Assembly (NCBI GenBank): GCA_002269645.1
Contig: NIVC01002543.1
Coordinates: 1 to 64,000 of the forward strand
Source of the DNA: Macrostomum lignano
Lineage: Eukaryota
Length of the DNA stretch: 64,000 bases
Direction of reading: 5' to 3'
The number at the start of each line of letters is the position of its first letter. The stretch's first letter is position 1. Shown here one piece after another: positions 1-64,000 of the stretch. The notes below the pieces were generated by a model that saw nothing but the letters and a program-made list of their open reading frames with translations, was not told the DNA's origin and did no database searches. The translations under genes and the position numbers were made by a program.

Positions 1-2625
1 CACAGACTTCGCCCTGCCCGCACCGGAGCACCGTTGCTCGCTGATCGCCAGCGGCGGCCGCAGCTTCGCCCTGACGCCTTCAGTCGAGATCCCGACGGAA
101 AGAGCCCTCACGAGCGTCTACTCCTATGTGAGGCTCGGTCCGAGTTCAGACTCACCGTTAGCGCGTCCTTCGAGCACGGTAACGTGTCGTGCGAGTCCCG
201 ACTGAGGGGCACCGGCGTGATGGAGACAAGGCAGCTGGCTGTGCCGCGTTCTTCTGTGAGTCTGAGACGAGCTGCTGCTCATGAGCACACTGCTTGGCTG
301 AGATTCGAACGAAGCCAACTTCCTGGTCTCACATTTACAGACCGCTGCAACACAGTCTTCCTGATGCCGGAGCCTTTCTACTGGAAGGACGGCTCGACAG
401 TCAACCTGACAGTTGACTCATCGGATAGCAACGAGCTGGAGACAAGCCACAGCTGCTGGTTGCAGTCCGACTTCGGAAACACCAGCTTGGCGTCCATTTC
501 GGTAGGAGAATCGGGCTTGGGTTGAAGATTAGTCAGCCAGTTGATTTACTTTCACACCTGCCTGTGTCACACAATTTCAGGACACAAACAGCAGCAGCAG
601 CTACCTGCTGAATGTGAGCCGGAGCTGGGCAGCGAGGCGACGCTGCAATGTCTGGTAAACCAGTCAGGCCTGTTTGAGACTTGGACTCATCAGCGACTGC
701 CAACTGTGCTGTGTGAGTCCGAGTACATTAGATTTATCCACCAGTATTTCATGAACTTTAAGGCCACGGGGCTAAGAGGTCACTCTAAATATAGTATGAA
801 CTGTATTTAAATATGTTCGCCAAACTGTTCGCATAAAAACTAATCGCAGACCCCGCTGCAATGAGCATCATCCTGCAGGACGTCCACGAAGCAAACAGCT
901 CAGTCAACTTTAGCGTCAGCGTCTCGAAAGGCCAGCCTCAGCCCACTGTAAACTGCAGCCTCTCATGGCAAGGAGCAGTTGCTGAGCTTCCGCTCACGCC
1001 GACTCTGGTGAGAACTCCCGACTCCTTTTCACTAAAGAAGACGCTCTGTCTCTATCAACAGCTCTCACATTTCAGTCCGGCAGCTTCAATGTGACAAAGG
1101 CAATGCACAACGGCTTCATCAGGTGTGACCTTACTCAAAGTAACGGATCGACCGTTCTGTTCACACACAGCGCCTCTCGCAGACTCACGGTTCACCGTAA
1201 GCATCCATTTTGTTGCTAGCTAATGTACATGTTGCAGGTCACGGAACCGGTCTTCTCTTCAGACACAAGCCGGAGCAGCTGGTCGGCGCGTGAGCCAGTC
1301 GTGCTGAAGGAGGGCCAGCAAATGTGGGTCACCGTGGAGTCGATCGAAGGCAACCCGGAGCCAAAGCAGCGGTGCTGGCTGCAGATGACTGACGGTTCAG
1401 TGGTGAGTCATGGGCTCTTGAACTGTGTGCTAACAGGTATATAACTAATACAGCAGTGTACATTGGAACTGCAGGTGCAGCTAAAAGCCAGTCGAGTATA
1501 CACCAGCAATCTCCACCTCGTGAGCAAGTTCCTGATCACGTTTGTTCGGAGATTCAACTCCGGCACTTGAGGTGCAGAGCCAGCCAGACCGGCAGATCGG
1601 ACTACACTCGGGACTTCTGGCAGAACATCACCGTTTTCTGTTAGTTTTTTCTGTGAGACGGTATACTCTTTACTGCATGGGTGTTGCGGCTCACAAGCAT
1701 TGATTTGAGCATTCGGTTTGTTGCAGTCTCTGCGAACACAGTCGGCTGGTCTGGTCGACTGATCAACGGGTCGGAGCTGATGCTGACGATCCTGACGGAG
1801 GAGGGCAACCCGCGACCAGAGCTGCACTGCTCCTTGACCTCAGAGACTGTCAGCATCGACACTGTGACGGTGAGTTGCATTCTACGGCACATCTGATTTT
1901 TTTTGTTTTTTTTCAGTATCAACTCAAATAGTTCTGAGATATTTCTGAGTCATCTCATTCTTTGTTTATATCCAGATGATTCCTATATTCGAACGTATGG
2001 GGCAAAACAGTGGCTGGGTTAAAAATATTCGGCTGCTGCAACAGTTTATGGAACCGCAGGCGGAAGTCACAATCAGTTGCATGGTCAGCCAGTCGACCGA
2101 GAATGGTACAATAATTTTTGGGCCCTCTAAAAATTCCAAAGTTCTTCCTGCGGATTATTGTAAGTTGAAGTGTAAAATGTAAGCATTGTTTTCCAGCAAG
2201 CCTTGTTTTTTACTACTTTCCAGCTGCACATAGTCTCCGTTTTTCAGCAGTAAAGCAGGCCGATGTTCAGGGAAGCCTTTTTAATGACAAAGTGCAAGTT
2301 GTTTCAATCAATCAATCAATCCGTGCGGCTGCACACTCGGCTACAATAGTTTTTAAGCCGAGCATCGAACCCATAACGGACACAACGGCTTTAGCTGCTG
2401 CCGCTGCTGCCAGAGACGACTGGCTGTTCCGCGATGCTCAGACTGGATCTGGAAATGGCCTTCTGGGTCTGGGCTTGGGTCTCCTGGCCGCTGCGTTTGC
2501 TATCGGACTGGCGATTGGCACGTATCGATGGCTGAGCAGATCTGGGCGCAGTACTCAGCTGGTTTCGATTCCGATGCGAGTGTCGAGATTGAACTCGCAG
2601 CAGCCGTCAACCACGCCTCATCGTG
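1..2625 (+). CDS. 3' part of a diverged Ig-repeat type-I membrane receptor (cluster paralogue 1), with apparent frameshifts
   Basis: Spliced exons give Ig-like C2-set segments matching copies A-C (FYWKDGSTVNLTV..SHSCWL; ATLQCLVNQSG; EGNPEPKQRCWLQ; RDFWQNITVF). TM segment GLLGLGLGLLAAAFAIGLAIGTY at ~2460-2530, then donor CGT|GTAAGT at ~2625. Single-G shortfalls at ~627 and ~1562 break the frame. Final exon(s) not located. Confidence 0.7.
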
Positions 2626-4271
2626 TAAGTGCTTGTTCAAGCCTTTTGTTTTTAATGGCCTCGACAAGACTTCATATTTAATATTATGAACGGGAAAAAT
2701 TACCTCATTTTAGCCATCTTCAAATCTGAGTGAAATTTCAGCGTGAATAGATTTGTCGAGATCGAAGTTGGTACGCAAAAGCAATAAATTTAAGCAATTT
2801 GATTAGTTTAATTATCAATGACTCCTGTCTTTTTAAAACCGTTTTCCTTCCTTTCATTACCGATTTTTTAAGTCCATAATTTTATAGGAAATATCTGTGG
2901 AAGCTGAGGAAGTCCACAGTGTTAATATTGCTAATTTTAATAGTAATCGCAGATTACTACTCGTATAATTACTAGAAGGGCACTGGGCAAATTTGCGAGT
3001 AAGCTACTTTCAGTTCAGTAGTGAGTTAAAAAAATAAACGCATTTTAAAAGTATTTTAGGACGAGACTCAACTACTGGTGGCCCTCTGACCCCCAACTGA
3101 ACCCCTATCTGACCGCGTCTTTCCACACAAAATCTCTGCCCCAATTTTTATTGCCCTCCTCGATGTACACTCTCAGTAGCACTGGCTGTCTAAATGTACA
3201 TCACGCTTTTTACGTCTACGAGTTCACCCAAATTGTCTCTATTTTCATAAAATTGCTTACGCATTCCTCCTCACTACTGAGCTGAAAGTAGAGAAACTAA
3301 CAGTTTTGCATCAAACAAAAATGCTGCAGTGGCTAATCTACTCGTAATTCCCATAATTTGGTTTCGTACGGTTTATTTATTTCGGTTGCTGGATGTTTTC
3401 TAATTATGCTGCTAAATTAAATTACTTTAATATCGAATTAGTAAATAAAAATAAATTCTGCAATCCCAACAGAGAGTCCCCACTCATAGTTTGGAGTCGA
3501 AATGCTTTGTACTATTCTCTGGTCTATTTTATTTGGTGCTAGAACGATTCAATGCCACACAGTATTGCTATATGCTGTAGCCACATCCGTTAGCTGATTC
3601 AATCTGCATATCGAAGCAAGCTTGTCTCAACTGGTAATATAAACAATTCTGCATCCAAGAATACATGCAAACCCTAAAATTGACACTATCTTATCGTGCG
3701 CGTGTATTCTAACGTCTAAATTTTGATGAGAAAATTAAATGGACACGCATGCTGATGTCTCTCTTTCGTGGCGCTATATAATGGTTAATTATTATTATTT
3801 CTCAGTGTCGCTATTCAGAAAGTTTGATAAAAAAATGAAATATTATAACTATAATTAGTAGCATATTGCTCATTGAAATTCAACAACGCTCTGTCGGTGG
3901 TACACCAGCAGATCGACCAGGTCTCTGAGGGCAGTTTCAGAGAGACTCCGCGGCCTGACATTCATTCAGCCAGTGCATGACATTTTGACGCACAACTTCC
4001 CTCTCAAGCCATGTTCTGTGGTCATATTTGGCACCATGAGCATCCCAGGGCACAGCATACAGATAGTACTCACCTCCCTAATCCCTAGCAGAATCTGTCG
4101 CACAGTTGACTCGCAGTTTTCGCTGCTCATCCGTGAGTATCTCTGTTGCAGATCCTCTAGGAGAATGCTAAGAATTATATACTGTGGTCATTGCTTAGCT
4201 GCTCGGAAAGATCACTAGATGAGAGGTGAGGATCATCAGAGATCATTTCATTCATCTTCAGGGTCAGTTCA

Positions 4272-4545
4272 TTATTTTTTAGCCTCAATGGCCAGATGTG
4301 CAACCGACATCTCAGCCGCAGCTATTGCGCGGCGCATCTGAAGGCTGCGTACGTACGGCTGTTCAGTCCAAGGACTGGGGGGGGGGGTCACACACACACC
4401 CTCAATTACCCCAGCTACTCGTAATTCTGGCTTGGTGAACTGAAGCAATGCAGAGTTAGTGTCTTGCTCAAGAACACAAATTATTACGCGTGGGTTGAGA
4501 ATCGAACCCCCGACCTTTCAGTCTTGCGGCCGACCCTGTCAGGTA
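4272..4545 (-). mobile_element. tRNA-derived SINE with CORE-like central domain
   Basis: The minus strand has a B-box-like GGTTCGATTC (rc of 4499-4509), then TTGAGCAAGACACTAACTCTGCATTGCTTCAGTTCACC. The body is shared with a second copy at 41385-41612 in opposite orientation. Confidence 0.75.
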
Positions 4546-4826
4546 ATGTTTTGCAGACGAAAGTTAATATTCTGCAACAAAAGTTCTAACGCAGTAGCGC
4601 CGCAAGCTACAAAAATATTTCCTGAGCCCTTTTCGCTATTTGATTTTTTTACAATTTTTTTCAAATTTTTCAATTTTTTTTCAAATTTTTACATAATTTG
4701 AATTACATTAATTGATGCTTTAAGTGTATAACAGTGGAGTGGACAGGCGCACACATTGCGAAGTGGGTAAATCATATCATAGATTGATGTACGAAGCTAA
4801 AAAACTAAAGAAAACTAGCGAAGTTA

Positions 4827-7421
4827 GGGTCTGTATAAAAGCTGGCACGGGTGTTGGTATTTCGCGGCCCGGCCCGGCCCGGCCCGGGCGGCCCCTATTT
4901 AGCCAATGTAAATCTATTTTAGTAAATAAGTAAAACAAAAAATACTGACCAGAATGCCGCATATTTTAAGAGTCAATTGTGAGTTTACTACGTAGTAAAA
5001 TATTGATTGTTTATTTAATGAACTTCTGATGCTCTATTTTTTAAAATTAAGTTAAAAACTTAAGTAACAAGACCGTCGGGCCGGGCCGGGCCGGGCCGCG
5101 AAATACCAACACCCTGGAAGCTGGCAAGTTGGCATCACTGGCATCAATGTAGTTAAACAAAATTTCTAATAAATTATAATTAACTAACAACTCGATGTTT
5201 CTTAAACACAAATTATGTCGTTTTTTTTACAAATTAATGCAGTAGCTGTTAAGAAAGTTATTCATAAAACTTTAGCTTTATTGATATCTAAAAGATTCAA
5301 TATTCAACTCATAGGCCACTAAATTTTATTCTAGGTACACGTATTATTATGTATGCCGCTGATGATTGCACGTTTGCATGTATATGAACGAAACTTAAAG
5401 TGTATAAATCTGTGATTTTTACATATAATATACTAATAAATCTTAATTTTACTTAATAAGGTGATTTCATTTCATCTGAATTCATTCGATCATATACTAA
5501 ATATTTGGAAGCTACATTCATTCGTGGTTCGTTCAAGTAAAAACCAAGGATAATATAAAAATAATTAAACTGAAAGTCAAGGATACAAATTTCGTGGACA
5601 TAAAATAGCTGCATTGTTCAGGATTTGACTGAAAAATGTACACTCCCAAAATCATGTTTTTATTTGCATATATCAGCCTTGGTATACTTTGTAGTATCCT
5701 TATTGATTTGGCAGCCATATAGCTCGTACTTAATAACTGAAAATTTAATGAGTTTAAAACTCACACAATATTTGAACGAAAGCACTACGAAACTTACATG
5801 AAATAATTAAATTTGGTGACATAAACAATAATTGCAATCGTGAAAAAGAGGTATATAATTTAAAAAAAGAAATCATAAGTTCCAAAATATAAAAACCAAA
5901 AATACACTTAAAATGAGTAAGAAGCAACATTAACTGCTAAATTGTTATGTTGTCAAAGTCCGAGAAGAAGCGATCTAGATGCTGAAATACACATTGATTT
6001 TTTATTTTGAGACAATACAAAAATATGTAAACAATAACCATGCAAACTCTTTCCAATGAAAAATGCAATAAAGGATCAAGGAATAAAACTAAAAATGACA
6101 AGAAAAAAACTATTAGTAAAATCATAAACATGAGATAACATGTAATTTTTTTTGTGAATTATGAATAGATTTTGTTAATAGTAAAAATTATTATTAAAAA
6201 GATAGTTTTTTCTCATTACAAATTCACAAAATGAAGCTGGGTAGTTGCATTTCCATGCTGCTTTTATACTTACTGAATTACAAGGAACTGGCAAGTATAG
6301 CCTGAGACTGCCTGTAACCAAAACCAGGTGCGTGTACATCCAGATGTTGTCGCCAGAAGGTCGCTTAAGGAAACAGAGTCGCAGTGCCCTACTAGTAGGT
6401 AACTTCGCATTGGCGTTTTGTTGCAACCCTGCAATTTTCGTTACGCCACAATTGTAATTTTTGTTAACTGTGGTTAAGTCACCATAGTAAAATTTCTATA
6501 CATGTAAAAGTATCGAAGTGATGTTACTCTGTATTTATATAGAATTACCTTTTCATGCAATACATGTATGCGTGGCGTGTTGAAAATTATCTAGAACAAT
6601 TAAATGACTTTGAGACATCATTTACTGGCGTAATAAGTACATGTACATATTGCTTCGAATTGAAAAGACGGCCTAATAAAAATACAATTTGATATTGTGG
6701 CCGAGTTACAGCCTACAGTCATCCAGATGGGGGCTAAGACGGATATTCTCTGAGTTAATCAACAAATCAGGGCAGATGTAACCGTCTGAGCTCAACAGAA
6801 TTAAATGTATTTATGACATGCAAAGCTAATATGAAAGAAATCAAAGCTGGATATATGCACTCAATGTGCCATAAAGCAGTGTGTGTGCATATATACAGTT
6901 AAAGATGTGTAGCAGTTTTAGTAATACTACTAGTAGTAAAAAAGGAAAGTGGTTCAAGTAATTCAAGACACGCACTGTTCAGCAATAAGAAAGAACTGTA
7001 TATTTTGTTTACTGAAAAATTGTAACTCATTTTATGATTATACACAAGTTTAAATTTTGTGCCACATAGGAGCAAAATAAGGCAGAGTGCAAAAAACGAA
7101 GTTCATAGAGAGGCTCGGGAAAATGATAACGATAAAAATTTATTGTCATTTTATTAGCTTGTATAAAATGCATATTATAATGAAAACCAATGCAAAATGC
7201 CAGTGGAAATTTAAAAAATCGATGATTTAGAATTTTGCTTATTACGTTCTTGAAAAGTGCAATAAAATCTAAAATTTTAATAATAAATAAATAAATTTTT
7301 AGTTAAACTGACACTGGACTTTTATTAAATATAAATATTGGAAAAATATTTGTTTGAGTACACTGCTGCCAGTGATGCCAGTATGTATGCCAGTGTCGGT
7401 TGCCAGCTTTTATACAGACCC
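4827..7421. mobile_element. Non-autonomous Mutator/MULE-like DNA transposon
   Basis: Inverted termini GGGTCTGTATAAAAGCTGG / CCAGCTTTTATACAGACCC; exact 9-bp direct repeat GCGAAGTTA at 4818-4826 and 7422-7430; AT-rich interior with no recognisable transposase. Confidence 0.8.
4846..5116. mobile_element. hAT-like MITE nested in the left TIR of the MULE-like element
   Basis: ~38-bp TIRs GGGTGTTGGTATTTCGCGGCCCGGCCCGGCCCGGCCC; flanks AAAGCTGG (4838-4845) and GAAGCTGG (5117-5124), an 8-bp TSD with 1 mismatch; the right MULE TIR shows the empty site. Confidence 0.8.
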
Positions 7422-8204
7422 GCGAAGTTAAGCAAAATAGAATTTTCCGGCCTGACTGCCCTTGATCATCACAACCAATTGCCACTGGTTCCTCTCCCAA
7501 GGGCGGCTGTGAATGGTGCATGTATCACCCACTGATTCAGGCCATAACAGGATCTGTGGCCAGTTGACACTTGCATCCAGTTTATCGTGCCATTGAGCTG
7601 GAATACAGGCTTGCAGTCCGGTCGCTAGTTGGGCGGCGCCAACCCTTGGTCCGCGCCTTCCCGCTGTGTCCCCTCAGGAGCGGCCCTGCTGCTAAGTCAA
7701 GTAAGTCAAAGTCGGTCGCCAGAGGTTTCCTTTGCAGGGCAGCCGGGTTTACCTGACGTCTGCGTCTGCAAAACTTTCTTTAGCTAAAAATATGCCAGAA
7801 AAAAGCATAAGATAAAGAAATTGGATAGATGCTTGCATTGTCAAACCTAAAAATTGTATTGAAGTTACAAACTTAAGTAATAAATTCAGGATTAATATTT
7901 ATCTAATTACTAATTTACATACGAGTACATGCAATGCATCTAGCAGCCGTATAAAATTTTAGAATAAGATTGCTGTAGTTGACCAAACGATGATATTAAA
8001 AGCGATTAAAAGGCTAAAAAAAGCTTTTAATACTCGTACTTCATAATTCGTGGTTTGCATTTACGAGCGTAAAAGACGCTCTAGCACTCTGCATAAACAA
8101 AATTATTGATAAAAAGGTCGGTACTGCTGCAACTCCAGGCAGCTTTCTATATATCAACAAGAAGAGAAAGTTCGCAACCGAGCCAGCAGTTTTCACTCCA
8201 AAGC

Positions 8205-8236
<32 letters not shown>

Positions 8237-8284
8237 CTCAGTTGCCAAGGAAACACTGAAAGCTGCTCTTCCTCATCAGCTGTC

Positions 8285-11200
8285 ATGGCGCAGCTCTTGG
8301 CGCTGTGCGCTCTGTGTGCAGCTCTTTGTGCTCTTGGAGGCGGTGAGTTGTCTGTCTACCCTCAATGCCAGATATATTGTAAGCCTTCATCACTCATGTG
8401 AAGCCCCTGCTCTCTTACAGCGGCGAGCTCCATCAAATTCAACATCACGACAACAAACATCGCGGCTTCCTGGCAGTCGTCGGAATTCGGCAACAGGTGC
8501 TTCAGAGACACGGCTGTGCTTGAGCAGTGGGATTACTTTCACACAACGGACACCCCAGACTCTCATGGATGCCAGTGGCTGCTCATTAAGCTGTTCCGTG
8601 CAATCCGTGTGCAATCAGTCACTGTCTATGGCAGGGCAGCAGGTGAGTTGTCTTGTCCACTTCTGTCTCTTCCGCTTCACTTCTTTCTTACTTCTCTTCT
8701 CACTGCAGTGCCCAGCAGAGCACAGAACATCGAGATTCTGCTGAGTGACAGACTGCCATCGGGTCTGAATGCGAGTGGCGATAGTTGCTATGGGACTCTG
8801 TCCGGTAGCTTGAGCTCGCTCACTCAGTGCGGAGTCACCCAGAGTGAGCAGACTCAGACTCACAAGGTGGCATGCAGCTACTCTGGCTGCCCGAATGTGG
8901 GTTCATCTACTCTTTTGTTGCTGAGTGCAAACAGGCGCAAATAGGTGCAAATGGGTGCAAATAAGGTGCAAATAAGGTGCAAATAGGTGCAAATAGGTGC
9001 AAATAAGGTGCAAATTGGTGGCTAAAACTCACGAAATTTCAGCTGACTGAGTACATCTTGCTAAGGAAGAACGTTCGAAACGAGACTTATAAATACTTAA
9101 AGTATATTAACTTTCAAGCTCTGGAAGTCGAAGAAGGTACGACTTTAGTTAAATAAGCTCAATTATGTCTTCATGGGGCATTTTGACTCTAAACAAACTT
9201 TCTCTCTTTCAGCATCTCAGAATGCGCAGATTTATAGGTGTGAAGTGTCTGGCGGACGCCTCAGTAACTGCAGACTCAATGCTTTGCAAACTTTGAAAAA
9301 TGGCGACAGAGCTTGTATGAAAGTCTGCCCACCGTGTCAGCTTCCGACAACTGATGCAGCATCTTGTCACATTGCTGCTCCAAGTGGCAGAATCACACAG
9401 CTGAGAGTTGTGAGCTCACGGATGAATTTATTTCTTTTAAAATGATTTTCACAGACTATTCGACTAAATAATAGGAATAAGTGGAATGACCAATTATGAA
9501 TGGTAAAAAAATCGTGTTTTTATTCGATTTTAGCCAGTTCCTTAAATTTCTTTCACCATTTTCAGAATGGGAACCCAGACTTCTTTTTAATTGTAATTTT
9601 CATACCGACTGCGGAAAGTCAAGGAGGAAACTTCACGTGTAACTTTAACTGCTCGAACGAGTTGCCTCAGTCAGCAACTGAACCAATCGGTTTCTTTGGT
9701 ATGCAGCTTTTGTGTGTACTTTTTACCTTAGACAGGTGAATTCAAATGAAACTTATAGATTTGTAGAGCAACCTTGTACTATTCAAACTGTTTTAATCTG
9801 GGGTATTGGTATTTTGCTAGCAGCCTAGCAGCAAGGACTACTCAAGTACATAAATATAGGACGCAACACTCGAAATCTACGGTAAATGTTTTAAAGGCAA
9901 CTTTTCGCCGAAAAATATACAGAGATAGAAGGTTTTAATCTTATGAGAAAAACGTTTAAAATAATGACAAGACCAATTTAACATGCATATTAAATAAATG
10001 CGTTGTTAGAGCAGCATGTGAGACACAAAATAGTGTGATTAGGACTTTTTTTGACACTGTTAAGAGACCTAAATACTGTTTTAGTGTTGAAAATCGTGAA
10101 ACTTCCTATCTCCGTAGTGTATTTTTCCGATGAAACCTGCCTTTAAAACTATTTCTGAACAAAAAACTGCAGTACAAATTTTTTTTGTACTGCAGTACAA
10201 ATGACACCCTAGCAGCAGGTGCAGTACAAATGACAGCCTAGCAGCAGGTGCAGTACAAATGACACCCTAGCAGCAGGTGCAGTACAAATGACACCCTAGC
10301 AGCAGGTGCAGTACAAATGACACCCTAGCAGCAGGTGCAGTACAAATGACACCCTAGCAGCAGGTGCAGTACAAATGACACCCTAGCAGCAGGTTCAGTG
10401 CCAATGGCTAAGCTAATTTTCTGTTGCAGAAGAGAAGCCCAGAAGTGTCAGCATTGAGCCCAGCAACAGGGTCCAGATTGGATCAAGGATATTTCTGGCT
10501 CCAGGCATGGAGTTTCACTTCAGCTTCATCACAGAAGCTGCGTACCCAAGTCCCATCCATGCTTGCAGGCTGGTGAGAACTTCTGAGCGGGAAACTAAAG
10601 AAGATACTTCAGGTGTTCAACTGCATCCATTCACAGAGGTGAGAAAATTCTGTGCAATCTTACTACTTTCATTTCCCATTCTGATATTCTCTCATCAAAT
10701 GCTTTTTCAGAGATCCCTCACTGACGCATCATCGAACAAAAGCCATGCAATTACCAAGATCTCAGAGTACAGACTCAACATTAGCGCACACATGCAAGCA
10801 GCTGGGCAAAAGATACAGTGCGTATCGACTGTCGGTGAAAGCAGTGGAAAAGTGGGGAAATCAATTTCGCTGCCTGAGCTTGTAGGTAAGCAAACTATAG
10901 AAGGCGAACACTGGCAGGTGTGATACCTGGAATTTCTCACCTAATTCACCTGTCTAATTAGATGAGGATGAGTTGAATTGAAACGATAAAAATTACAGTA
11001 CAAAGCAAGCCAGAGTTTCTGCTACCGCCAATCACGGATTGGAAAGACGGCCACTCCGTCTCAGTTGCTGTCGACTCAACAACAGACAGCTCTGTTTCAA
11101 CCAGCCACCGCTGCTTGCTGGAGACTCGAGACGGCAACAGAAGTCTCAACCTTACTCAAGTGAGTCTCGCTTTGGTTTCGTGTCGTTGTGATGTCGGTTT

Positions 11201-14200
11201 CCAAAACTTAAGACTGTTGCATAAGATTGAGTGCAAACGTCAGATGAAATTCCTAAGTATGGATTCCTTCTCTTCCATACATGTCCATACACAGGACTTA
11301 CTTATTCTAGCACGGTAGACTTCTCAAAACGAAATTCCAGGGTACAAATCAACTCAGCACATTCAAAATGAATGTTGATAGACACTGGGGCAGCCCAGCA
11401 TCTCTGGTCTGTTTGGTAAATCAGTCTGGGCTGATCCAGACATGGACTCGCCATCGGCTACCGAAGGTGCTCTGTGAGTCTCTGATGCCATGACTTTCTT
11501 CACAAGCCCATTACTGCATTTGAAGATTAAATCACGATTGCATTTTCGAATTCAGACAAGGCCGAAGGGCTGGCCATCCGTATTTCGTCTGGAGACCTGG
11601 TGAGTGATGAAGAAGCCAGCTTCTCAGTGACTGCATCTGACTCAGGATACCCAGCGGCTCTGCACCAGTGCAGAATCGAGAGCAAGAGCCTCGGAGAAGA
11701 CAAGGTATGAGGCTGATGTTATTGCTCATTCTGAGTTCCCAACCAGCATTTCAATGCTGCAATTTCGGTTGACCATTCCGCAGACTGCAGAGTCAGACGG
11801 CTCAAGTCACTGGAGATTCACGCCTCAGCGAGGGCACAACGGTGAAAGAATCAGATGCGATGTGGTGCAGAAACTGAGTGGCTCTTTGATATTCAGTCAG
11901 ACTGTAAACAGCTCTAAGCTGGAGGTTAAATGTGAGTCTCATGCTTTAATCTGCTGCATGTTGTGTTCCTGATCGATACAGTACGGCTGCTTGCACTTCA
12001 GACAGGGCAATCGTCACGTGGCCCAGCAAAATCGCTCCGAAAAAGGAAGGCGAGGCTCTGTCATTCGTTGTGCTCGCAGACGGCAACCCAGAGCCCAGCA
12101 GTCAGTGCTGGCTGCAGCTGGTATCTGGCGCACAGGTGAGTCTTTGATTTGGGATGATGCTGCTTTCTGGCGCACAGGTGAGTCTTTGATTTGGGATGAT
12201 GCTGGTATCTGGCTCACAGGTGAGTCTTTGATTTGGGATGATGCTGCTTTCTGGCGCACAGGTGAGTCTTTGATTTGGGATGATGCTGCTTTCTGGCGCA
12301 CAGGTGAGTCTTTGATTTGGGATGATGCTGGTTTCTGGCTCACAGGTGAGTCTTTGATTTGGGATGATGCTGCTTTCTGGCGCACAGGTGAGTCTTTGAT
12401 TTGGGATGATGCTGCTTTCTGGCTCACAGGTGAGTCTTTGATTTGGGAGTGATGCTGGTTTCTGGCTCACAGGTGAGTCTTTGATTTGGGATGATGCTGC
12501 TTTCTGGCGCACAGGTGAGTCTTTGATTTGGGAGTGATGCTGGTTTCTGGCTCACAGGTGAGTCTTTGATTTTGGAGTGATGTTGGTTTCTGGCTTACAG
12601 GTGAGTCTTCGATTTGGGAGTGATGCTGGTTTCTGGCTCACAGGTGAGTCTTTGATTTGGGAGTGATGCTGGTTTCTGGCTCACAGGTGAGTCTTTGATT
12701 TGGTAGTTATGCTGGTTTCTGGCTCACAGGTGAGTCTTTGATTTGGGAGTTATGCTGGTTTCTGGCTCACAGGTGAGTCTTTGATTTGGTAGTTATGCTG
12801 GTTTCTGGCTCACAGGTGAGTCTTTGATTTGGGAGTTATGCTGGTTTCTGGCTCACAGGTGAGTCTTTGATTTGGGAGTGATGCTGGTTTCTGGCTCACA
12901 GGTGAGTCTTTGATTTGGTAGTTATGCTGGTTTCTGGCTCACAGGTGAGTCTTTGATTTGGGAGTTATGCTGGTTTCTGGCTCACAGGTGAGTCTTTGAT
13001 TTGGTAGTTATGCTGGTTTCTGGCTCACAGGTGAGTCTTTGATTTGGGAGTTATGCTGGTTTCTGGCTCACAGGTGAGTCTTTGATTTGGGAGTGATGCT
13101 GGTTTCTGGCTCACAGGTGAGTCTTTGATTTGGTAGTTATGCTGGTTTCTGGCTCACAGGTGAGTCTTTGATTTGGGAGTGATGCTGGTTTCTGGCTCAC
13201 AGGTGAGTCTTTGATTTGGGAGTGATGCTGGTTTCTGGCTCACAGGTGAGTCTTTGATTTGGGATGATGTTGCAGTCTCGGTGTTTCATAATTAATCGCT
13301 ATTTTCGTTCCAGGTAGACCTGCATAAGCTGAAGCATTCCATTTTTGAGAGCACCTTCAACGTCACTGTTGATAGGTCAATGAACAGAGCCAACTTGAGC
13401 TGTGTTTTGACTCAACCTGGACTTCCATCTTCAACAGAGCAGAGCTTCACCCAATTGATCACAGTTTTTTGTAAGTTTACAGTATCCATTTTCATAGGGT
13501 TCATAAAGAGGTCCAGTTCAGCATCTCCTACTCTGATGTGGGAAACCCGTCCGCCAAGCACTTCTGCCGCATCGGCTCTCGGCCACTCACCGATCCTGAG
13601 GTGCGAAAATACTGACCAACATTTTGTGCCCGCTTTATGTAAGTAACAAGGTAATTAGAGGTTGTAATGGAAAACATCTGAAAATACATTTCAGTCGGTT
13701 TCGGCATCACAAATATTGTTGCGTTGGAAGTTCAAGGCTCAAGTCGGAGACAACGGTCAGAAGATTGTCTGCCAGGTGGTACAAAATGATCGACATGGCG
13801 GCCTCGTCTTTAAGCAAACAGTTGCCTGCCAGACTCTGGATGTGCTCTGTAAAGATTTTGTTTATCAGTTGTATTTATTGCTTCAATCGAGCTATTTATA
13901 TTTATTCCAATATATTGAACCACTTTGACTGTCACAACATTGTTTTCTTAATCTCTATCTTTTCAGACCCAGTCAGCTACTCAGGATTTCTATCCCAGCC
14001 ACCGTCGGTGACGGAGGGCGATCTTTTGGTTATTTCTTTCTTTTCAACTGGAGGAAACCCCGAGCCTCGTCACCGATGCTGGTTGCAGACACCTGAAGGT
14101 CGAATGGACGCAGTCGCTCTAACAGAGGCGAGGACAGATGTGGACCTCGTGACGAACTTCAGTGTGACTTCCGTAAAGCAGATGAATGGAGGATCTGTGG

Positions 14201-15391
14201 TTTGCCGCGTCTCTCAGATGGGCCTCGAGGACCTGGACAAGGAGTTCTCCCAGAACATTACTGTTTTCTGTGAGTTCTCTGTCGCGACTGCTCCAACTTT
14301 TATCAATATAAAATCTAATAGAGGCTTGCAGTGCGTTAGTTTTTTGTTTGCAGTCCGATCGAAGGTGGATCTGACTGGCTCAAGGATTTCAGGATCCATT
14401 GTGCTCGTCAGCGTCAATGTGACGGATGGAAACCCGACACCGCTGGTGAACTGCTCGCTGCTCTCAAGCTCTGGAACTCGATATGTGAGTTCTCAGTGTG
14501 CACAGTTGCTCCACTTCTATTTGCATTGAGTAGCTTTAATGCAGCTGAGCCGGTCTTTTTAGGAGCTGTCCAGGAAGGACTCGGCAATGCTAAGAGTCGG
14601 ACTGCATGAGATAAAAGTCGATCTGCTTCCAAGAGAGCAGCCTCAGTCAGCCAACGTCACCTGTTCTGTGAAGCAAGACTATGCGGGTTTCAAAAGCAGC
14701 AGCCTTGTCTTTTTGGCACTCAAAGCTGACGAGAGTTTTCAAGCTAGCGACCAAGAAAGTGAGCAGTTCTGTGTAGTCCAGCTTAGCTGCATTACTAAAC
14801 TATTGTCTTTTAAGTTAATCGTATTGTAATGTCTTATCATATTGCTACTATTGTATTATCGCTACAAAAACTGATCGATCAGACCATGGGAGCCTCAGCT
14901 GGAATCAAATGTTCCAAATTCTCTGTCTGTGCGCAGTGGTTGCCGTCGCTATCTTTCTTTCTCTGCCTGCCACAGTCTACGTCTGGAGGCGAACTGCATC
15001 GCCTCCGTTAGGAATTCAGTGGCAGCACAGAGCAGCCACAGACGGGAGACCAGCTGACGTACCTCTGGTCCCTCTGACTGCTGCTGAGCGAGATCCCAAT
15101 GTAATATTGCTTTTCAGTATTGCTTGCTCATTTTGCTGTTTAATCTGTGAGTGAGGCTGACAATCTGCGGCACTTTTCAGACCGTCTACTACTATGAGGA
15201 GAACCCGGCGCTTCCGGATCGGCCTCCGAGCGTTGAGGAGACGGACTCAAATGTAAGTCTATTGTCTGCATCTTTGCCAGATGCTCCCAGTGCATGCTCA
15301 CTGCAGGATTCAGTTCCGCTCATTGCAGATGGTGCACTGTTCTGAGGAGGAGCAGACGGCTCAGGGAGCCATCGAATTCTACGTGCAGTGA
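8285..15391 (+). CDS. Lectin-like/Ig-repeat membrane receptor copy A (internally deleted; shorter receptor or pseudogene)
   Basis: ATG 8285 MAQLLALCALCAALCALGG signal peptide (exon 8285-8342). Exon 8421-8642 and the exon from 8709 give YFHT..WLLIKL..VQSVTVYGRAAVPSRAQNIEI. Ig exons follow; TM exon 14883-15100 (ILCLCAVVAVAIFLSLPATVYVW); tail exons 15181-15252 and 15329-15391 ending EFYVQ*. Lacks 1118 bp present in B. Confidence 0.8.
8930..9018. repeat. 10-bp intronic tandem repeat (AGGTGCAAAT)n, copy A
   Basis: About 9 units directly visible in intron 3. Confidence 0.9.
9833..10165. mobile_element. MITE-like insertion in a copy A intron
   Basis: Absent from the same intron of B and C; imperfect inverted arms at ~9889-9932 and ~10103-10150; related sequence at ~16630-16715 and ~29945-29990. 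Confidence 0.5.
10200..10395. repeat. 29-bp intronic minisatellite, copy A
   Basis: About 7 units of AGCAGCAGGTGCAGTACAAATGACACCCT just upstream of the acceptor of the EEKPRS exon. Confidence 0.9.
12117..13270 (+). repeat. 42/43-bp minisatellite built from an exon-intron junction, copy A
   Basis: About 27 units of GCTGGTTTCTGGCTCACAG|GTGAGTCTTTGATTTGGGA(G)TGAT. Confidence 0.95.
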
Positions 15392-16124
15392 AAGTGATTT
15401 GCAAGTTCGAGTTTCGCTACTCAGACTCTTGGAGAAACCAAAACTGCATATATGAGAGCATTGGCTGACTGAGCTTGCCTATATAGGCTCTGTTGCGTCG
15501 TTTGAAAGTACAACTGAGTGGCACAAAGATTTGGTAGAATAAACAAAGTCTCGTTTTCGATACATTATTTTTAAACGATGCTATCAAAAACTATGCACAA
15601 TAATGGTTATTAATCTGGAATTGGAGTGGCGTTGGACACGGGGCACAAAATGGGGTGGTGGGCTCACAAGGATGTACAATCAATAATTCAATAGTTAATT
15701 AGTTCACGCACGCATTGGCGGTTAGCGTAAAATTTTAAAACAAGCCACAGGTACAGCGACAGACCCAGCGCTGCCTCAGACTCAGTGCATGCTTTCAAGG
15801 TTCCTGTGTATAAGACTGGCAATGCTTTCTAGACACTAAGTAGCGATAGCAAAGTAGTAGCTTGGATTTTGATTTTGTCGGGATTGAAGCTTTTCTGGCC
15901 TGACTCAATGAGACAATGCCTGACAGATCACTTTTATAAGCCTTGGGTTTCTTTTTGTAGCCATTGGTGTTTGATGAGTGTCATTGAAATAACCTTTTCT
16001 ACAGATTGTGTTAATCTAGTGCATATATTTGACATTTTAATCCGGTTTGAAGGCTCTCTAACTCACAGTATCAGTTTACTACTTAAAATTCTGTCTTCTT
16101 TGCATGATATTTTTGTAACAGGGT

Positions 16125-16460
16125 CTATGAAAGTTCAGCATGTGATCTACTGACCCATTACTTTATTAGTCACTCAGGAGCTGCACTTCAGTGTGTATCT
16201 CTTGCAAAGTGGAACTTGTGTTTGGCATCGGAATAAACAGATGCACCACCTCATCTCCTCTGCTTTAGCCGCTCGAAAACAATGTTTTATCAAGATTACA
16301 CACTTTGGCACCTACACATTGGCATTGAAGCGTGCAGTAGCGTGCAGTAGAAGTGTGCCGTCAGCCTAGTGCACTTGTCTGTGCTTAGAGTGACTGATTT
16401 TCTCTTCTTGGTTCGACGACTTGAATAGTTTATAATTCCATTTTGCAGGCTTCTCCGTTA
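16125..16460. repeat. ~330-bp intergenic block, copy 1 of 3 (also ~17565-17890 and ~28515-28860)
   Basis: Shared GATCTACTGACCC..CTTTATTAG..CTTGCAAAGTGGA..GCCGCTCGAAAAC..GCATTGGCATTGAAGC..GACTTGAATAGTT in all three. Confidence 0.75.
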
Positions 16461-19073
16461 TGCCGTAAAGACGGTCTCTGATGAGAATGTCACCGAAGGT
16501 GTACTCCTTCGGAGGGTTGTGGTTCGGGCTGGGACTTCTGGCCGGCGATCTTGTATTCCGTATTTCAGGAAGAGTACCGCGCTCTGTGCTGCTTTGAGCT
16601 GCCATTGCGCTAGGTGAACCTACTCCAAAGACTACTCAAGTAGGACGGGAAACCTCGTTTCTTGGAAAATTTTAGGAGGCAGGTTTTTCCGAAAAAATAC
16701 ACTACGGAGATGGGAGGCGGAGATGGGAAGATCCTATCTTTCGATAGGAGGCAGACCTAATGTTCATTTTTTATGTTTTGCCTTTCTTAAAGGTCTATTG
16801 ATTTTCATAAAGCTTTTCGTTCAGAAAATTAGGATTCTATGTTAATCTTTTATTCTGCGTACATTCCCTGTACCTAAAAATCATAAAAATGCATGGCACA
16901 GCTCCACTCATTGGCTCTGTGAATCTGTTTTATTATCTCTGTTACACGCATTGTAACACGGTCAGCTAAGTGTTACAAAATAGATTCAAAAACCAATGAA
17001 CCGAACCGCGCCATTCAAATGGTTTTCAGGCACAGGACATGTGCAATTGTACGTAGAATAAGAAATTATAAACATAGAATCCTAATTCTCTAAATGAAAA
17101 GCTTATCCTAGGCTTTGGAGATGTGTTCGGCGCCGGAGTGAAAGGCTCTCACCTGTTTGCGGCACAGCCCGGTGGTGCAATTGCTCTCCCAGTTGCCCAT
17201 AGCGACCCTGCCTGAAGGGTAGTTTAGGCCAGAGGATGACGGTCTCTGAGGAGGCCGACCTGGTCCACTAAAAGCGGGTTGGCGGAGCCATACCAATTGC
17301 AAGAAATAAAGAGCTTCGCAGTTAGGATCACCCAGAATCTCTCGCCCCTGATGGCGCCCAATCTTTGCCTCTTATGGCTATGGCTCACCCCTGCCTATCC
17401 AAGATTACTGCTCTCTTTGTGATGCAGCCCAAGCTTTGTGCTACGCAAAGGGGATTCCAGTTTTTAGGTGGCCCGGGTCCAGTACCCATGGGGAACTCAA
17501 CCCACTATTCAAAAGGCAGAGCCAAATCCGTGCTTAGGCAACCCCGTTTAACAACAACAGCGGGGCCTGTGAAAGTTCAGCGGTTGGATCTACTGACCCG
17601 ATACTTTATTAGTGCACTTCAGCGTTTTTCTCTTGCAAAGTGGAACTTGTGTTTGGCATCGGAATAAACTTTTTACAGATGCGAGATTCTGCACCACCTC
17701 GGATCCTCTGCTTTAGCCGCTCGAAAACAATGTTTTATCAAGATTAGACTCTGCGAAACCAACGCATTGGCATTGAAGCAGTGTGCAGTCAGCATAGTGC
17801 ACTTCTTTGTCCTTGGAGCAACTGATTTTTCTTCTTGGTTAGACGACTTGAATAGTTTATAATTCCATTCTGCAGGCTTCTCCGTTATGCCTTCACTGAT
17901 AACTTTGATAACCCTTACCAACTAAATTTCATCTAAACCTGCATCTCCGACTTGCGTGTTCACTGGCCTTCAGCTTTTGGACCTTCAACTGCTATTTGAA
18001 GTTTAATAGAGTTCTGTCCAATTGCTGGTTGGACAAATAACCAAAGACGGAAGTTAATGACCAACACATACCAGAGACTGAAATTACTCGTAGCAGCACG
18101 GGACAGTGAATTTGAAACAGTTGGAAGATGGCTGCCCGAGGCGTCTTAAGAGCTTGGCTATTTTTAGAGACAGAACTGGACCTCTTCGTACACCACGCGC
18201 GCTGAGTAGCCTAAATTATCGATCGTGCAACTGTTTGCGAAAGCGTTCAACGCACACAAGCGCAACAGATTAAGCGGCCCAATTGGGGAGCCACCGCACG
18301 CAAAATTACACAGACAGACGATACGATCATTTATCTGACAAGTTATTTCAGTTCCCTCGGTTTAGCAGTTCGTTCTACTGGAAGTAGTAAATTCGGAGTA
18401 TACTTGTAGATTCTGAATGACGTGCAGAGTTTAATTTGTCACAGATAATTTTGAGTTCGAAAATGGAAATCAAAAATCATTGGCCCGCACAGTCGCTGCC
18501 ATGTTCTGCGAGCCTCATCAAGCAACAGGCTTCACCCAAGGCACCCAAGCCAGCAGACGGGAGCATCCGGCCACCAGACTTTTGCGCTGATGGCGGGATT
18601 CAATACCGAATCACAGGCGATTACTTCTGATAAAAATGATCAATGCTAAAATAATAAAGAAACTACTATCATATTGCAATCAGCACAATGAACAATGGAA
18701 TATGTAAAACAGTATATTGTGCAATTTCCAATCGTGCAGCACACTCAAATCTCATCTCGAAATTTTAAAAACTTTTCATTCACGCGATGGATTTCGATGT
18801 CGCAATCCGTAGCTCTATATAGTACTCATAGTAGCTATTTAACTTGATTTGTTGGTCTTGTCGAAAATGTATATAAATCGCACTTGTGTTCCACCAATGA
18901 AAATGAGATTAGCGGTATCAAGACGTTAATCTGAACCGAATACGTGCAGTTTAACCCAGGAGAGAAATTTCGCAACCGAGCCAGCAGTTTTCACTCCAAA
19001 GCACAGCTGCTGCTGCTGCTGCTGTTTCAGTTGCCAAGGAAACACTGAAAGCTGCTCTTCCTCATCAGCTGTC

Positions 19074-22000
19074 ATGGCGCAGCTCTTGGCGCTGTGCGCT
19101 CTGTGTGCAGCTCTTTGTGCTCTTGGAGGCGGTGAGTTGTCTGTCTGCCTTCAATGTCAGATATATTGTAAGCCTTCATCACTCATGTGAAAGCCCCTGC
19201 TCTCCTACAGAGGCAAACTCCATCAAGTTCAACATCACGACAACAAACATCGCGGCTTCCTGGCAGTCGTCAGAATACTTCAACAGGTGCTTCGGAGACA
19301 CGGCTGTGCTTGAGCAGTGGGATTACTTTCACACAACAGGCACCCCAGACTCTCATGGAAACCAGTGGCTGCTCATTAAGCTGTCCCGTGCAATCCGTGT
19401 GCAATCAGTCACTGTCTATGGCAGGGCAGCAGGTGAGTTGTCTTGTTCACACTTCTGTCTCTTCCGCTTCACTTCTTTCTTACTTCTCTTCTCACTGCAG
19501 AGCCCAGCAGAGCACAGAACATCGAGATTCTGCTGAGTGACAGACTGCCACCGGGTCTGAATGCGAGCAATGGCAGTTGCTATGGGACTCTGTCCGATAG
19601 CTTGAGCTCGCTCACTCAGTGTGGAGTCACCCAGAGTGAGCAGACTCAGACTCACAAGGTGGCCTGCAGCTACTTTGGCTGCCCGAATGTAGGTTCATAT
19701 ACTCTGTTGTTTCTGAGTGCAAATAGGTGCAAATAGGTGCAAATAGGTGCAAATAGGTGCAAATAGGTGCAAATAGGTGCGATTAGGAGGTGCAAAGAGG
19801 TGCGATAAGAAGGTGCAAATAGGTGAAAATAGGTGCAAATAGGTGGAAATGGAAGGTGCAAATAGGTGCAAATAGGTGCAAATAGGTGCAAATAGGTGCA
19901 GGTGCAAATAGGTGCGATTAAAGGTGCAAATAGGTGCAAATAGGTGCAAATAGGTGAAAATAAATGCAAATAGGTGCAAAAAGGAGGTGCAAATAGGTGC
20001 AAATGGGTGCAAATAGGTGCAAATAGGTGCAAATAGGTGCAAATAGGTGCAAATAGGTGCAAATAGGTGCAAATAGGTGCAAATAGGTGCAAATAGGCGC
20101 AAATAGGTGCAAATAGGTGCAAATAGGTGCGATTAGGAGGTGCAAATAGGTGCGATTAGAAGGTGCAAATAGGTGCGATTAGAAGGTGCAAATAGGTGCG
20201 ATTAGGAGGTGCAAATAGGTGCAAATAGGTGCAAATAGCTGCAAATAAATGGGTAAATCACACGAAATTTCAGGTGACTGAGTACATCTTGCTAAGGAAG
20301 AACGTTCGAAACGAATCTGATAAGCATATGAACTTTCAAGCTCTGGAAGTCGAAGAAGGTACGACTTTAGTTGAATAAGCTTAATTAAGTCTTCATGGGA
20401 CATTTTTTACTCTAAACAGACTTTCTCTCTTTCAGCATCTCAGAATGCGCAGATTTATAGGTGTGAAGTGTCTGGCGGACACCTCAGTAACTGCAGACTC
20501 AATGCTTTGCAAACTTTGAAAAATGGCGACAGAGCTTATATGAAAGTCTGCCCATCATGTCAGCTTCCGACAACTGATGCAGCATCTTGTCACATTGCTG
20601 CTCCAAGTGGCAATATCACACAGCTGAGAGTTGTGAGCTCACGGATGAATTTATTTCTTTTAAAATGATTTTCACGGACTATTCGACTAACTAATAGGAA
20701 TAAGTGAAATGAGAAATTATGAATGTTAAAACTTTATTTTTTATACGATTGTAGCCAGTTTCTTAATGTTCTTTCACCATTTTCAGCATGGGCACCCAGA
20801 CTCCAATTTAATTGTAATTTTCACATCGACTGCGGAAAGTCAAGGAGGAAACTTCACGTGCAGCTTTAATTGCTTGAGCGAGTTGCCTCAGTCAGCAACT
20901 GAACCAATCGGTTTCTTTGGTATGCAGCTTCTGTGTGTACTTTTTACCTTAGACAGGTGAATTCAAATGAAACTTATAGATTTGTAGAGCAACCTGGTAC
21001 TGTTCAAACTGTTGTAATCTAGGATATTGGTATTTTGCTAGCAGCCTAGCATTAGATCCAGTACAAATGGCAGCCTAGCAGCAGGTGCAGTACAAATGGC
21101 AGCCTAGCAGCAGGTGCAGTACAAATGGCAGCCTAGCAGCAGGTGCAGTACAAATGGCTGAGCTCATTTTCTGTTGCAGAGGAGAAGCCCAGAAGTGTCA
21201 GCATTGAGCCCAGCAACACGGTCCAGTTTGGATCAAGGATATTTCTGGCTTCAGGCATGGAGTTTCACTTCAGCTTCATCACAGAAGCTGCGTACCCAAG
21301 TCCCATCCATGCTTGCAGGCTCGTGAGAACTGCTGAATATTCAACTACAGAAGATACTTCAGGTGTTCCACTGTATCCCTTCACAGAGGTGAGAACATCC
21401 TGTGCAATCTTAATACTTTCATTCATCATTCTGATATTCTCTCATCAAATGATTTTTCAGAGATCTCTCACTGACGCATCATCGAACAAAAGCCATGTAA
21501 TTACCAAGATCTCTGAGTACAGACTCAACATTGGCGCACACAATGCAGTTGAGAAAAAAATACAGTGCGTGTCAGCTGTCGGTGAAAGCAGTGAAAAATC
21601 GGTGAAATCAATTTCGCTGCCTGAGCTAATAGGTAAGCAACAATATATTTGCGCCTTTTGGGAGAGTACTGGCAGGTATGATACCTGGAATTTCTCATAT
21701 TAGATGAAGTTGAGCTGTATTGAAACGATAAAAACTGCAGTTCCAAGCAAGCCGGAGTTTCTGCTACCGCCAATCACGGATTGGAAAGACGGCCACTCCG
21801 TCTCAGTTGCTGTCGACTCAACAACAGACAGCCCTGTTCCAACCAGCCACCGCTGCTTGCTGGAGACTCGAGACGGCAACAGAAGTCTCAACGCTACTCA
21901 AGTGAGTCTTGCTTTGGTTTTATGCCGTCGTGATGTTGGTTTAGAAAGCAAAAACTTGGGAAAAATAGTGAATGCTTTTTATCAAATGTCAAATATTTGA

Positions 22001-25000
22001 CAAACGTCATGGGCTGCTAAAGTTCATTCGGTGTTCTAAGCATGAGCATGTTTACTTTCTTTGAATAAATACGAAGTTTCTAAATTGCTACAAATTTCGA
22101 TTTGTTCTCTTAAAACATTTCCTGTAGTAACTCTGAATCAGTCCATGAGTGTGTGTACAGGACTATCCTTCTCGCATGGTAGAGACTTCTCAAATCGAAA
22201 TTCCAGGTAACAAATAAAAGCAGTAAATTCGAGTTGGATGTTGATAGACACTGGGGAAACGCAGCCTCTCTGGTCTGTTTGGTAAATCAATCTGGGCTGA
22301 TCCAGACATGGACTCGACATCGGCTACCGAAGGTGCTCTGTGAGTCTCTGATGCCAAGACTTTCCTCACAAGCCTATTTCTGCATTTGAAGATTAAATCA
22401 CGATTGCATTTTCGAATTCAGACAAGGCCGAAGGGCTGGCCATCCGTATTTTGTCAGGAGACCTGGTGAGTGATGAAGAAGCCAGAATCTCAGTGACTGC
22501 ATCTGACTCAGGATACCCAACGGCTCTGCACCAGTGCAGAATCGAGAGCAAGAGCCTCGGAGAAGACAAGGTATGAGGCTGATGCAATTGCTCATTCAGA
22601 GTTCCCAACCAGCATTTCAATGCTACAATTTCGGTTGACCATTCCGCAGACTGCAGAGTCAGACGGCTCAAGTCACTGGAGATTCACGCCTCAGCGAGGG
22701 CACAACGGTGAAAGAATCAGATGCGATGTGGTGCAGAAACTGAGTGGCTCTTTGATATTCAGTCAGACTGTCAACAGCTCTAAGCTGGAGGTTAAATGTG
22801 AGGCTCATGCTTTAATCTGCTGCATGCTGTGATCCCAATCGATGCAGTAGGGCTGCTTGCACTTCAGACAGGGCAATCGTCACGTGGCCCAGCAAAATCG
22901 CTCCGAAAAAGGAAGGAGAGGCTCTGTCATTCGTTGTGCTCGCAGACGGCAACCCAGAGCCCAGCAGTCAGTGCTGGCTGCAGCTGGTATCTGGCTCACA
23001 GGTGAGTCTTTGATTTGGGATGATGCTGGTTTCTGGCTCACAGGTGAGTCTTTGATTTGGGAGTGATGCTGGTTTCTGGCTCACAGGTGAGTCTTTGATT
23101 TGGGAGTGATGCTGGTTTCTGGCGCACAGGTGAGTCTTTGATTTGGGATGATGCTGGTTTCTGGCGCACAGGTGAGTATTTGATTTGGGATGATGCTGCT
23201 TTCTGGCGCACAGGTGAGTATTTGATTTGGGAGTGATGCTGGTTTCTGGCTCACAGGTGAGTCTTTGATTTGGGAGTGATGCTGCTTTCTGGCGCACAGG
23301 TGAGTCTTTGATTTGGGATGATGCTGGTTTCTGGCGCACAGGTGAGTATTTGATTTGGGATGATGCTGCTTTCTGGCGCACAGGTGAGTATTTGATTTGG
23401 GAGTGATGCTGGTTTCTGGCTCACAGGTGAGTCTTTATTTGGGAGTGATGAGTGATGCTGGTTTCTGGCTCACAGGTGAGTCTTTTATTTAGGAGTGATG
23501 CTGGTTTCTGGCGCACAGGTGAGTCTTTGATTTGGGAGTGATGCTGGTTTCTGGCTCACAGGTGAGTCTTTGATTTGGGAGTGATGCTGGTTTCTGGCTC
23601 ACAGGTGAGTCTTTGATTTGGGAGTGATGCTGGTTTCTGCCTCACAGGTGAGTCTTTGATTTGGGAGTGATGCTGGTTTCTGGCTCACAGGTGAGTCTTT
23701 GATTTGGGAGTGATGCTGGTTTCTGCCTCACAGGTGAGTCTTTGATTTGGGAGTGATGCTGGTTTCTGGCTCACAGGTGAGTCTTTGATTTAGGATGATG
23801 TTGCAGTCTTGGTGTTTCATAATAATCGCTATTCTCGTTCCAGGTAGACCTGCATAAGCTGAAGCATTCCATGTTTGAGAGCACCTTCAATGTCACTGTT
23901 GATAGGTCAATGAACCGAGCCAACTTGAGCTGTGTTTTGACTCAACTTGGACTTCCATCTTCAACGAAGCAGAGCTTCACCCAATTGATCACAGTATTTT
24001 GTAAGTTTACAGAATCCATTTTCATAAGGTTCATAAAGAGGTATACAATTTGTAAATGAGTGCGTATCATTTGAGCCAATGGAGACATTTCCTGTCGCTT
24101 AGGAGGCTCTGACTTGAAGCACTTCTTAACTCGTAGACTGAAAAATAATATCGACCCAACCATCCTACAGATCAGCCTCAGCCTCCACTCACCATCGACT
24201 TGGCTCAGACTGTCTACGAAGGCACCGACGTCACCTTCAGGGTGCGGTCGGGCGCTGGAAACCCCAATGTCACCCACAGATGCCACGTGTACAACGGAGA
24301 AATTGTGAGCGCAATATTTGCCCATCCATTCACCTGACTTGCAGCCTTGATTTAGCATAGAGCTGATCATTCCAGGAAGTTCAAAACAGCATGAAAATCG
24401 AATCGGAGTACTTGACAATGGTGAACTATGCACCCAACAGTCATGACACATTTGTGAGCTGCACGGCCGAGCAGATGCACCGCTCTGATGTTGTGTTCAC
24501 CAGCAGCATCAGAAGGAACATCACCGTAAATTGTGAGAAGTCAAATGCCATTTTATTAGCATGCAGCCTGCCATTTACTTGAAAACCGGAGTATCCACTT
24601 TAACTTCAGACTTTGCGCACAACTCCATGGACGTCAGTCCGACAGACGGAGTTCTTGCTGGAGATCGAGTCGAAGTGACACTCAGATCTTATGGTGGCCG
24701 GCCTGCCGTCACTCAGCATGAGTGTTCGCTTGGAGGCTCTGAGCTGACTATGGAAAACGTATGCTTTTTTCATCACCTGAGTGCTTTTGAGTTGACTGTA
24801 AACCTTCTTCAGGCATCTAAAATGATCAATTTGAGAATTTTTCTACAGGTAACAAGGCGTCCCACCGAAGTGAAGTTCACGTTCCGTGCATCGAAAGAGC
24901 ATGACGGCAAGGTGCTCGCCTGCAAATTCGTACAGGATGAGCGACTGATTGAGTGGAAGAGAGAGAAACTCAGCGTCTTCTGTAAGTACAGTTTGAGTTG

Positions 25001-27040
25001 TTTATTGGTGTGAAAGTATGGGGGTATCTTCTACTTTAAAAAGTAACTCGTTAAGCCACACTGATGTAAATGTGCACTGCTTTTTCGCACCTGTAGACAA
25101 AGCGGATTTCGACTCTGAGGTAAGAATCATAAAGAGAAAAGTCAGGTGGAACACGACAGTCCAGTTCAGCATCTCCTACTCTGATGTGGGAAACCCGTCC
25201 GTCAAGCACTTCTGCCGCATCGGCTCTCGGCCACTCACCGATCCTGAGGTGCGAAAATGCTGACCCACATTTTTGTGCCCGCTTTATGTAAGTAACAAGG
25301 TAATTAGAGGTTGTAATGGAAAACATCTGGTCAAAATACATTTCAGTCGGTTTCGGCATCACAAATATTGTCGCGCTGGAAGTTCAAGGCTCAAGTCGGA
25401 GACAACGGTCAGAAGATCGTCTGCCAGGTGGTGCAAAATGATCGACATGGCGGCCGAGTCTTTAACCAAACAGTTGCCAGCCAGACTCTAGATGTGCTGT
25501 GTAAGGATTGTGTTAATGTGCTGTATTCATTTCTTCAATAGAGCTTTGCCTAATTATTCCGATGTACTCAAGCACTTTGATTGTCACAAATGCACTGTTC
25601 ACAATATCATTTTTCTTGATTTCTCCATCTTTTCAGACCCAGTCAGCTACTCAGGATTTCTATCCCAGCCACCGTCGGTGACGGAGGGCGATCCTTTGGT
25701 TATTTCTTTCTTCTCAACAGGAGGAAACCCCGAGCCTCATCACCGATGCTGGCTGCGGACACCTGCAGGTCGGATGGACGCAGTCGCTCCAACAGAGGCG
25801 AGGACAGGTGTGGACCTCTTGACGAACTTCAGTGTGACTTCCGTAAAGCAGATGAATGGAGGATCTGTGGTTTGCCGCGTCTCTCAGATGGGTCTCGAGG
25901 ACCTGGATAATGAGTTCTCCCAGAACATTACTGTTTTCTGTGAGTTCTCTGTCGCGACTTCTCCAACTTTTATATCAATATAAAATCTAATAGAGGCTTG
26001 CAGTGCGTTTGTTTTTTGTTTGCAGTCCGATCGGAGGTGGATCTGACTGGCTCAAGGATTTCAGGATCCGCAGTGCTCGTCAGCGTCAATGTGAAAGATG
26101 GAAACCCGACACCGCTGGTGAACTGCTCGCTGTTCTCGAGCTCTGGAACTCGACTTGTGGGTTCTCAGTGTGCACAGTTGCTCCACTTCCATTTGCATTG
26201 AGTAGCTTTAATGCAGCTGAGCCGGTCTTTTTAGGAGCTGTCCAGGAAGGACTCGACAATGCTAAGAGTCGGACTCCATGAGATGGAAGTCGATCTGTTT
26301 CCAAGAGAGCAGCCTCAGTCAGCCAACGTCACGTGTTCTGTGAAGCAAGACTATGCGGGTTTCAAAAGCAGCAGCCTTGTCTTCTTGGCGCTCAAAGCTG
26401 ACGAGAGTTTTCAAGCTAGCGACCAAGAAAGTGAGCAGTTCTGTGTAGTCCAGCTTTGCTGCATTCGTCTTTCTAAACTCTAAAAATAATCGCATCACTT
26501 TGTCTCATTTTATCTGATCAATCAGAGCATGGGGGCCTCAGCTGGAATCAAATGTTCCAAATTCTCTGTCTGTGCGCAGTGGTTGGTGTCGCCATCGTTC
26601 TGTCCATCTCGCTGCCTGCCACAGTCTACGTCTGGAGGCGAACTGCATCGCCTCGGTTGGGAATTCAGCGGCAGCACGGAGCAGCCACGGACGGGAGACC
26701 AGCTGACGTACCTCTGGTCCCTGTGACTGCTGCTGAGCGAGATCCCAATGTAATATTGCTTTTCAGTATTGCTTGCTCATTTTGCTGTTTAATCTGTGTG
26801 TGAAGCTGACAATCTGCGGGACACTTCAGACCGTCTACTACTATGAGGAGAACCCGGCGCTTCCGGATCGGCCTCCGAGCGTTGAGGAGACGGACGCGAA
26901 TGTGAGTCTACTGTCTGAATCTTTGCCAGATGCTCTCAGTGCATGCTCAGTGCAGGATTCAGTTCCGCTCATTGCAGATGGCGAACTGTTCTGAGGAGGA
27001 GCAGACGGCTCAGGAAGCTTTCGAATTCTACGTGCAGTGA
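19074..27040 (+). CDS. Lectin-like/10xIg membrane receptor copy B (apparently intact)
   Basis: Same signal peptide; lectin-like exons; 10 Ig-like domains flanked by phase-1 introns, most split by a phase-0 intron; TM ILCLCAVVGVAIVLSISLPATVYVW; tail TVYYYEENPALPDRPPSVEETDAN-MANCSEEEQTAQEAFEFYVQ*. No stop found in the exons read by eye. Confidence 0.85.
19720..20250. repeat. 10-bp intronic tandem repeat (AGGTGCAAAT)n, copy B
   Basis: About 50 units with variants; source of the spurious LFAPICTY ORFs. Confidence 0.95.
21058..21155. repeat. 29-bp intronic minisatellite, copy B
   Basis: About 3 units, same intron as in A and C. Confidence 0.85.
22983..23800 (+). repeat. 42/43-bp splice-donor minisatellite, copy B
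   Basis: About 19 units, each containing CAG|GTGAGT. Confidence 0.95.
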
Positions 27041-29080
27041 AAGTGATTTGCAAGTTCGAGTTTCGCTACTCAGACTCTTGGAGAAACCAAAACTGCATAT
27101 ATGAGAGCATTGGCTGACTGAGCTTGCCTATATAGGCTCATTGCATGCTTCCCAGGTTTCTGTGTATAAGACTGGCAATGCTTGTCAGACACTGAGTAGC
27201 GATATCAAAGAAATATTTTTATTTTCTTTTTTGTCTTGCTGGATAATATTTAAAACAATAACTCGATTAACTTGGGAATCAAAGATGCCTTGATTGGATC
27301 AGTGCCGTCAGTGTTGTGTATGAGGGTGACAATGCTCGTCAGGCGCTATGAACGAGGAGCGTTGCAAAGGTTTCCGGACTGTGTTTACTGTGAACGACAT
27401 GAACGCCCACAACTCCTTGTACAGCTGCTCTAATGAATGAAAAAGCTGCAAAATGATTCGAACTTGTGAGCAAATTTTTTTACAATTTATAACAGGTACA
27501 CATGGGCTTTGTTATAACGATTGGGAAATTCAAATTTATCACTGGCTGTCACCGTCTTACTACTGGCGGGGGCTACGACGCCGCGGTTAGGCCGCGAGGC
27601 CCCTTTCGCACGCTATCACCGTCACTGTCGCCATTTTCCTCCCATTGACATGCCAGGATGAAGTGCCGTTGGCTCTCCTTTGATCCATCGTTCGAAGCAT
27701 TTTTGCTCCGTGCATTGCCTCGTTTGAGTGACCGAAAAATCAACAGCTTAAAAGTACAAGTTGCTCTGTGGCTCGCATTCCCTGTGATATTCCATCAGCA
27801 AGTTGTCTGTGGAAAATGTTTTCAAATCGTTTTATAAAAGTCAGGCATGATTTTGCTCAGCATGTAGAATCGCTCACAGTTTTACCAGTCAACAGTGCAG
27901 ATGCGCAAGGAGTTGTGGGTAAAGTTCAGCTCATCTGGACATTGCTGTCGTTCTCGACAATAAACATAGCCCGGAAACTTTTGCAACCTCTCAAAGCGTT
28001 CAGGATATTTGCAGAGATAGCATAGACAATAGTGATCTTTATTTTCGTCTTGCTTACGAATAATGATATTATTCGTACTCTCTGACAACTCTGATTCGCA
28101 TAAATTTTTGTTTTTGGAGAAACGGCCGTCAAGCGTTAATTTGCAATCCTCTGTTCTGCTTTGCCTGGTAGTCGGGATTGAAGCTTTATTTCGGCCTGAC
28201 TCAATGAGAGAATGCCTGCCGCAATGCCTGCCGCATTCTTGAGACTAAAATACGCTCGTAATTGGAAGTCTGGCAGAAAAAATCGAATCGCTTTTATAAG
28301 CCTTGGGTTTCTTTTTGCAGCCATTGGTGAAGATGAATTAATTACCTTGAAATAAGTTTTTTTACAATTCTATGCGTTATCCCAGTGCATATTTTTTACA
28401 TTTTATTCCTGTTTTAAGACTGTCTGACCCACAGCATCAGCTCACTACTTACAATGCTGCCTTTGTTTGCGGTATTGGGTTAATTATTAAATTGCATTAT
28501 ATTGTTAACAGGGCCTGTAACAATTCAGCATGTGATCTACTGACCCAATACTTTATTAGTCACTTAAGAGCTGTACTTCAGTGTTTATCTCTTGCAAAGT
28601 GGATCTTGTGTTTGGCATAGGCATAAACTTATGTTGCAGATGCGAGATTCTGAACCACCTCATATTATATGCTGTAGCCGCTCGAAAACACCGTTCTATC
28701 AGATTATACACTGCCACACCAACGCATTGGCATTGAAGCAGTGTCAGCCTAGTAAACTTCTTAATGTAAGAAATATTTGGAGTAAACTCTATTTTTAAAC
28801 CTTTCTTCGCGGTTCGACTGACTTGAATAGTTGATCATTTCCTTCTGCAGGATTCTCAGTTATGAATTTACTGGTAACTTACCCGTACCAGCTAGCGTAG
28901 CTATTAAATTTTTAAATATAGTAAACATTTCAGCTCGGATTTTCAACGATTATCTTAGAAAGTTGGATTTTGGCCCCTGTGAGCCAACCAGTAGTGCGCC
29001 TCAGTGCGGCTTTGGCTGCATCTCTGACTTCGGTGGCCACTGACCTTCCGAAGGACAGAATTCTTTCTGATGTGTTTGGG

Positions 29081-29084
<4 letters not shown>

Positions 29085-29119
<35 letters not shown>

Positions 29120-29661
29120 TGTGTGTGTGTATGTGTGTGTGTGTGTGTGTGTGTGTTTTAGCCCTCAGGGCGGTCCGGGACCGCTGCTCTGACTGGGGAA
29201 CAGGAAGCCCGGCAGACCAATGACGTCCTTGGGACGAGTCCAGAGGTCTATCGGAGAAAGATTGGTAGGGTACGCAGGGCAGTTGAAGAGATGTTCGACT
29301 GTTTCGTCGGCTGCGTTGCACCTAGCGCAGGTAGGGGCGATGTTAGGATCCAGCTTGGCCTTGTAGGTCGCAAGGAGCGTGCAGTGCCCCGACCGAAGCT
29401 GGGAGAGCGTCGTGTGAAAGGTCCTGCTCAGCAGGCACTCGTAAATGTCGATGGCGGGAGCCGGCTGATTGATGACAATGTTATTGGTGCGGTTGCTGAG
29501 GTAGGTCTGGACGCAGGCGGAATGGATAACCTTGATGAGCTTGGTTGGCGGAAGAGGATCGGCAGAGATGGCGTTAATGACAGGTTGATGATTGATGAGG
29601 AAGCTGGTGGCATGAGAGCGGAGAGAATTGCGGAGCTGACGATGGGCAGCCGGTTCGGTGG
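29085..29661 (-). mobile_element. 5'-truncated non-LTR retrotransposon (LINE, I/Jockey-group-like) 3' end
   Basis: Minus-strand ORF LSQLRSGHC..LATYK..CARCNAADETVEHLFNCP (C-terminal Zn-knuckle), followed by a (CA)n tail at 29085-29156; flanked by TGATGT(G/A)TTTGGGAAGT direct repeats at 29068-29084 and 29662-29678. Confidence 0.8.
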
Positions 29662-30119
29662 TGATGTATTTGGGAAGTCGTGTTTTAGATCGTTGGCTCG
29701 TTACTCGTATATTTGTTGAAATAAAGCAAGAGCTTGTCAATCGTTTCGCGCTTGTTCCGATCTCTCTTGCCGCTCAAACGCAGTTTATTAATTGTGGGCC
29801 TGTAAGCCAAGCATTTACCCATAAACTAATACGTGGCTGCTCTCAGCCACACATCACTTTCCAATTGCTAGTAGGACAAAAAACCAAAGACGGAACTAAA
29901 TGACTAACAAATATCAGATTAGCAGCAGGCAGACAGTAACTCAAGGACTACTTAAGTAGATAGATGCAACACTCGAAATCTATAGCAATTTTTGTCCGAT
30001 ATATATAGATAACTTCAGTCGTCCTTTTTTTAGGAATGCTACTTCGCTTAAGGAATGCAAGAAACAAGAATATAATTGCAAACATTTGCATTCTTTACAA
30101 TTGATATTGTTGACGAATA

Positions 30120-31880
30120 TTATGACGAAAATATTTTATTTATTTTATTCACATGTTTCGCTGTAACTTTCAGCATCGTCAGGTGACAATATTTGTAATA
30201 ATTTGAAGGTAATAAAATGAAAGTACGGGCCAAGAGTTAAAAAACAAGGTTTAAGTAGCCGTAGAATAGTCAAAAAAATTCTAAGAATAGTACTAGCCCC
30301 CTTCCTGTCAGTTGTACATTCAGGGTAGGCTTTAACTGTTTGATGTACAGGGCTTCCAACACATTTGGTTTGTGGTGGTGTTGAATCCGATCAATAATTT
30401 TAAACTTTTGATCATGTTTGATGTCGGCACACGCGTTGCACATTAGCAGATGGTCATGAATCGCGCTAGCCTTCTTCGGGTGTTCCTCGATCCTAGTGTA
30501 CAGGTGTCGATCAGTCTGACCGATGTACGACTGGCTCTGCTCAGCAGGGCAAACAAATTGATAGACGACACCAGCACACCGGGTGGAGGGTACTTTGCTT
30601 TTTAGGCTTGTCACAAAATTGGCCACCTTTTGAGTAGTGAAGATAACATCAATGCGTGTATCGAGACAGTCACGGCAGATATCAGTCAGCCTTTTTTTAA
30701 ACTTAGTACTTGACATTCCGATGTACGGAATACTGATGGTTGGTTTTCTTTCGGTAGAGGTAGAGTAAGTAACATTCTGGGGTCGTACTATAAAGCTGTC
30801 GTAGCGTAAGTTCGATCGTATTCGAATGCGTCGGAACTTTTACACTGCAGAGATGGGTGCTAAGAATGATCTTATCTTACGATGGCTTTATAGAACGGGC
30901 CCTCTGTTCTTTGGTAACTTTCTTATTGATGAAGGCATTAATCTCTGAGTTGATCAAGTAGTTTGGGTACTGTTTTTTTGTCAGGATCTTTTTGATCTTA
31001 GTTAATTCCTGGTGTAGGTTAAACCAGTTGCTGCAAATGTTGTAGGCACGATGCAACATGCCTCGAATCAAACTCAGCTTCCAGCTTTTCGGGCACAGCG
31101 CCTGGAAATTTAGCAGCACTCCAGTAAACGTAGGTTTTCTGTGGACGGTTGTCTCCCAACGATTTGCATTACGGGTCACCATAGTATCGAGGAAACTCAA
31201 ACAGTCATTTCCCGTTTCCGCAGTGAACTTGATGTTCTTATGAGTGTTGTTGAGCATCTTAAGAAAATTGTCACTCGAATTTCGGTCAAAAATCGCAAAA
31301 GTATCGTCAACGTAACGGTAGTACACCGTTGGTTCTGATCTTCATGGGAAGTGTTGGATTGCGAAGGCCAAAGCGTAGTGCGTGTTTCTCAACGATGGTC
31401 CTAGCTTCCGTTTAGATAAATTTGTCACAGCGATCGGAGCATTGTTATGAGCCAAAAGATTGTTTAGCTTCTTTTCATGTCTCTTCTTTATTGCATCGGA
31501 GTTACTTTGCACCGCATGATAGATCAAGTGTTTGACGGTAGTGAATTTGATGAAACTAATAGTTTCTTTCAATACACTTTCAATTGAAGACACTTGAAGA
31601 CGGGTTTTGTGGAGCCGCTGGTCATTGATTCGGATTTGCTTCTTAGTTAAAAACTGGTTCACCTCCGTTGGGTCATTGAATAGAGGTATTCTTGGTAGTT
31701 AGTAACTAAGTAACTCCGATGCAATAAAGAAGAGACATGAAAAGAAGCTAAACAATATTTTGGCTCATAACAATGCTCCGATCGCTGGGACAAACTTATC
31801 TAACCGGAAGCTAACCATCGTTGAGAAACACGCACTACGCTTTGGCCTTCGCAATCCAGCACTTCCCATAAAGAACTGAA
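30120..31880 (-). mobile_element. Penelope-like retroelement, internally deleted and rearranged
   Basis: GIY-YIG endonuclease ORF 30270-30716 (VVYQFVC..YIGQTDRHLYTRIEEH..EALYIKQLKPTLN); RT C-terminal part 30877-31338 (YVDDTF..FLD..HRKPT); N-terminal PLE segment 31342-31662; RT motifs before YVDD are missing; inverted duplicate at ~31710-31875. Confidence 0.9.
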
Positions 31881-32957
31881 CCAACAGGATCCAAACTGAA
31901 GTGGAATGGATGGTAAGCAAATGTTATTCTGAGAAGCATTTAGATGAAAATGTTCAACTTGAGCCCAGAACTAAGCATAGGATTATTGCGGCTACCGAAA
32001 ACTTTTTGACCTGGCCTGCAAATATGTTTACAGCAATGCCAATTCTGAGAAGCCACCGATGGTGCAGCTGTTTGCGAAAACCTTCAACACACACAATCAA
32101 AAAAGATAAAACGGCCCGATTGGGGGCCACCACACGCAAAATTACTCAGACGAGATAGGAAAAAGAAGAATTATTGTCATTTTTGATGCATAAATCTGAC
32201 AAGTTCTTTCAGACTGCTCAATGTCGGAGTAGTTCTATTAGAAGTAACAAATTATGAGTTTGCTTGTAGATTCTCAATGAGGTGCAGAGTTTGATATTCG
32301 TCCAAGTTGAATTTTGAGTTGCATAAATAGAAAATCATTGGCCCGCACAGACGCTCCCATGTTCTGCGAGCCTCATCAAGCAACAGGCCTCACCCAAGGC
32401 ACCCCAGCCAGCAGAACCATATGCGATGACTTCATCATTTACGAGAGAGTCTGACCCCGAGCCGCTTTATAGATTCTGTGGACTCGATATGGCAGCAATT
32501 TCTGATAATGATCTACACAAAAATAATAAAGTAACGAATATTCATATAGCAACCATCACAGTGAGCTATTTAAAAGCATATATTATGAACTTACTAATCG
32601 CGCAGCACACTCAAATCTCATCTCGAAATTTTAGAAACTTCATTCATGCGATGCATTTAGAAATCACACTCTGTAGCTCTATATAGTACTCATAGTAGCT
32701 ATTTACCCTAATTTGTTGGTCTTTTTGTTAGTCTTTTAAAACCTTACATAAATTGCACTTGTGTTCCACCAATGAAAATGAGATTAGCGGTATCAAGACG
32801 TTAATCTGAACCGAATACGTGCAGTTTTACCCGGGAGAGAAATTTCGCAACCGAGCCAGCAGTTTTCACTCCAAAGCACTGCTGCTGCTACTGCTGCTGC
32901 TGCTGCTGTTTCAGTTGCCAAGGAAACACTGAAGGCTGCTCTTCTTCATCAGCTGTC

Positions 32958-35900
32958 ATGGCGCAGCTCTTGGCGCTGTGCGCTCTGTGTGCAGCTCTTT
33001 GTGCTCTTGGAGGCGGTGAGTTGTCTGTCTACCCTCATTATCAGATATATTGTAAGCCTTTATCACTCATGTGAAGCCCCTGCTCTCTTACAGCGGCGAG
33101 CTTCAACAACTTCAACATCACGACAGAAAACGTCGCGGCTTCCTGGCAGTCGTCGGAATACAACAACAGGTGCTTCAGAGACACGGCTGTTCTTGAGCAG
33201 TGGGATTACTTTCACACAACGGACACCCCAGACTCTCATGGATGCCAGTGGCTGCTCATTAAGCTGCCCCGTGCAATCCGTGTGCAATCAGTCACTGTCT
33301 ATGGCAGGGCAGCAGGTGAGTTGTCTTGTCCACTTCTGTCTCTTCCGCTTCACTTCTTTCTTACTTCTCTTCTCACTGCAGAGCCCAGCAGAGCAGAGAA
33401 CATCGAGATTCTGCTGAGTGACAGACTGCCATCGGGTCTGAATGCGAGCAGCGATAGTTGCTATGGCACTCTGTCCGGTAGCTTGAGCTCGCTCACTCAG
33501 TGCGGAGTCACCCAGCGTGAGCAGACTCAGACTCACAAGGTGGCCTGCAGCTACTCTGGCTGCCCGAATGTGGGTTTATCTCCATTTACTCTGTTGTTTC
33601 TGAGTGCAAATAGGTGCAAATAGGTGCCATTAGGAGGTACAAATAGGTGCGATTAGGAGGTGCAAATAGGTGCAATTAGGAGGTGCAAATAGGTGCAATT
33701 AGGTGCCAATAGGTGCAAATAGGCGCAAATAGGTGCAAATAGGCGCAAATAGGTGCAAACAGGTGCAAATAGGTACAAATAGGTGCAAATAGGTGCGATT
33801 AGGAGGTGCGAATAGGTACAAATAGGTGAGATTAGAAGGTGCAAATAGGTGCGATTCGGAGGTGCAAATAGGTGCAAACTGGTGCAAATTGGTTCAAATA
33901 GTTGCAAATAGGTGCAAAAAGGTGCAAATAGGTGCAAATAGGTGCAAAAAGGTGCAAATAGGTGCAAATTGGTGCAAATAGGTGCAAATAGGTGCAAATA
34001 GCTGCAAATAGCTGCAAATGGCTAAATCACACGAAATTTCAGGTGACTGAGTACATCTTGCTAAGGAAGAACGTTCGAAACGAATCTGATAAGTACATGA
34101 ACTTTCAAGCTCTGGAAGTCGAAGAAGGTACGACTTGAGTTAACTAAGCTTAATTAAGTCATCATGGGACATTGTTGATTTGAAACAAACTTTCTCTCTT
34201 TCAGCATCTCAGAATGCGCAGATTTATAGGTGTGAAGTGTCTGGCAGACACCTCAGTAACTGCAGACTCAATGCTTTGCAAACTTTGAAAAATGGCGACA
34301 GAGTTTATATGAAAGTCTGCCCACCGTGTCAGCTTCCGACAACTGATGCAGCATCTTGTCACATTGCTGCTCCAAGTGGCAATATCACACAGCTGAGAGT
34401 TGTGAGCTCACGGATGAATTTATTTCTTTTTAAATGATTTTCACAGACTATTCGACTAACTAGTAGGAATAAGTGGAATGAGCAATTATGAATGTTAACA
34501 CTTTATTTTTTATACGATTGTAGCCAGTTTCTTAAAGTTCTTTCACCATTTTCAGAATGGGCACCCAGACTCCAATTTAATTGTAATTTTCACATCGACT
34601 GCGGAAAGTCAAGGAGGAAACTTCACGTGCAGCTTTGATTGCTTGAGCGAGTTGCCTCAGTCAGCAACTGAACCAATCGGTTTCTTTGGTATGCAGCTTT
34701 TGTGTGTACTTTTTACCTTAGACAGGTGAATTCGTAAAGCAACCTTCTACTGTTCAAACTGTTGTAATCTAGGATATTGGTATTTTGCTAGCAGCCTACT
34801 ATCAGGTGCAGTACAACTGACACCCTAAAAGCAGGTGCAGTACAAATGACACCCTAGCAGCAGGTGCAGTGCAAATGACACCCTAGCAGCAGGTGCAGTG
34901 CAAATGACACCCTAGCAGCAGGTGCAGTACAAATGACAGCCTAGCAGCAGGTGCAGTACAAATGGCACCCTAGCAGCAGGTGCAGTGCAAATGACACCCT
35001 TAGCAGCAGGTGCAGTACAAATGGTACCCTAGCAGCAGGTGCAGTACAAATGACAGCCTAGCAGCAGGTGCAGTACAAATGACACCCTAGCAGCAGGTGC
35101 AGTACAAATGGCTGCCTAGCAGCAGGTGCAGTACAAATGGCACCCTAGCAGCAGGTGCAGTACAAATGACAGCCTAGCAGCAGGTGCAGTACAAATGGCA
35201 GCCTAGCAGCAGGTGCAGTACAAATGATACCCTAGCAGCAGGTGCAGTGCAAATGAAACCCTAGCAGCAGGTGCAGTACAAATGACAGCCTAGCAGCAGG
35301 TGCAGTACAAATGGCACCCTAGCAGCAGGTGCAGTGCAAATGACACCCTTAGCAGCAGGTGCAGTACAAATGGTACCCTAGCAGCAGGTGCAGTACAAAT
35401 GACAGCCTAGCAGCAGGTGCAGTACAAATGACACCCTAGCAGCAGGTGCAGTACAAATGGCTGCCTAGCAGCAGGTGCAGTACAAATGGCACCCTAGCAG
35501 CAGGTGCAGTACAAATGACAGCCTAGCAGCAGGTGCAGTACAAATGACAGCCTAGCAGCAGGTGCAGTACAAATGACACCCTAGCAGCAGGTGCAGTACA
35601 AATGACAGCCTAGCAGCAGGTGCAGTACAAATGGCAGCCTAGCAGCAGGTGCAGTACAAATGATACCCTAGCAGCAGGTGGGTCATTCCACGAGAGGCTC
35701 CCATCATGTTTTTTGAACTTTGAGCACTTGTAACTTTCGAGCCATAATAGATAAACAAAGCTGCAAACAGCAATCTGTGTCAAACTTCTAGTTCTATCTT
35801 TTTCACATAGCTCCTTATGAATTCTAAAACAACTGAACACATAGCAGAGCGTCAACCGTCAGCATAGTTTATGCTCTGCTATGTGTTCAGTTGTTTTCCA

Positions 35901-38900
35901 GGTGCAGTGCAAACGGCTGAGCTCATTTTCTGTTGCAGAGGAGAAGCCCAGAAGTGTCAGCATTGAGCCCAGCAACAGGGTCCAGATTGGATCAAGAATT
36001 TTTCTGGCTTCAGGCATGGAGTTCCACTTCAGCTTCATCACAGAAGCTGCGTACCCAAGTCCCATCCATGCTTGTAGGCTGGTGAGAACTGCTGAGCAGG
36101 AAACTACAGAAGATACTTCAGGTGTTCTACTGCATCCCTTTACAGAGGTGAGAACATCCTGTGCAATCTTAATACTTTCATTTCCCATTCTGATATTCTC
36201 TCATCAAATGCTTTTTCAGAGATCCCTCACTGGCGCCTCAGCCAACAAAAGCCATGTAATTACCAAGATCTCACAGTACAGACTCAGCATTAGCGCACAC
36301 ATGCAAGCAGCTGGGCAAAAGATACAGTGCGTGTCGGCTGTCGGTGAAAGCAGTGAAAAAACGGTGAAATCAATTTCGCTGCCTGAGCTTGTAGGTAAGC
36401 AAAAATATTGGAGGGCGAATACTGGAAGGTGATACCTGGAATTTCTCATATTAGATGAAGATAAGTTGTATTGAAATGATAAAAACTGCAGTTCCAAGCA
36501 AGCCGGAGTTTCTGCTACCGCCAATCACGGATTGGAAAGACGGCCACCCCGTCTTAGTTGCTGTCGACTCAACAACAGACAGCCCTGTTCCAACCAGCCA
36601 CCGCTGCTTGCTGGAGACTCGAGACGGCAACAGAAGTCTCAACGCTACTCAAGTGAGTCTTGCTTTGGTTTCATGCCGTCGTAATGTCGGTTTAAATTAA
36701 TAATTAATAATTTTAATCTAACATAAAAATATTTCCTTCATGCGCCTGAAAAAAGCATTTAGCGTTCTGAGCATGAGTAGGCTTTGTTTCTGATTGAAAT
36801 TTTAAAACTATTCTGAAGCTCAGAATGGACACCGTGCTCATAAAAAATATGAAATTTTTCATAAAAAATATGAAATTGCTACAAATTTCGGTTCGTTCTC
36901 TTCCATACATGTCCATACACAGGGCTTACGTATTCTCGCATGGTAGAGACTTCTCAAATCGAAATTCCAGGTAACAAATAAAAGCTGTAAATTTGAGTTG
37001 GATGTTGATAGGCACTGGGGAAACGCAGCCTCTCTGGTCTGTTTGGTAAATCAATCTGGGCTGATCCAGACATGGACTCGAGATCGGCTACCGAAGGTGC
37101 TCTGTGAGTCTCTGATGCCATGACTTTCTTCACAAGCCTATTACTGCATTTGAAGATTAAGTCACAATTGCATTTTCGAATTCAGACAAGGCCGAAGGGC
37201 TGGCCATCCGTATTTTGTCAGGAGACCTGGTGAGTGATGAAGAAGCCAGCTTCTCAGTGACTGCATCTGACTCAGGATACCCAGCGGCTCTGCACCAGTG
37301 CAGAATCGAGAGCAAGAGCCTCGGAGAAGACAAGGTATGAGGCTGATGTTATTGCTCATTCAGAGTTCCCAACCAGCAGTTCAATGCTACAATTTCGGTT
37401 GACCATTCCGCAGACTGCAGAATCAGACGGCTCAAGTCACTGGAGATTCACGCCTCAGCGAGGGCACAACGGTGAAAGAATCAGATGCGATGTGGTGCAG
37501 AAACTGAGTGGCTCTCTGATATTCAGTCAGACTGTCAACAGCTCTAATCTGGAGGTTAAATGTGAGGCTCATGCTTTATTATGCTGCATGCTGTGATCCC
37601 GATCGATACAGTAGGGCTGCTTGCACTTCAGACAGGGCAATCGTCACGTGGCCCAGCAATATCGCACCGAAAAAGGAAGGAGAGGCTCTGTCATTTGTTG
37701 TGCTCGCAGACGGAAACCCAGAGCCCAGCAGTCAGTGCTGGCTGCAGCTGGTTTCTGGCTCACAGGTGAGTCTTTGATTTGGGTGTGATGCTGGTTTCTG
37801 GCTCACAGGTGAGTCTTTGATTTGGGATGATGCTGGTTTCTGGCTCACAGGTGAGTCTTTGATTTGGGAGTGATGCTGGTTTCTGGCTCACAGGTGAGTC
37901 TTTGATTTGGGAGTGATGCTGGTTTCTGGCTCACAGGTGAGTCTTTGATTTGGGAGTGATGCTGGTTTCTGGCTCACAGGTGAGTCTTTGATTTGGGATG
38001 ATGCTGGTTTCTGGCTCACAGGTGAGTCTTTGATTTGGGATGATGCTGGTTTCTGGCTCACAGGTGAGTCTTTGATTTGGGAGTGATGCTGGTTTCTGGC
38101 TCACAGGTGAGTCTTTGATTTGGGAGTGATGCTGGTTTCTGACGCACAGGTGAGTCTTTGATTTAGGATGATGCTGGTCTCTGGCTCACAGGTGAGTCTT
38201 TGATTTGGGATGATGCTGGTTTCTGGCTCACAGGTGAGTCTTTGATTTGGGATGATGCTGGTTTCTGGCTCACAGGTGAGTCTTTGATTTGGGATGATGC
38301 TGGTTTCTGGCTCACAGGTGAGTCTTTGATTTAGGAATATTTTGCAGTCTCGGTGTTTCATAATAATCACTATTCTCGTTCCAGGTACACCTGCATAAGC
38401 TGAAGCATTCCATTTTTGAGAGCACCTTCAACGTCACTGTTGATAGGTCAATGAACCGAGCCAATTTTAGCTGTGTTTTGACTCAACCTGGACTTCCATC
38501 TTTAACGGAGCAGAGCTTCACCCAATTGATCACAGTTTTTTGTAAGTTTACAGAATCCATTTTCATCGGTTTCCTAAAGACGTATAAAATTGTAAATGAG
38601 TGCGTATCATTTGAGCCAATGGAAACATTTCCTGTCGCTTCGGAGGCTCTGACTTGAAGCACTTCTTAAATCATAGACTGAAAAATAATATTGACCCAAC
38701 CATCTCACAGATCAGCCTCAGCCTCCACTCACCATCGACTTGGCTCAGACTGTCTACGAAGGCACCGACGTCACCTTCACGGTGCGGTCGGGCGCTGGAA
38801 ACCCCAGCGTCACCCACAGGTGCCACGTGTACAACGGAAAAATTGTGAGCGCAATATTTGCTCATCAAATCACCTGAATTGCAGCTTTGATTTAACACAG

Positions 38901-41900
38901 AGTTGATCATTTCAGGAAGTTCAAAACAGCATGAAAATCGAATCGGAGTACTTGACAATGGTGAACTATGCACCCAACAGTCACGACAAATTTGTGAGCT
39001 GCACGGCTGAGCAGATGCACCGCTCTGAAGTTGTGTTCACCAGCAGCATCAGAAGGAACATCACCGTCAATTGTGAGAAGTCAAATGCCATTTTATTAGT
39101 ATGCAGCCTGCCATTTACTTGAAAACCGGATATCCACTTTAACTTCAGACTTTGCGCACAACTCCATGGACATCAGTCCGACAGACGGAGTTCTTGCTGG
39201 AGATCGAGTCGAAGGGACACTCAGATCTTATGGTGGCCGGCCTGCCGTCACGCGGCATGAGTGTTCGCTTGGCGGCCCTGAGCTGACTATGGAAAACGTA
39301 TGCTTTTTTATCACCTGAGTGCTTTTGAATTGACTGTAAGCCTTCTTCAGGCATCCTAAATGATCAATTTGGGAATTTTTCTACAGGTAAGAAGCCGTCC
39401 CACCGAAGTGAAGTTCACGTTTCGTGCATCGAAAGAGCACGACGGCAAGGTGCTCGCCTGCAAATTCGTTCAGGATGAGCGACTGATTGAGTGGAAGAGA
39501 GACAAACTCAGCGTCTTCTGTAAGTACAGTTTGAGTTGTTTATTGGTGTGAAAGTATGCGGGTACATTCTACTTTGAAAAGGAACTCGTTAAGCCACACT
39601 GATGTAAATGTGCACTGCTTTTTCGCACCTGTAGACAAAGCGGATTTCGACTCTGAGGTGCAAACCTTAAATAGAAAAGTCAGATGGAACACGACAGTCC
39701 AGTTCAGCATCTACTACTCTGATGTGGGAAACCCGTCCGCCAAGCACTTCTGCCGCATCGGCTCTCGGCCACTCACCGATCCTGAGGTGCGAAAATACTG
39801 ACCCACATTTTTGTCTGCTTTATGTAAGGGACTGGGTAGTTGATATTGTAATGGGAAACATCTGGTCAAAATACATTTCAGTCAGTTTCAACATTACAAT
39901 CGCTTTGGAAGTTCAAGGCTCAAGTCGGAGACAACGGTCAGAAGATCGTCTGCCAGGTGGTGCAAAATGATCAGCATGGCGGCCGAGTCTTTAACCAAAC
40001 AGTTGCCAGCCAGACTCTGGATGTGCTCTGTAAAGATTTTGTTTATCAGTTGTATTTATTGCTTCAATCGAGCTATTTATATTTATTCCAATATATTGAA
40101 CCACTTTGACTGTCACAACATTGTTTTCTTGATCTCTCTATCTTTTCAGACCCAGTCAGCTACTCAGGATTTCTATCCCAGCCACCGTCGGTGACGGAGG
40201 GCGATCCCTTGGTTATAACTTTCTTATCAACATCAGGAAACCCCGAGCCTCGTCACCGATGCTGGTTGCAGACACCTGCAGGTCGGATGGACGCAGTCAA
40301 TCTAACAGAGGCGAGGACAGGTGTGGACCTCTCGACGAACTTCAGTGTGACTTCTGTAAAGCAGATGAATGGAGGATCTGTGGTTTGCTGCGTCCGTCAG
40401 AAGGGCCTTGAGGACCTGGACAATGAGTTCTCCCAGAACATTACTGTTTTCTGTGAGTTCTCTGTCGCGACTGCTGCAACTTTTATATCAATACAAAATC
40501 TATTAAAAAACGTTCGTTTTTCCGTTCCAGTCCGATCGGAGGTGGATCTGACCGGCTCAAAGATTTCAGGATCCACAGTGCTCGTCAGCATCAATGTGAC
40601 GGACGGAAACCCGACACCGCTGGTGAACTGCTCGCTGCTCTCGAGCTCTGAAACTCGATATGTGGGTTCTCACTGTGCACAGTTGCTCCACTTCTATTTG
40701 CATTGAGTAGCTTTAATGCAGCAGAACCGGTCATTTTAGGAGGTGTCCAGGAAGGACTCGACAATGCTGAAAGTCGGACTCAATGAGATAGAAGTCGATC
40801 TGCTTTCAAGAGACCAGCGTCAGTCAGCCAACGTCACCTGTTCTGTGAAGCAAGACTATGCGGGTTTCAGTAACAGCAGCCTTGTCTTCTTGGCGCTCAA
40901 ATCTGACGAGAGTTTTCAAGCTAGCGACCAAGAAAGTGAGCCGATCTCAGCTGCTCGTATTGTTTTTTTCAACTAGCATGACTTTTTCTGATATTAAAAT
41001 GTTTAAGTGCATTATTTCACCGATTTCTCGTATTAAATAGTGCGTTGTCTCACACCGCCAAAAGCAGGAGGGTCGGTAGGCGGCGCTGTCGGCGCCACAT
41101 TCGGAACGCTGTTGGCCGTGGGACTGGTCGGGGCCGCAATCCTGCTGCTGCTGAGAGCTCGGCGACTCAGGGCAACTGAAGGGCCCGACAATCGCAGCGG
41201 CTACTCCAACGGTAGAAGAGGAGCCAGTGGAGCTGCTCGAACGGAACGAGAAAAGCAACAGCCTAGAAAAAAGCAGACCGAAGATCCCACAGAGACTGAG
41301 CTGCAGTTCATGGACAAGCACTATCTGTATCCGGTGAGATGAGCATCATTGGACTTTTAATTAACAGATTCCTGATCCAACTTGGAACAATTTGTGTCTT
41401 TGAGCAAGACACTTAACTCTGCATTGCTTCAGTTCACCCAGCTGTAAAATGGGTGCCAGCATTAGCTGGGGTAATTGAGGGTGTATGGCGACCCAGAGTT
41501 CTTGGGCTGAACAGCCGTACGCAGCCTTCAGATGCGCCGCGCAATAGCTCGGCGCAATAGGTTGCACGTCTGGCCCCCTGGGTTAGGTGTAATAAATTAT
41601 TATTATTATTATACATCTGAAGCATCTCCCTAGCAATATCTGCAGCCTCTCTTTAGCAACATCTGCAGCATCTCCCCAGCAACATCTGCAGCCTCTCTCT
41701 AGCAACATCTGCAGCATCTCCCTAGAAGCATCTGCAGCATCTGCAGCATCTTCTCAGCAACATCTGCAGCATCTCCCTAGCAATATCTGCAGCCTCTCTC
41801 TAGCAACATCTGCAGCATCTGCCTAGAAGCATCTGCAGCATCTGCAGCATCTTCTCAGAAACATCTGCAGCCTCTCCCTAGCAACATCTGCAGCATCTCC

Positions 41901-42262
41901 CTAGCAGCATCTCCAGCATCTCCCTAGCAAAATGTGCAGCATTTCCGTAGCAACATCTGTAGCATCTCCTTAGCAACATCTGCAGCATCTCCCTAGCAAC
42001 ATCTGTAGCATCTCCCTAGCGAAATCTGCAACGTACCTATTAGCTGTAACCAATACCTACAGTATTCTAAAATTTGATTCCATTGCAGAAGCCCCGCATG
42101 GAGTACGCTACGGTTGTCAAGGGCAAACTAATGGAAGAGACCAGCCTAGCCGACAGCACAGAGACAATCTACCTGACCATCGTGGGCTGCACACAGCCTG
42201 AGGATGACAAGGCGCCCACAATGCAGAAATCTAAGGTCAACTTAGAGAAAATTGAAAAGTGA
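32958..42262 (+). CDS. Lectin-like/10xIg membrane receptor copy C with a distinct TM and ITIM-like/ITSM tail
   Basis: Ectodomain exons closely match A/B up to the donor at ~40936. TM exon 41041-41333 (GAVGATFGTLLAVGLVGAAILLLL-RARR, phase 1 to 0) and exon 42089-42262 (KPRMEYATVV..ETIYLTIV..) splice in frame. Confidence 0.85.
33605..34020. repeat. 10-bp intronic tandem repeat (AGGTGCAAAT)n, copy C
   Basis: About 40 degenerate units. Confidence 0.95.
34803..35680. repeat. 29-bp intronic minisatellite, copy C
   Basis: About 30 units. Confidence 0.95.
37748..38340 (+). repeat. 42/43-bp splice-donor minisatellite, copy C
   Basis: About 14 units. Confidence 0.95.
41385..41612 (+). mobile_element. 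SINE (same family as 4272-4545), 5'-truncated, in the tail intron of copy C
   Basis: TTGAGCAAGACACTTAACTC..CTGTAAAATGGG CORE-like segment, shared body GCAGCCTTCAGATGCGCCGCGCAATAGCT, (ATT)n tail. Confidence 0.75.
41630..42030. repeat. ~23-bp intronic tandem repeat
   Basis: Degenerate (AGCAACATCTGCAGCATCTCCCT)n. Confidence 0.9.
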
Positions 42263-42829
42263 CTGTTTTACGTTTCAGTTTTTTAATTATGAATATTACA
42301 AGGGTTAGACTGTAGAGGTATGTCTAATTCTTGGCAACAATACAATTTACTGTTTGACAAGTCGCTAAACAAATTCTGCTTGTACTTTTGCTTAGACTTT
42401 AAAGCGTTACAATAATAGCCCCGTTATGAAGCTTTATACCTGTCTCGTATCCAAGACGTGCATCAGCAAAATTCTGCATGAATAAATTAACTCTGCGAGA
42501 ATGCAGTAAATATAGATGTAGGAGGGTACATTATATACTAATTCAGAATGTACTAAATGTACTATATATAAGTCTAGCTTATTTATTTAGCTTATGTAGT
42601 TTCCATGTACATGAAAGTTTTGACTCTGAAGTAAGTTTGTGAAATAGCAATTTCAATTTACTTTAGCATCTACGAGTATTTTATTCCTGTAAATTTTGTT
42701 CCTCGTTATCAACTGTACAATATGTAATTTCCCTGTGTGCTTATTAATTCGTATAATATAGTTTTAAGATTTTCTTATACAGAAAAAATCCCCTCAAATT
42801 TGGAAGTTTAATAACCGGCGGTGTTTCAG

Positions 42830-43012
42830 AAGACCTAAATTTCAGAAGATCTGAATTTCATAAGACCTAAATTTCATAAGACCTAAATTTTATAAGACCT
42901 AAATTTCATAAGACCTAAATTTTAGAAGACCTAATTTCATTAGACCTAAATCTCGAAAGACCTAAATTTCGAAAGACTTAAATTTCAAGACCTAAATTTC
43001 ATTAGGCCTAAA
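42830..43012. repeat. 16-bp tandem repeat
   Basis: (AAGACCTAAATTTCAT)n, about 11 units. Confidence 0.85.
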
Positions 43013-44129
43013 GTTCACATCGTGAAAAGTGGAGGCTGATAACTTGGTGACAAGAAATTTAGGTTTTCTGAAAATTTGGCGTTCTGATGTGGCGTTTGAC
43101 GAATTTTATTTTTAACGATGTGAAATGTTGGGGTCCTATGAATTTATGAAAGTATCTAAAAAACGGCTACTACTCGTAAAATACCCGCTACAGTTAAATA
43201 AATCGCCCACACTGTGAAGTTGAACGCAGATTTGTTTTACTGCGAGATTGGTTGCCACCGATAGACAAGCCCTCGCTTCGGTTTCCGCTGGTATCCGTTG
43301 ATTCAATAATTCAAAACGAGAATTTAGCTGCCGGCACAAATATTTGAGACACTGCATGGTTTGCCTCGACCAAAAATGCACCGAGTATATTGTGAGCGAT
43401 GCATATCAGCAGCCATGCAATTCAACTAAGAACTGTACAGTGTACATTGGAAAATGCTGCAATTGCAGAGAGACTGACTGCGTTTTGGTATATACAATTG
43501 ATAAGCATCAATTCAGTTGAACATAGTAACCATAGAAATCAGGATGGGCCGAAAGCCCACGCAGCTATACTGTAGGTTGCAGCATACTGTTTGAAATTTG
43601 GCAAAATTTAAACATTTACAAGCAACTATAACGTACATGAAAGTTGAAGCTTAAATTATCATTGATGTCAGCGCGCGAATGCAAAGATGCAGCGAAAAAT
43701 CTGTGAAAGCATACACAAATATATTTTTGGGGGATGACCCTCTAGAAGTTACGGCTATCAACAAGTATAGTTTATCTTATCTTCAGGGCTTACACAGCAG
43801 GTATTTGTTTAATTGGGAGGTTGCAAGTTTAAATTTGTGTTTTCTTAAATGGATTTTTGTCTTTTTTTGCGTTCGTCGGTGAACTCATGAAAAGCCACCT
43901 TGCACCAAACACGATTGCTCTGGCTTCATGCAAGAAGGCGTCCTTTAATAAGTGTGGGCCAAAAACGAAAGGTTCCCTATCTCACTAATGCATTTTAATG
44001 CGACATTGAGCCCTCAAAATGAGCTGTCAAAAAAGAACGTCAGCGTTACGTTCTGATAAAATTGGGCAATTTCCAGTGGTTCTTGGGCCAAAAATTCGAA
44101 CTAAAGACCGAACTAACATATCAGCAAGC

Positions 44130-46534
44130 CTATAGTGAAGCATTTCCTGAGCAGCGACTCAAAAGCCGCTTGCTGCTTGGCCTCTTCGGCCGGGTCGTTC
44201 GCAGGCTTGATTGCCTCGGCCGCCGCTGACTGCGGACCACCGACACCCGGCGGCGGCGTAGACGGCCGCGGCCCGTTGACGCCGACGCTGCCGGGGACGC
44301 GCGACAGCGCCTCGGCGACAGGAGAGCGGCGGTGAAGAAAGCCGGAGGCAGCAGGCTCTCCATCAGAGTCTGGACACCCCGAGCATCGCCAGCGACTGTC
44401 AATATTTGAGAGCGAGCGTTGATTGAGCTTGAATCATTTTTTTAATATTTTTGGAATGATTTTTTGTGTCTTAGAAAAGTATTAAGTATGGTTACTATCG
44501 ATTTTTAAGAATTTTATTACAGGGACTACTCAAAAATGGTTTGAGCACTATTTTTACCAGGTAGTCTCTGGGGTTTGAAACGCATTTAAGCTTAAAGGAG
44601 CTTAAACGCTTTGAAATAAAAGATTTCTTTACATCCATATACTAAAAATGGTCTATCGGTAGGTAGGTAGGTATCTATCTAGGTATTTGATCGATTTTAG
44701 CAAAATTTTAACTATTTTCAAAACGTTTCAAATGATTTAGTAGGTGTATCGAACATTTGAAGATTGTTGTATCGAATATTTAGAAAGTTTTTTATTAATT
44801 TTATAAACTTGCAAAATTAGATCACGAAAAATTAAATTTAGGTTAGTTTTTCATTAAATTTACATACAAATTTTCAGTTGTTGTCCATATTTGAGCCTCA
44901 ATCTATAATTATAAACAGCAAGCAGACCATTGTTTTAATTTAATATAGAATTTTGCAGCCCATTTGGGCTTACGCGCATGTAATTTAATCCAAGATACGT
45001 TTGCCAATGTAACGGAGCTTTTGTCTATGGTAGCAAGGCTGGCACAGCGCCTTTTAATTTGGTCCAACAAGCATCAATTCGGTCCAAACGCTCGTGAGCC
45101 ATTCGGGAAACTATTGCCTTTTCGCAACCGTCTTTAACTTTAAAGTTTACCATCATAGCAAATAGTACTGGCGTTTTTTACACGGTAACTAAAATAAATA
45201 CTGGTTTTATATACTGTAGTATTTATAGCAATGGTCCAGCTACATTTGAAGGACCACAAATCCATTCTTTTGAAGGCGAATGAGTCGCATTCTCGTTCGT
45301 TTCTTTTGAAGCACCCTTCGTACTTTGCATTGTTAAAAGTACGAGCTAATAACAAACGCTAAGCTATAATTGCACATAAATTACGCCTAAACTCCATCTA
45401 CCGACTTTAGTTAGTTTAAATTTAAATTCATTATGAAAATAAGAGATACAGGGACAAATATTGAGTAGTCCCTGATAAGGTAACTATTTACAAGGTATTT
45501 ATTTCAGTTACCGTGTAAATAACGACTGCCAGTAGCTTTAGCTACCTTCCGGTTTTACCATAAATTAGTCCTATTAATTCACACTGTTGCTGACTGAGAC
45601 ATTTACCTATCTGCCAAGCTGTGATTAAATTAGTCACATGTTTATGACCGGCATAAATTGCTGTTAAATTTAGGATGCATCTGTAACTATCTAAAGCTGT
45701 GCAGTCATTTACAGTCTAAATGTACACTAAAAATAATATACATTTTCTGCTTACATGGAAACATTCGCGTCAGCAACTCCTGATGCAGCTGGTCAATGTA
45801 CGCAGCCGCCTGTTGCACTACTTTCACCTGTAAGGTGGTAGAGAGAGAGGGAGAGAGAAGTTTAGCGTGAAAGAAAATTATGTAGCCATCTTTACTATAC
45901 TACTATCAATAGACAGTTTAGAGATTATTAATTGCATTACTTGTATATAATTATAAAGGATAGTAACTTCTTAGCAGTCCACTGAGTCCCATTCGGGTGT
46001 CTAAAGTGGGTACTGAAGTAGTTGCTCGCGGCCCCATGAGGTATCTGGGTATCTAGAGTTGGGTAGTTGCTCGCGGCCCTATGAGGTATCTGGGTATCTA
46101 GAGTTGGGTAGTTGCTCGCGGCCCTATGAGGTACCTTGGTATCTAGAGTTGGGTAGTTGCTCGCGGCCCCATGAGGTATCTGGGTATCTAGAGTTGGTCG
46201 TGGGAATATACTGACGGCCCATTGAAGTATCTGGGCATCTAAATCTTATGGCGCTAGGTGAAGCATTAACACACAAAGGTAATTATTTTGGCCCAGGTAA
46301 GCTGGTAGGAAAACGGTTGTTAGCAACATAGGTAATCTTGTAGAATCCAGCTAAATAGCTTGAATATAACGGTACACGTCTTCCACAGCCCAGTGGAACT
46401 CTCACCTGTCCTGTCTCCGATGCCAGCGGCCCGTCAGCTGAGACTTCGGCGGCACCAGGCAGCACCCGGAGCAGCCGACGGCACTCGCGCACCTCCTCCA
46501 GTTGGCGAGACCGAAGCTGCAGCTGTTGCGTCAT
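44130..46534 (-). CDS. Id/emc-like helix-loop-helix protein, 155 aa, 3 exons (46534-46406, 45827-45755, 44395-44130)
   Basis: GT-AG splicing with consistent phases (0, then 1) gives MTQQLQLRSRQLEEVRECRRLLRVLP-loop-QVKVVQQAAAYIDQLHQELLTRMFP-FAGDARGVQTLMESLLPP...; helix 2 resembles Id/emc (QHVIDYI..LQ); basic region reduced. Confidence 0.8.
46019..46197. repeat. 45-bp tandem repeat in HLH intron 1
   Basis: About 4 units of GTAGTTGCTCGCGGCCCCATGAGGTATCTGGGTATCTAGAGTTGG. Confidence 0.9.
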
Positions 46535-46616
46535 GACTTGTTGAACTGGATGATGCTGGGCCTGAGTCTGAGTCTCTGCGAGTTTCCTTTGCTTTCTGAG
46601 TCTCAGTCACTGCTTG

Positions 46617-46624
46617 TATTTATA
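46617..46624 (-). promoter_or_regulatory. Candidate TATA box of the HLH gene
   Basis: TATAAATA on the minus strand, about 83 nt upstream of the ATG at 46534. Confidence 0.5.
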
Positions 46625-46797
46625 GCTATACTCAAGCGGGGCTCACGTTCAATTGGTTGCTGCGGGTTTCTGTGCGCCCGACAGCTGGGGGGGGGGGGGG
46701 CTTGAGTCCGAATTTTCGCTCGCTTCTAGGCTGGGGTGGAGAGGGGAGCCGTCACCTGCCGGGCCCCGGGGACCCCCACCTCCACGTTCCTCGGTTC

Positions 46798-48553
46798 CAA
46801 GGACTTCTCTATATAGCATCTGGACTGGAAGCTCCCCACCCGCATATACCTTAGAGGGGCAAAAGCCCTTCCCAAAATAGCTTAGATCCTAGTTACATCG
46901 TATATTAGATAGCTGGCCATTATGCACTTATTGTTATATAAATCATGAGCCTAATAAAAATTCATTCAGAATGATTTAGATTTCTTTTTTTAATAATTTC
47001 GATTATTAAAAATTTCGATTTTCGATTCGATTTCGATAAATTTCGATAACTTCGATGCTCTCAACTGAAGGTAGCTTTCGATGTCTAGACCATTCTTTGA
47101 ACCAACTTTGGCTGAAGCAGACCGAAGGGTTCGATCAGATGGAAAACAGAGGACGTCCTGCTCCAGTATTGTCTTATAAGCCGAAGCGCTGGTGGAGTAC
47201 AGAACATAAGCGAAGATCATGAGCTGCTGTGAATATCTCCTTCTGCAGCTCGGCTGCCTGCTGAGTTTCAGCTGCTCCAAAATGAAGCCAACAGTGCGAT
47301 TCTCAACAAGATTCTCCGCTTCTTCCAGAAGATCTTGGGCCATGTCAAGCATACGGTTGGCCTTGCCTTCAGCTTTGGCACTGTCAGTGTCTACCTCCCA
47401 GTTCTTGACTTTGGACATTATGTTGACTAGTTGACTGAGAGTCGATACTTTCCCGTCCGAAAGTAAGTCTCTGAGTCGGGTTGGCTTTAGCAACACTCCA
47501 TTGACTCCAATAGTGATGCTGTGGTCCTTAGCCATGTAGATGTAGCATGAGACATGAAAGGAAGGCTCCATGTTCAGCGCGTAGATGCAGCTGGTCAGCA
47601 AGCATGATGGTAAGAAATCCTACCGGTTTTTCTTCCTCTCGATTCAGTTTTAGCTGCACTTCATCAAGGTAGTCGTCAACGATTGAGTCCGCATCTCGGA
47701 ACTCATCAATTTGGCCTTGCAGTGCAGTATTTTCTCTCTCCAAGCGCTGAGTTGATGTTGCCGCAGTTGACCTCGGTTCCGCCTTGGCAGAAGAGAGATA
47801 AGAAGAGAGATAAGTCTATTCGGGAAGATAGACGGCACCGCCCCTGGCTTCAGACACCGCCTCGACAGTTGGTCCCGGCCCTTCTTGCGGTTCGCGTTGG
47901 TGTCCAGAGAGTTTTCCACGAAGTCTTGGGGTGGAAGTGCGCAGAGCAAATGGTTGAGCTCTTGGTAGGCTCGAAGTTCTGCCTTGGATTTGCTCGCTTC
48001 CATTGTTCAAGAAGGATTGCATTGTGCATAGGATAGCCATGAGAGCTCCTTGTCCGAGGAGGCTCAATTAGTGCAGCCCTGTGCTGAGCACGACTTAACC
48101 ATTTTGTTGGAACACAATTGTCAGTGCTTGAAGCAACTGCAGCAGTATTGTGAAATTGATGAGGCAGGCACTGAAGGCAAAATTTTCTTTTCCATTATTG
48201 TACAGTACAGCCAGCTCGTCAGTATATATAGAACGTGGGAGTGGGACTCCCACTCATCACCTCCACTCATGACTCAGTCCGAATAGCAGACTAGTTTTCA
48301 AGATAAACGTACATGTTAAAGATTCATTGTTGGGGGATAAAATTTACCCCATGAGCTCTTCCCTGCATGCCCCTGAACTTTGCTTCTTTTCTGTGTACAG
48401 TGTCTTTGTCATGTTTATGGCCAGCTTGACAGTTAAATTTTTCCTGTCTCCTTTCCTCCTTCTGGGTCTTTTCTTCTTTTGCCCCTGTGAGGTATAGAGA
48501 CGGAAAAAAAATTGCCAAGCTTCCAGTCCAGATGCTATATAGAGAAGTCCCTG
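46798..48553 (-). mobile_element. P-element-superfamily transposon, internally deleted
   Basis: 36-bp TIRs CA(A/G)GGACTTCTCTATATAGCATCTGGACTGGAAGCT; exact 8-bp TSD CTCGGTTC (46790-46797 and 48554-48561); internal THAP/transposase remnant. Confidence 0.9.
46990..48102 (-). pseudogene. THAP-domain P-element transposase remnant (N-terminal part only)
   Basis: MVKSCSAQGCTN*..HGYP..EQWKRANPRQNFEPTKSSTICSAHF..DF..LKPGAVPSIFP (THAP, with a stop and frameshifts); ORF 46990-47601 RRYSQQLMIFAYVLYSTSASAYK..FPSDRTL..YLQLRASKL; catalytic domain absent. Confidence 0.85.
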
Positions 48554-48787
48554 CTCGGTTCCCATGGCCTCCACCCCTAAGCCAGACCATGATATCGGAG
48601 AGGGGAGGCAGTAACTGTGTGGGGGTGGGACACCTGCCTATGGAATTGCCTTATTCTCATTGGGCAGGGAGCCCGCAAGCTAGAAGTCTGGAGAGAGGGG
48701 GGCATCGCAAACCCGAAAAAGCTTCGAAAGTGCTAGCAACGCGCCCAACGCTTTGGATTTCGGAGTTATGTTATTTCGGGTTTTTTA

Positions 48788-49094
48788 TGGGAAGTGATGT
48801 CGGAGTTGTGATATTTCGGGTTTTTGATGGAAGTGATTTCGGAGTTGTGATATTTCGGGTTTATGATGGAAGTGATTTCGGAGTTGTGATATTTCGGGTT
48901 TATGATGGAAGCGATTTCGGAGTTGTGATATTTCGGGTTTATGATGGAAGCGATTTCGGAGTTGTGATATTTCGGGTTTATGATGGAAGTGATTTCGGAG
49001 TTGTGATATTTCGGGTTTATGATGGAAGTGATTTCGGAGTTGTGATATTTCGGGTTTATGATGGAAGTGATTTCGGAGTTGTGATATTTCGGGT
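48788..49094. repeat. 39-bp tandem repeat
   Basis: About 8 units of GATGGAAGTGATTTCGGAGTTGTGATATTTCGGGTTTAT. Confidence 0.95.
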
Positions 49095-49924
49095 TGCACC
49101 CGAACAGACACACACATTGCAGCTAAAAAACAGAATCGGAATTCCTAAACTCAAAAACAAAAATTTTTGACAGTTGGAAAATTTATGTATCTTAATTTTA
49201 AATTCCGGATGCACATCTAGCTCCTATTAGCTACGAAATTACTTTCAGACCTTTCTAATCCGAATTTTAAGTTTTCTTTGACTGTGACAGAAATTTGCAG
49301 AAGAAATTAGATAAAGGAAGGGGAGTAAACAGTCCAGATATTCTCTCTGTCTGTGGGCGGTGGCATTAGGAGTAAGGAGAGTAGGGGAGTAGGACGACCT
49401 CGGGTCTATTTGAGACAAGGGGGTGGGTGTCGCCACGGGCCTCCCCACATGCTCACCTGGCTCACTGCGCACGTGGTACGGATACCGAGGCCTCTCCCAC
49501 GCTTGTGCAATCTGAGTGTCTGGCAGCTGCTTGGCCTCAGAGCTGGGGGGGGGCGCCCCGAGGCCCCAGCAACACGCGGCCATAGCGGGTGAAGAAGCGC
49601 GCCATCTGCTGCCGCAAACGGCTGGGACTCTCAGCTTTCTGCCCAGCCCCTGCCTGCGCTGGGTTCTCAGTTGTTAACCGCCTGGGGTTTAACTTTCCCA
49701 GCACAGCTTGACGACTCCACAGTAACAGCCTGGCAACAAGCAGTTTATGGCGCCTTCTGGCGTGCGAAAGCAGATAATGAGCTCAAAATGCTGCAATTCT
49801 CGCGCCGGCATGAGAAGCCTAGATGGAGGAGAAATAAAGTTCATCTGGCACTTTCAATCAGGACACAAGGAATTAAATAATCGCCAATGCTGGACTCGCT
49901 AGCCATTCGATTTTAAAATTCTCC

Positions 49925-50635
49925 CAATGAGATCTAAGAATTCTCTCCCCGCTCATGAGAAAAGAAGATTCTCTCTACCTTCCCGCTCATGAGATCAGAA
50001 GATTCTCTCAGTTCCCTTTTATAGGATTAGAAGACCCTCCCCCTTCCCGCTCATGAGATTAGAAGACTCTCCCCCTTCCCGCTCATGAGATTAGAAGACT
50101 CTCCCCCTTCCCGCTCATGAGATTAGAAGACTCTCCCCCTTCCCGCTCATGAGATTAGAAGATTCTCTCAATTCCCTTTTATAAGATTAGAAAATTCTCT
50201 CCCTTCCCGCCCATGAGATTAGAAGATTCTCTTAATTCCCTTTTATAAAATTAGAAAATTCTCTTCCTTCCCTCTAATGAGATTAGAAGACTCTCTCCCT
50301 TCCCTCTAATGAGATTAGAAGACTCTCTCCCTTCCCTCTAATGAGATTAGAAGACTCTCTCCCTTCCCGCTCATGAGATTAGAAGATTCTCTTAATTCCC
50401 TTTTATAATATTAGAAAATTCTCTCCCTTCCCGCCCATGAGATTAGAAGATTCTCTCAATTCCCTTTTATAAAATTAGAAAATTCTCTCCCTTCCCTCTA
50501 ATGAGATTAGAAGGTACTCTCCCTTCCCTCTAATAAGATTAGAAGACTCTCTCCCTTCCCTCTCATGAGATTAGATGATTCCCCCCTTCTCTCTTGTGAG
50601 ATTAGAAGATTCTCTCCCTTCCCGCCTACGAGATT
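49925..50635. repeat. ~32-bp minisatellite with two unit variants
   Basis: TTCCCGCTCATGAGATTAGAAGACTCTCCCCC interleaved with TTCCCTTTTATAAGATTAGAAAATTCTCTC. Confidence 0.9.
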
Positions 50636-50979
50636 AGAGTCCGGATCATAGCAATTCGTTAATTAGTTTAAAATTAATCGATCAAGCATTAGAGCCGCCA
50701 CTAAGACACGAAGTAGAGCAAATTAATAAAAGACTCCAGCTAAGCCCCGTGCCCCGAGGGCAGCATCAAAACTGAGCTCTTTATTGGAGGGTGGGGGTTG
50801 TCGCTTTTAGATAAAGCGTTGCGCAATCGGCCCCTATTAGACTGACTCCATCTGCCCCATCAAATAGGCACGAGTCTGCCGCCACTGCCCCCCTACTTGA
50901 GGATTGACTCGGTTGCCAACCATCTTGCCGTCATGGATACTTGAGTGGGGAGTTTGAATAGATGCACTGGAGGGCACCG

Positions 50980-52470
50980 AGTCACTGTGAATACCGTGAC
51001 TGTGTGATGTATAGTGACTGAGGCTGACACTGAGTCACTGTGAATAGTGTGACTGTGTGATGTATAGTGACTGAGGCTGGCACTGACTCACTGTGAATAT
51101 TGTGACTGTGTGGTTTATAGTGACTGAGGCTGGCACTGACTCACTGTGAATATTGTGACTGTGTGATGTATAGTGACTGAGGCTGGCACTGACTCACTGT
51201 GAATAGTGTGACTGTGTGATGTATAGTGACTGAGGCTGGCACTGACTCACTGTGAATACCTGTGTGATGTATAGTGACTGAGGCTGGCACTGACTCACTG
51301 TGAATATTGTGACTGTGTGATGTATAGTGACTGAGGCTGGCACTGACTCACTGTGAATAGTGTGACTGTGTGATGTATAGTGACTGAGGCTGGCACTGAC
51401 TCACTGTGAATAGTGTGACTGTGTGATGTATAGTGACTGAGGCTGGCACTGACTCACTGTGAATAGTGTGACTGTGTGATGTATAGTGACTGAGGCTGAC
51501 ACTGAGTCACTGTGAATACTGACTGTGTGGTTTATAGTGACTGAGGCTGACACTGAGTCACTGTGAATACTGACTGTGTGGTTTATAGTGACTGAGGCTG
51601 ACACTGACTCACTGTGAATACCGTGACTGTGTGATGTATAGTGACTGAGGCTGGCACTGACTCACTGTGAATACCTGTGTGATGTATAGTGACTGAGGCT
51701 GGCACTGACTCACTGTGAATACCTGTGTGATGTATAGTGACTGAGGCTGGCACTGACTCACTGTGAATACCGTGACTGTGTGATGTATAGTGACTGAGGC
51801 TGGCACTGACTCACTGTGAATACCTGTGTGATGTATAGTGACTGAGGCTGGCACTGACTCACTGTGAATACCGTGACTGTGTGGTTTATAGTGACTGAGG
51901 CTGGCACTGACTCACTGTGAATACCTGTGTGATGTATAGTGACTGAGGCTGGCACTGACTCACTGTGAATACTGACTGTGTGGTTTATAGTGACTGAGGC
52001 TGGCACTGACTCACTGTGAATACCTGTGTGATGTATAGTGACTGAGGCTGGCACTGACTCACTGTGAATACTGACTGTGTGATGTATAGTGACTGAGGCT
52101 GGCACTGAGTCACTGTGAACACCTGTGTGATGTATAGTGACTGAGGCTGGCACTGAGTCACTGTGAACACCTGTGTGATGTATAGTGACTGAGGCTGACA
52201 CTGAGTCACTGTGAACACCTGTGTGATGTATAGTGACTGAGGCTGGCACTGAGTCACTGTGAATACCTGTGTGATGTATAGTGACTGAGGCTGGCACTGA
52301 CTCACTGTGAATACTGACTGTGTGGTTTATAGTGACTGAGGCTGGCACTGACTCACTGTGAATACCTGTGTGATGTATAGTGACTGAGGCTGGCACTGAC
52401 TCACTGTGAACACCTGTGTGATGTATAGTGACTGAGGCTGGCACTGAGTCACTGTGAATAGTGTGACTGA
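50980..52470. repeat. 48-53-bp minisatellite
   Basis: About 30 units of TGTGTGATGTATAGTGACTGAGGCTGGCACTGACTCACTGTGAATA plus a variable linker. Confidence 0.95.
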
Positions 52471-53259
52471 TTGTGATACCATGAATACCAACTTGTCAGT
52501 GCCTTAATAAAGGTTTTGACAGGAGGGAATTGTATAAATGCCCGAAGTATCTTACTACTGATTTAACTTTAGTAGTATTGAAGGGATGTTTTTAAGCTTT
52601 TCGACGATATTTCTTTGCACTGTATATTCCTTAATTAATAATTCATAACTGGCAAGGGGCTGTCATGCAGACAGTGTTATGACGTAGGTGTCCAGATGGT
52701 CCAAATCGAATTTGTCAGATTAGAACGAACCTATTTTTTAATTACTGTTTAAAAAAGCAGAGATGGAAAGCGGCTGTGTAATATTAATGAGAGTAGGATA
52801 GAGGGGGACTGGGGGGGTACGAACTGTGAGGCCTCAATATGAGAGGCAAGTGAGGGGGATATGGGAGAAGTTCACCGCAGCCCGTGAGGACAGGAGTTTA
52901 ACAAGCACTCAGGCGGTCGCCCGGGCTTCCACCTCCCCTTTCACTTTCTGGGTTAACGGGGAGGGGGAAGTCAGGGGTGAGTCATTAGGACGGGCGAATG
53001 GAGAGGTCGGAGAGCAAGTCTCCACGCGATGCGTGTTCGCGTGGCTTAGATAGAATAAAGCAAATCGGATTATCTCTGCTGAGCTCCTTTGCCAATGGAT
53101 TTTGCATCCACCCCTAATTCTATTCCTGTCTGCAAAATGAATCAAAGGAAACCAAAATAAGCCTCTCGTCTCCTTCTGGCTAATGCTTTGTGCTTGTCAG
53201 GAGTTCGGACGCTCTATTTAATCTGAGTAGCTCTTTGGCTTACTTTTGACTGACATAAA

Positions 53260-53468
<209 letters not shown>

Positions 53469-54282
53469 TACCGCTGTCTGTGTGTTTAGCGGGACCAGAG
53501 TTTTGTTAATGCATTAGGTGGACCACCTAGTTTCCTTATAAAACCGGTGTCTTTTGTCTCTACACGAAAAGTTAGCGTGGGTTGTCTTTCAGTTTAGCCT
53601 GCAGATTAGCCATCTCGTGGAAACTGCATGTCACTTTCAACTGGGATAGCTGGACCAGCCCGGACCTGTTTTAGGTGGACCTTCAAAAAGACACCGTTTA
53701 GGTGGACCATCATTTATTTAGCAGAGTACTGGGATTATTATCGACCCAGTACTGTTAAGCACGAGAAACAACACTAAAAGTCACGTGACAGAAGTCCCAA
53801 ATACACAATATGTAATAAAGTGAAAATAATGCATTCAGTTCTACTTTGCGCCGGACTCAAGAACCATCATCCCCATTGAAAACAAATGAATCAAATGCAA
53901 CTAATTTTTAGACCGAGAAAAATAGTTACAAGTGCAAATTAACGGCCAAGCAAAAGTTTAAATAGCAAAAAGTCATATTTGTTTTTCACTAGAATAATGA
54001 TAAACCTAAAGAAACACACTTAACGTCCCAAATATGTGCCAAAAGGCAAGTAGATTGACGACGATATAATTAATAAATACATTTGCCTAATAAATTTCAC
54101 GTATTACAATAGAACAACTTTCCACTCAATTTTTGAAAAATTAAATAAAGTTTTAACGGACGGACAAGACATGTTACGACGGATAGCGGAATCATCTCAC
54201 AGAAAGCCACAAGCTGTCGCAGTCAATATCATCATAAACAAACTTTTGCGGTTAAGCACAAAAAATCGTCTTCATTTTGCCG

Positions 54283-57200
54283 GAGTTGCTTGCGTCACTC
54301 GTCTGCATCAAAGCTGACTTGCCGTCTCCAGACTGGGCCTGTCAAATTTGGCATTTATACGAGAATTCAGGATTGACAGTTTACAACTGATATTCTACTG
54401 AGACTGAAACAGACTGGCATATTGGTGTCAGTACAGTCTGTAGGTTAGCTGGACCTTCAACAGACTTAGCTCTTCAACAGACTGGCTCTGTGGCGTCAGT
54501 ACAGTCTGTAGGTTAGCTGGACCAGTTCAATTAGAATAGGATAAGCCAAATCTGAACACTTTTGCAGCAAGCTCACCACAGTAGATTCAATCTCGTCCTT
54601 TGACTAAACTGCGATGAGGCAACACGTCTGTCCACCGGACTGACCAGCGTCTCAGGTGCCTCAGCCGACTTCTTAGAAGTGTCCAGACGTGAGGTGTCAG
54701 CCTATAGTCGACTTAATGGCTCTTGGCCTTTAAAGTCTTGGTCGATATCTTGCTGGAGTTGCTTGCGTCACTCGTCTGCATCAAAGCTGACTTGCCGTCT
54801 CCAGACTGGGCCTGTCAAATTTGGCATTTATATGAGAATTCAGGATTGACAGTTTACAACTGATATTCTACTGAGACTTTGAAACAGACTGGCATATTGG
54901 TGTCAGTGCAGTCTGTAGGTTAGCTGGACCACCTAAACTTGAATTCCACCTCCCATCTGTGAGGCTCTTCAACAGACTGGCTCAGTTGCGTCAGTGCAGT
55001 CTGTAGGTTAGCTGGACCTCCTAAACTTGAATTCCACCTCTTATCTGTGAGGCTCTTAAACAGACTGGCTCTGTGGCGTCAGTACAGTCTGTAGGTTAGC
55101 TGGACCTCCTAAACTTGAATTCCACCCCATCTGTGAGGCTCTAAAACAGACTGGCTCTGTGGCGTCAGTACAGTCTGTAGGTTAGCTGGACCAGTTCAAT
55201 TAGAATAAGATAAGCCAAATCTGAACACTTTTGCAGCAAGCTCACCACAGTAGATTCAATCTCGTCCGATGACTGAACTGCGATGAGGCAACACGTCTGT
55301 CCACCGGACTGACCAGCGTCTCAGGTGCCTCAGCCGACTTCTTAGAAGTGTCCAGACGTGAGGTGTCAGCCTATAGTCGACTTAATGGCTCTTGGCCTTT
55401 AAAGTCTTGGTCGATATCTTGCTGGAGTTGCTTGCGTCACTCGTCTGCATCAAAGCTGACTTGCCGTCTCCAGACTGGGCCTGTCAAATTTGGCATTTAT
55501 ATGAGAATTCAGGATTGACAGTTTACAACTGATATTCTACTGAGACTTTGAAACAGACTGGCATATTGGTGTCAGTGCAGTCTGTAGGTTAGCTGGACCA
55601 CCTAAACTTGAATTCCACCTCCCATCTGTGAGGCTCTTCAACAGACTGGCTCAGTTGCGTCAGTGCAGTCTGTAGGTTAGCTGGACCACCTAAACTTGAA
55701 TTCCACCTCCTATCTGTGAGGCTCTTAAACAGACTGGCTCTGTGGCGTCAGTACAGTCTGTAGGTTAGCTGGACCTCCTAAACTTGAATTCCACCCCATC
55801 TGTGAGGCTCTTTAACAGACTGGCTCAGTTGCGTCAGTGCAGTCTGTAGGTTAGCTGGACCACCTAAACTTGAATTCCACCTCCCATCTGTGAGGCTCTT
55901 AAACAGACTGGCTCTGTGGCGTCAGTACAGTCTGTAGGTTAGCTGGACCAGTTCAATTAGAATAGGATAAGCCAAATCTGAACACTTTTGCAGCAAGCTC
56001 ACCACAGTAGATTCAATCTCGTCCGATGACTGAACTGCGATGAGGCAACACGTCTGTCCACCGGACTAACCAGCGTCTCAGGTGCCTCAGCCGACTTCTT
56101 AGAAGTGTCCAGACGTGAGGTGTCAGCCTATAGTCGACTTAATGGCTCTTGGCCTTTAAAGTCTTGGTCGATATCTTGCTGGAGTTGCTTGCGTCACTCG
56201 TCTGCATCAAAGCTGACTTGCCGTCTCCAGACTGGGCCTGTCAAATTTGGCATTTATATGAGAATTCAGGATTGACAGTTTACAACTGATATTCTACTGA
56301 GACTTTGAAACAGACTGGCATATTGGTGTCAGTGCAGTCTGTAGGTTAGCTGGACCACCTAAACTTGAATTCCACCTCCCATCTGTGAGGCTCTTCAACA
56401 GACTGGCTCAGTTGCGTCAGTGCAGTCTGTAGGTTAGCTGGACCACCTAAACTTGAATTCCACCTCCTATCTGTGAGGCTCTTAAACAGACTGGCTCTGT
56501 GGCGTCAGTACAGTCTGTAGGTTAGCTGGACCTCCTAAACTTGAATTCCACCCCATCTGTGAGGCTCTAAAACAGACTGGCTCTGTGGCGTCAGTACAGT
56601 CTGTAGGTTAGCTGGACCAGTTCAATTAGAATAAGATAAGCCAAATCTGAACACTTTTGCAGCAAGCTCACCACAGTAGATTCAATCTCGTCCTATGACT
56701 GAACTGCGATGAGGCAACACGTCTGTCCACCGGACTGACCAGCGTCTCAGGTGCCTCAGCCGACTTCTTAGAAGTGTCCAGACGTGAGGTGTCAGCCTAT
56801 AGTCGACTTAATGGCTCTTGGCCTTTAAAGTCTTGGTCGATATCTTGCTGGAGTTGCTTGCGTCACTCGTCTGCATCAAAGCTGACTTGCCGTCTCCAGA
56901 CTGGGCCTGTCAAATTTGGCATTTATATGAGAATTCAGGATTGACAGTTTACAACTGATATTCTACTGAGACTTTGAAACAGACTGGCATATTGGTGTCA
57001 GTACAGTCTGTAGGTTAGCTGGACCACCTAAACTTGAATTCCACCCCATCTGTGAGGCTCTAAAACAGACTGGCTCTGTGGCGTCAGTACAGTCTGTAGG
57101 TTAGCTGGACCAGTTCAATTAGAATAAGATAAGCCAAATCTGAACACTTTTGCAGCAAGCTCACCACAGTAGATTCAATCTCGTCCTATGACTGAACTGC

Positions 57201-59125
57201 GATGAGGCAACACGTCTGTCCACCGGACTGACCAGCGTCTCAGGTGCCTCAGCCGACTTCTTAGAAGTGTCCAGACGTGAGGTGTCAGCCTATAGTCGAC
57301 TTAATGGCTCTTGGCCTTTAAAGTCTTGGTCGATATCTTGCTGGAGTTGCTTGCGTCACTCGTCTGCATCAAAGCTGACTTGCCGTCTCCAGACTGGGCC
57401 TGTCAAATTTGGCATTTATATGAGAATTCAGGATTGACAGTTTACAACTGATATTCTACTGAGACTTTGAAACAGACTGGCATATTGGTGTCAGTACAGT
57501 CTGTAGGTTAGCTGGACCACCTAAACTTGAATTCCACCTCCCATCTGTGAGGCTCTTCAACAGACTGGCTCAGTTGCGTCAGTGCAGTCTGTAGGTTAGC
57601 TGGACCACCTAAACTTGAATTCCACCTCCCATCTGTGAGGCTCTTTAACAGACTGGCTCAGTTGCGTCAGTGCAGTCTGTAGGTTAGCTGGACCACCTAA
57701 ACTTGAATTCCACCTCCCATCTGTGAGGCTCTTTAACAGACTGGCTCTGTGGCGTCAGTACAGTCTGTAGGTTAGCTGGACCAGTTCAATTAGAATAGGA
57801 TAAGCCAAATCTGAACACTTTTGCAGCAAGCTCACCACAGTAGATTCAATCTCGTCCTTTGACTAAACTGCGATGAGGCAACACGTCTGTCCACCGGACT
57901 GACCAGCGTCTCAGGTGCCTCTGCCGACTTCTTAGAAGTGTCCAGACGTGAGGTGTCAGCCTATAGTCGACTTAAAGGCTCTTGGCCTTTAAAGTCTTGG
58001 TCGATATCTTGCTGGAGTTGCTTGCGTCACTCGTCTGCATCAAAGCTGACTTGCCGTCTCCAGACTGGGCCTGTCAAATTTGGCATTTATATGAGAATTC
58101 AGGATTGACAGTTTACAACTGATATTCTACTGAGACTTTGAAACAGACTGGCATATTGGTGTCAGTGCCGTCTGTAGGTTAGCTGTACCTCCTGGACTTG
58201 AATTCCACCTCCTATTGGTGAGGCTCTAAAACAGACTGGCTCAGTTACGTCAGTGCAGTCTGTAGGTTAGCTGGACCACCTAAACTTGAATTCCACCTCT
58301 TATCTGTGAGGCTCTTAAACAGACTGGATCAGTTGCGTCAGTGCAGTCTGTAGGTTAGCTGGACCTCCTAAACTTGAATTCCACCCCATCTGTGAGGCTC
58401 TAAAACAGACTGGCTCTGTGGCGTCAGTACAGTCTGTAGGTTAGCTGGACCAGTTCAATTAGAATAAGATAAACCAAATCTGAACACTTTTGCAGCAAGC
58501 TCACCACAGTAGATTCAATCTCGTCCTATGACTGAACTGCGATGAGGCAACACGTCTGTCCACCGGACTGACCAGCGTCTCAGGTGCCTCAGCCGACTTC
58601 TTAGAAGTGTCCAGACGTGAGGTGTCAGCCTATAGTCGACTTAATGGCTCTTGGCCTTTAAAGTCTTGGTCGATATCTTGCTGGAGTTGCTTGCGTCACT
58701 CGTCTGCATCAAAGCTGACTTGCCGTCTCCAGACTGGGCCTGTCAAATTTGGCATTTATATGAGAATTCAGGATTGACAGTTTACAACTGATATTCTACT
58801 GAGACTTTGAAACAGACTGGCATATTGGTGTCAGTGCAGTCTGTAGGTTAGCTGGACCTCCTGGACTTGAATTCCACCTCCTATTGGTGAGGCTCTAAAA
58901 CAGACTGGATCAGTTGCGTCAGTGCAGTCTGTAGGTTAGCTGGACCACCTAAACTTGAATTCCACCTCCCATTTGTGAGGCTCTTAAACAGACTGGATCA
59001 GTTGCGTCAGTGCAGTCTGTAGGTTAGCTGGACCTCCTAAACTTGAATTCCACCTCCCATCTGTAAGGCTCTTAAACAGACTGGCTCAGTTGCGTCAGTA
59101 CAGTCTGTAGGTTAGCTGGACCAGC
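54283..59125. repeat. Higher-order composite repeat: 405-bp block + 1-4 x 88-bp hairpin-bearing units
   Basis: Marker AGTTCAATTAG at 54524, 55193, 55950, 56619, 57112, 57783, 58452 (periods 669, 757, 669, 493, 671, 669). Confidence 0.95.
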
Positions 59126-59156
59126 TTAAGTTGTATGTGCACCGATTTGCTTACCT

Positions 59157-59560
59157 GGTAGATTTTGCTTTTTGGTCTGGCAGGAAAACATATTTCTGAA
59201 ATTTCGATTGAGTAGGTTCTTATTGAGGCTCTTTACTAAAGTTAATCATTTTTTCATCCTAAATAACACTTCGTTTTGGTACTTACTGCAATTTCAATGC
59301 AATTTTTCAAAAACGTCGTCGAAAACATTTTTCACTGGCTCCCAAGTATTGTTAGATCTAAAAGTCGTGTGTTGTTTTATTAGCTACGTAATAATCCAAA
59401 GGCTTGGTTTCACTAGAGAATTAGAACGCGAGGAAGTCAATCTTTTAAATTGAATCTTTTCATTTTATGCTTACCTTAGGTATCCAGTCCACTTGATGTA
59501 ACATATGTTACTGTTGCACCTCTCCGGGACTCTGTGTTATTGGGATATCTCCTGCGAGAC
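59157..59560 (-). pseudogene. Decayed spliced chromodomain gene fragment
   Basis: Exon ending at 59475 (..YIKWTGYLR) splices across a GT-AG intron 59474-59358 to SNNTWEPVKNV, matching the chromodomain consensus Y.IKW.GY...NTWEP..N; neighbouring stops and frameshifts. Confidence 0.75.
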
Positions 59561-60669
59561 ATTCGTGTCTTCTCGTGTATTGACTATTGACAGTTCAGTT
59601 GAATGTTTCAGTCTATCCGAGAAATTAGGTGGTCCATGTAAGCCTGTTTTAGCTAGACCAAAGGTTTTCACTTTTATAGCTCTGCCCCTCTCTGACTCGT
59701 TTAGTCGACGGACTGTCTGTCCCTTGGACTGCTCCTATTGGCTGGCATTCCCAGTAAGGGTGGTCCGATTTTTACCAACCTCTCCGAAATCAGTCCTTAA
59801 CCAATGCAGCACTAGTCTGTGTGACTGTGTTGTGCGCTTCGAGTTTCGTTTACATGGACCTCAACAGACGATCTGATGTGCGTGCAACTGTGTTTAGTGG
59901 GACCCAGGCTAAACTAAAATAAAAAATACCAGACCTTCGCTTTGAGCTTGGTTTGGTGCTTCCCCACCCCTAAACAGGGATCTGAGAGCAGAACCTTCTT
60001 CTCAAGGCCGAAACTCTCCTCCAGGCTTATTTCTTATTGTGGTTCGACACTTTTATAAATATCAAATATCAAAAGGAATCTAAAAGAAGGAAAGTCGATA
60101 GGCCTATAGGATACAATATCCATTTAAACTACTATCAGCAGCTAACGTGATAAAGGAACCGTCATTCGAATATTTTTCGAGCACAAAACCGTGGGAAGGC
60201 TTTGAAGAAAGCTCAACAAAGCCGTGTGTGCCTAATTTAAGATCACGGAAATTAAATATATTACTTTTTTGGCGTAAAAGATGTTGTAAAAAGGTAAATT
60301 GCCAACAGACTGAAAAAGACTGAAACAGACTGAAACAGACTGAAACAGACTGCAACAGACAAATTCAGAAATTTTCATTGACAATTTTTGTTTAGCTGGA
60401 CCTTTCAGACCCGGTTTAGGTGGACATCGCAAAAAGTCCATGTAAACTGAAATGCATTTTTTTCTGAACATGAATGCCGATGAATGTTGCGCTTTGCGGC
60501 ACTCATTCCTGACATCCATTGCTCTGTTTTGTGGTCCTTATAAACCACTCAACGTTGTCTGGAGCAAAAATATTCGGTGGTCCACCTACGCTGTCCACCT
60601 AAACCGAAAGGTCCAGCTAATGCGGCAACTGAACCGACGAAAGGTCCAAGTAAACACACAGACAGTAAC

Positions 60670-60864
<195 letters not shown>

Positions 60865-60869
60865 TACCG

Positions 60870-63800
60870 CTGTCTGTGTGTTTAGCGGGACCAGAGTTTT
60901 GTTAATGCATTAGGTGGACCACCTAGTTTCCTTATAAAACCGGTGTCTTCTGTCTCTACAGGAAAAGTTAGCGTGGGTTGTCTTTCAGTTTAGCCTGCAG
61001 ATTAGCCATCTCGTGGAAACTGCATGTCACTTTCAACTGGGATAGCTGGACCAGCCCGGACCTGTTTTAGGTGGACCTTCAAAAAGACACCGTTTAGGTG
61101 GACCATCATTTATTTAGCAGAGTACTGCGATTATTATCGACCCAGTACTGTTAAGCACGAGAAACAACACTAAAAGTCACGTGACAGAAGTCCCAAATAC
61201 AAAATATGTAATTAAGTGCAAATAATGCATTCAGTTCTAGTTTTCTCCGGACTCAAGAACCATCATCCCCATTAAAAACTAATGAATCAAATGCAACTGA
61301 TTTTTAGGCCGAGAAAAATAGTTACAAGTGCAAATTAACGGCCAAGCAAAAGTTTAAATAGCAAAAAGTCATATTTGTTTTTCACTAGAATAATGATAAA
61401 CCTAAAGAAACACACTTAACGTCCCAAATATGTGCCAAAAGGCAAGTAGATTGACAACGATATAATTAATACATTAATTATATTAATAATGTAATAATGT
61501 AATAATGTAATTAATAATACATTAAATACATTTGCCTAATAAATTTCACGTATTGCAATAGAACAACTTTCCACTCAATTTTTGAAAAATGAAAAAAGTT
61601 TTAACGGACGGACAAGACATGTTACGACGGATAGCGGAATCATCTCACAGAAAGCCACAAGCTGTCGCAGTCAATATCATCATAAACAAACTTTTGCGGT
61701 TGAGCACAAAAAAATCGTCTTCATTTTGCCGGAGTAGCTTGCGTCACTCGTCTGCATCAAAGCTGACTTGCCGTCTCCAGACTGGGCCTGTCAAATTTGG
61801 CATTTATACGAGAATTAAGGATTGACAGTTTACAACTGATATTCTACTGAGACTGTGAAACAGACTGGCATATTGGTGTCAGTACAGTCTGTAGGTTAGC
61901 TGGACCTCCTAAACTTGAATTCCACCTCCCACCTGTGAGGCTCTAAAACAGACGGGATCAGTTGCGTCAGTGCAGTCTGTAGGTTAGCTGGACCTCCTAA
62001 ACTTGAATTCCACCTCCTATTGGTGAGGCTCTAAAACAGACTGACTCTGTGGCGTCAGTGCAGTCTGTAGGTTAGCTGGACCACCTGGACTTGAATTCCA
62101 CCTCCCATCTGTGAGGCTCTTCAACAGACTGGCTCAGTTGCGTCAGTGCAGTCTGTAGGTTAGCTGGACCTCCTAAACTTGAATTCCACCTCCTATCTGT
62201 GAGGCTCTTCAACAGACTGGATCAGTTGCGTCAGTACAGTCTGTAGGTTAGCTGGACCTCCTAAACTTGAATTCCACATCATCTGTGAGGCTCTTTAACA
62301 GACTGACACTGTGGCGTCAGTACAGTCTGTAGGTTAGCTGGACCAGTTCAATTAGAATAGGATAAGCCAAATCTGAACACTTTTGCAGCAAGCTCACCAC
62401 AGTAGATTCAATCTCGTCCGATGACTGAACTGCGATGAGGCAACACGTCTGTCCACCGGACTGACCAGCGTCTCAGGTGCCTCAGCCGACTTCTTAGAAG
62501 TGTCCAGACGTGAGGTGTCAGCCTATAGTCGACTTAATGGCTCTTGGCCTTTAAAGTCTTGGTCGATATCTTGCTGGAGTTGCTTGCGTCACTCGTCTGC
62601 ATCAAAGCTGACTTGCCGTCTCCAGACTGGGCCTGTCAAATTTGGCATTTATACGAGAATTAAGGATTGACAGTTTACAACTGATATTCTACTGAGACTG
62701 TGAAACAGACTGGCATATTGGTGTCAGTACAGTCTGTAGGTTAGCTGGACCACCTAAACTTGAATTCCACCTCCTATCTGTGAGGCTCTTCAACAGACTG
62801 GATCAGTTGCGTCAGTGCAGTCTGTAGGTTAGCTGGACCTCCTAAAATTGAATTCCACCCCATCTGTGAGGCTCTAAAACAGACTGACTCTGTGGCGTCA
62901 GTACAGTCTGTAGGTTAGCTGGACCAGTTCAATTAGAATAGGATAAGCCAAATCTGAACACTTTTGCAGCAAGCTCACCACAGTAGATTCAATCTCGTCC
63001 GATGACTGAACTGCGATGAGGCAACACGTCTGTCCACCGGACTGACCAGCGTCTCAGGTGCCTCAGCCGACTTCTTAGAAGTGTCCAGACGTGAGGTGTC
63101 AGCCTATAGTCGACTTAATGGCTCTTGGCCTTTAAAGTCTTGGTCGATATCTTGCTGGAGTTGCTTGCGTCACTCGTCTGCATCAAAGCTGACTTGCCGT
63201 CTCCAGACTGGGCCTGTCAAATTTGGCATTTATACGAGAATTAAGGATTGACAGTTTACAACTGATATTCTACTGAGACTGTGAAACAGACTGGCATATT
63301 GGTGTCAGTACAGTCTGTAGGTTAGCTGGACCTCCTAAACTTGAATTCCACCTCCTATCTGTGAGGCTCTTCAACAGACTGGATCAGTTGCGTCAGTGCA
63401 GTCTGTAGGTTAGCTGGACCACCTGGACTTGAATTCCACCTCCCATCTGTGAGGCTCTTCAACAGACTGGCTCAGTTGCGTCAGTGCAGTCTGTAGGTTA
63501 GCTGGACCTCCTAAACTTGAATTCCACCTCCTATCTGTGAGGCTCTTCAACAGACTGGATCAGTTGCGTCAGTGCAGTCTGTAGGTTAGCTGGACCTCCT
63601 AAACTTGAATTCCACCCCATCTGTGAGGCTTTAAAACAGACTGACTCTGTGGCGTCAGTACAGTCTGTAGGTTAGCTGGATCAGTTCAATTAGAATAGGA
63701 TAAGCAAAATCTGAACACTTTTGCAGCAAGCTCACCACAGTAGATTCAATCTCGTCCGATGACTGAACTGCGATGAGGCAACACGTCTGTCCACCGGACT

Positions 63801-64000
63801 GACCAGCGTCTCAGGTGCCTCAGCCGACTTCTTAGAAGTGTCCAGACGTGAGGTGTCAGCCTATAGTCGACTTAATGGCTCTTGGCCTTTAAAGTCTTGG
63901 TCGATATCTTGCTGGAGTTGCTTGCGTCACTCGTCTGCATCAAAGCTGACTTGCCGTCTCCAGACTGGGCCTGTCAAATTTGGCATTTATACGAGAATTA
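60870..64000. mobile_element. Second head-to-tail copy of the TIR-bounded element (runs off the window)
   Basis: 60870-61830 closely matches 53474-54380 (offset 7396 bp); the composite array resumes at ~61730 with markers at 62345, 62926, 63683 (periods 581, 757). Confidence 0.85.

Follow-up and report, generated by a model that had tools for sequence, protein, structure and literature searches.

Paired receptors of the vertebrate immunoglobulin superfamily (IgSF), including KIR, LILR/PirB, SIRP, and the CD33-related Siglecs, are encoded by gene clusters of recent duplicates whose Ig ectodomains are close relatives and whose transmembrane (TM) segments and tails diverge; duplication, exon shuffling, and gene conversion have driven their evolution. 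The gene cluster of Macrostomum lignano described here shares these features, and the tail of one of its members, copy C, likewise carries a membrane-distal ITIM/ITSM-like pair with tyrosines 22 residues apart. The structural model of the family also resembles vertebrate multi-Ig ectodomains, including those of LILRB3 and MAG. Sequence homology, however, does not go beyond the generic C2-set fold, the tip that would bind ligand is not a V-set Ig domain, and the ectodomain has ten Ig domains. The activating arm of the vertebrate pairs combines a short tail with a charged TM residue and an ITAM or coupling to an ITAM adaptor, whereas the partner tail of copies A and B is long and has neither. 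Similarly, Siglecs present an N-terminal V-set with a sialic-acid-binding arginine, whereas the tip of the Macrostomum family resembles the jelly roll of an F-type lectin domain (FTLD).

The F-type lectins, among them the eel agglutinin AAA (1K12), striped bass FBP32 (3CQO), and bacterial fucolectin modules, are approached by the family's N-terminal domain (NTD) in sequence profile, through FBP32, and in modelled fold, but the strict fucose and hhDGx motifs of F-type lectins are missing from the family. Reviews of F-type lectins, including PMC5712786, list architectures with CTLD, HTLD, pentraxin, CCP, TM, and FA58C modules; the combination of an FTLD-like domain with an Ig stalk and a TM helix lies outside the architectures given in the reviews examined. 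The Alr genes of Hydractinia (doi 10.1101/2022.03.04.482883) resemble the present family as a clustered, lineage-restricted invertebrate IgSF with non-canonical Ig features, exon shuffling, and ITIM-/ITAM-like motifs in some tails. The two are not homologous, and Alr proteins consist of a V-set followed by I-set domains without a lectin-like tip. Moreover, Alr genes show high polymorphism, and their part in allorecognition has been demonstrated (Huene et al. 2022, doi 10.1101/2022.03.04.482883).

The best sequence matches of the family's Ig domains are C2-set molecules of the IRM/nephrin-Kirre and nectin groups (SYG-2, Rst, nectin-4). SYG-2 and nectin-4 have the canonical B-strand cysteine, whereas the family lacks it and has its first cysteine at the position of the C-strand tryptophan; IRM/nephrin-Kirre proteins combine Ig with FN3 domains, whereas the family has no FN3 and a different tip and is not orthologous. 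Hardly any flatworm innate recognition receptors are known. M. lignano is not colonial, as is true of Macrostomum in general, and it is a tractable model offering RNAi, transgenesis, and regeneration. We interpret the cluster as belonging to a multigene family of M. lignano that encodes type-I surface receptors of the IgSF and is lineage-restricted, an account that in our judgment stands about an even chance of being right.

Gene models of the tandem cluster

The window, a 64,000-nucleotide stretch of M. lignano DNA, holds three tandem plus-strand paralogues, A (8285-15391), B (19074-27040), and C (32958-42262), together with a partial upstream paralogue, U (1-2681, plus strand). The three copies are 88-95% identical in DNA sequence, introns counted in, and the array extends from the ATG of A at 8285 to the end of the C stop codon at 42262, in agreement with an earlier note made from the letters of this DNA. 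At positions alignable in all three copies, identity is 93.3-93.8%, with many indels. The ectodomains, which that note called near-identical, are indeed closely related, but their amino acid identity is 88-91%, with B and C at 91%.

Gene C has 25 exons encoding 1372 amino acids and is intact, with GT-AG at every join. Gene B, projected from C and then translated, is likewise intact, with 26 exons, 1337 amino acids, GT-AG in every intron, and a single stop at its end. Both proteins comprise a signal peptide, an NTD of ~165 amino acids, ten Ig-like domains (B, 20436-26430; C, 34205-40935), a single TM helix, and a tail in the cytoplasm, and hydropathy analysis detected exactly two hydrophobic segments per protein, the signal peptide and the TM. 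Most Ig domains are encoded by two exons; introns inside a domain are in phase 0 and those separating domains in phase 1. The same exon logic recurs in the distant paralogue P0010, a transcript-based Mlig_3_7 model. In gene A, exons 1-14 extend from 8285-8342 to 13314-13470, and exons 1-13 match UniProt A0A1I8IZW3 exactly, which establishes the species and validates their joins; its later exons lie at 13967-14269, 14354-14484, 14563-14758, 14883-15100, 15181-15252, and 15329-15391. U, which was recognised by tblastx against copy A, consists of Ig-like exons and extends past the 5' end of the window. In tblastn, its best-matching exon alignments to the close M. lignano relative P0036 are 84-97% identical, and its TM/tail region is far more diverged (~40% identity).

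The lectin-like tip plus ten Ig domains attributed to all three genes applies to B and C, whereas A encodes seven Ig domains at most after a deletion of ~1.1 kb that removed D6, D7, and the 5' part of the first D8 exon. The scar (13471-13848, plus strand) has its blastn junction at ~13511, equivalent to B 25159 and C 39697. It holds a remnant of the exon for the first half of D8 (13498-13600), identified by three-frame comparison with C, and the orphaned second-half exon (13695-13848). Frame tests yielded an ORF of 1046 amino acids with seven Ig domains only when both of these exons were skipped; otherwise, a frameshift leads to a stop at about residue 820. No plausible in-frame acceptor was found to rescue the remnant exon, the sole in-frame AG leaving a 5-nt intron. 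Gene A may be a pseudogene.

Public gene models at this locus are fragmentary or fused, one of them (P0004) covering the A tail, the spacer, and B; being wrong or truncated, they can be corrected from the present gene models. The M. lignano genome is recently duplicated and repeat-rich, and its early assemblies were fragmented. A search for further family members, as the earlier note had advised, found additional M. lignano paralogues, with copies 83-93% identical in the proteome. Both the genome's history and these copies would suit the reading that A, B, and C are an assembly artefact, namely haplotypes left uncollapsed, or homeologues, joined end to end, a danger recognised from the outset. 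We consider this highly improbable: the sequence is contiguous and free of Ns, there are three copies rather than two, and they show ~6-7% divergence with many indels and differ in minisatellite copy number. In addition, the spacers are unequal in length and differ in content, one containing a retroelement remnant, A bears its internal deletion, C has a different 3' end, and in the public assembly the P0004 fusion model runs from the A tail through the spacer into B.

The predicted ectodomain

The NTD of C is encoded by exons 2-4 (33094-34127, plus strand), with equivalents in A at 8421-9136 and in B at 19211-20358 (also exons 2-4). A profile that included the canonical FTLD protein P0027 matched 3CQO at E=3.7e-19 and 1K12 at 2e-5 in the PDB, a circular result; the search was hence repeated without P0027, and the Macrostomum-only profile (A2) matched 3CQO (FBP32) at E=3.7e-7 and 1K12 at E=0.49. 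The Pfam F5_F8_type_C match to the C NTD was weak (E=0.023). AF2/Foldseek analyses and the exhaustive searches were performed on the annotated paralogues P0002 and P0009, standing in for the spliced A, B, and C proteins. The AF2 model of the tip, of moderate confidence (pLDDT 65-86), matched galactose-binding-domain (GBD)-like jelly rolls in Foldseek, with SUN2 ranked first (1.4e-4) and CBM32 also present; the F-type lectins 1K12, 3LEI, 3CQO, and 2J1R followed below SUN2 at 8e-4 to 1.5e-3, with target-normalised TM-scores of 0.48 (1K12), 0.51 (3LEI), 0.29 (3CQO), and 0.52 (2J1R). The tip segments WQSS... and QWLL.KL are counterparts of FTLD core motifs, and GRAAEPSR lines up with both arginines of the basic triad. 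Taken with the modelled fold, the family-only profile match points to the tip being a divergent F-type-lectin-like/galactose-binding-domain jelly roll, as the lectin-like assignment of the earlier note had anticipated.

The fucose-binding motif of F-type lectins is HX24RXDX4(R/K) (PMC5712786). By regular expression, its strict form has no match in A, B, C, or any relative, a loosened form, H-x(20-32)-R-x(5,6)-R, being the sole version present in the family NTDs; the Ca2+ motif hhDGx has no match in any family NTD. A conserved aspartate occupies the canonical histidine position in the profile alignment, in which the placement of the histidine is uncertain. Because the strict fucose and Ca2+ motifs are absent, we treat glycan binding by the tip only as possible, and the aspartate further suggests that sugar binding may have been lost or changed.

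In the stalk, the whole C protein matched Pfam C2-set_2 at 36.9 bits (cut-off 21), with Ig_3 sub-threshold; Ig matches in unspliced ORF fragments were all sub-threshold, and the threshold was passed after splicing. Pfam detected no FN3 domain. D2-D5 of the P0002 AF2 model are all-beta (pLDDT 80-90), and their best PDB match in Foldseek was titin I65-70 (3e-15), followed by CEA, ICAM-1/5, MAG, LILRB3, and nectin-3, with matches to titin, CEA, ICAM, MAG, and LILRB3 ranging from E 1e-15 to 1e-10. The Ig-domain profile matched C2 domains of SYG-2, nectin-4, ICAM-1, CD22, and Siglec-5, its best sequence matches being of the adhesion-type C2-set (SYG-2/nephrin-like, nectin-4, ICAM-1). Across fourteen Ig domains, the invariant cysteines are found after a G.P.P motif and within the F strand. 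When the profile is aligned with SYG-2 and nectin-4, the first of these falls on the canonical C-strand tryptophan, and no B-strand cysteine occurs in the family Ig domains. The stalk is thus a C2-set IgSF array with a shifted cysteine, predicted to lack the canonical disulfide between strands B and F that packs against the C-strand tryptophan.

An exhaustive phmmer search of P0002 against 1.84 billion representatives returned 24 matches at E<=1e-3, and every match below E=1e-8 came from M. lignano. Our literature search found no paper on the family, Mlig012130, or Mlig034318. These results support the view, expressed earlier, of an undescribed invertebrate family, its sequence relatives at that level being confined to one flatworm. 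Weak domain-level similarity to SYG-2, Rst, CD22, and the Siglec-5 C2-set (E 1.7e-5 to 0.09) might suggest 1:1 orthologues of nephrin, Kirre, hemicentin, or a Siglec, but this has a practically negligible probability given an architecture with an FTLD-like tip and ten Ig domains. Nephrin/Kirre orthology, which the earlier note had named among the outcomes that would overturn its proposal, was rejected at the sensitivity of HMMER because the relatives below E=1e-8 are all from M. lignano; the family also has no FN3 and a differing tip.

Transmembrane segments and tails

Our tblastn and tail analyses agreed with the earlier description of one TM and tail common to A and B, an unrelated one in C, and a third in U. 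The U segment, GLLGLGLGLLAAAFAIGLAIGTY, is followed by a short tail without a tyrosine motif. In A, the TM FQILCLCAVVAVAIFLSLPATVYVW lies in exon 14883-15100 (B equivalent, 26526-26749), the second tail exon, beginning TVYYYEENPALPDRPP..., at 15181-15252 (B, 26830-26901), and the last, ending ...EFYVQ and a stop, at 15329-15391 (B, 26978-27040), all on the plus strand. This ~80-residue tail carries YYYEEN and PALPDR. It contains no ITAM or other recognised immunoreceptor motif, and its TM has no charged residue, and it is hence not an activating partner in the sense of the vertebrate receptors. The annotated paralogues P0005-P0007 join D10 to the A/B-type tail.

C exon 24 (41041-41333, plus strand) encodes the C-type TM GGSVGGAVGATFGTLLAVGLVGAAILLLL, a stop-transfer RARRLR, GYSNG, and ...ELQFMDKHYLYP; its phase-1 acceptor fits the phase-1 donor of exon 23, and its codon-usage log-odds is +0.63 per codon. 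Its end resembles the tail of P0011 (BLASTP E=4e-4), which stops at the same exon boundary. Exon 25 (42089-42262, plus strand) reads KPRMEYATVV... and then ...ETIYLTIVG... before the stop, with 22 amino acids between the tyrosines and a codon log-odds of +0.66 in frame versus -0.09 off frame; an AATAAA lies 219 nt 3' of the stop. Canonical AG/GT boundaries and correct phases uphold both exons as part of the gene.

A strict ITIM was taken as [ILVS]xYxx[ILV] and a strict ITSM as TxYxx[VI]; the motif definition was widened after the C sequence was seen. TIYLTI is a strict ITSM, and MEYATV, with methionine at -2, is ITIM-like and hence not a strict ITIM. The pair in C has P ~0.004 in shuffles under the widened pattern, whereas one strict motif on its own arises readily by chance (P=0.15). 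The pair makes the C tail a candidate for the inhibitory tail proposed earlier, and the Siglec-like logic finds partial support. The transcript-supported distant paralogue P0010 has a strict ITIM+ITSM pair in its tail (P ~0.007). The C and P0010 tails show no significant sequence similarity, only the motif logic being common, and pairs of the ITIM/ITSM type occur near the C-terminus in two unrelated tails of the family.

Reading the cluster as a receptor family, we envisage that the ectodomain would bind a ligand, possibly a glycan, through its tip, in a setting that may be immune, adhesive (between cells), or reproductive. The C-type tail could be tyrosine-phosphorylated at MEYATV and TIYLTI and recruit tandem-SH2 or SAP-like effectors, with an inhibitory or modulatory output comparable to that of vertebrate ITIM/ITSM receptors. 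The A/B-type tail, with YYYEEN and PALPDR as a class-II SH3 ligand, would link this recognition to another output through SH2/SH3 adaptors. Counting against this reading, the transcript-based NCBI annotation contains no protein of the close A/B/C subfamily, and the join of D10 to the C-type tail is missing from the database transcripts and proteins searched. A more specific version, in which a flatworm independently evolved paired receptors with one glycan-recognising ectodomain and alternative tails, one of them inhibitory by way of its ITIM-like/ITSM motifs, through intronic exchange, is in our view unlikely. If true, it would represent paired-receptor logic convergent with Siglec, KIR, and LILR, the first in Platyhelminthes and with a non-Ig lectin tip. 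Should C-/P0010-type tails recruit SH2 phosphatases, lectin-coupled ITIM/ITSM-style inhibition would extend to Platyhelminthes; should they not, a fast-evolving lineage-specific adhesion family would be indicated.

A family of the latter kind, serving adhesion or gamete/mating recognition, is an alternative that we consider less likely. Under it, contact between cells, or between sperm and egg, would depend on the FTLD-like tip and the Ig stalk, and the tails would serve trafficking or cytoskeletal anchoring instead of paired signalling, having come to differ as a by-product of unequal crossing-over. The Ig domains do match adhesion C2-sets best (SYG-2/nephrin-like, nectin-4, ICAM-1), and neither the A/B nor the U tail has immunoreceptor motifs. 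Yxx-hydrophobic motifs double as endocytic signals. Rapid lineage-restricted turnover is typical of reproductive genes in Macrostomum, and the family is restricted to this genus and turns over quickly by duplication, deletion, and conversion. F-type lectin repeats also function in oyster fertilisation (review PMC5712786). However, ITIM/ITSM-type pairs in two unrelated tails, each rare by chance, argue against this alternative, as does the lack of FN3, a PDZ ligand, or any other classical adhesion-tail feature.

Evolution of the cluster

B and C are 95.0% identical in exons versus 89.6% in introns, with an overall dN/dS of ~0.54; together, these values indicate that both genes are under some constraint, although a dN/dS of 0.54 is also compatible with relaxed constraint. 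Values of ~1.3 were obtained in D1, barely informative with six substitutions in all, and in D10. We saw no strong positive selection, the per-domain values above 1 resting on few substitutions.

These figures bear on a further, rather unlikely possibility, that the pairing is non-functional, C being a chimeric relic left by unequal exchange with a P0011-like neighbour and/or A a pseudogene, with fortuitous motifs and expression confined to some copies, such as B. Consistent with this are the dN/dS values of ~0.5-0.65, the frame of A, broken unless two exons are skipped, and the lack of a strict ITIM in MEYATV. The fragmentary and fused public models suggest little transcript support. The C tail also appears in no database protein: the exon 23-24 join of D10 to the C-type tail was seen in no database protein or transcript, a database search with D10b plus tail found no protein with the C tail, and the annotated paralogues found with a D10-tail junction were all of the A/B type. 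A C/P0011 tail profile search gave the same negative, a weak one because the profile missed even P0011 itself. Nevertheless, C has kept a 1372-codon ORF over 25 exons with all splice sites intact, B/C exons are more conserved than introns, the C tail exons are coding-like in codon usage and correct in phase, and a polyadenylation signal follows the C stop.

Phylogenetic signal is mosaic along the A, B, and C genes. Copies have arisen by tandem duplication and have traded sequence through gene conversion or unequal exchange, A has lost domains by deletion, and TM/tail modules have been swapped within an intron; a single 34-kb stretch thereby displays how an IgSF receptor repertoire diversifies. 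The TM/tail module was exchanged through a breakpoint in the intron ahead of the TM exon. Blastn homology among the copies ends at A 14770, B 26442, and C ~40947, the last being 12 nt past the donor of C intron 23 (40936-41040, plus strand); tblastn found no A/B-type tail sequence beyond C and no C-type one anywhere else in the window. This intronic exchange has left B and C with unrelated tails beneath ectodomains that are 91% identical. Read-through of C intron 23 would give ...SDQESEPISAARIVFFN, followed by a stop.

Gene structure and annotation

Our self-comparison of the window revealed three plus-strand copies (A, ~8160-15490; B, ~18958-27139; C, ~32836-40947) that are 88-95% identical to one another, introns counted, bearing out the tandem cluster of three closely related genes proposed in the earlier note. 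All proteins found with a rough concatenation of copy A coding fragments were from Macrostomum lignano, and thirteen exons of this copy matched UniProt A0A1I8IZW3 (P0001) residue for residue, so that their joins are independently annotated. All copy A joins are GT-AG, with phase 1 introns between domains and phase 0 introns within them. Taking these annotated joins as a start and reading the 3' half directly, we obtained full models of gene B (19074-27040, + strand; 26 exons, 1337 codons) and gene C (32958-42262, + strand; 25 exons, an uninterrupted 1372-codon ORF), with GT-AG at every intron of both. Each protein comprises a signal-peptide exon, an N-terminal domain (NTD) of ~165 aa in three exons, ten Ig-like domains (D1-D10) of two exons apiece except D9, and transmembrane (TM) and tail exons. 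Apart from the signal peptide, the only hydrophobic segment in either protein is a single TM helix close to the C-terminus, and the C ectodomain carries 24 N-glycosylation sequons. The distant paralogue P0010 (NCBI Mlig_3_7 model, locus L001) follows the same exon logic, which supports the B and C models. The genomic anatomy is solid: a family of type I immunoglobulin-superfamily (IgSF) receptors whose tip is lectin-like and in which genes otherwise 91% identical carry exchanged TM/tail modules. The family itself was rightly taken to be undescribed, as literature searches found no published description of it; the type of system, clustered IgSF receptors with diversified tails, is already known.

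Copy A had been counted as a ten-Ig gene, a reading that overlooked a 1.1-kb deletion in which D6, D7 and the beginning of the first D8 exon are lost. No plausible frame-restoring acceptor was found in this copy. Use of the obvious acceptor at 13498 would lead to a stop at about residue 820, and the ORF is retained only if both D8 remnants are skipped by a join of 13470 with 13967, giving a 1046-aa protein with seven Ig domains. We read copy A as a pseudogene or, alternatively, as a shortened isoform.

Each ATG is preceded, in the conserved region just 5' of it, by a (TGC)n microsatellite that varies in length (8141-8284, 18951-19073, 32830-32957) and is rendered as poly-Cys in public models; homology among the copies begins only ~125 nt 5' of the start codon. 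Intron 13 holds a 42-43-bp minisatellite (A 12117-13269, 27 copies; B 22983-23800, 19 copies; C 37747-38336, 14 copies), at which the public model P0001 ends. Its unit (…GGCTCACAG/GTGAGTCTT…) reproduces the last exon 13 codons and the exon 13 5' splice site, so every unit contains a potential donor. The copy number of a 29-bp minisatellite in intron 6 is very different among genes (A 10191-10406, 7; B 21041-21158, 4; C 34803-35680, 30) and accounts for intron lengths of 731, 260 and 1250 nt, respectively, while a 10-bp repeat (GTGCAAATAG) fills intron 3 of B (19717-20247) and C (33604-34019). UniProt A0A1I8J1C7 (P0004, 15181-27037) arises from a mis-prediction that fuses A's tail, spacer sequence and a mis-spliced gene B. 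The models P0002 and P0003, from other loci, end in '...AHQIT' because a GT donor within the first D6 exon was missed and the sequence was read through to a stop.

Exchange of the transmembrane and tail modules

Among A-C, the A/B-type tail exons are confined to A and B and the C-type exons to C, and homology between copies stops ~12 nt inside the intron after exon 23, upholding the claim that C carries an unrelated TM and tail. This breakpoint within an intron implies that TM and tail were exchanged as a module by an intronic event. Exons 24 (41041-41333) and 25 (42089-42262) of C have canonical boundaries, compatible phases and coding-like codon usage (+0.63 and +0.66 per codon; exon 25 off frame, -0.09), and an AATAAA lies 219 nt downstream of the stop codon. 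The terminal residues encoded by exon 24 (ELQFMDKHYLYP) are similar to the tail of the paralogue P0011 (ELEQDFMRSHYLY; BLASTP E=4e-4), whose model stops at the same point, with one extra residue, Pro, in C. The P0011 locus is thus a likely donor for the C-type tail. Because no database protein was found in which D10 is joined to a C-type tail, the join in C is a prediction.

The C tail contains GYSNG, MEYATV and TIYLTI, the last a strict ITSM, with the MEYATV and TIYLTI tyrosines (Y1321 and Y1343) 22 residues apart; strict ITIM and ITAM are absent. MEYATV is ITIM-like, and the tail may be of the inhibitory type proposed in the earlier note. In composition-preserving shuffles of the tails, a single strict tyrosine motif was unremarkable (P=0.15), and the spaced pair of the C tail was rare by chance (P about 0.004), as was a strict pair in the unrelated tail of P0010 (VVYAQV, then TEYTEI 27 residues on; P about 0.007). 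The A/B tail carries TVYYYEEN, the class-II SH3 ligand PALPDR and a C-terminal EFYVQ. Our motif scan found in it no ITIM, ITSM, ITAM or charged TM residue, and the lack of an ITAM and of such a residue leaves this tail outside the vertebrate definition of an activating partner. The tail of the upstream paralogue (1-2681) has no tyrosine and none of these motifs in the same scan. We infer that one recognition may feed two outputs, whereby the same recognition would be coupled to an ITIM-like/ITSM tail in C or to an SH2/SH3-adaptor tail in A/B; an adhesion or reproductive role of the family is a serious rival to this reading. The immune or allorecognition role put forward in the earlier note is hypothetical.

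Lectin-like tip and Ig stalk

Pfam analysis of the spliced C protein gave only a weak F5/8-type-C match for the NTD (E=0.023), and an NTD profile built from Macrostomum sequences alone matched the striped-bass F-type lectin FBP32 (3CQO) at E=3.7e-7. Including the canonical F-type lectin domain (FTLD) P0027 strengthened this match, but that profile is partly circular. The AF2 model of the NTD (pLDDT 65-86 over the domain) matches galactose-binding-domain-like jelly rolls, the F-type lectins 1K12, 3LEI, 3CQO and 2J1R among them. Neither the published F-type-lectin fucose motif, HX24RXDX4(R/K), nor the Ca2+ motif (PMC5712786) was found in the NTDs of the family; two motif arginines (those of GRAAEPSR) align in the profile with P0027, and the histidine alignment is not clear. 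The tip is therefore lectin-like, as the earlier note had it, in the form of a divergent F-type-lectin-like domain with putative sugar binding. An FTLD-Ig-TM architecture is not listed in F-type lectin reviews (including PMC5712786).

The Ig stalk was confirmed by Pfam C2-set_2 on the spliced C protein (36.9 bits; cut-off 21) and by the AF2 model of the paralogue P0002, in which D2-D5 reach pLDDT 80-90 and whose stalk matched titin I-set arrays, CEA, ICAM-1/5, MAG and LILRB3 in Foldseek. The family Ig-domain profile best matched C2-set domains of SYG-2, nectin-4, ICAM-1, CD22 and Siglec-5. The canonical B-strand Cys is absent from all Ig-like domains of the C protein (D2-D10, 35939-40935) and its relatives; an invariant first Cys aligns instead with the canonical C-strand Trp, and the F-strand Cys is kept. 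These positions suggest a disulfide between strands C and F like that of CD4 domain 2. D1, which has seven cysteines, is atypical.

Relationships and distribution

Comparison of B with C gives identities of 95.0% for exons and 89.6% for short introns. For the ectodomain, dN/dS is 0.54; the values for the tip (0.73), D1 (1.40) and D10 (1.27) derive from small numbers of changes, a total of six in D1. Informative sites back different copy pairings in different segments, a pattern that indicates gene conversion or unequal exchange among A, B and C. Proteins annotated at further M. lignano loci (P0002, P0003, P0005-7, P0008 and P0009) combine A-, B- and C-like segments in mosaic form. In an exhaustive phmmer search with P0002, 1.84 billion representatives yielded only 24 matches at E<=1e-3, and all those below E=1e-8 were from M. 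lignano. At this sensitivity the result rules out orthology to nephrin, Kirre or another known gene, which the earlier note had raised against its own reading, and on this sampling the family is lineage-restricted.

Repeats and mobile elements

A retroelement remnant lies in the B-C spacer (29168-31698, - strand) but not in the A-B spacer; its ORF fragments include a YVDD reverse-transcriptase motif, a weak zf-RVT match and a Penelope-like, GIY-YIG-like 'YIGQTDRHLYTRIEEH' segment. ORF fragments at 46993-48194 (- strand) have near-threshold Pfam matches to the P-element transposase HTH (PF12017, 21.3 bits) and THAP (PF05485, 23.4 bits) and probably represent a decayed or domesticated THAP9-like transposase. 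A ~200-bp interspersed repeat occurs in inverted orientation (79% identity) in the spacer upstream of A (4290-4485) and in C intron 24 (41386-41575), where a 23/46-bp tandem array is also found (41613-42030). Satellite DNA makes up the downstream third of the window: a 48-53-bp array (about 30 copies; 50973-52463), an 88-bp repeat in higher-order units of ~670-760 bp with 94-97% identity (54880-59130, 61720-64000) and two (AGAC)n microsatellites (about 52 copies; 53260-53468, 60654-60864).

Follow-up and report, generated by a model that had tools for sequence, protein, structure and literature searches.

Whether a surface receptor of a flatworm carries an inhibitory cytoplasmic tail of the kind familiar from immune receptors, and whether that tail is its own, is the question raised by one of three tandem immunoglobulin superfamily (IgSF) genes in Macrostomum lignano. 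The third copy, here termed C, appears to end in an exon encoding two tyrosine-based motifs in a tail distinct from that of its neighbors, A and B. Paired receptors and signalling through ITIM/ITSM motifs are familiar chiefly from vertebrate immunity, with recent descriptions in tunicates and cnidarians; in the literature searched, no account of such receptors emerged for Macrostomum or any other flatworm. M. lignano has transgenesis and RNAi, and a tail-swapped cluster in so tractable a flatworm would, if truly present, provide a simple system for how paired receptors arise and a test of whether signalling by a balance of tyrosine motifs is a general animal solution. Should the tail of C be unexpressed or unphosphorylated, the locus amounts to no more than a gene copy that is young and rearranged. 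The window considered is the whole 64,000-nucleotide stretch analysed, and all coordinates refer to it.

Three tandem receptor genes

Self-comparison of the window reveals three tandem plus-strand copies, A (~8160-15490), B (~18333-27139) and C (~32194-40941), which are 88-95% identical with introns included and 89.6-91.1% identical in their ectodomains. Between B and C the exons are 94.9% identical and the short introns 89.6%, with a dN/dS of 0.53 and a dS of ~0.08; the greater identity of exons than of introns, together with these two values, points to young copies under purifying selection. Codons 1-100 (32958-33260 in C), which cover the signal peptide and the tip of the N-terminal domain, have a B versus C dN/dS of ~1.2 on small counts (16 non-synonymous and 4 synonymous changes), as against 0.24-0.5 across most of the ectodomain, an excess that possibly reflects diversifying selection at a ligand-binding tip.

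The coding model of C (32958-42262, plus strand) has 25 exons and 1363 amino acids; its introns are all GT-AG, its junctions phase-compatible and its reading frame free of internal stops. The encoded protein has type I membrane topology and an Ig-like ectodomain. Behind the signal peptide lie two N-terminal domains and nine C2-like Ig repeats (~eleven domains in total), then a stalk, a hydrophobic helix of 26 residues with RARRLR directly after it, and finally a tail of 117 residues. The Ig repeats are divergent and most are divided between two exons; Pfam C2-set_2 gives 37 bits against a cut-off of 21, a pass reached only as a summed, whole-protein score. A draft translation of the upstream exons had five UniProt matches only, all M. 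lignano proteins named 'Ig-like domain-containing protein' at 70-87% identity, and the nearest UniProt relative of the final model is P0001, at 91.6%. As judged from its sequence, the family is one of large type I IgSF surface receptors specific to M. lignano, with C an intact gene.

The N-terminal domain of C may be a very divergent V-set domain. Residues ~94-157 (window ~33382-33569) have a patterned resemblance, PSG...SGS.SG..ASLT...C.Y.G, to antibody light-chain V domains in the PDB, for which the E value of 0.22 is non-significant. An F-type lectin or discoidin-like identity for this domain was considered and is unsupported, Pfam being empty there, and AlphaFold2 on the N-terminal 280 amino acids with a three-sequence alignment yielded a mean pLDDT of 40.6, which is unusable.

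The other two copies share a different tail. Copy B is an intact 1310-residue model (19074-27040, plus strand) whose tail exons are at 26580-26722, 26830-26901 and 26978-27040. Copy A is modelled at 1028 residues (8285-15391, plus strand), with tail exons at 14937-15100, 15181-15252 and 15329-15391; its residues 1-666 are 100% identical to UniProt A0A1I8IZW3, one of the five matches above, which places the window in M. lignano and provides an independent annotation with which the present calls for exons 1-13 agree. A deletion in A (window 13471-13966, corresponding to C 38580-39697) takes out exons 15-18 together with the 5′ half of exon 19; the reading frame survives only through an exon 14 to exon 21 splice, at the cost of three Ig repeats. 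The usual donor of its transmembrane (TM) exon is mutated from GT to CT and a downstream donor, AAT/gtaata, must serve. In A and B a TM exon of their own and two short exons encode MVGVAIVLSISLPATVYVWRR...DVPLVP / TVYYYEENPALPDRPPSVEETDxN / MxxCSEEEQTAQxAxEFYVQ (slashes marking exon junctions). Their tail, of 72-79 amino acids, is common to A, B and UniProt P0004 and P0006-P0008, with the same splice from exon 23 and the same tyrosines. The tails of A and B are 89% identical; that of C is unrelated to them (28% identity in a forced alignment).

At the start of the window (1-2700, plus strand) lies a fourth, divergent member of the Ig family, ~30% identical to A, B and C and cut by the window edge. 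It has its own TM exon at ~2440-2625 (GLLGLGLGLLAAAFAIGLAIGTY) and a short tail apparently without tyrosines, which indicates that tails differ widely inside the family. UniProt models of the family leave out the plainly coding exons 16-20. Three independent ones, P0001-P0003, all end by read-through of the exon 15 donor (...VYNGKI/VSAIFAHQIT and a stop; window 38845-38874), their shared end reflecting either a recurrent error of annotation or a genuine isoform that is truncated and secreted.

The transmembrane and tail exons of copy C

Exon 23 of C (40740-40935, plus strand) encodes the second half of the last Ig domain and the stalk (...LALKSDESFQASDQE), has a phase 1 donor, and is conserved in both other copies (A, 14563-14758; B, 26235-26430). 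Homology with these copies at the nucleotide level breaks off at 40941, 6 nt beyond the donor of this exon, and intron 23 of C (40936-41067, plus strand) is unrelated to intron 23 of A and B. The TM exon that follows (41068-41333, plus strand; phase 1 in, phase 0 out) occurs, like the motif exon after it, just once in the window. It encodes the TM helix (41076-41153, VGGAVGATFGTLLAVGLVGAAILLLL) and the stop-transfer signal RARRLR (41154-41171), then GYSNG (41199-41213), and ends ...DKHYLYP, with HYLYP at 41319-41333. Intron 24 (41334-42088, plus strand, 755 nt) is devoid of coding signal and leads to the last coding exon (42089-42262, plus strand), which runs from KPRMEYATVV through TIYLTI to EKIEK; its translation is KPRMEYATVVKGKLMEETSLADSTETIYLTIVGCTQPEDDKAPTMQKSKVNLEKIEK, closed by a TGA at 42260-42262. 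The phases fit throughout, exon 23 leaving in phase 1, the TM exon passing from 1 to 0 and the last exon entering in 0. As the original prediction had it, the motif exon is in frame with a preceding exon ending in HYLYP: the junction at 41333/42089 is of phase 0 and the frame runs continuously across it (...HYLYP/KPRMEYATV...). A polyadenylation-type AATAAA (42481-42486, plus strand), 219 nt past the stop, is the sole one in 42263-43000. No other coding 3′ exon with signal specific to one frame emerged from a scan of 42263-47000; every frame of a GC-rich island at 44117-44423 scores, and this island is probably of minus-strand origin.

The coding character of both exons is supported by codon usage, scored as log-odds trained on the exons of B and exons 1-23 of C versus their introns. 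The last exon reaches +0.56 bit per codon in the proposed frame and -0.24 and -0.15 in the two others; the TM exon has +0.64 in frame. For reference, exons of A score 0.05-0.95, and intron windows, taken in their best frame, average -0.33 with a maximum of 0.14. The intron and the 3′ flank on either side of the last exon do not exceed 0.05.

Splice sites were scored with position weight matrices from 66 family introns. The donor at 41333 (CCG/gtgaga) has 8.7 bits and is the top candidate of its region, and the acceptor at 42089 (ccattgcag/AAG) has 12.2 bits, which is at the 73rd percentile and the best value in 41340-42400. The motif exon at 42089-42262 thus looks both coding and well spliced. 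The acceptor of the TM exon (aaaagcag/GAG) is of a different standing: a weak NAGNAG (41065/41068), it scores -2.0 bits, lower than every one of the 66 in the family (2.9-16.1). In-frame alternative acceptors at 41041 and 41065 score no better than that at 41068. A T-rich acceptor at 40977 looks better but leads straight to a stop, and read-through past exon 23 would meet a stop at 40974. Given the weakness of the acceptor at 41068 and the stops that the alternatives at 40977 and 40974 bring, a secreted C is a live alternative, and the attachment of the tail to the C ectodomain is a putative one. On balance, the TM and motif exons quite probably belong to a C transcript.

Intron 24 also holds a dispersed repeat of ~200 nt (41386-41575), 79% identical to 4290-4485 and inverted relative to it; the latter copy sits in an AT-rich region upstream of A, and the two are probably a small mobile element. 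A 23/46-nt minisatellite occupies 41613-42030 of the same intron.

As to where the tail came from, the swap itself is plain in the DNA and its source is not matched by any known protein in the libraries searched. For the TM segment and tail of C (147 amino acids) a word-indexed search of 5.8 billion clustered proteins yielded no homologue, and phmmer, run exhaustively against 1.84 billion representatives, gave 0 matches. By tblastn and blastn within the window, no remnant of the C tail was found near A or B, and none of the A/B tail near C. When conservation of the tyrosines was checked, the paralogues in the window and the UniProt relatives proved to carry the unrelated tail. The last Ig exon of P0007 is almost identical to that of C, yet the family tail is attached to it, so the tail of C is young or locus-specific. 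With one tail shared and the other found singly, the shared one is taken to be the usual tail of the family and that of C a unique replacement, probably recent. (Since the UniProt models also skip exons 16-20, absence from databases is weak evidence against coding by the C tail.) A recent rearrangement, its breakpoint just within intron 23, would have attached new TM and cytoplasmic exons to the C ectodomain.

The tyrosine motifs and their possible function

The tail of C, 117 residues long and disordered, has five tyrosines. Two are in the last exon: Tyr1312 in MEYATV (42098-42115, plus strand) and Tyr1334 in TIYLTI (residues 1332-1337; 42164-42181, plus strand), 22 residues apart. That TIYLTI is an exact ITSM, as originally proposed, agrees with both its coordinates and the consensus TxYxx[V/I]. 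The companion claim, that MEYATV is ITIM-like and close to the TEYATI of PD-1, needs some recasting. The sequence is present and is near TEYATI, differing from it only at -2 and +3. However, TEYATI is the ITSM of PD-1, whose ITIM is VDYGEL (PMC10901852), and with the ITIM defined as [I/L/V/S]xYxx[I/V/L] (PMC9546547) a regular-expression scan for [ILVS]xYxx[ILV] found no canonical ITIM in the whole tail. Being a Yxx[V] with Met at -2, MEYATV could be termed ITIM-like, or ITSM-like with Thr replaced by Met, and the most fitting label for its sequence is that of an ITSM/ITIM-like site. The remaining tyrosines are in GYSNG (a YxN, Grb2-type site) and in HYLYP (a YxxP). YATV and YLTI both match, in addition, the YxxPhi sorting consensus, i.e. 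Yxx followed by a bulky hydrophobic residue.

In the six-frame translation of the window TxYxx[VI] has only 8 matches in 128,000 residues, 3 of them on the plus strand, and an ITSM turns up in 2.9% of 200,000 composition-preserving shuffles of the 117-residue tail. An ITSM accompanied, 15-35 residues off, by a second motif of the class [ILVSTM]xYxx[ILV] is present in 0.1% of the shuffled tails, a figure that is optimistic in that the second class was set post hoc, after the sequence had been seen. What is noteworthy is where the two motifs lie, 22 residues apart and in the cytosolic part of an Ig receptor, and not the motif by itself.

With this placement in mind, ligand-driven clustering of C might allow a Src-type kinase to phosphorylate Tyr1312 (MEYATV) and Tyr1334 (ETIYLTI), the latter preceded by Ile at -1, as Src favours, with an acidic residue at -3. 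Spaced 22 residues apart, the pair of phosphotyrosines could then engage the tandem SH2 domains of a SHP2/Corkscrew-type phosphatase, as in PD-1 and PECAM-1. The output of C would probably be damping, unlike that of A and B, whose tail presents a YxN (Grb2-type) site. We infer here that the tail is transcribed, spliced onto C and phosphorylated, that an SH2 partner of this type binds it and that the signal is inhibitory, and the full scheme of SHP2 docking and damping is offered tentatively, as a possible mechanism. SHP-2 N-SH2 library screens are reported to accept Met at -2 as a minor choice. SAP-type adaptors are, to our knowledge, a vertebrate family and so an unlikely partner in a flatworm. 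In PD-1 the phosphorylated ITIM binds the N-SH2 and the phosphorylated ITSM the C-SH2 domain of SHP2, which is thereby held open (PMC12905495). Shp2/Csw predates Bilateria (PMC7260276), which makes a flatworm SHP2/Csw partner plausible.

Several other explanations have to be set against SHP2 docking. Rather unlikely, though deserving of real weight, is that the motifs are fortuitous, the tail having come from a very recent rearrangement or an assembly join without honed signalling, and C pseudogenising or being mostly secreted. The orphan status of the tail in both protein libraries would fit, as would its uniqueness when the family tail is kept in six sequences and dS between copies is only ~0.08, the position of the breakpoint a mere 6 nt past the donor, the very weak TM-exon acceptor with its stop-giving alternatives, and the occurrence of a single ITSM in ~3% of shuffled tails. 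Against it, both tail exons are frame-specifically coding, with open frames that suit the required splice phases; the TM helix and stop-transfer signal are of textbook form; the splice sites of intron 24 are strong; a suitably spaced pair of motifs arises in just 0.1% of shuffles; and database absence loses force when the UniProt models omit coding exons 16-20 as well. Alternatively, the TM and tail exons could be genuine but part of another transcript, i.e. the remnant of another receptor or the product of a promoter or trans-splice site within C. The sequence past 40941 is foreign to the family and the acceptor at the junction of tail to C is weak, as such an origin would predict. It is nevertheless very improbable, for the open frame at 41037-41339 has neither an in-frame ATG nor a signal sequence upstream of the TM segment, there are no further upstream exons in 40941-41068, and the phase of the TM exon matches that of exon 23 exactly.

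The main functional rival accepts the exons as used and takes the two Yxx[V/I] motifs to be unphosphorylated YxxPhi signals, read by AP-2 mu, so that the tail would govern how C is trafficked or endocytosed. Both YATV and YLTI agree with the consensus, and recognition of YxxPhi is universal in eukaryotes, whereas ITIM/ITSM signalling is undescribed for flatworms in the literature searched. AP-2, however, needs neither Thr at -2 nor a spacing of 22 residues, both of which are typical of tandem-SH2 ligands, and ETIY looks like a Src-type kinase substrate. Sorting as the whole explanation is unlikely, and the two roles are compatible: the YVKM of CTLA-4 serves both as a sorting signal and as a phosphatase-type motif.

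Returning to SHP2 docking, the claim that C is the inhibitory member of the group fares unevenly. The motifs are well placed, in a tail found only in C and within an intact IgSF model, which is in its favor; A and B are without activating hallmarks. Their TM segments (MVGVAIVLSISLPATVYVW) were found to have no charged residue, and their tail has neither an ITAM nor a hemITAM, its tyrosine sites being confined to YYYEEN (a YxN) and EFYVQ. That C is inhibitory is, from its sequence, a reasonable hypothesis; without activating hallmarks in A and B, inhibitory/activating pairing is not established.

Parallels in other systems and further features of the window

Like C, PD-1 is a type I IgSF protein whose tail has two tyrosine motifs, at a distance of ~22-25 residues and with an ITSM as the membrane-distal one; its motifs dock both SH2 domains of SHP2 (PMC10901852, PMC12905495). 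It differs in having one IgV domain as against ~eleven domains, and in that a canonical ITIM, VDYGEL, comes first where C has a site with Met at -2. Membership of C in the PD-1/CD28 family finds no backing in the 0 phmmer matches or in the architecture, which is not that of a single IgV. Similar in build are PECAM-1/CD31, CD22 and other Siglecs, in which many C2-type Ig domains in a row precede one TM segment and a tail with paired Yxx[V/I/L] motifs. Their motif pairs, ~20-25 residues apart, recruit SHP-2 or SHP-1. There is no detectable homology, though, and the Ig domains of C are very divergent.

For the cluster as a whole the pertinent comparison is with KIR, LILR, SIRP and the paired Siglecs, which like A, B and C are young tandem genes with ~90% identical ectodomains and a swap of TM and cytoplasmic parts at the pre-TM intron. 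The M. lignano copies are tandem paralogues with near-identical ectodomains and different tails; an activating partner with a charged TM residue, ITAM or hemITAM is what A and B do not provide, their tail offering YYYEEN instead. Judged by its sequence, the locus has evolved much as a paired-receptor cluster does but falls outside the definition of one. An NK-like paired-receptor locus, in which the same ligand-binding ectodomain is joined to opposite tails (YxN in A and B, SHP2-docking in C) by exon shuffling at the pre-TM intron, with balanced activating and inhibitory recognition arising independently in flatworms, would be distinctly unlikely on present evidence. If it were nonetheless real, recognition of self and non-self, of pathogens or of mating partners could be served by it.

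The Botryllus FcoR/Fester and Hydractinia Alr genes are also pertinent, being lineage-specific, clustered IgSF genes whose tails, as with C, diverge far more than their ectodomains. The tail of Botryllus FcoR4 has an ITIM-type VIYMTI (PMC12582321), and Alr tails have ITIMs and ITAMs (PMC9546547). As with PD-1, PECAM-1 and the Siglecs, neither family is homologous to C. In FcoR and Alr, motifs are swapped between alleles and splice forms. For those genes there are expression and polymorphism data and a role in allorecognition, whereas C, from another phylum (Platyhelminthes), is known from sequence alone.

Repeats and mobile elements are abundant elsewhere in the window. Between B and C, at 30270-31662 on the minus strand, three consecutive ORFs are retroelement-like, with a YVDD box in ...YYRYVDDTFAIF; a GIY-YIG-like ORF (YIGQT...) there suggests a Penelope-like element, and Pfam gave no confirmation of a retroelement in this interval. 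Downstream of C, at 46990-48003 on the minus strand, is a P-element-transposase-like HTH (Pfam Tnp_P_element, 21.4 bits, just below the cut-off of 23) with a THAP-like ...AVPSIFP motif, probably the remnant of a P-element/THAP9-type transposon.

Intron 13 has a minisatellite with a 42-43-nt unit in all three copies, at differing copy number (12030-13390, 22840-23920 and 37650-38420), and that of intron 6, with a 29-nt unit, is hugely expanded in C (34730-35820). Such intronic minisatellites may promote unequal exchanges in the cluster. Further downstream there are arrays at 48.7-49.1 kb (39-nt unit), 49.9-50.7 kb (32 nt) and 51.0-52.5 kb (~50 nt). From 53200 to 64000 the sequence is extensively satellite, with higher-order units of 581/669 nt built on an 88-nt sub-repeat at 54.3-59.3 kb and at 61.7-64 kb. 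The flanks of this satellite are themselves duplicated, 53256-54456 being similar to 60651-61907, with an 8/12-nt microsatellite-like repeat.
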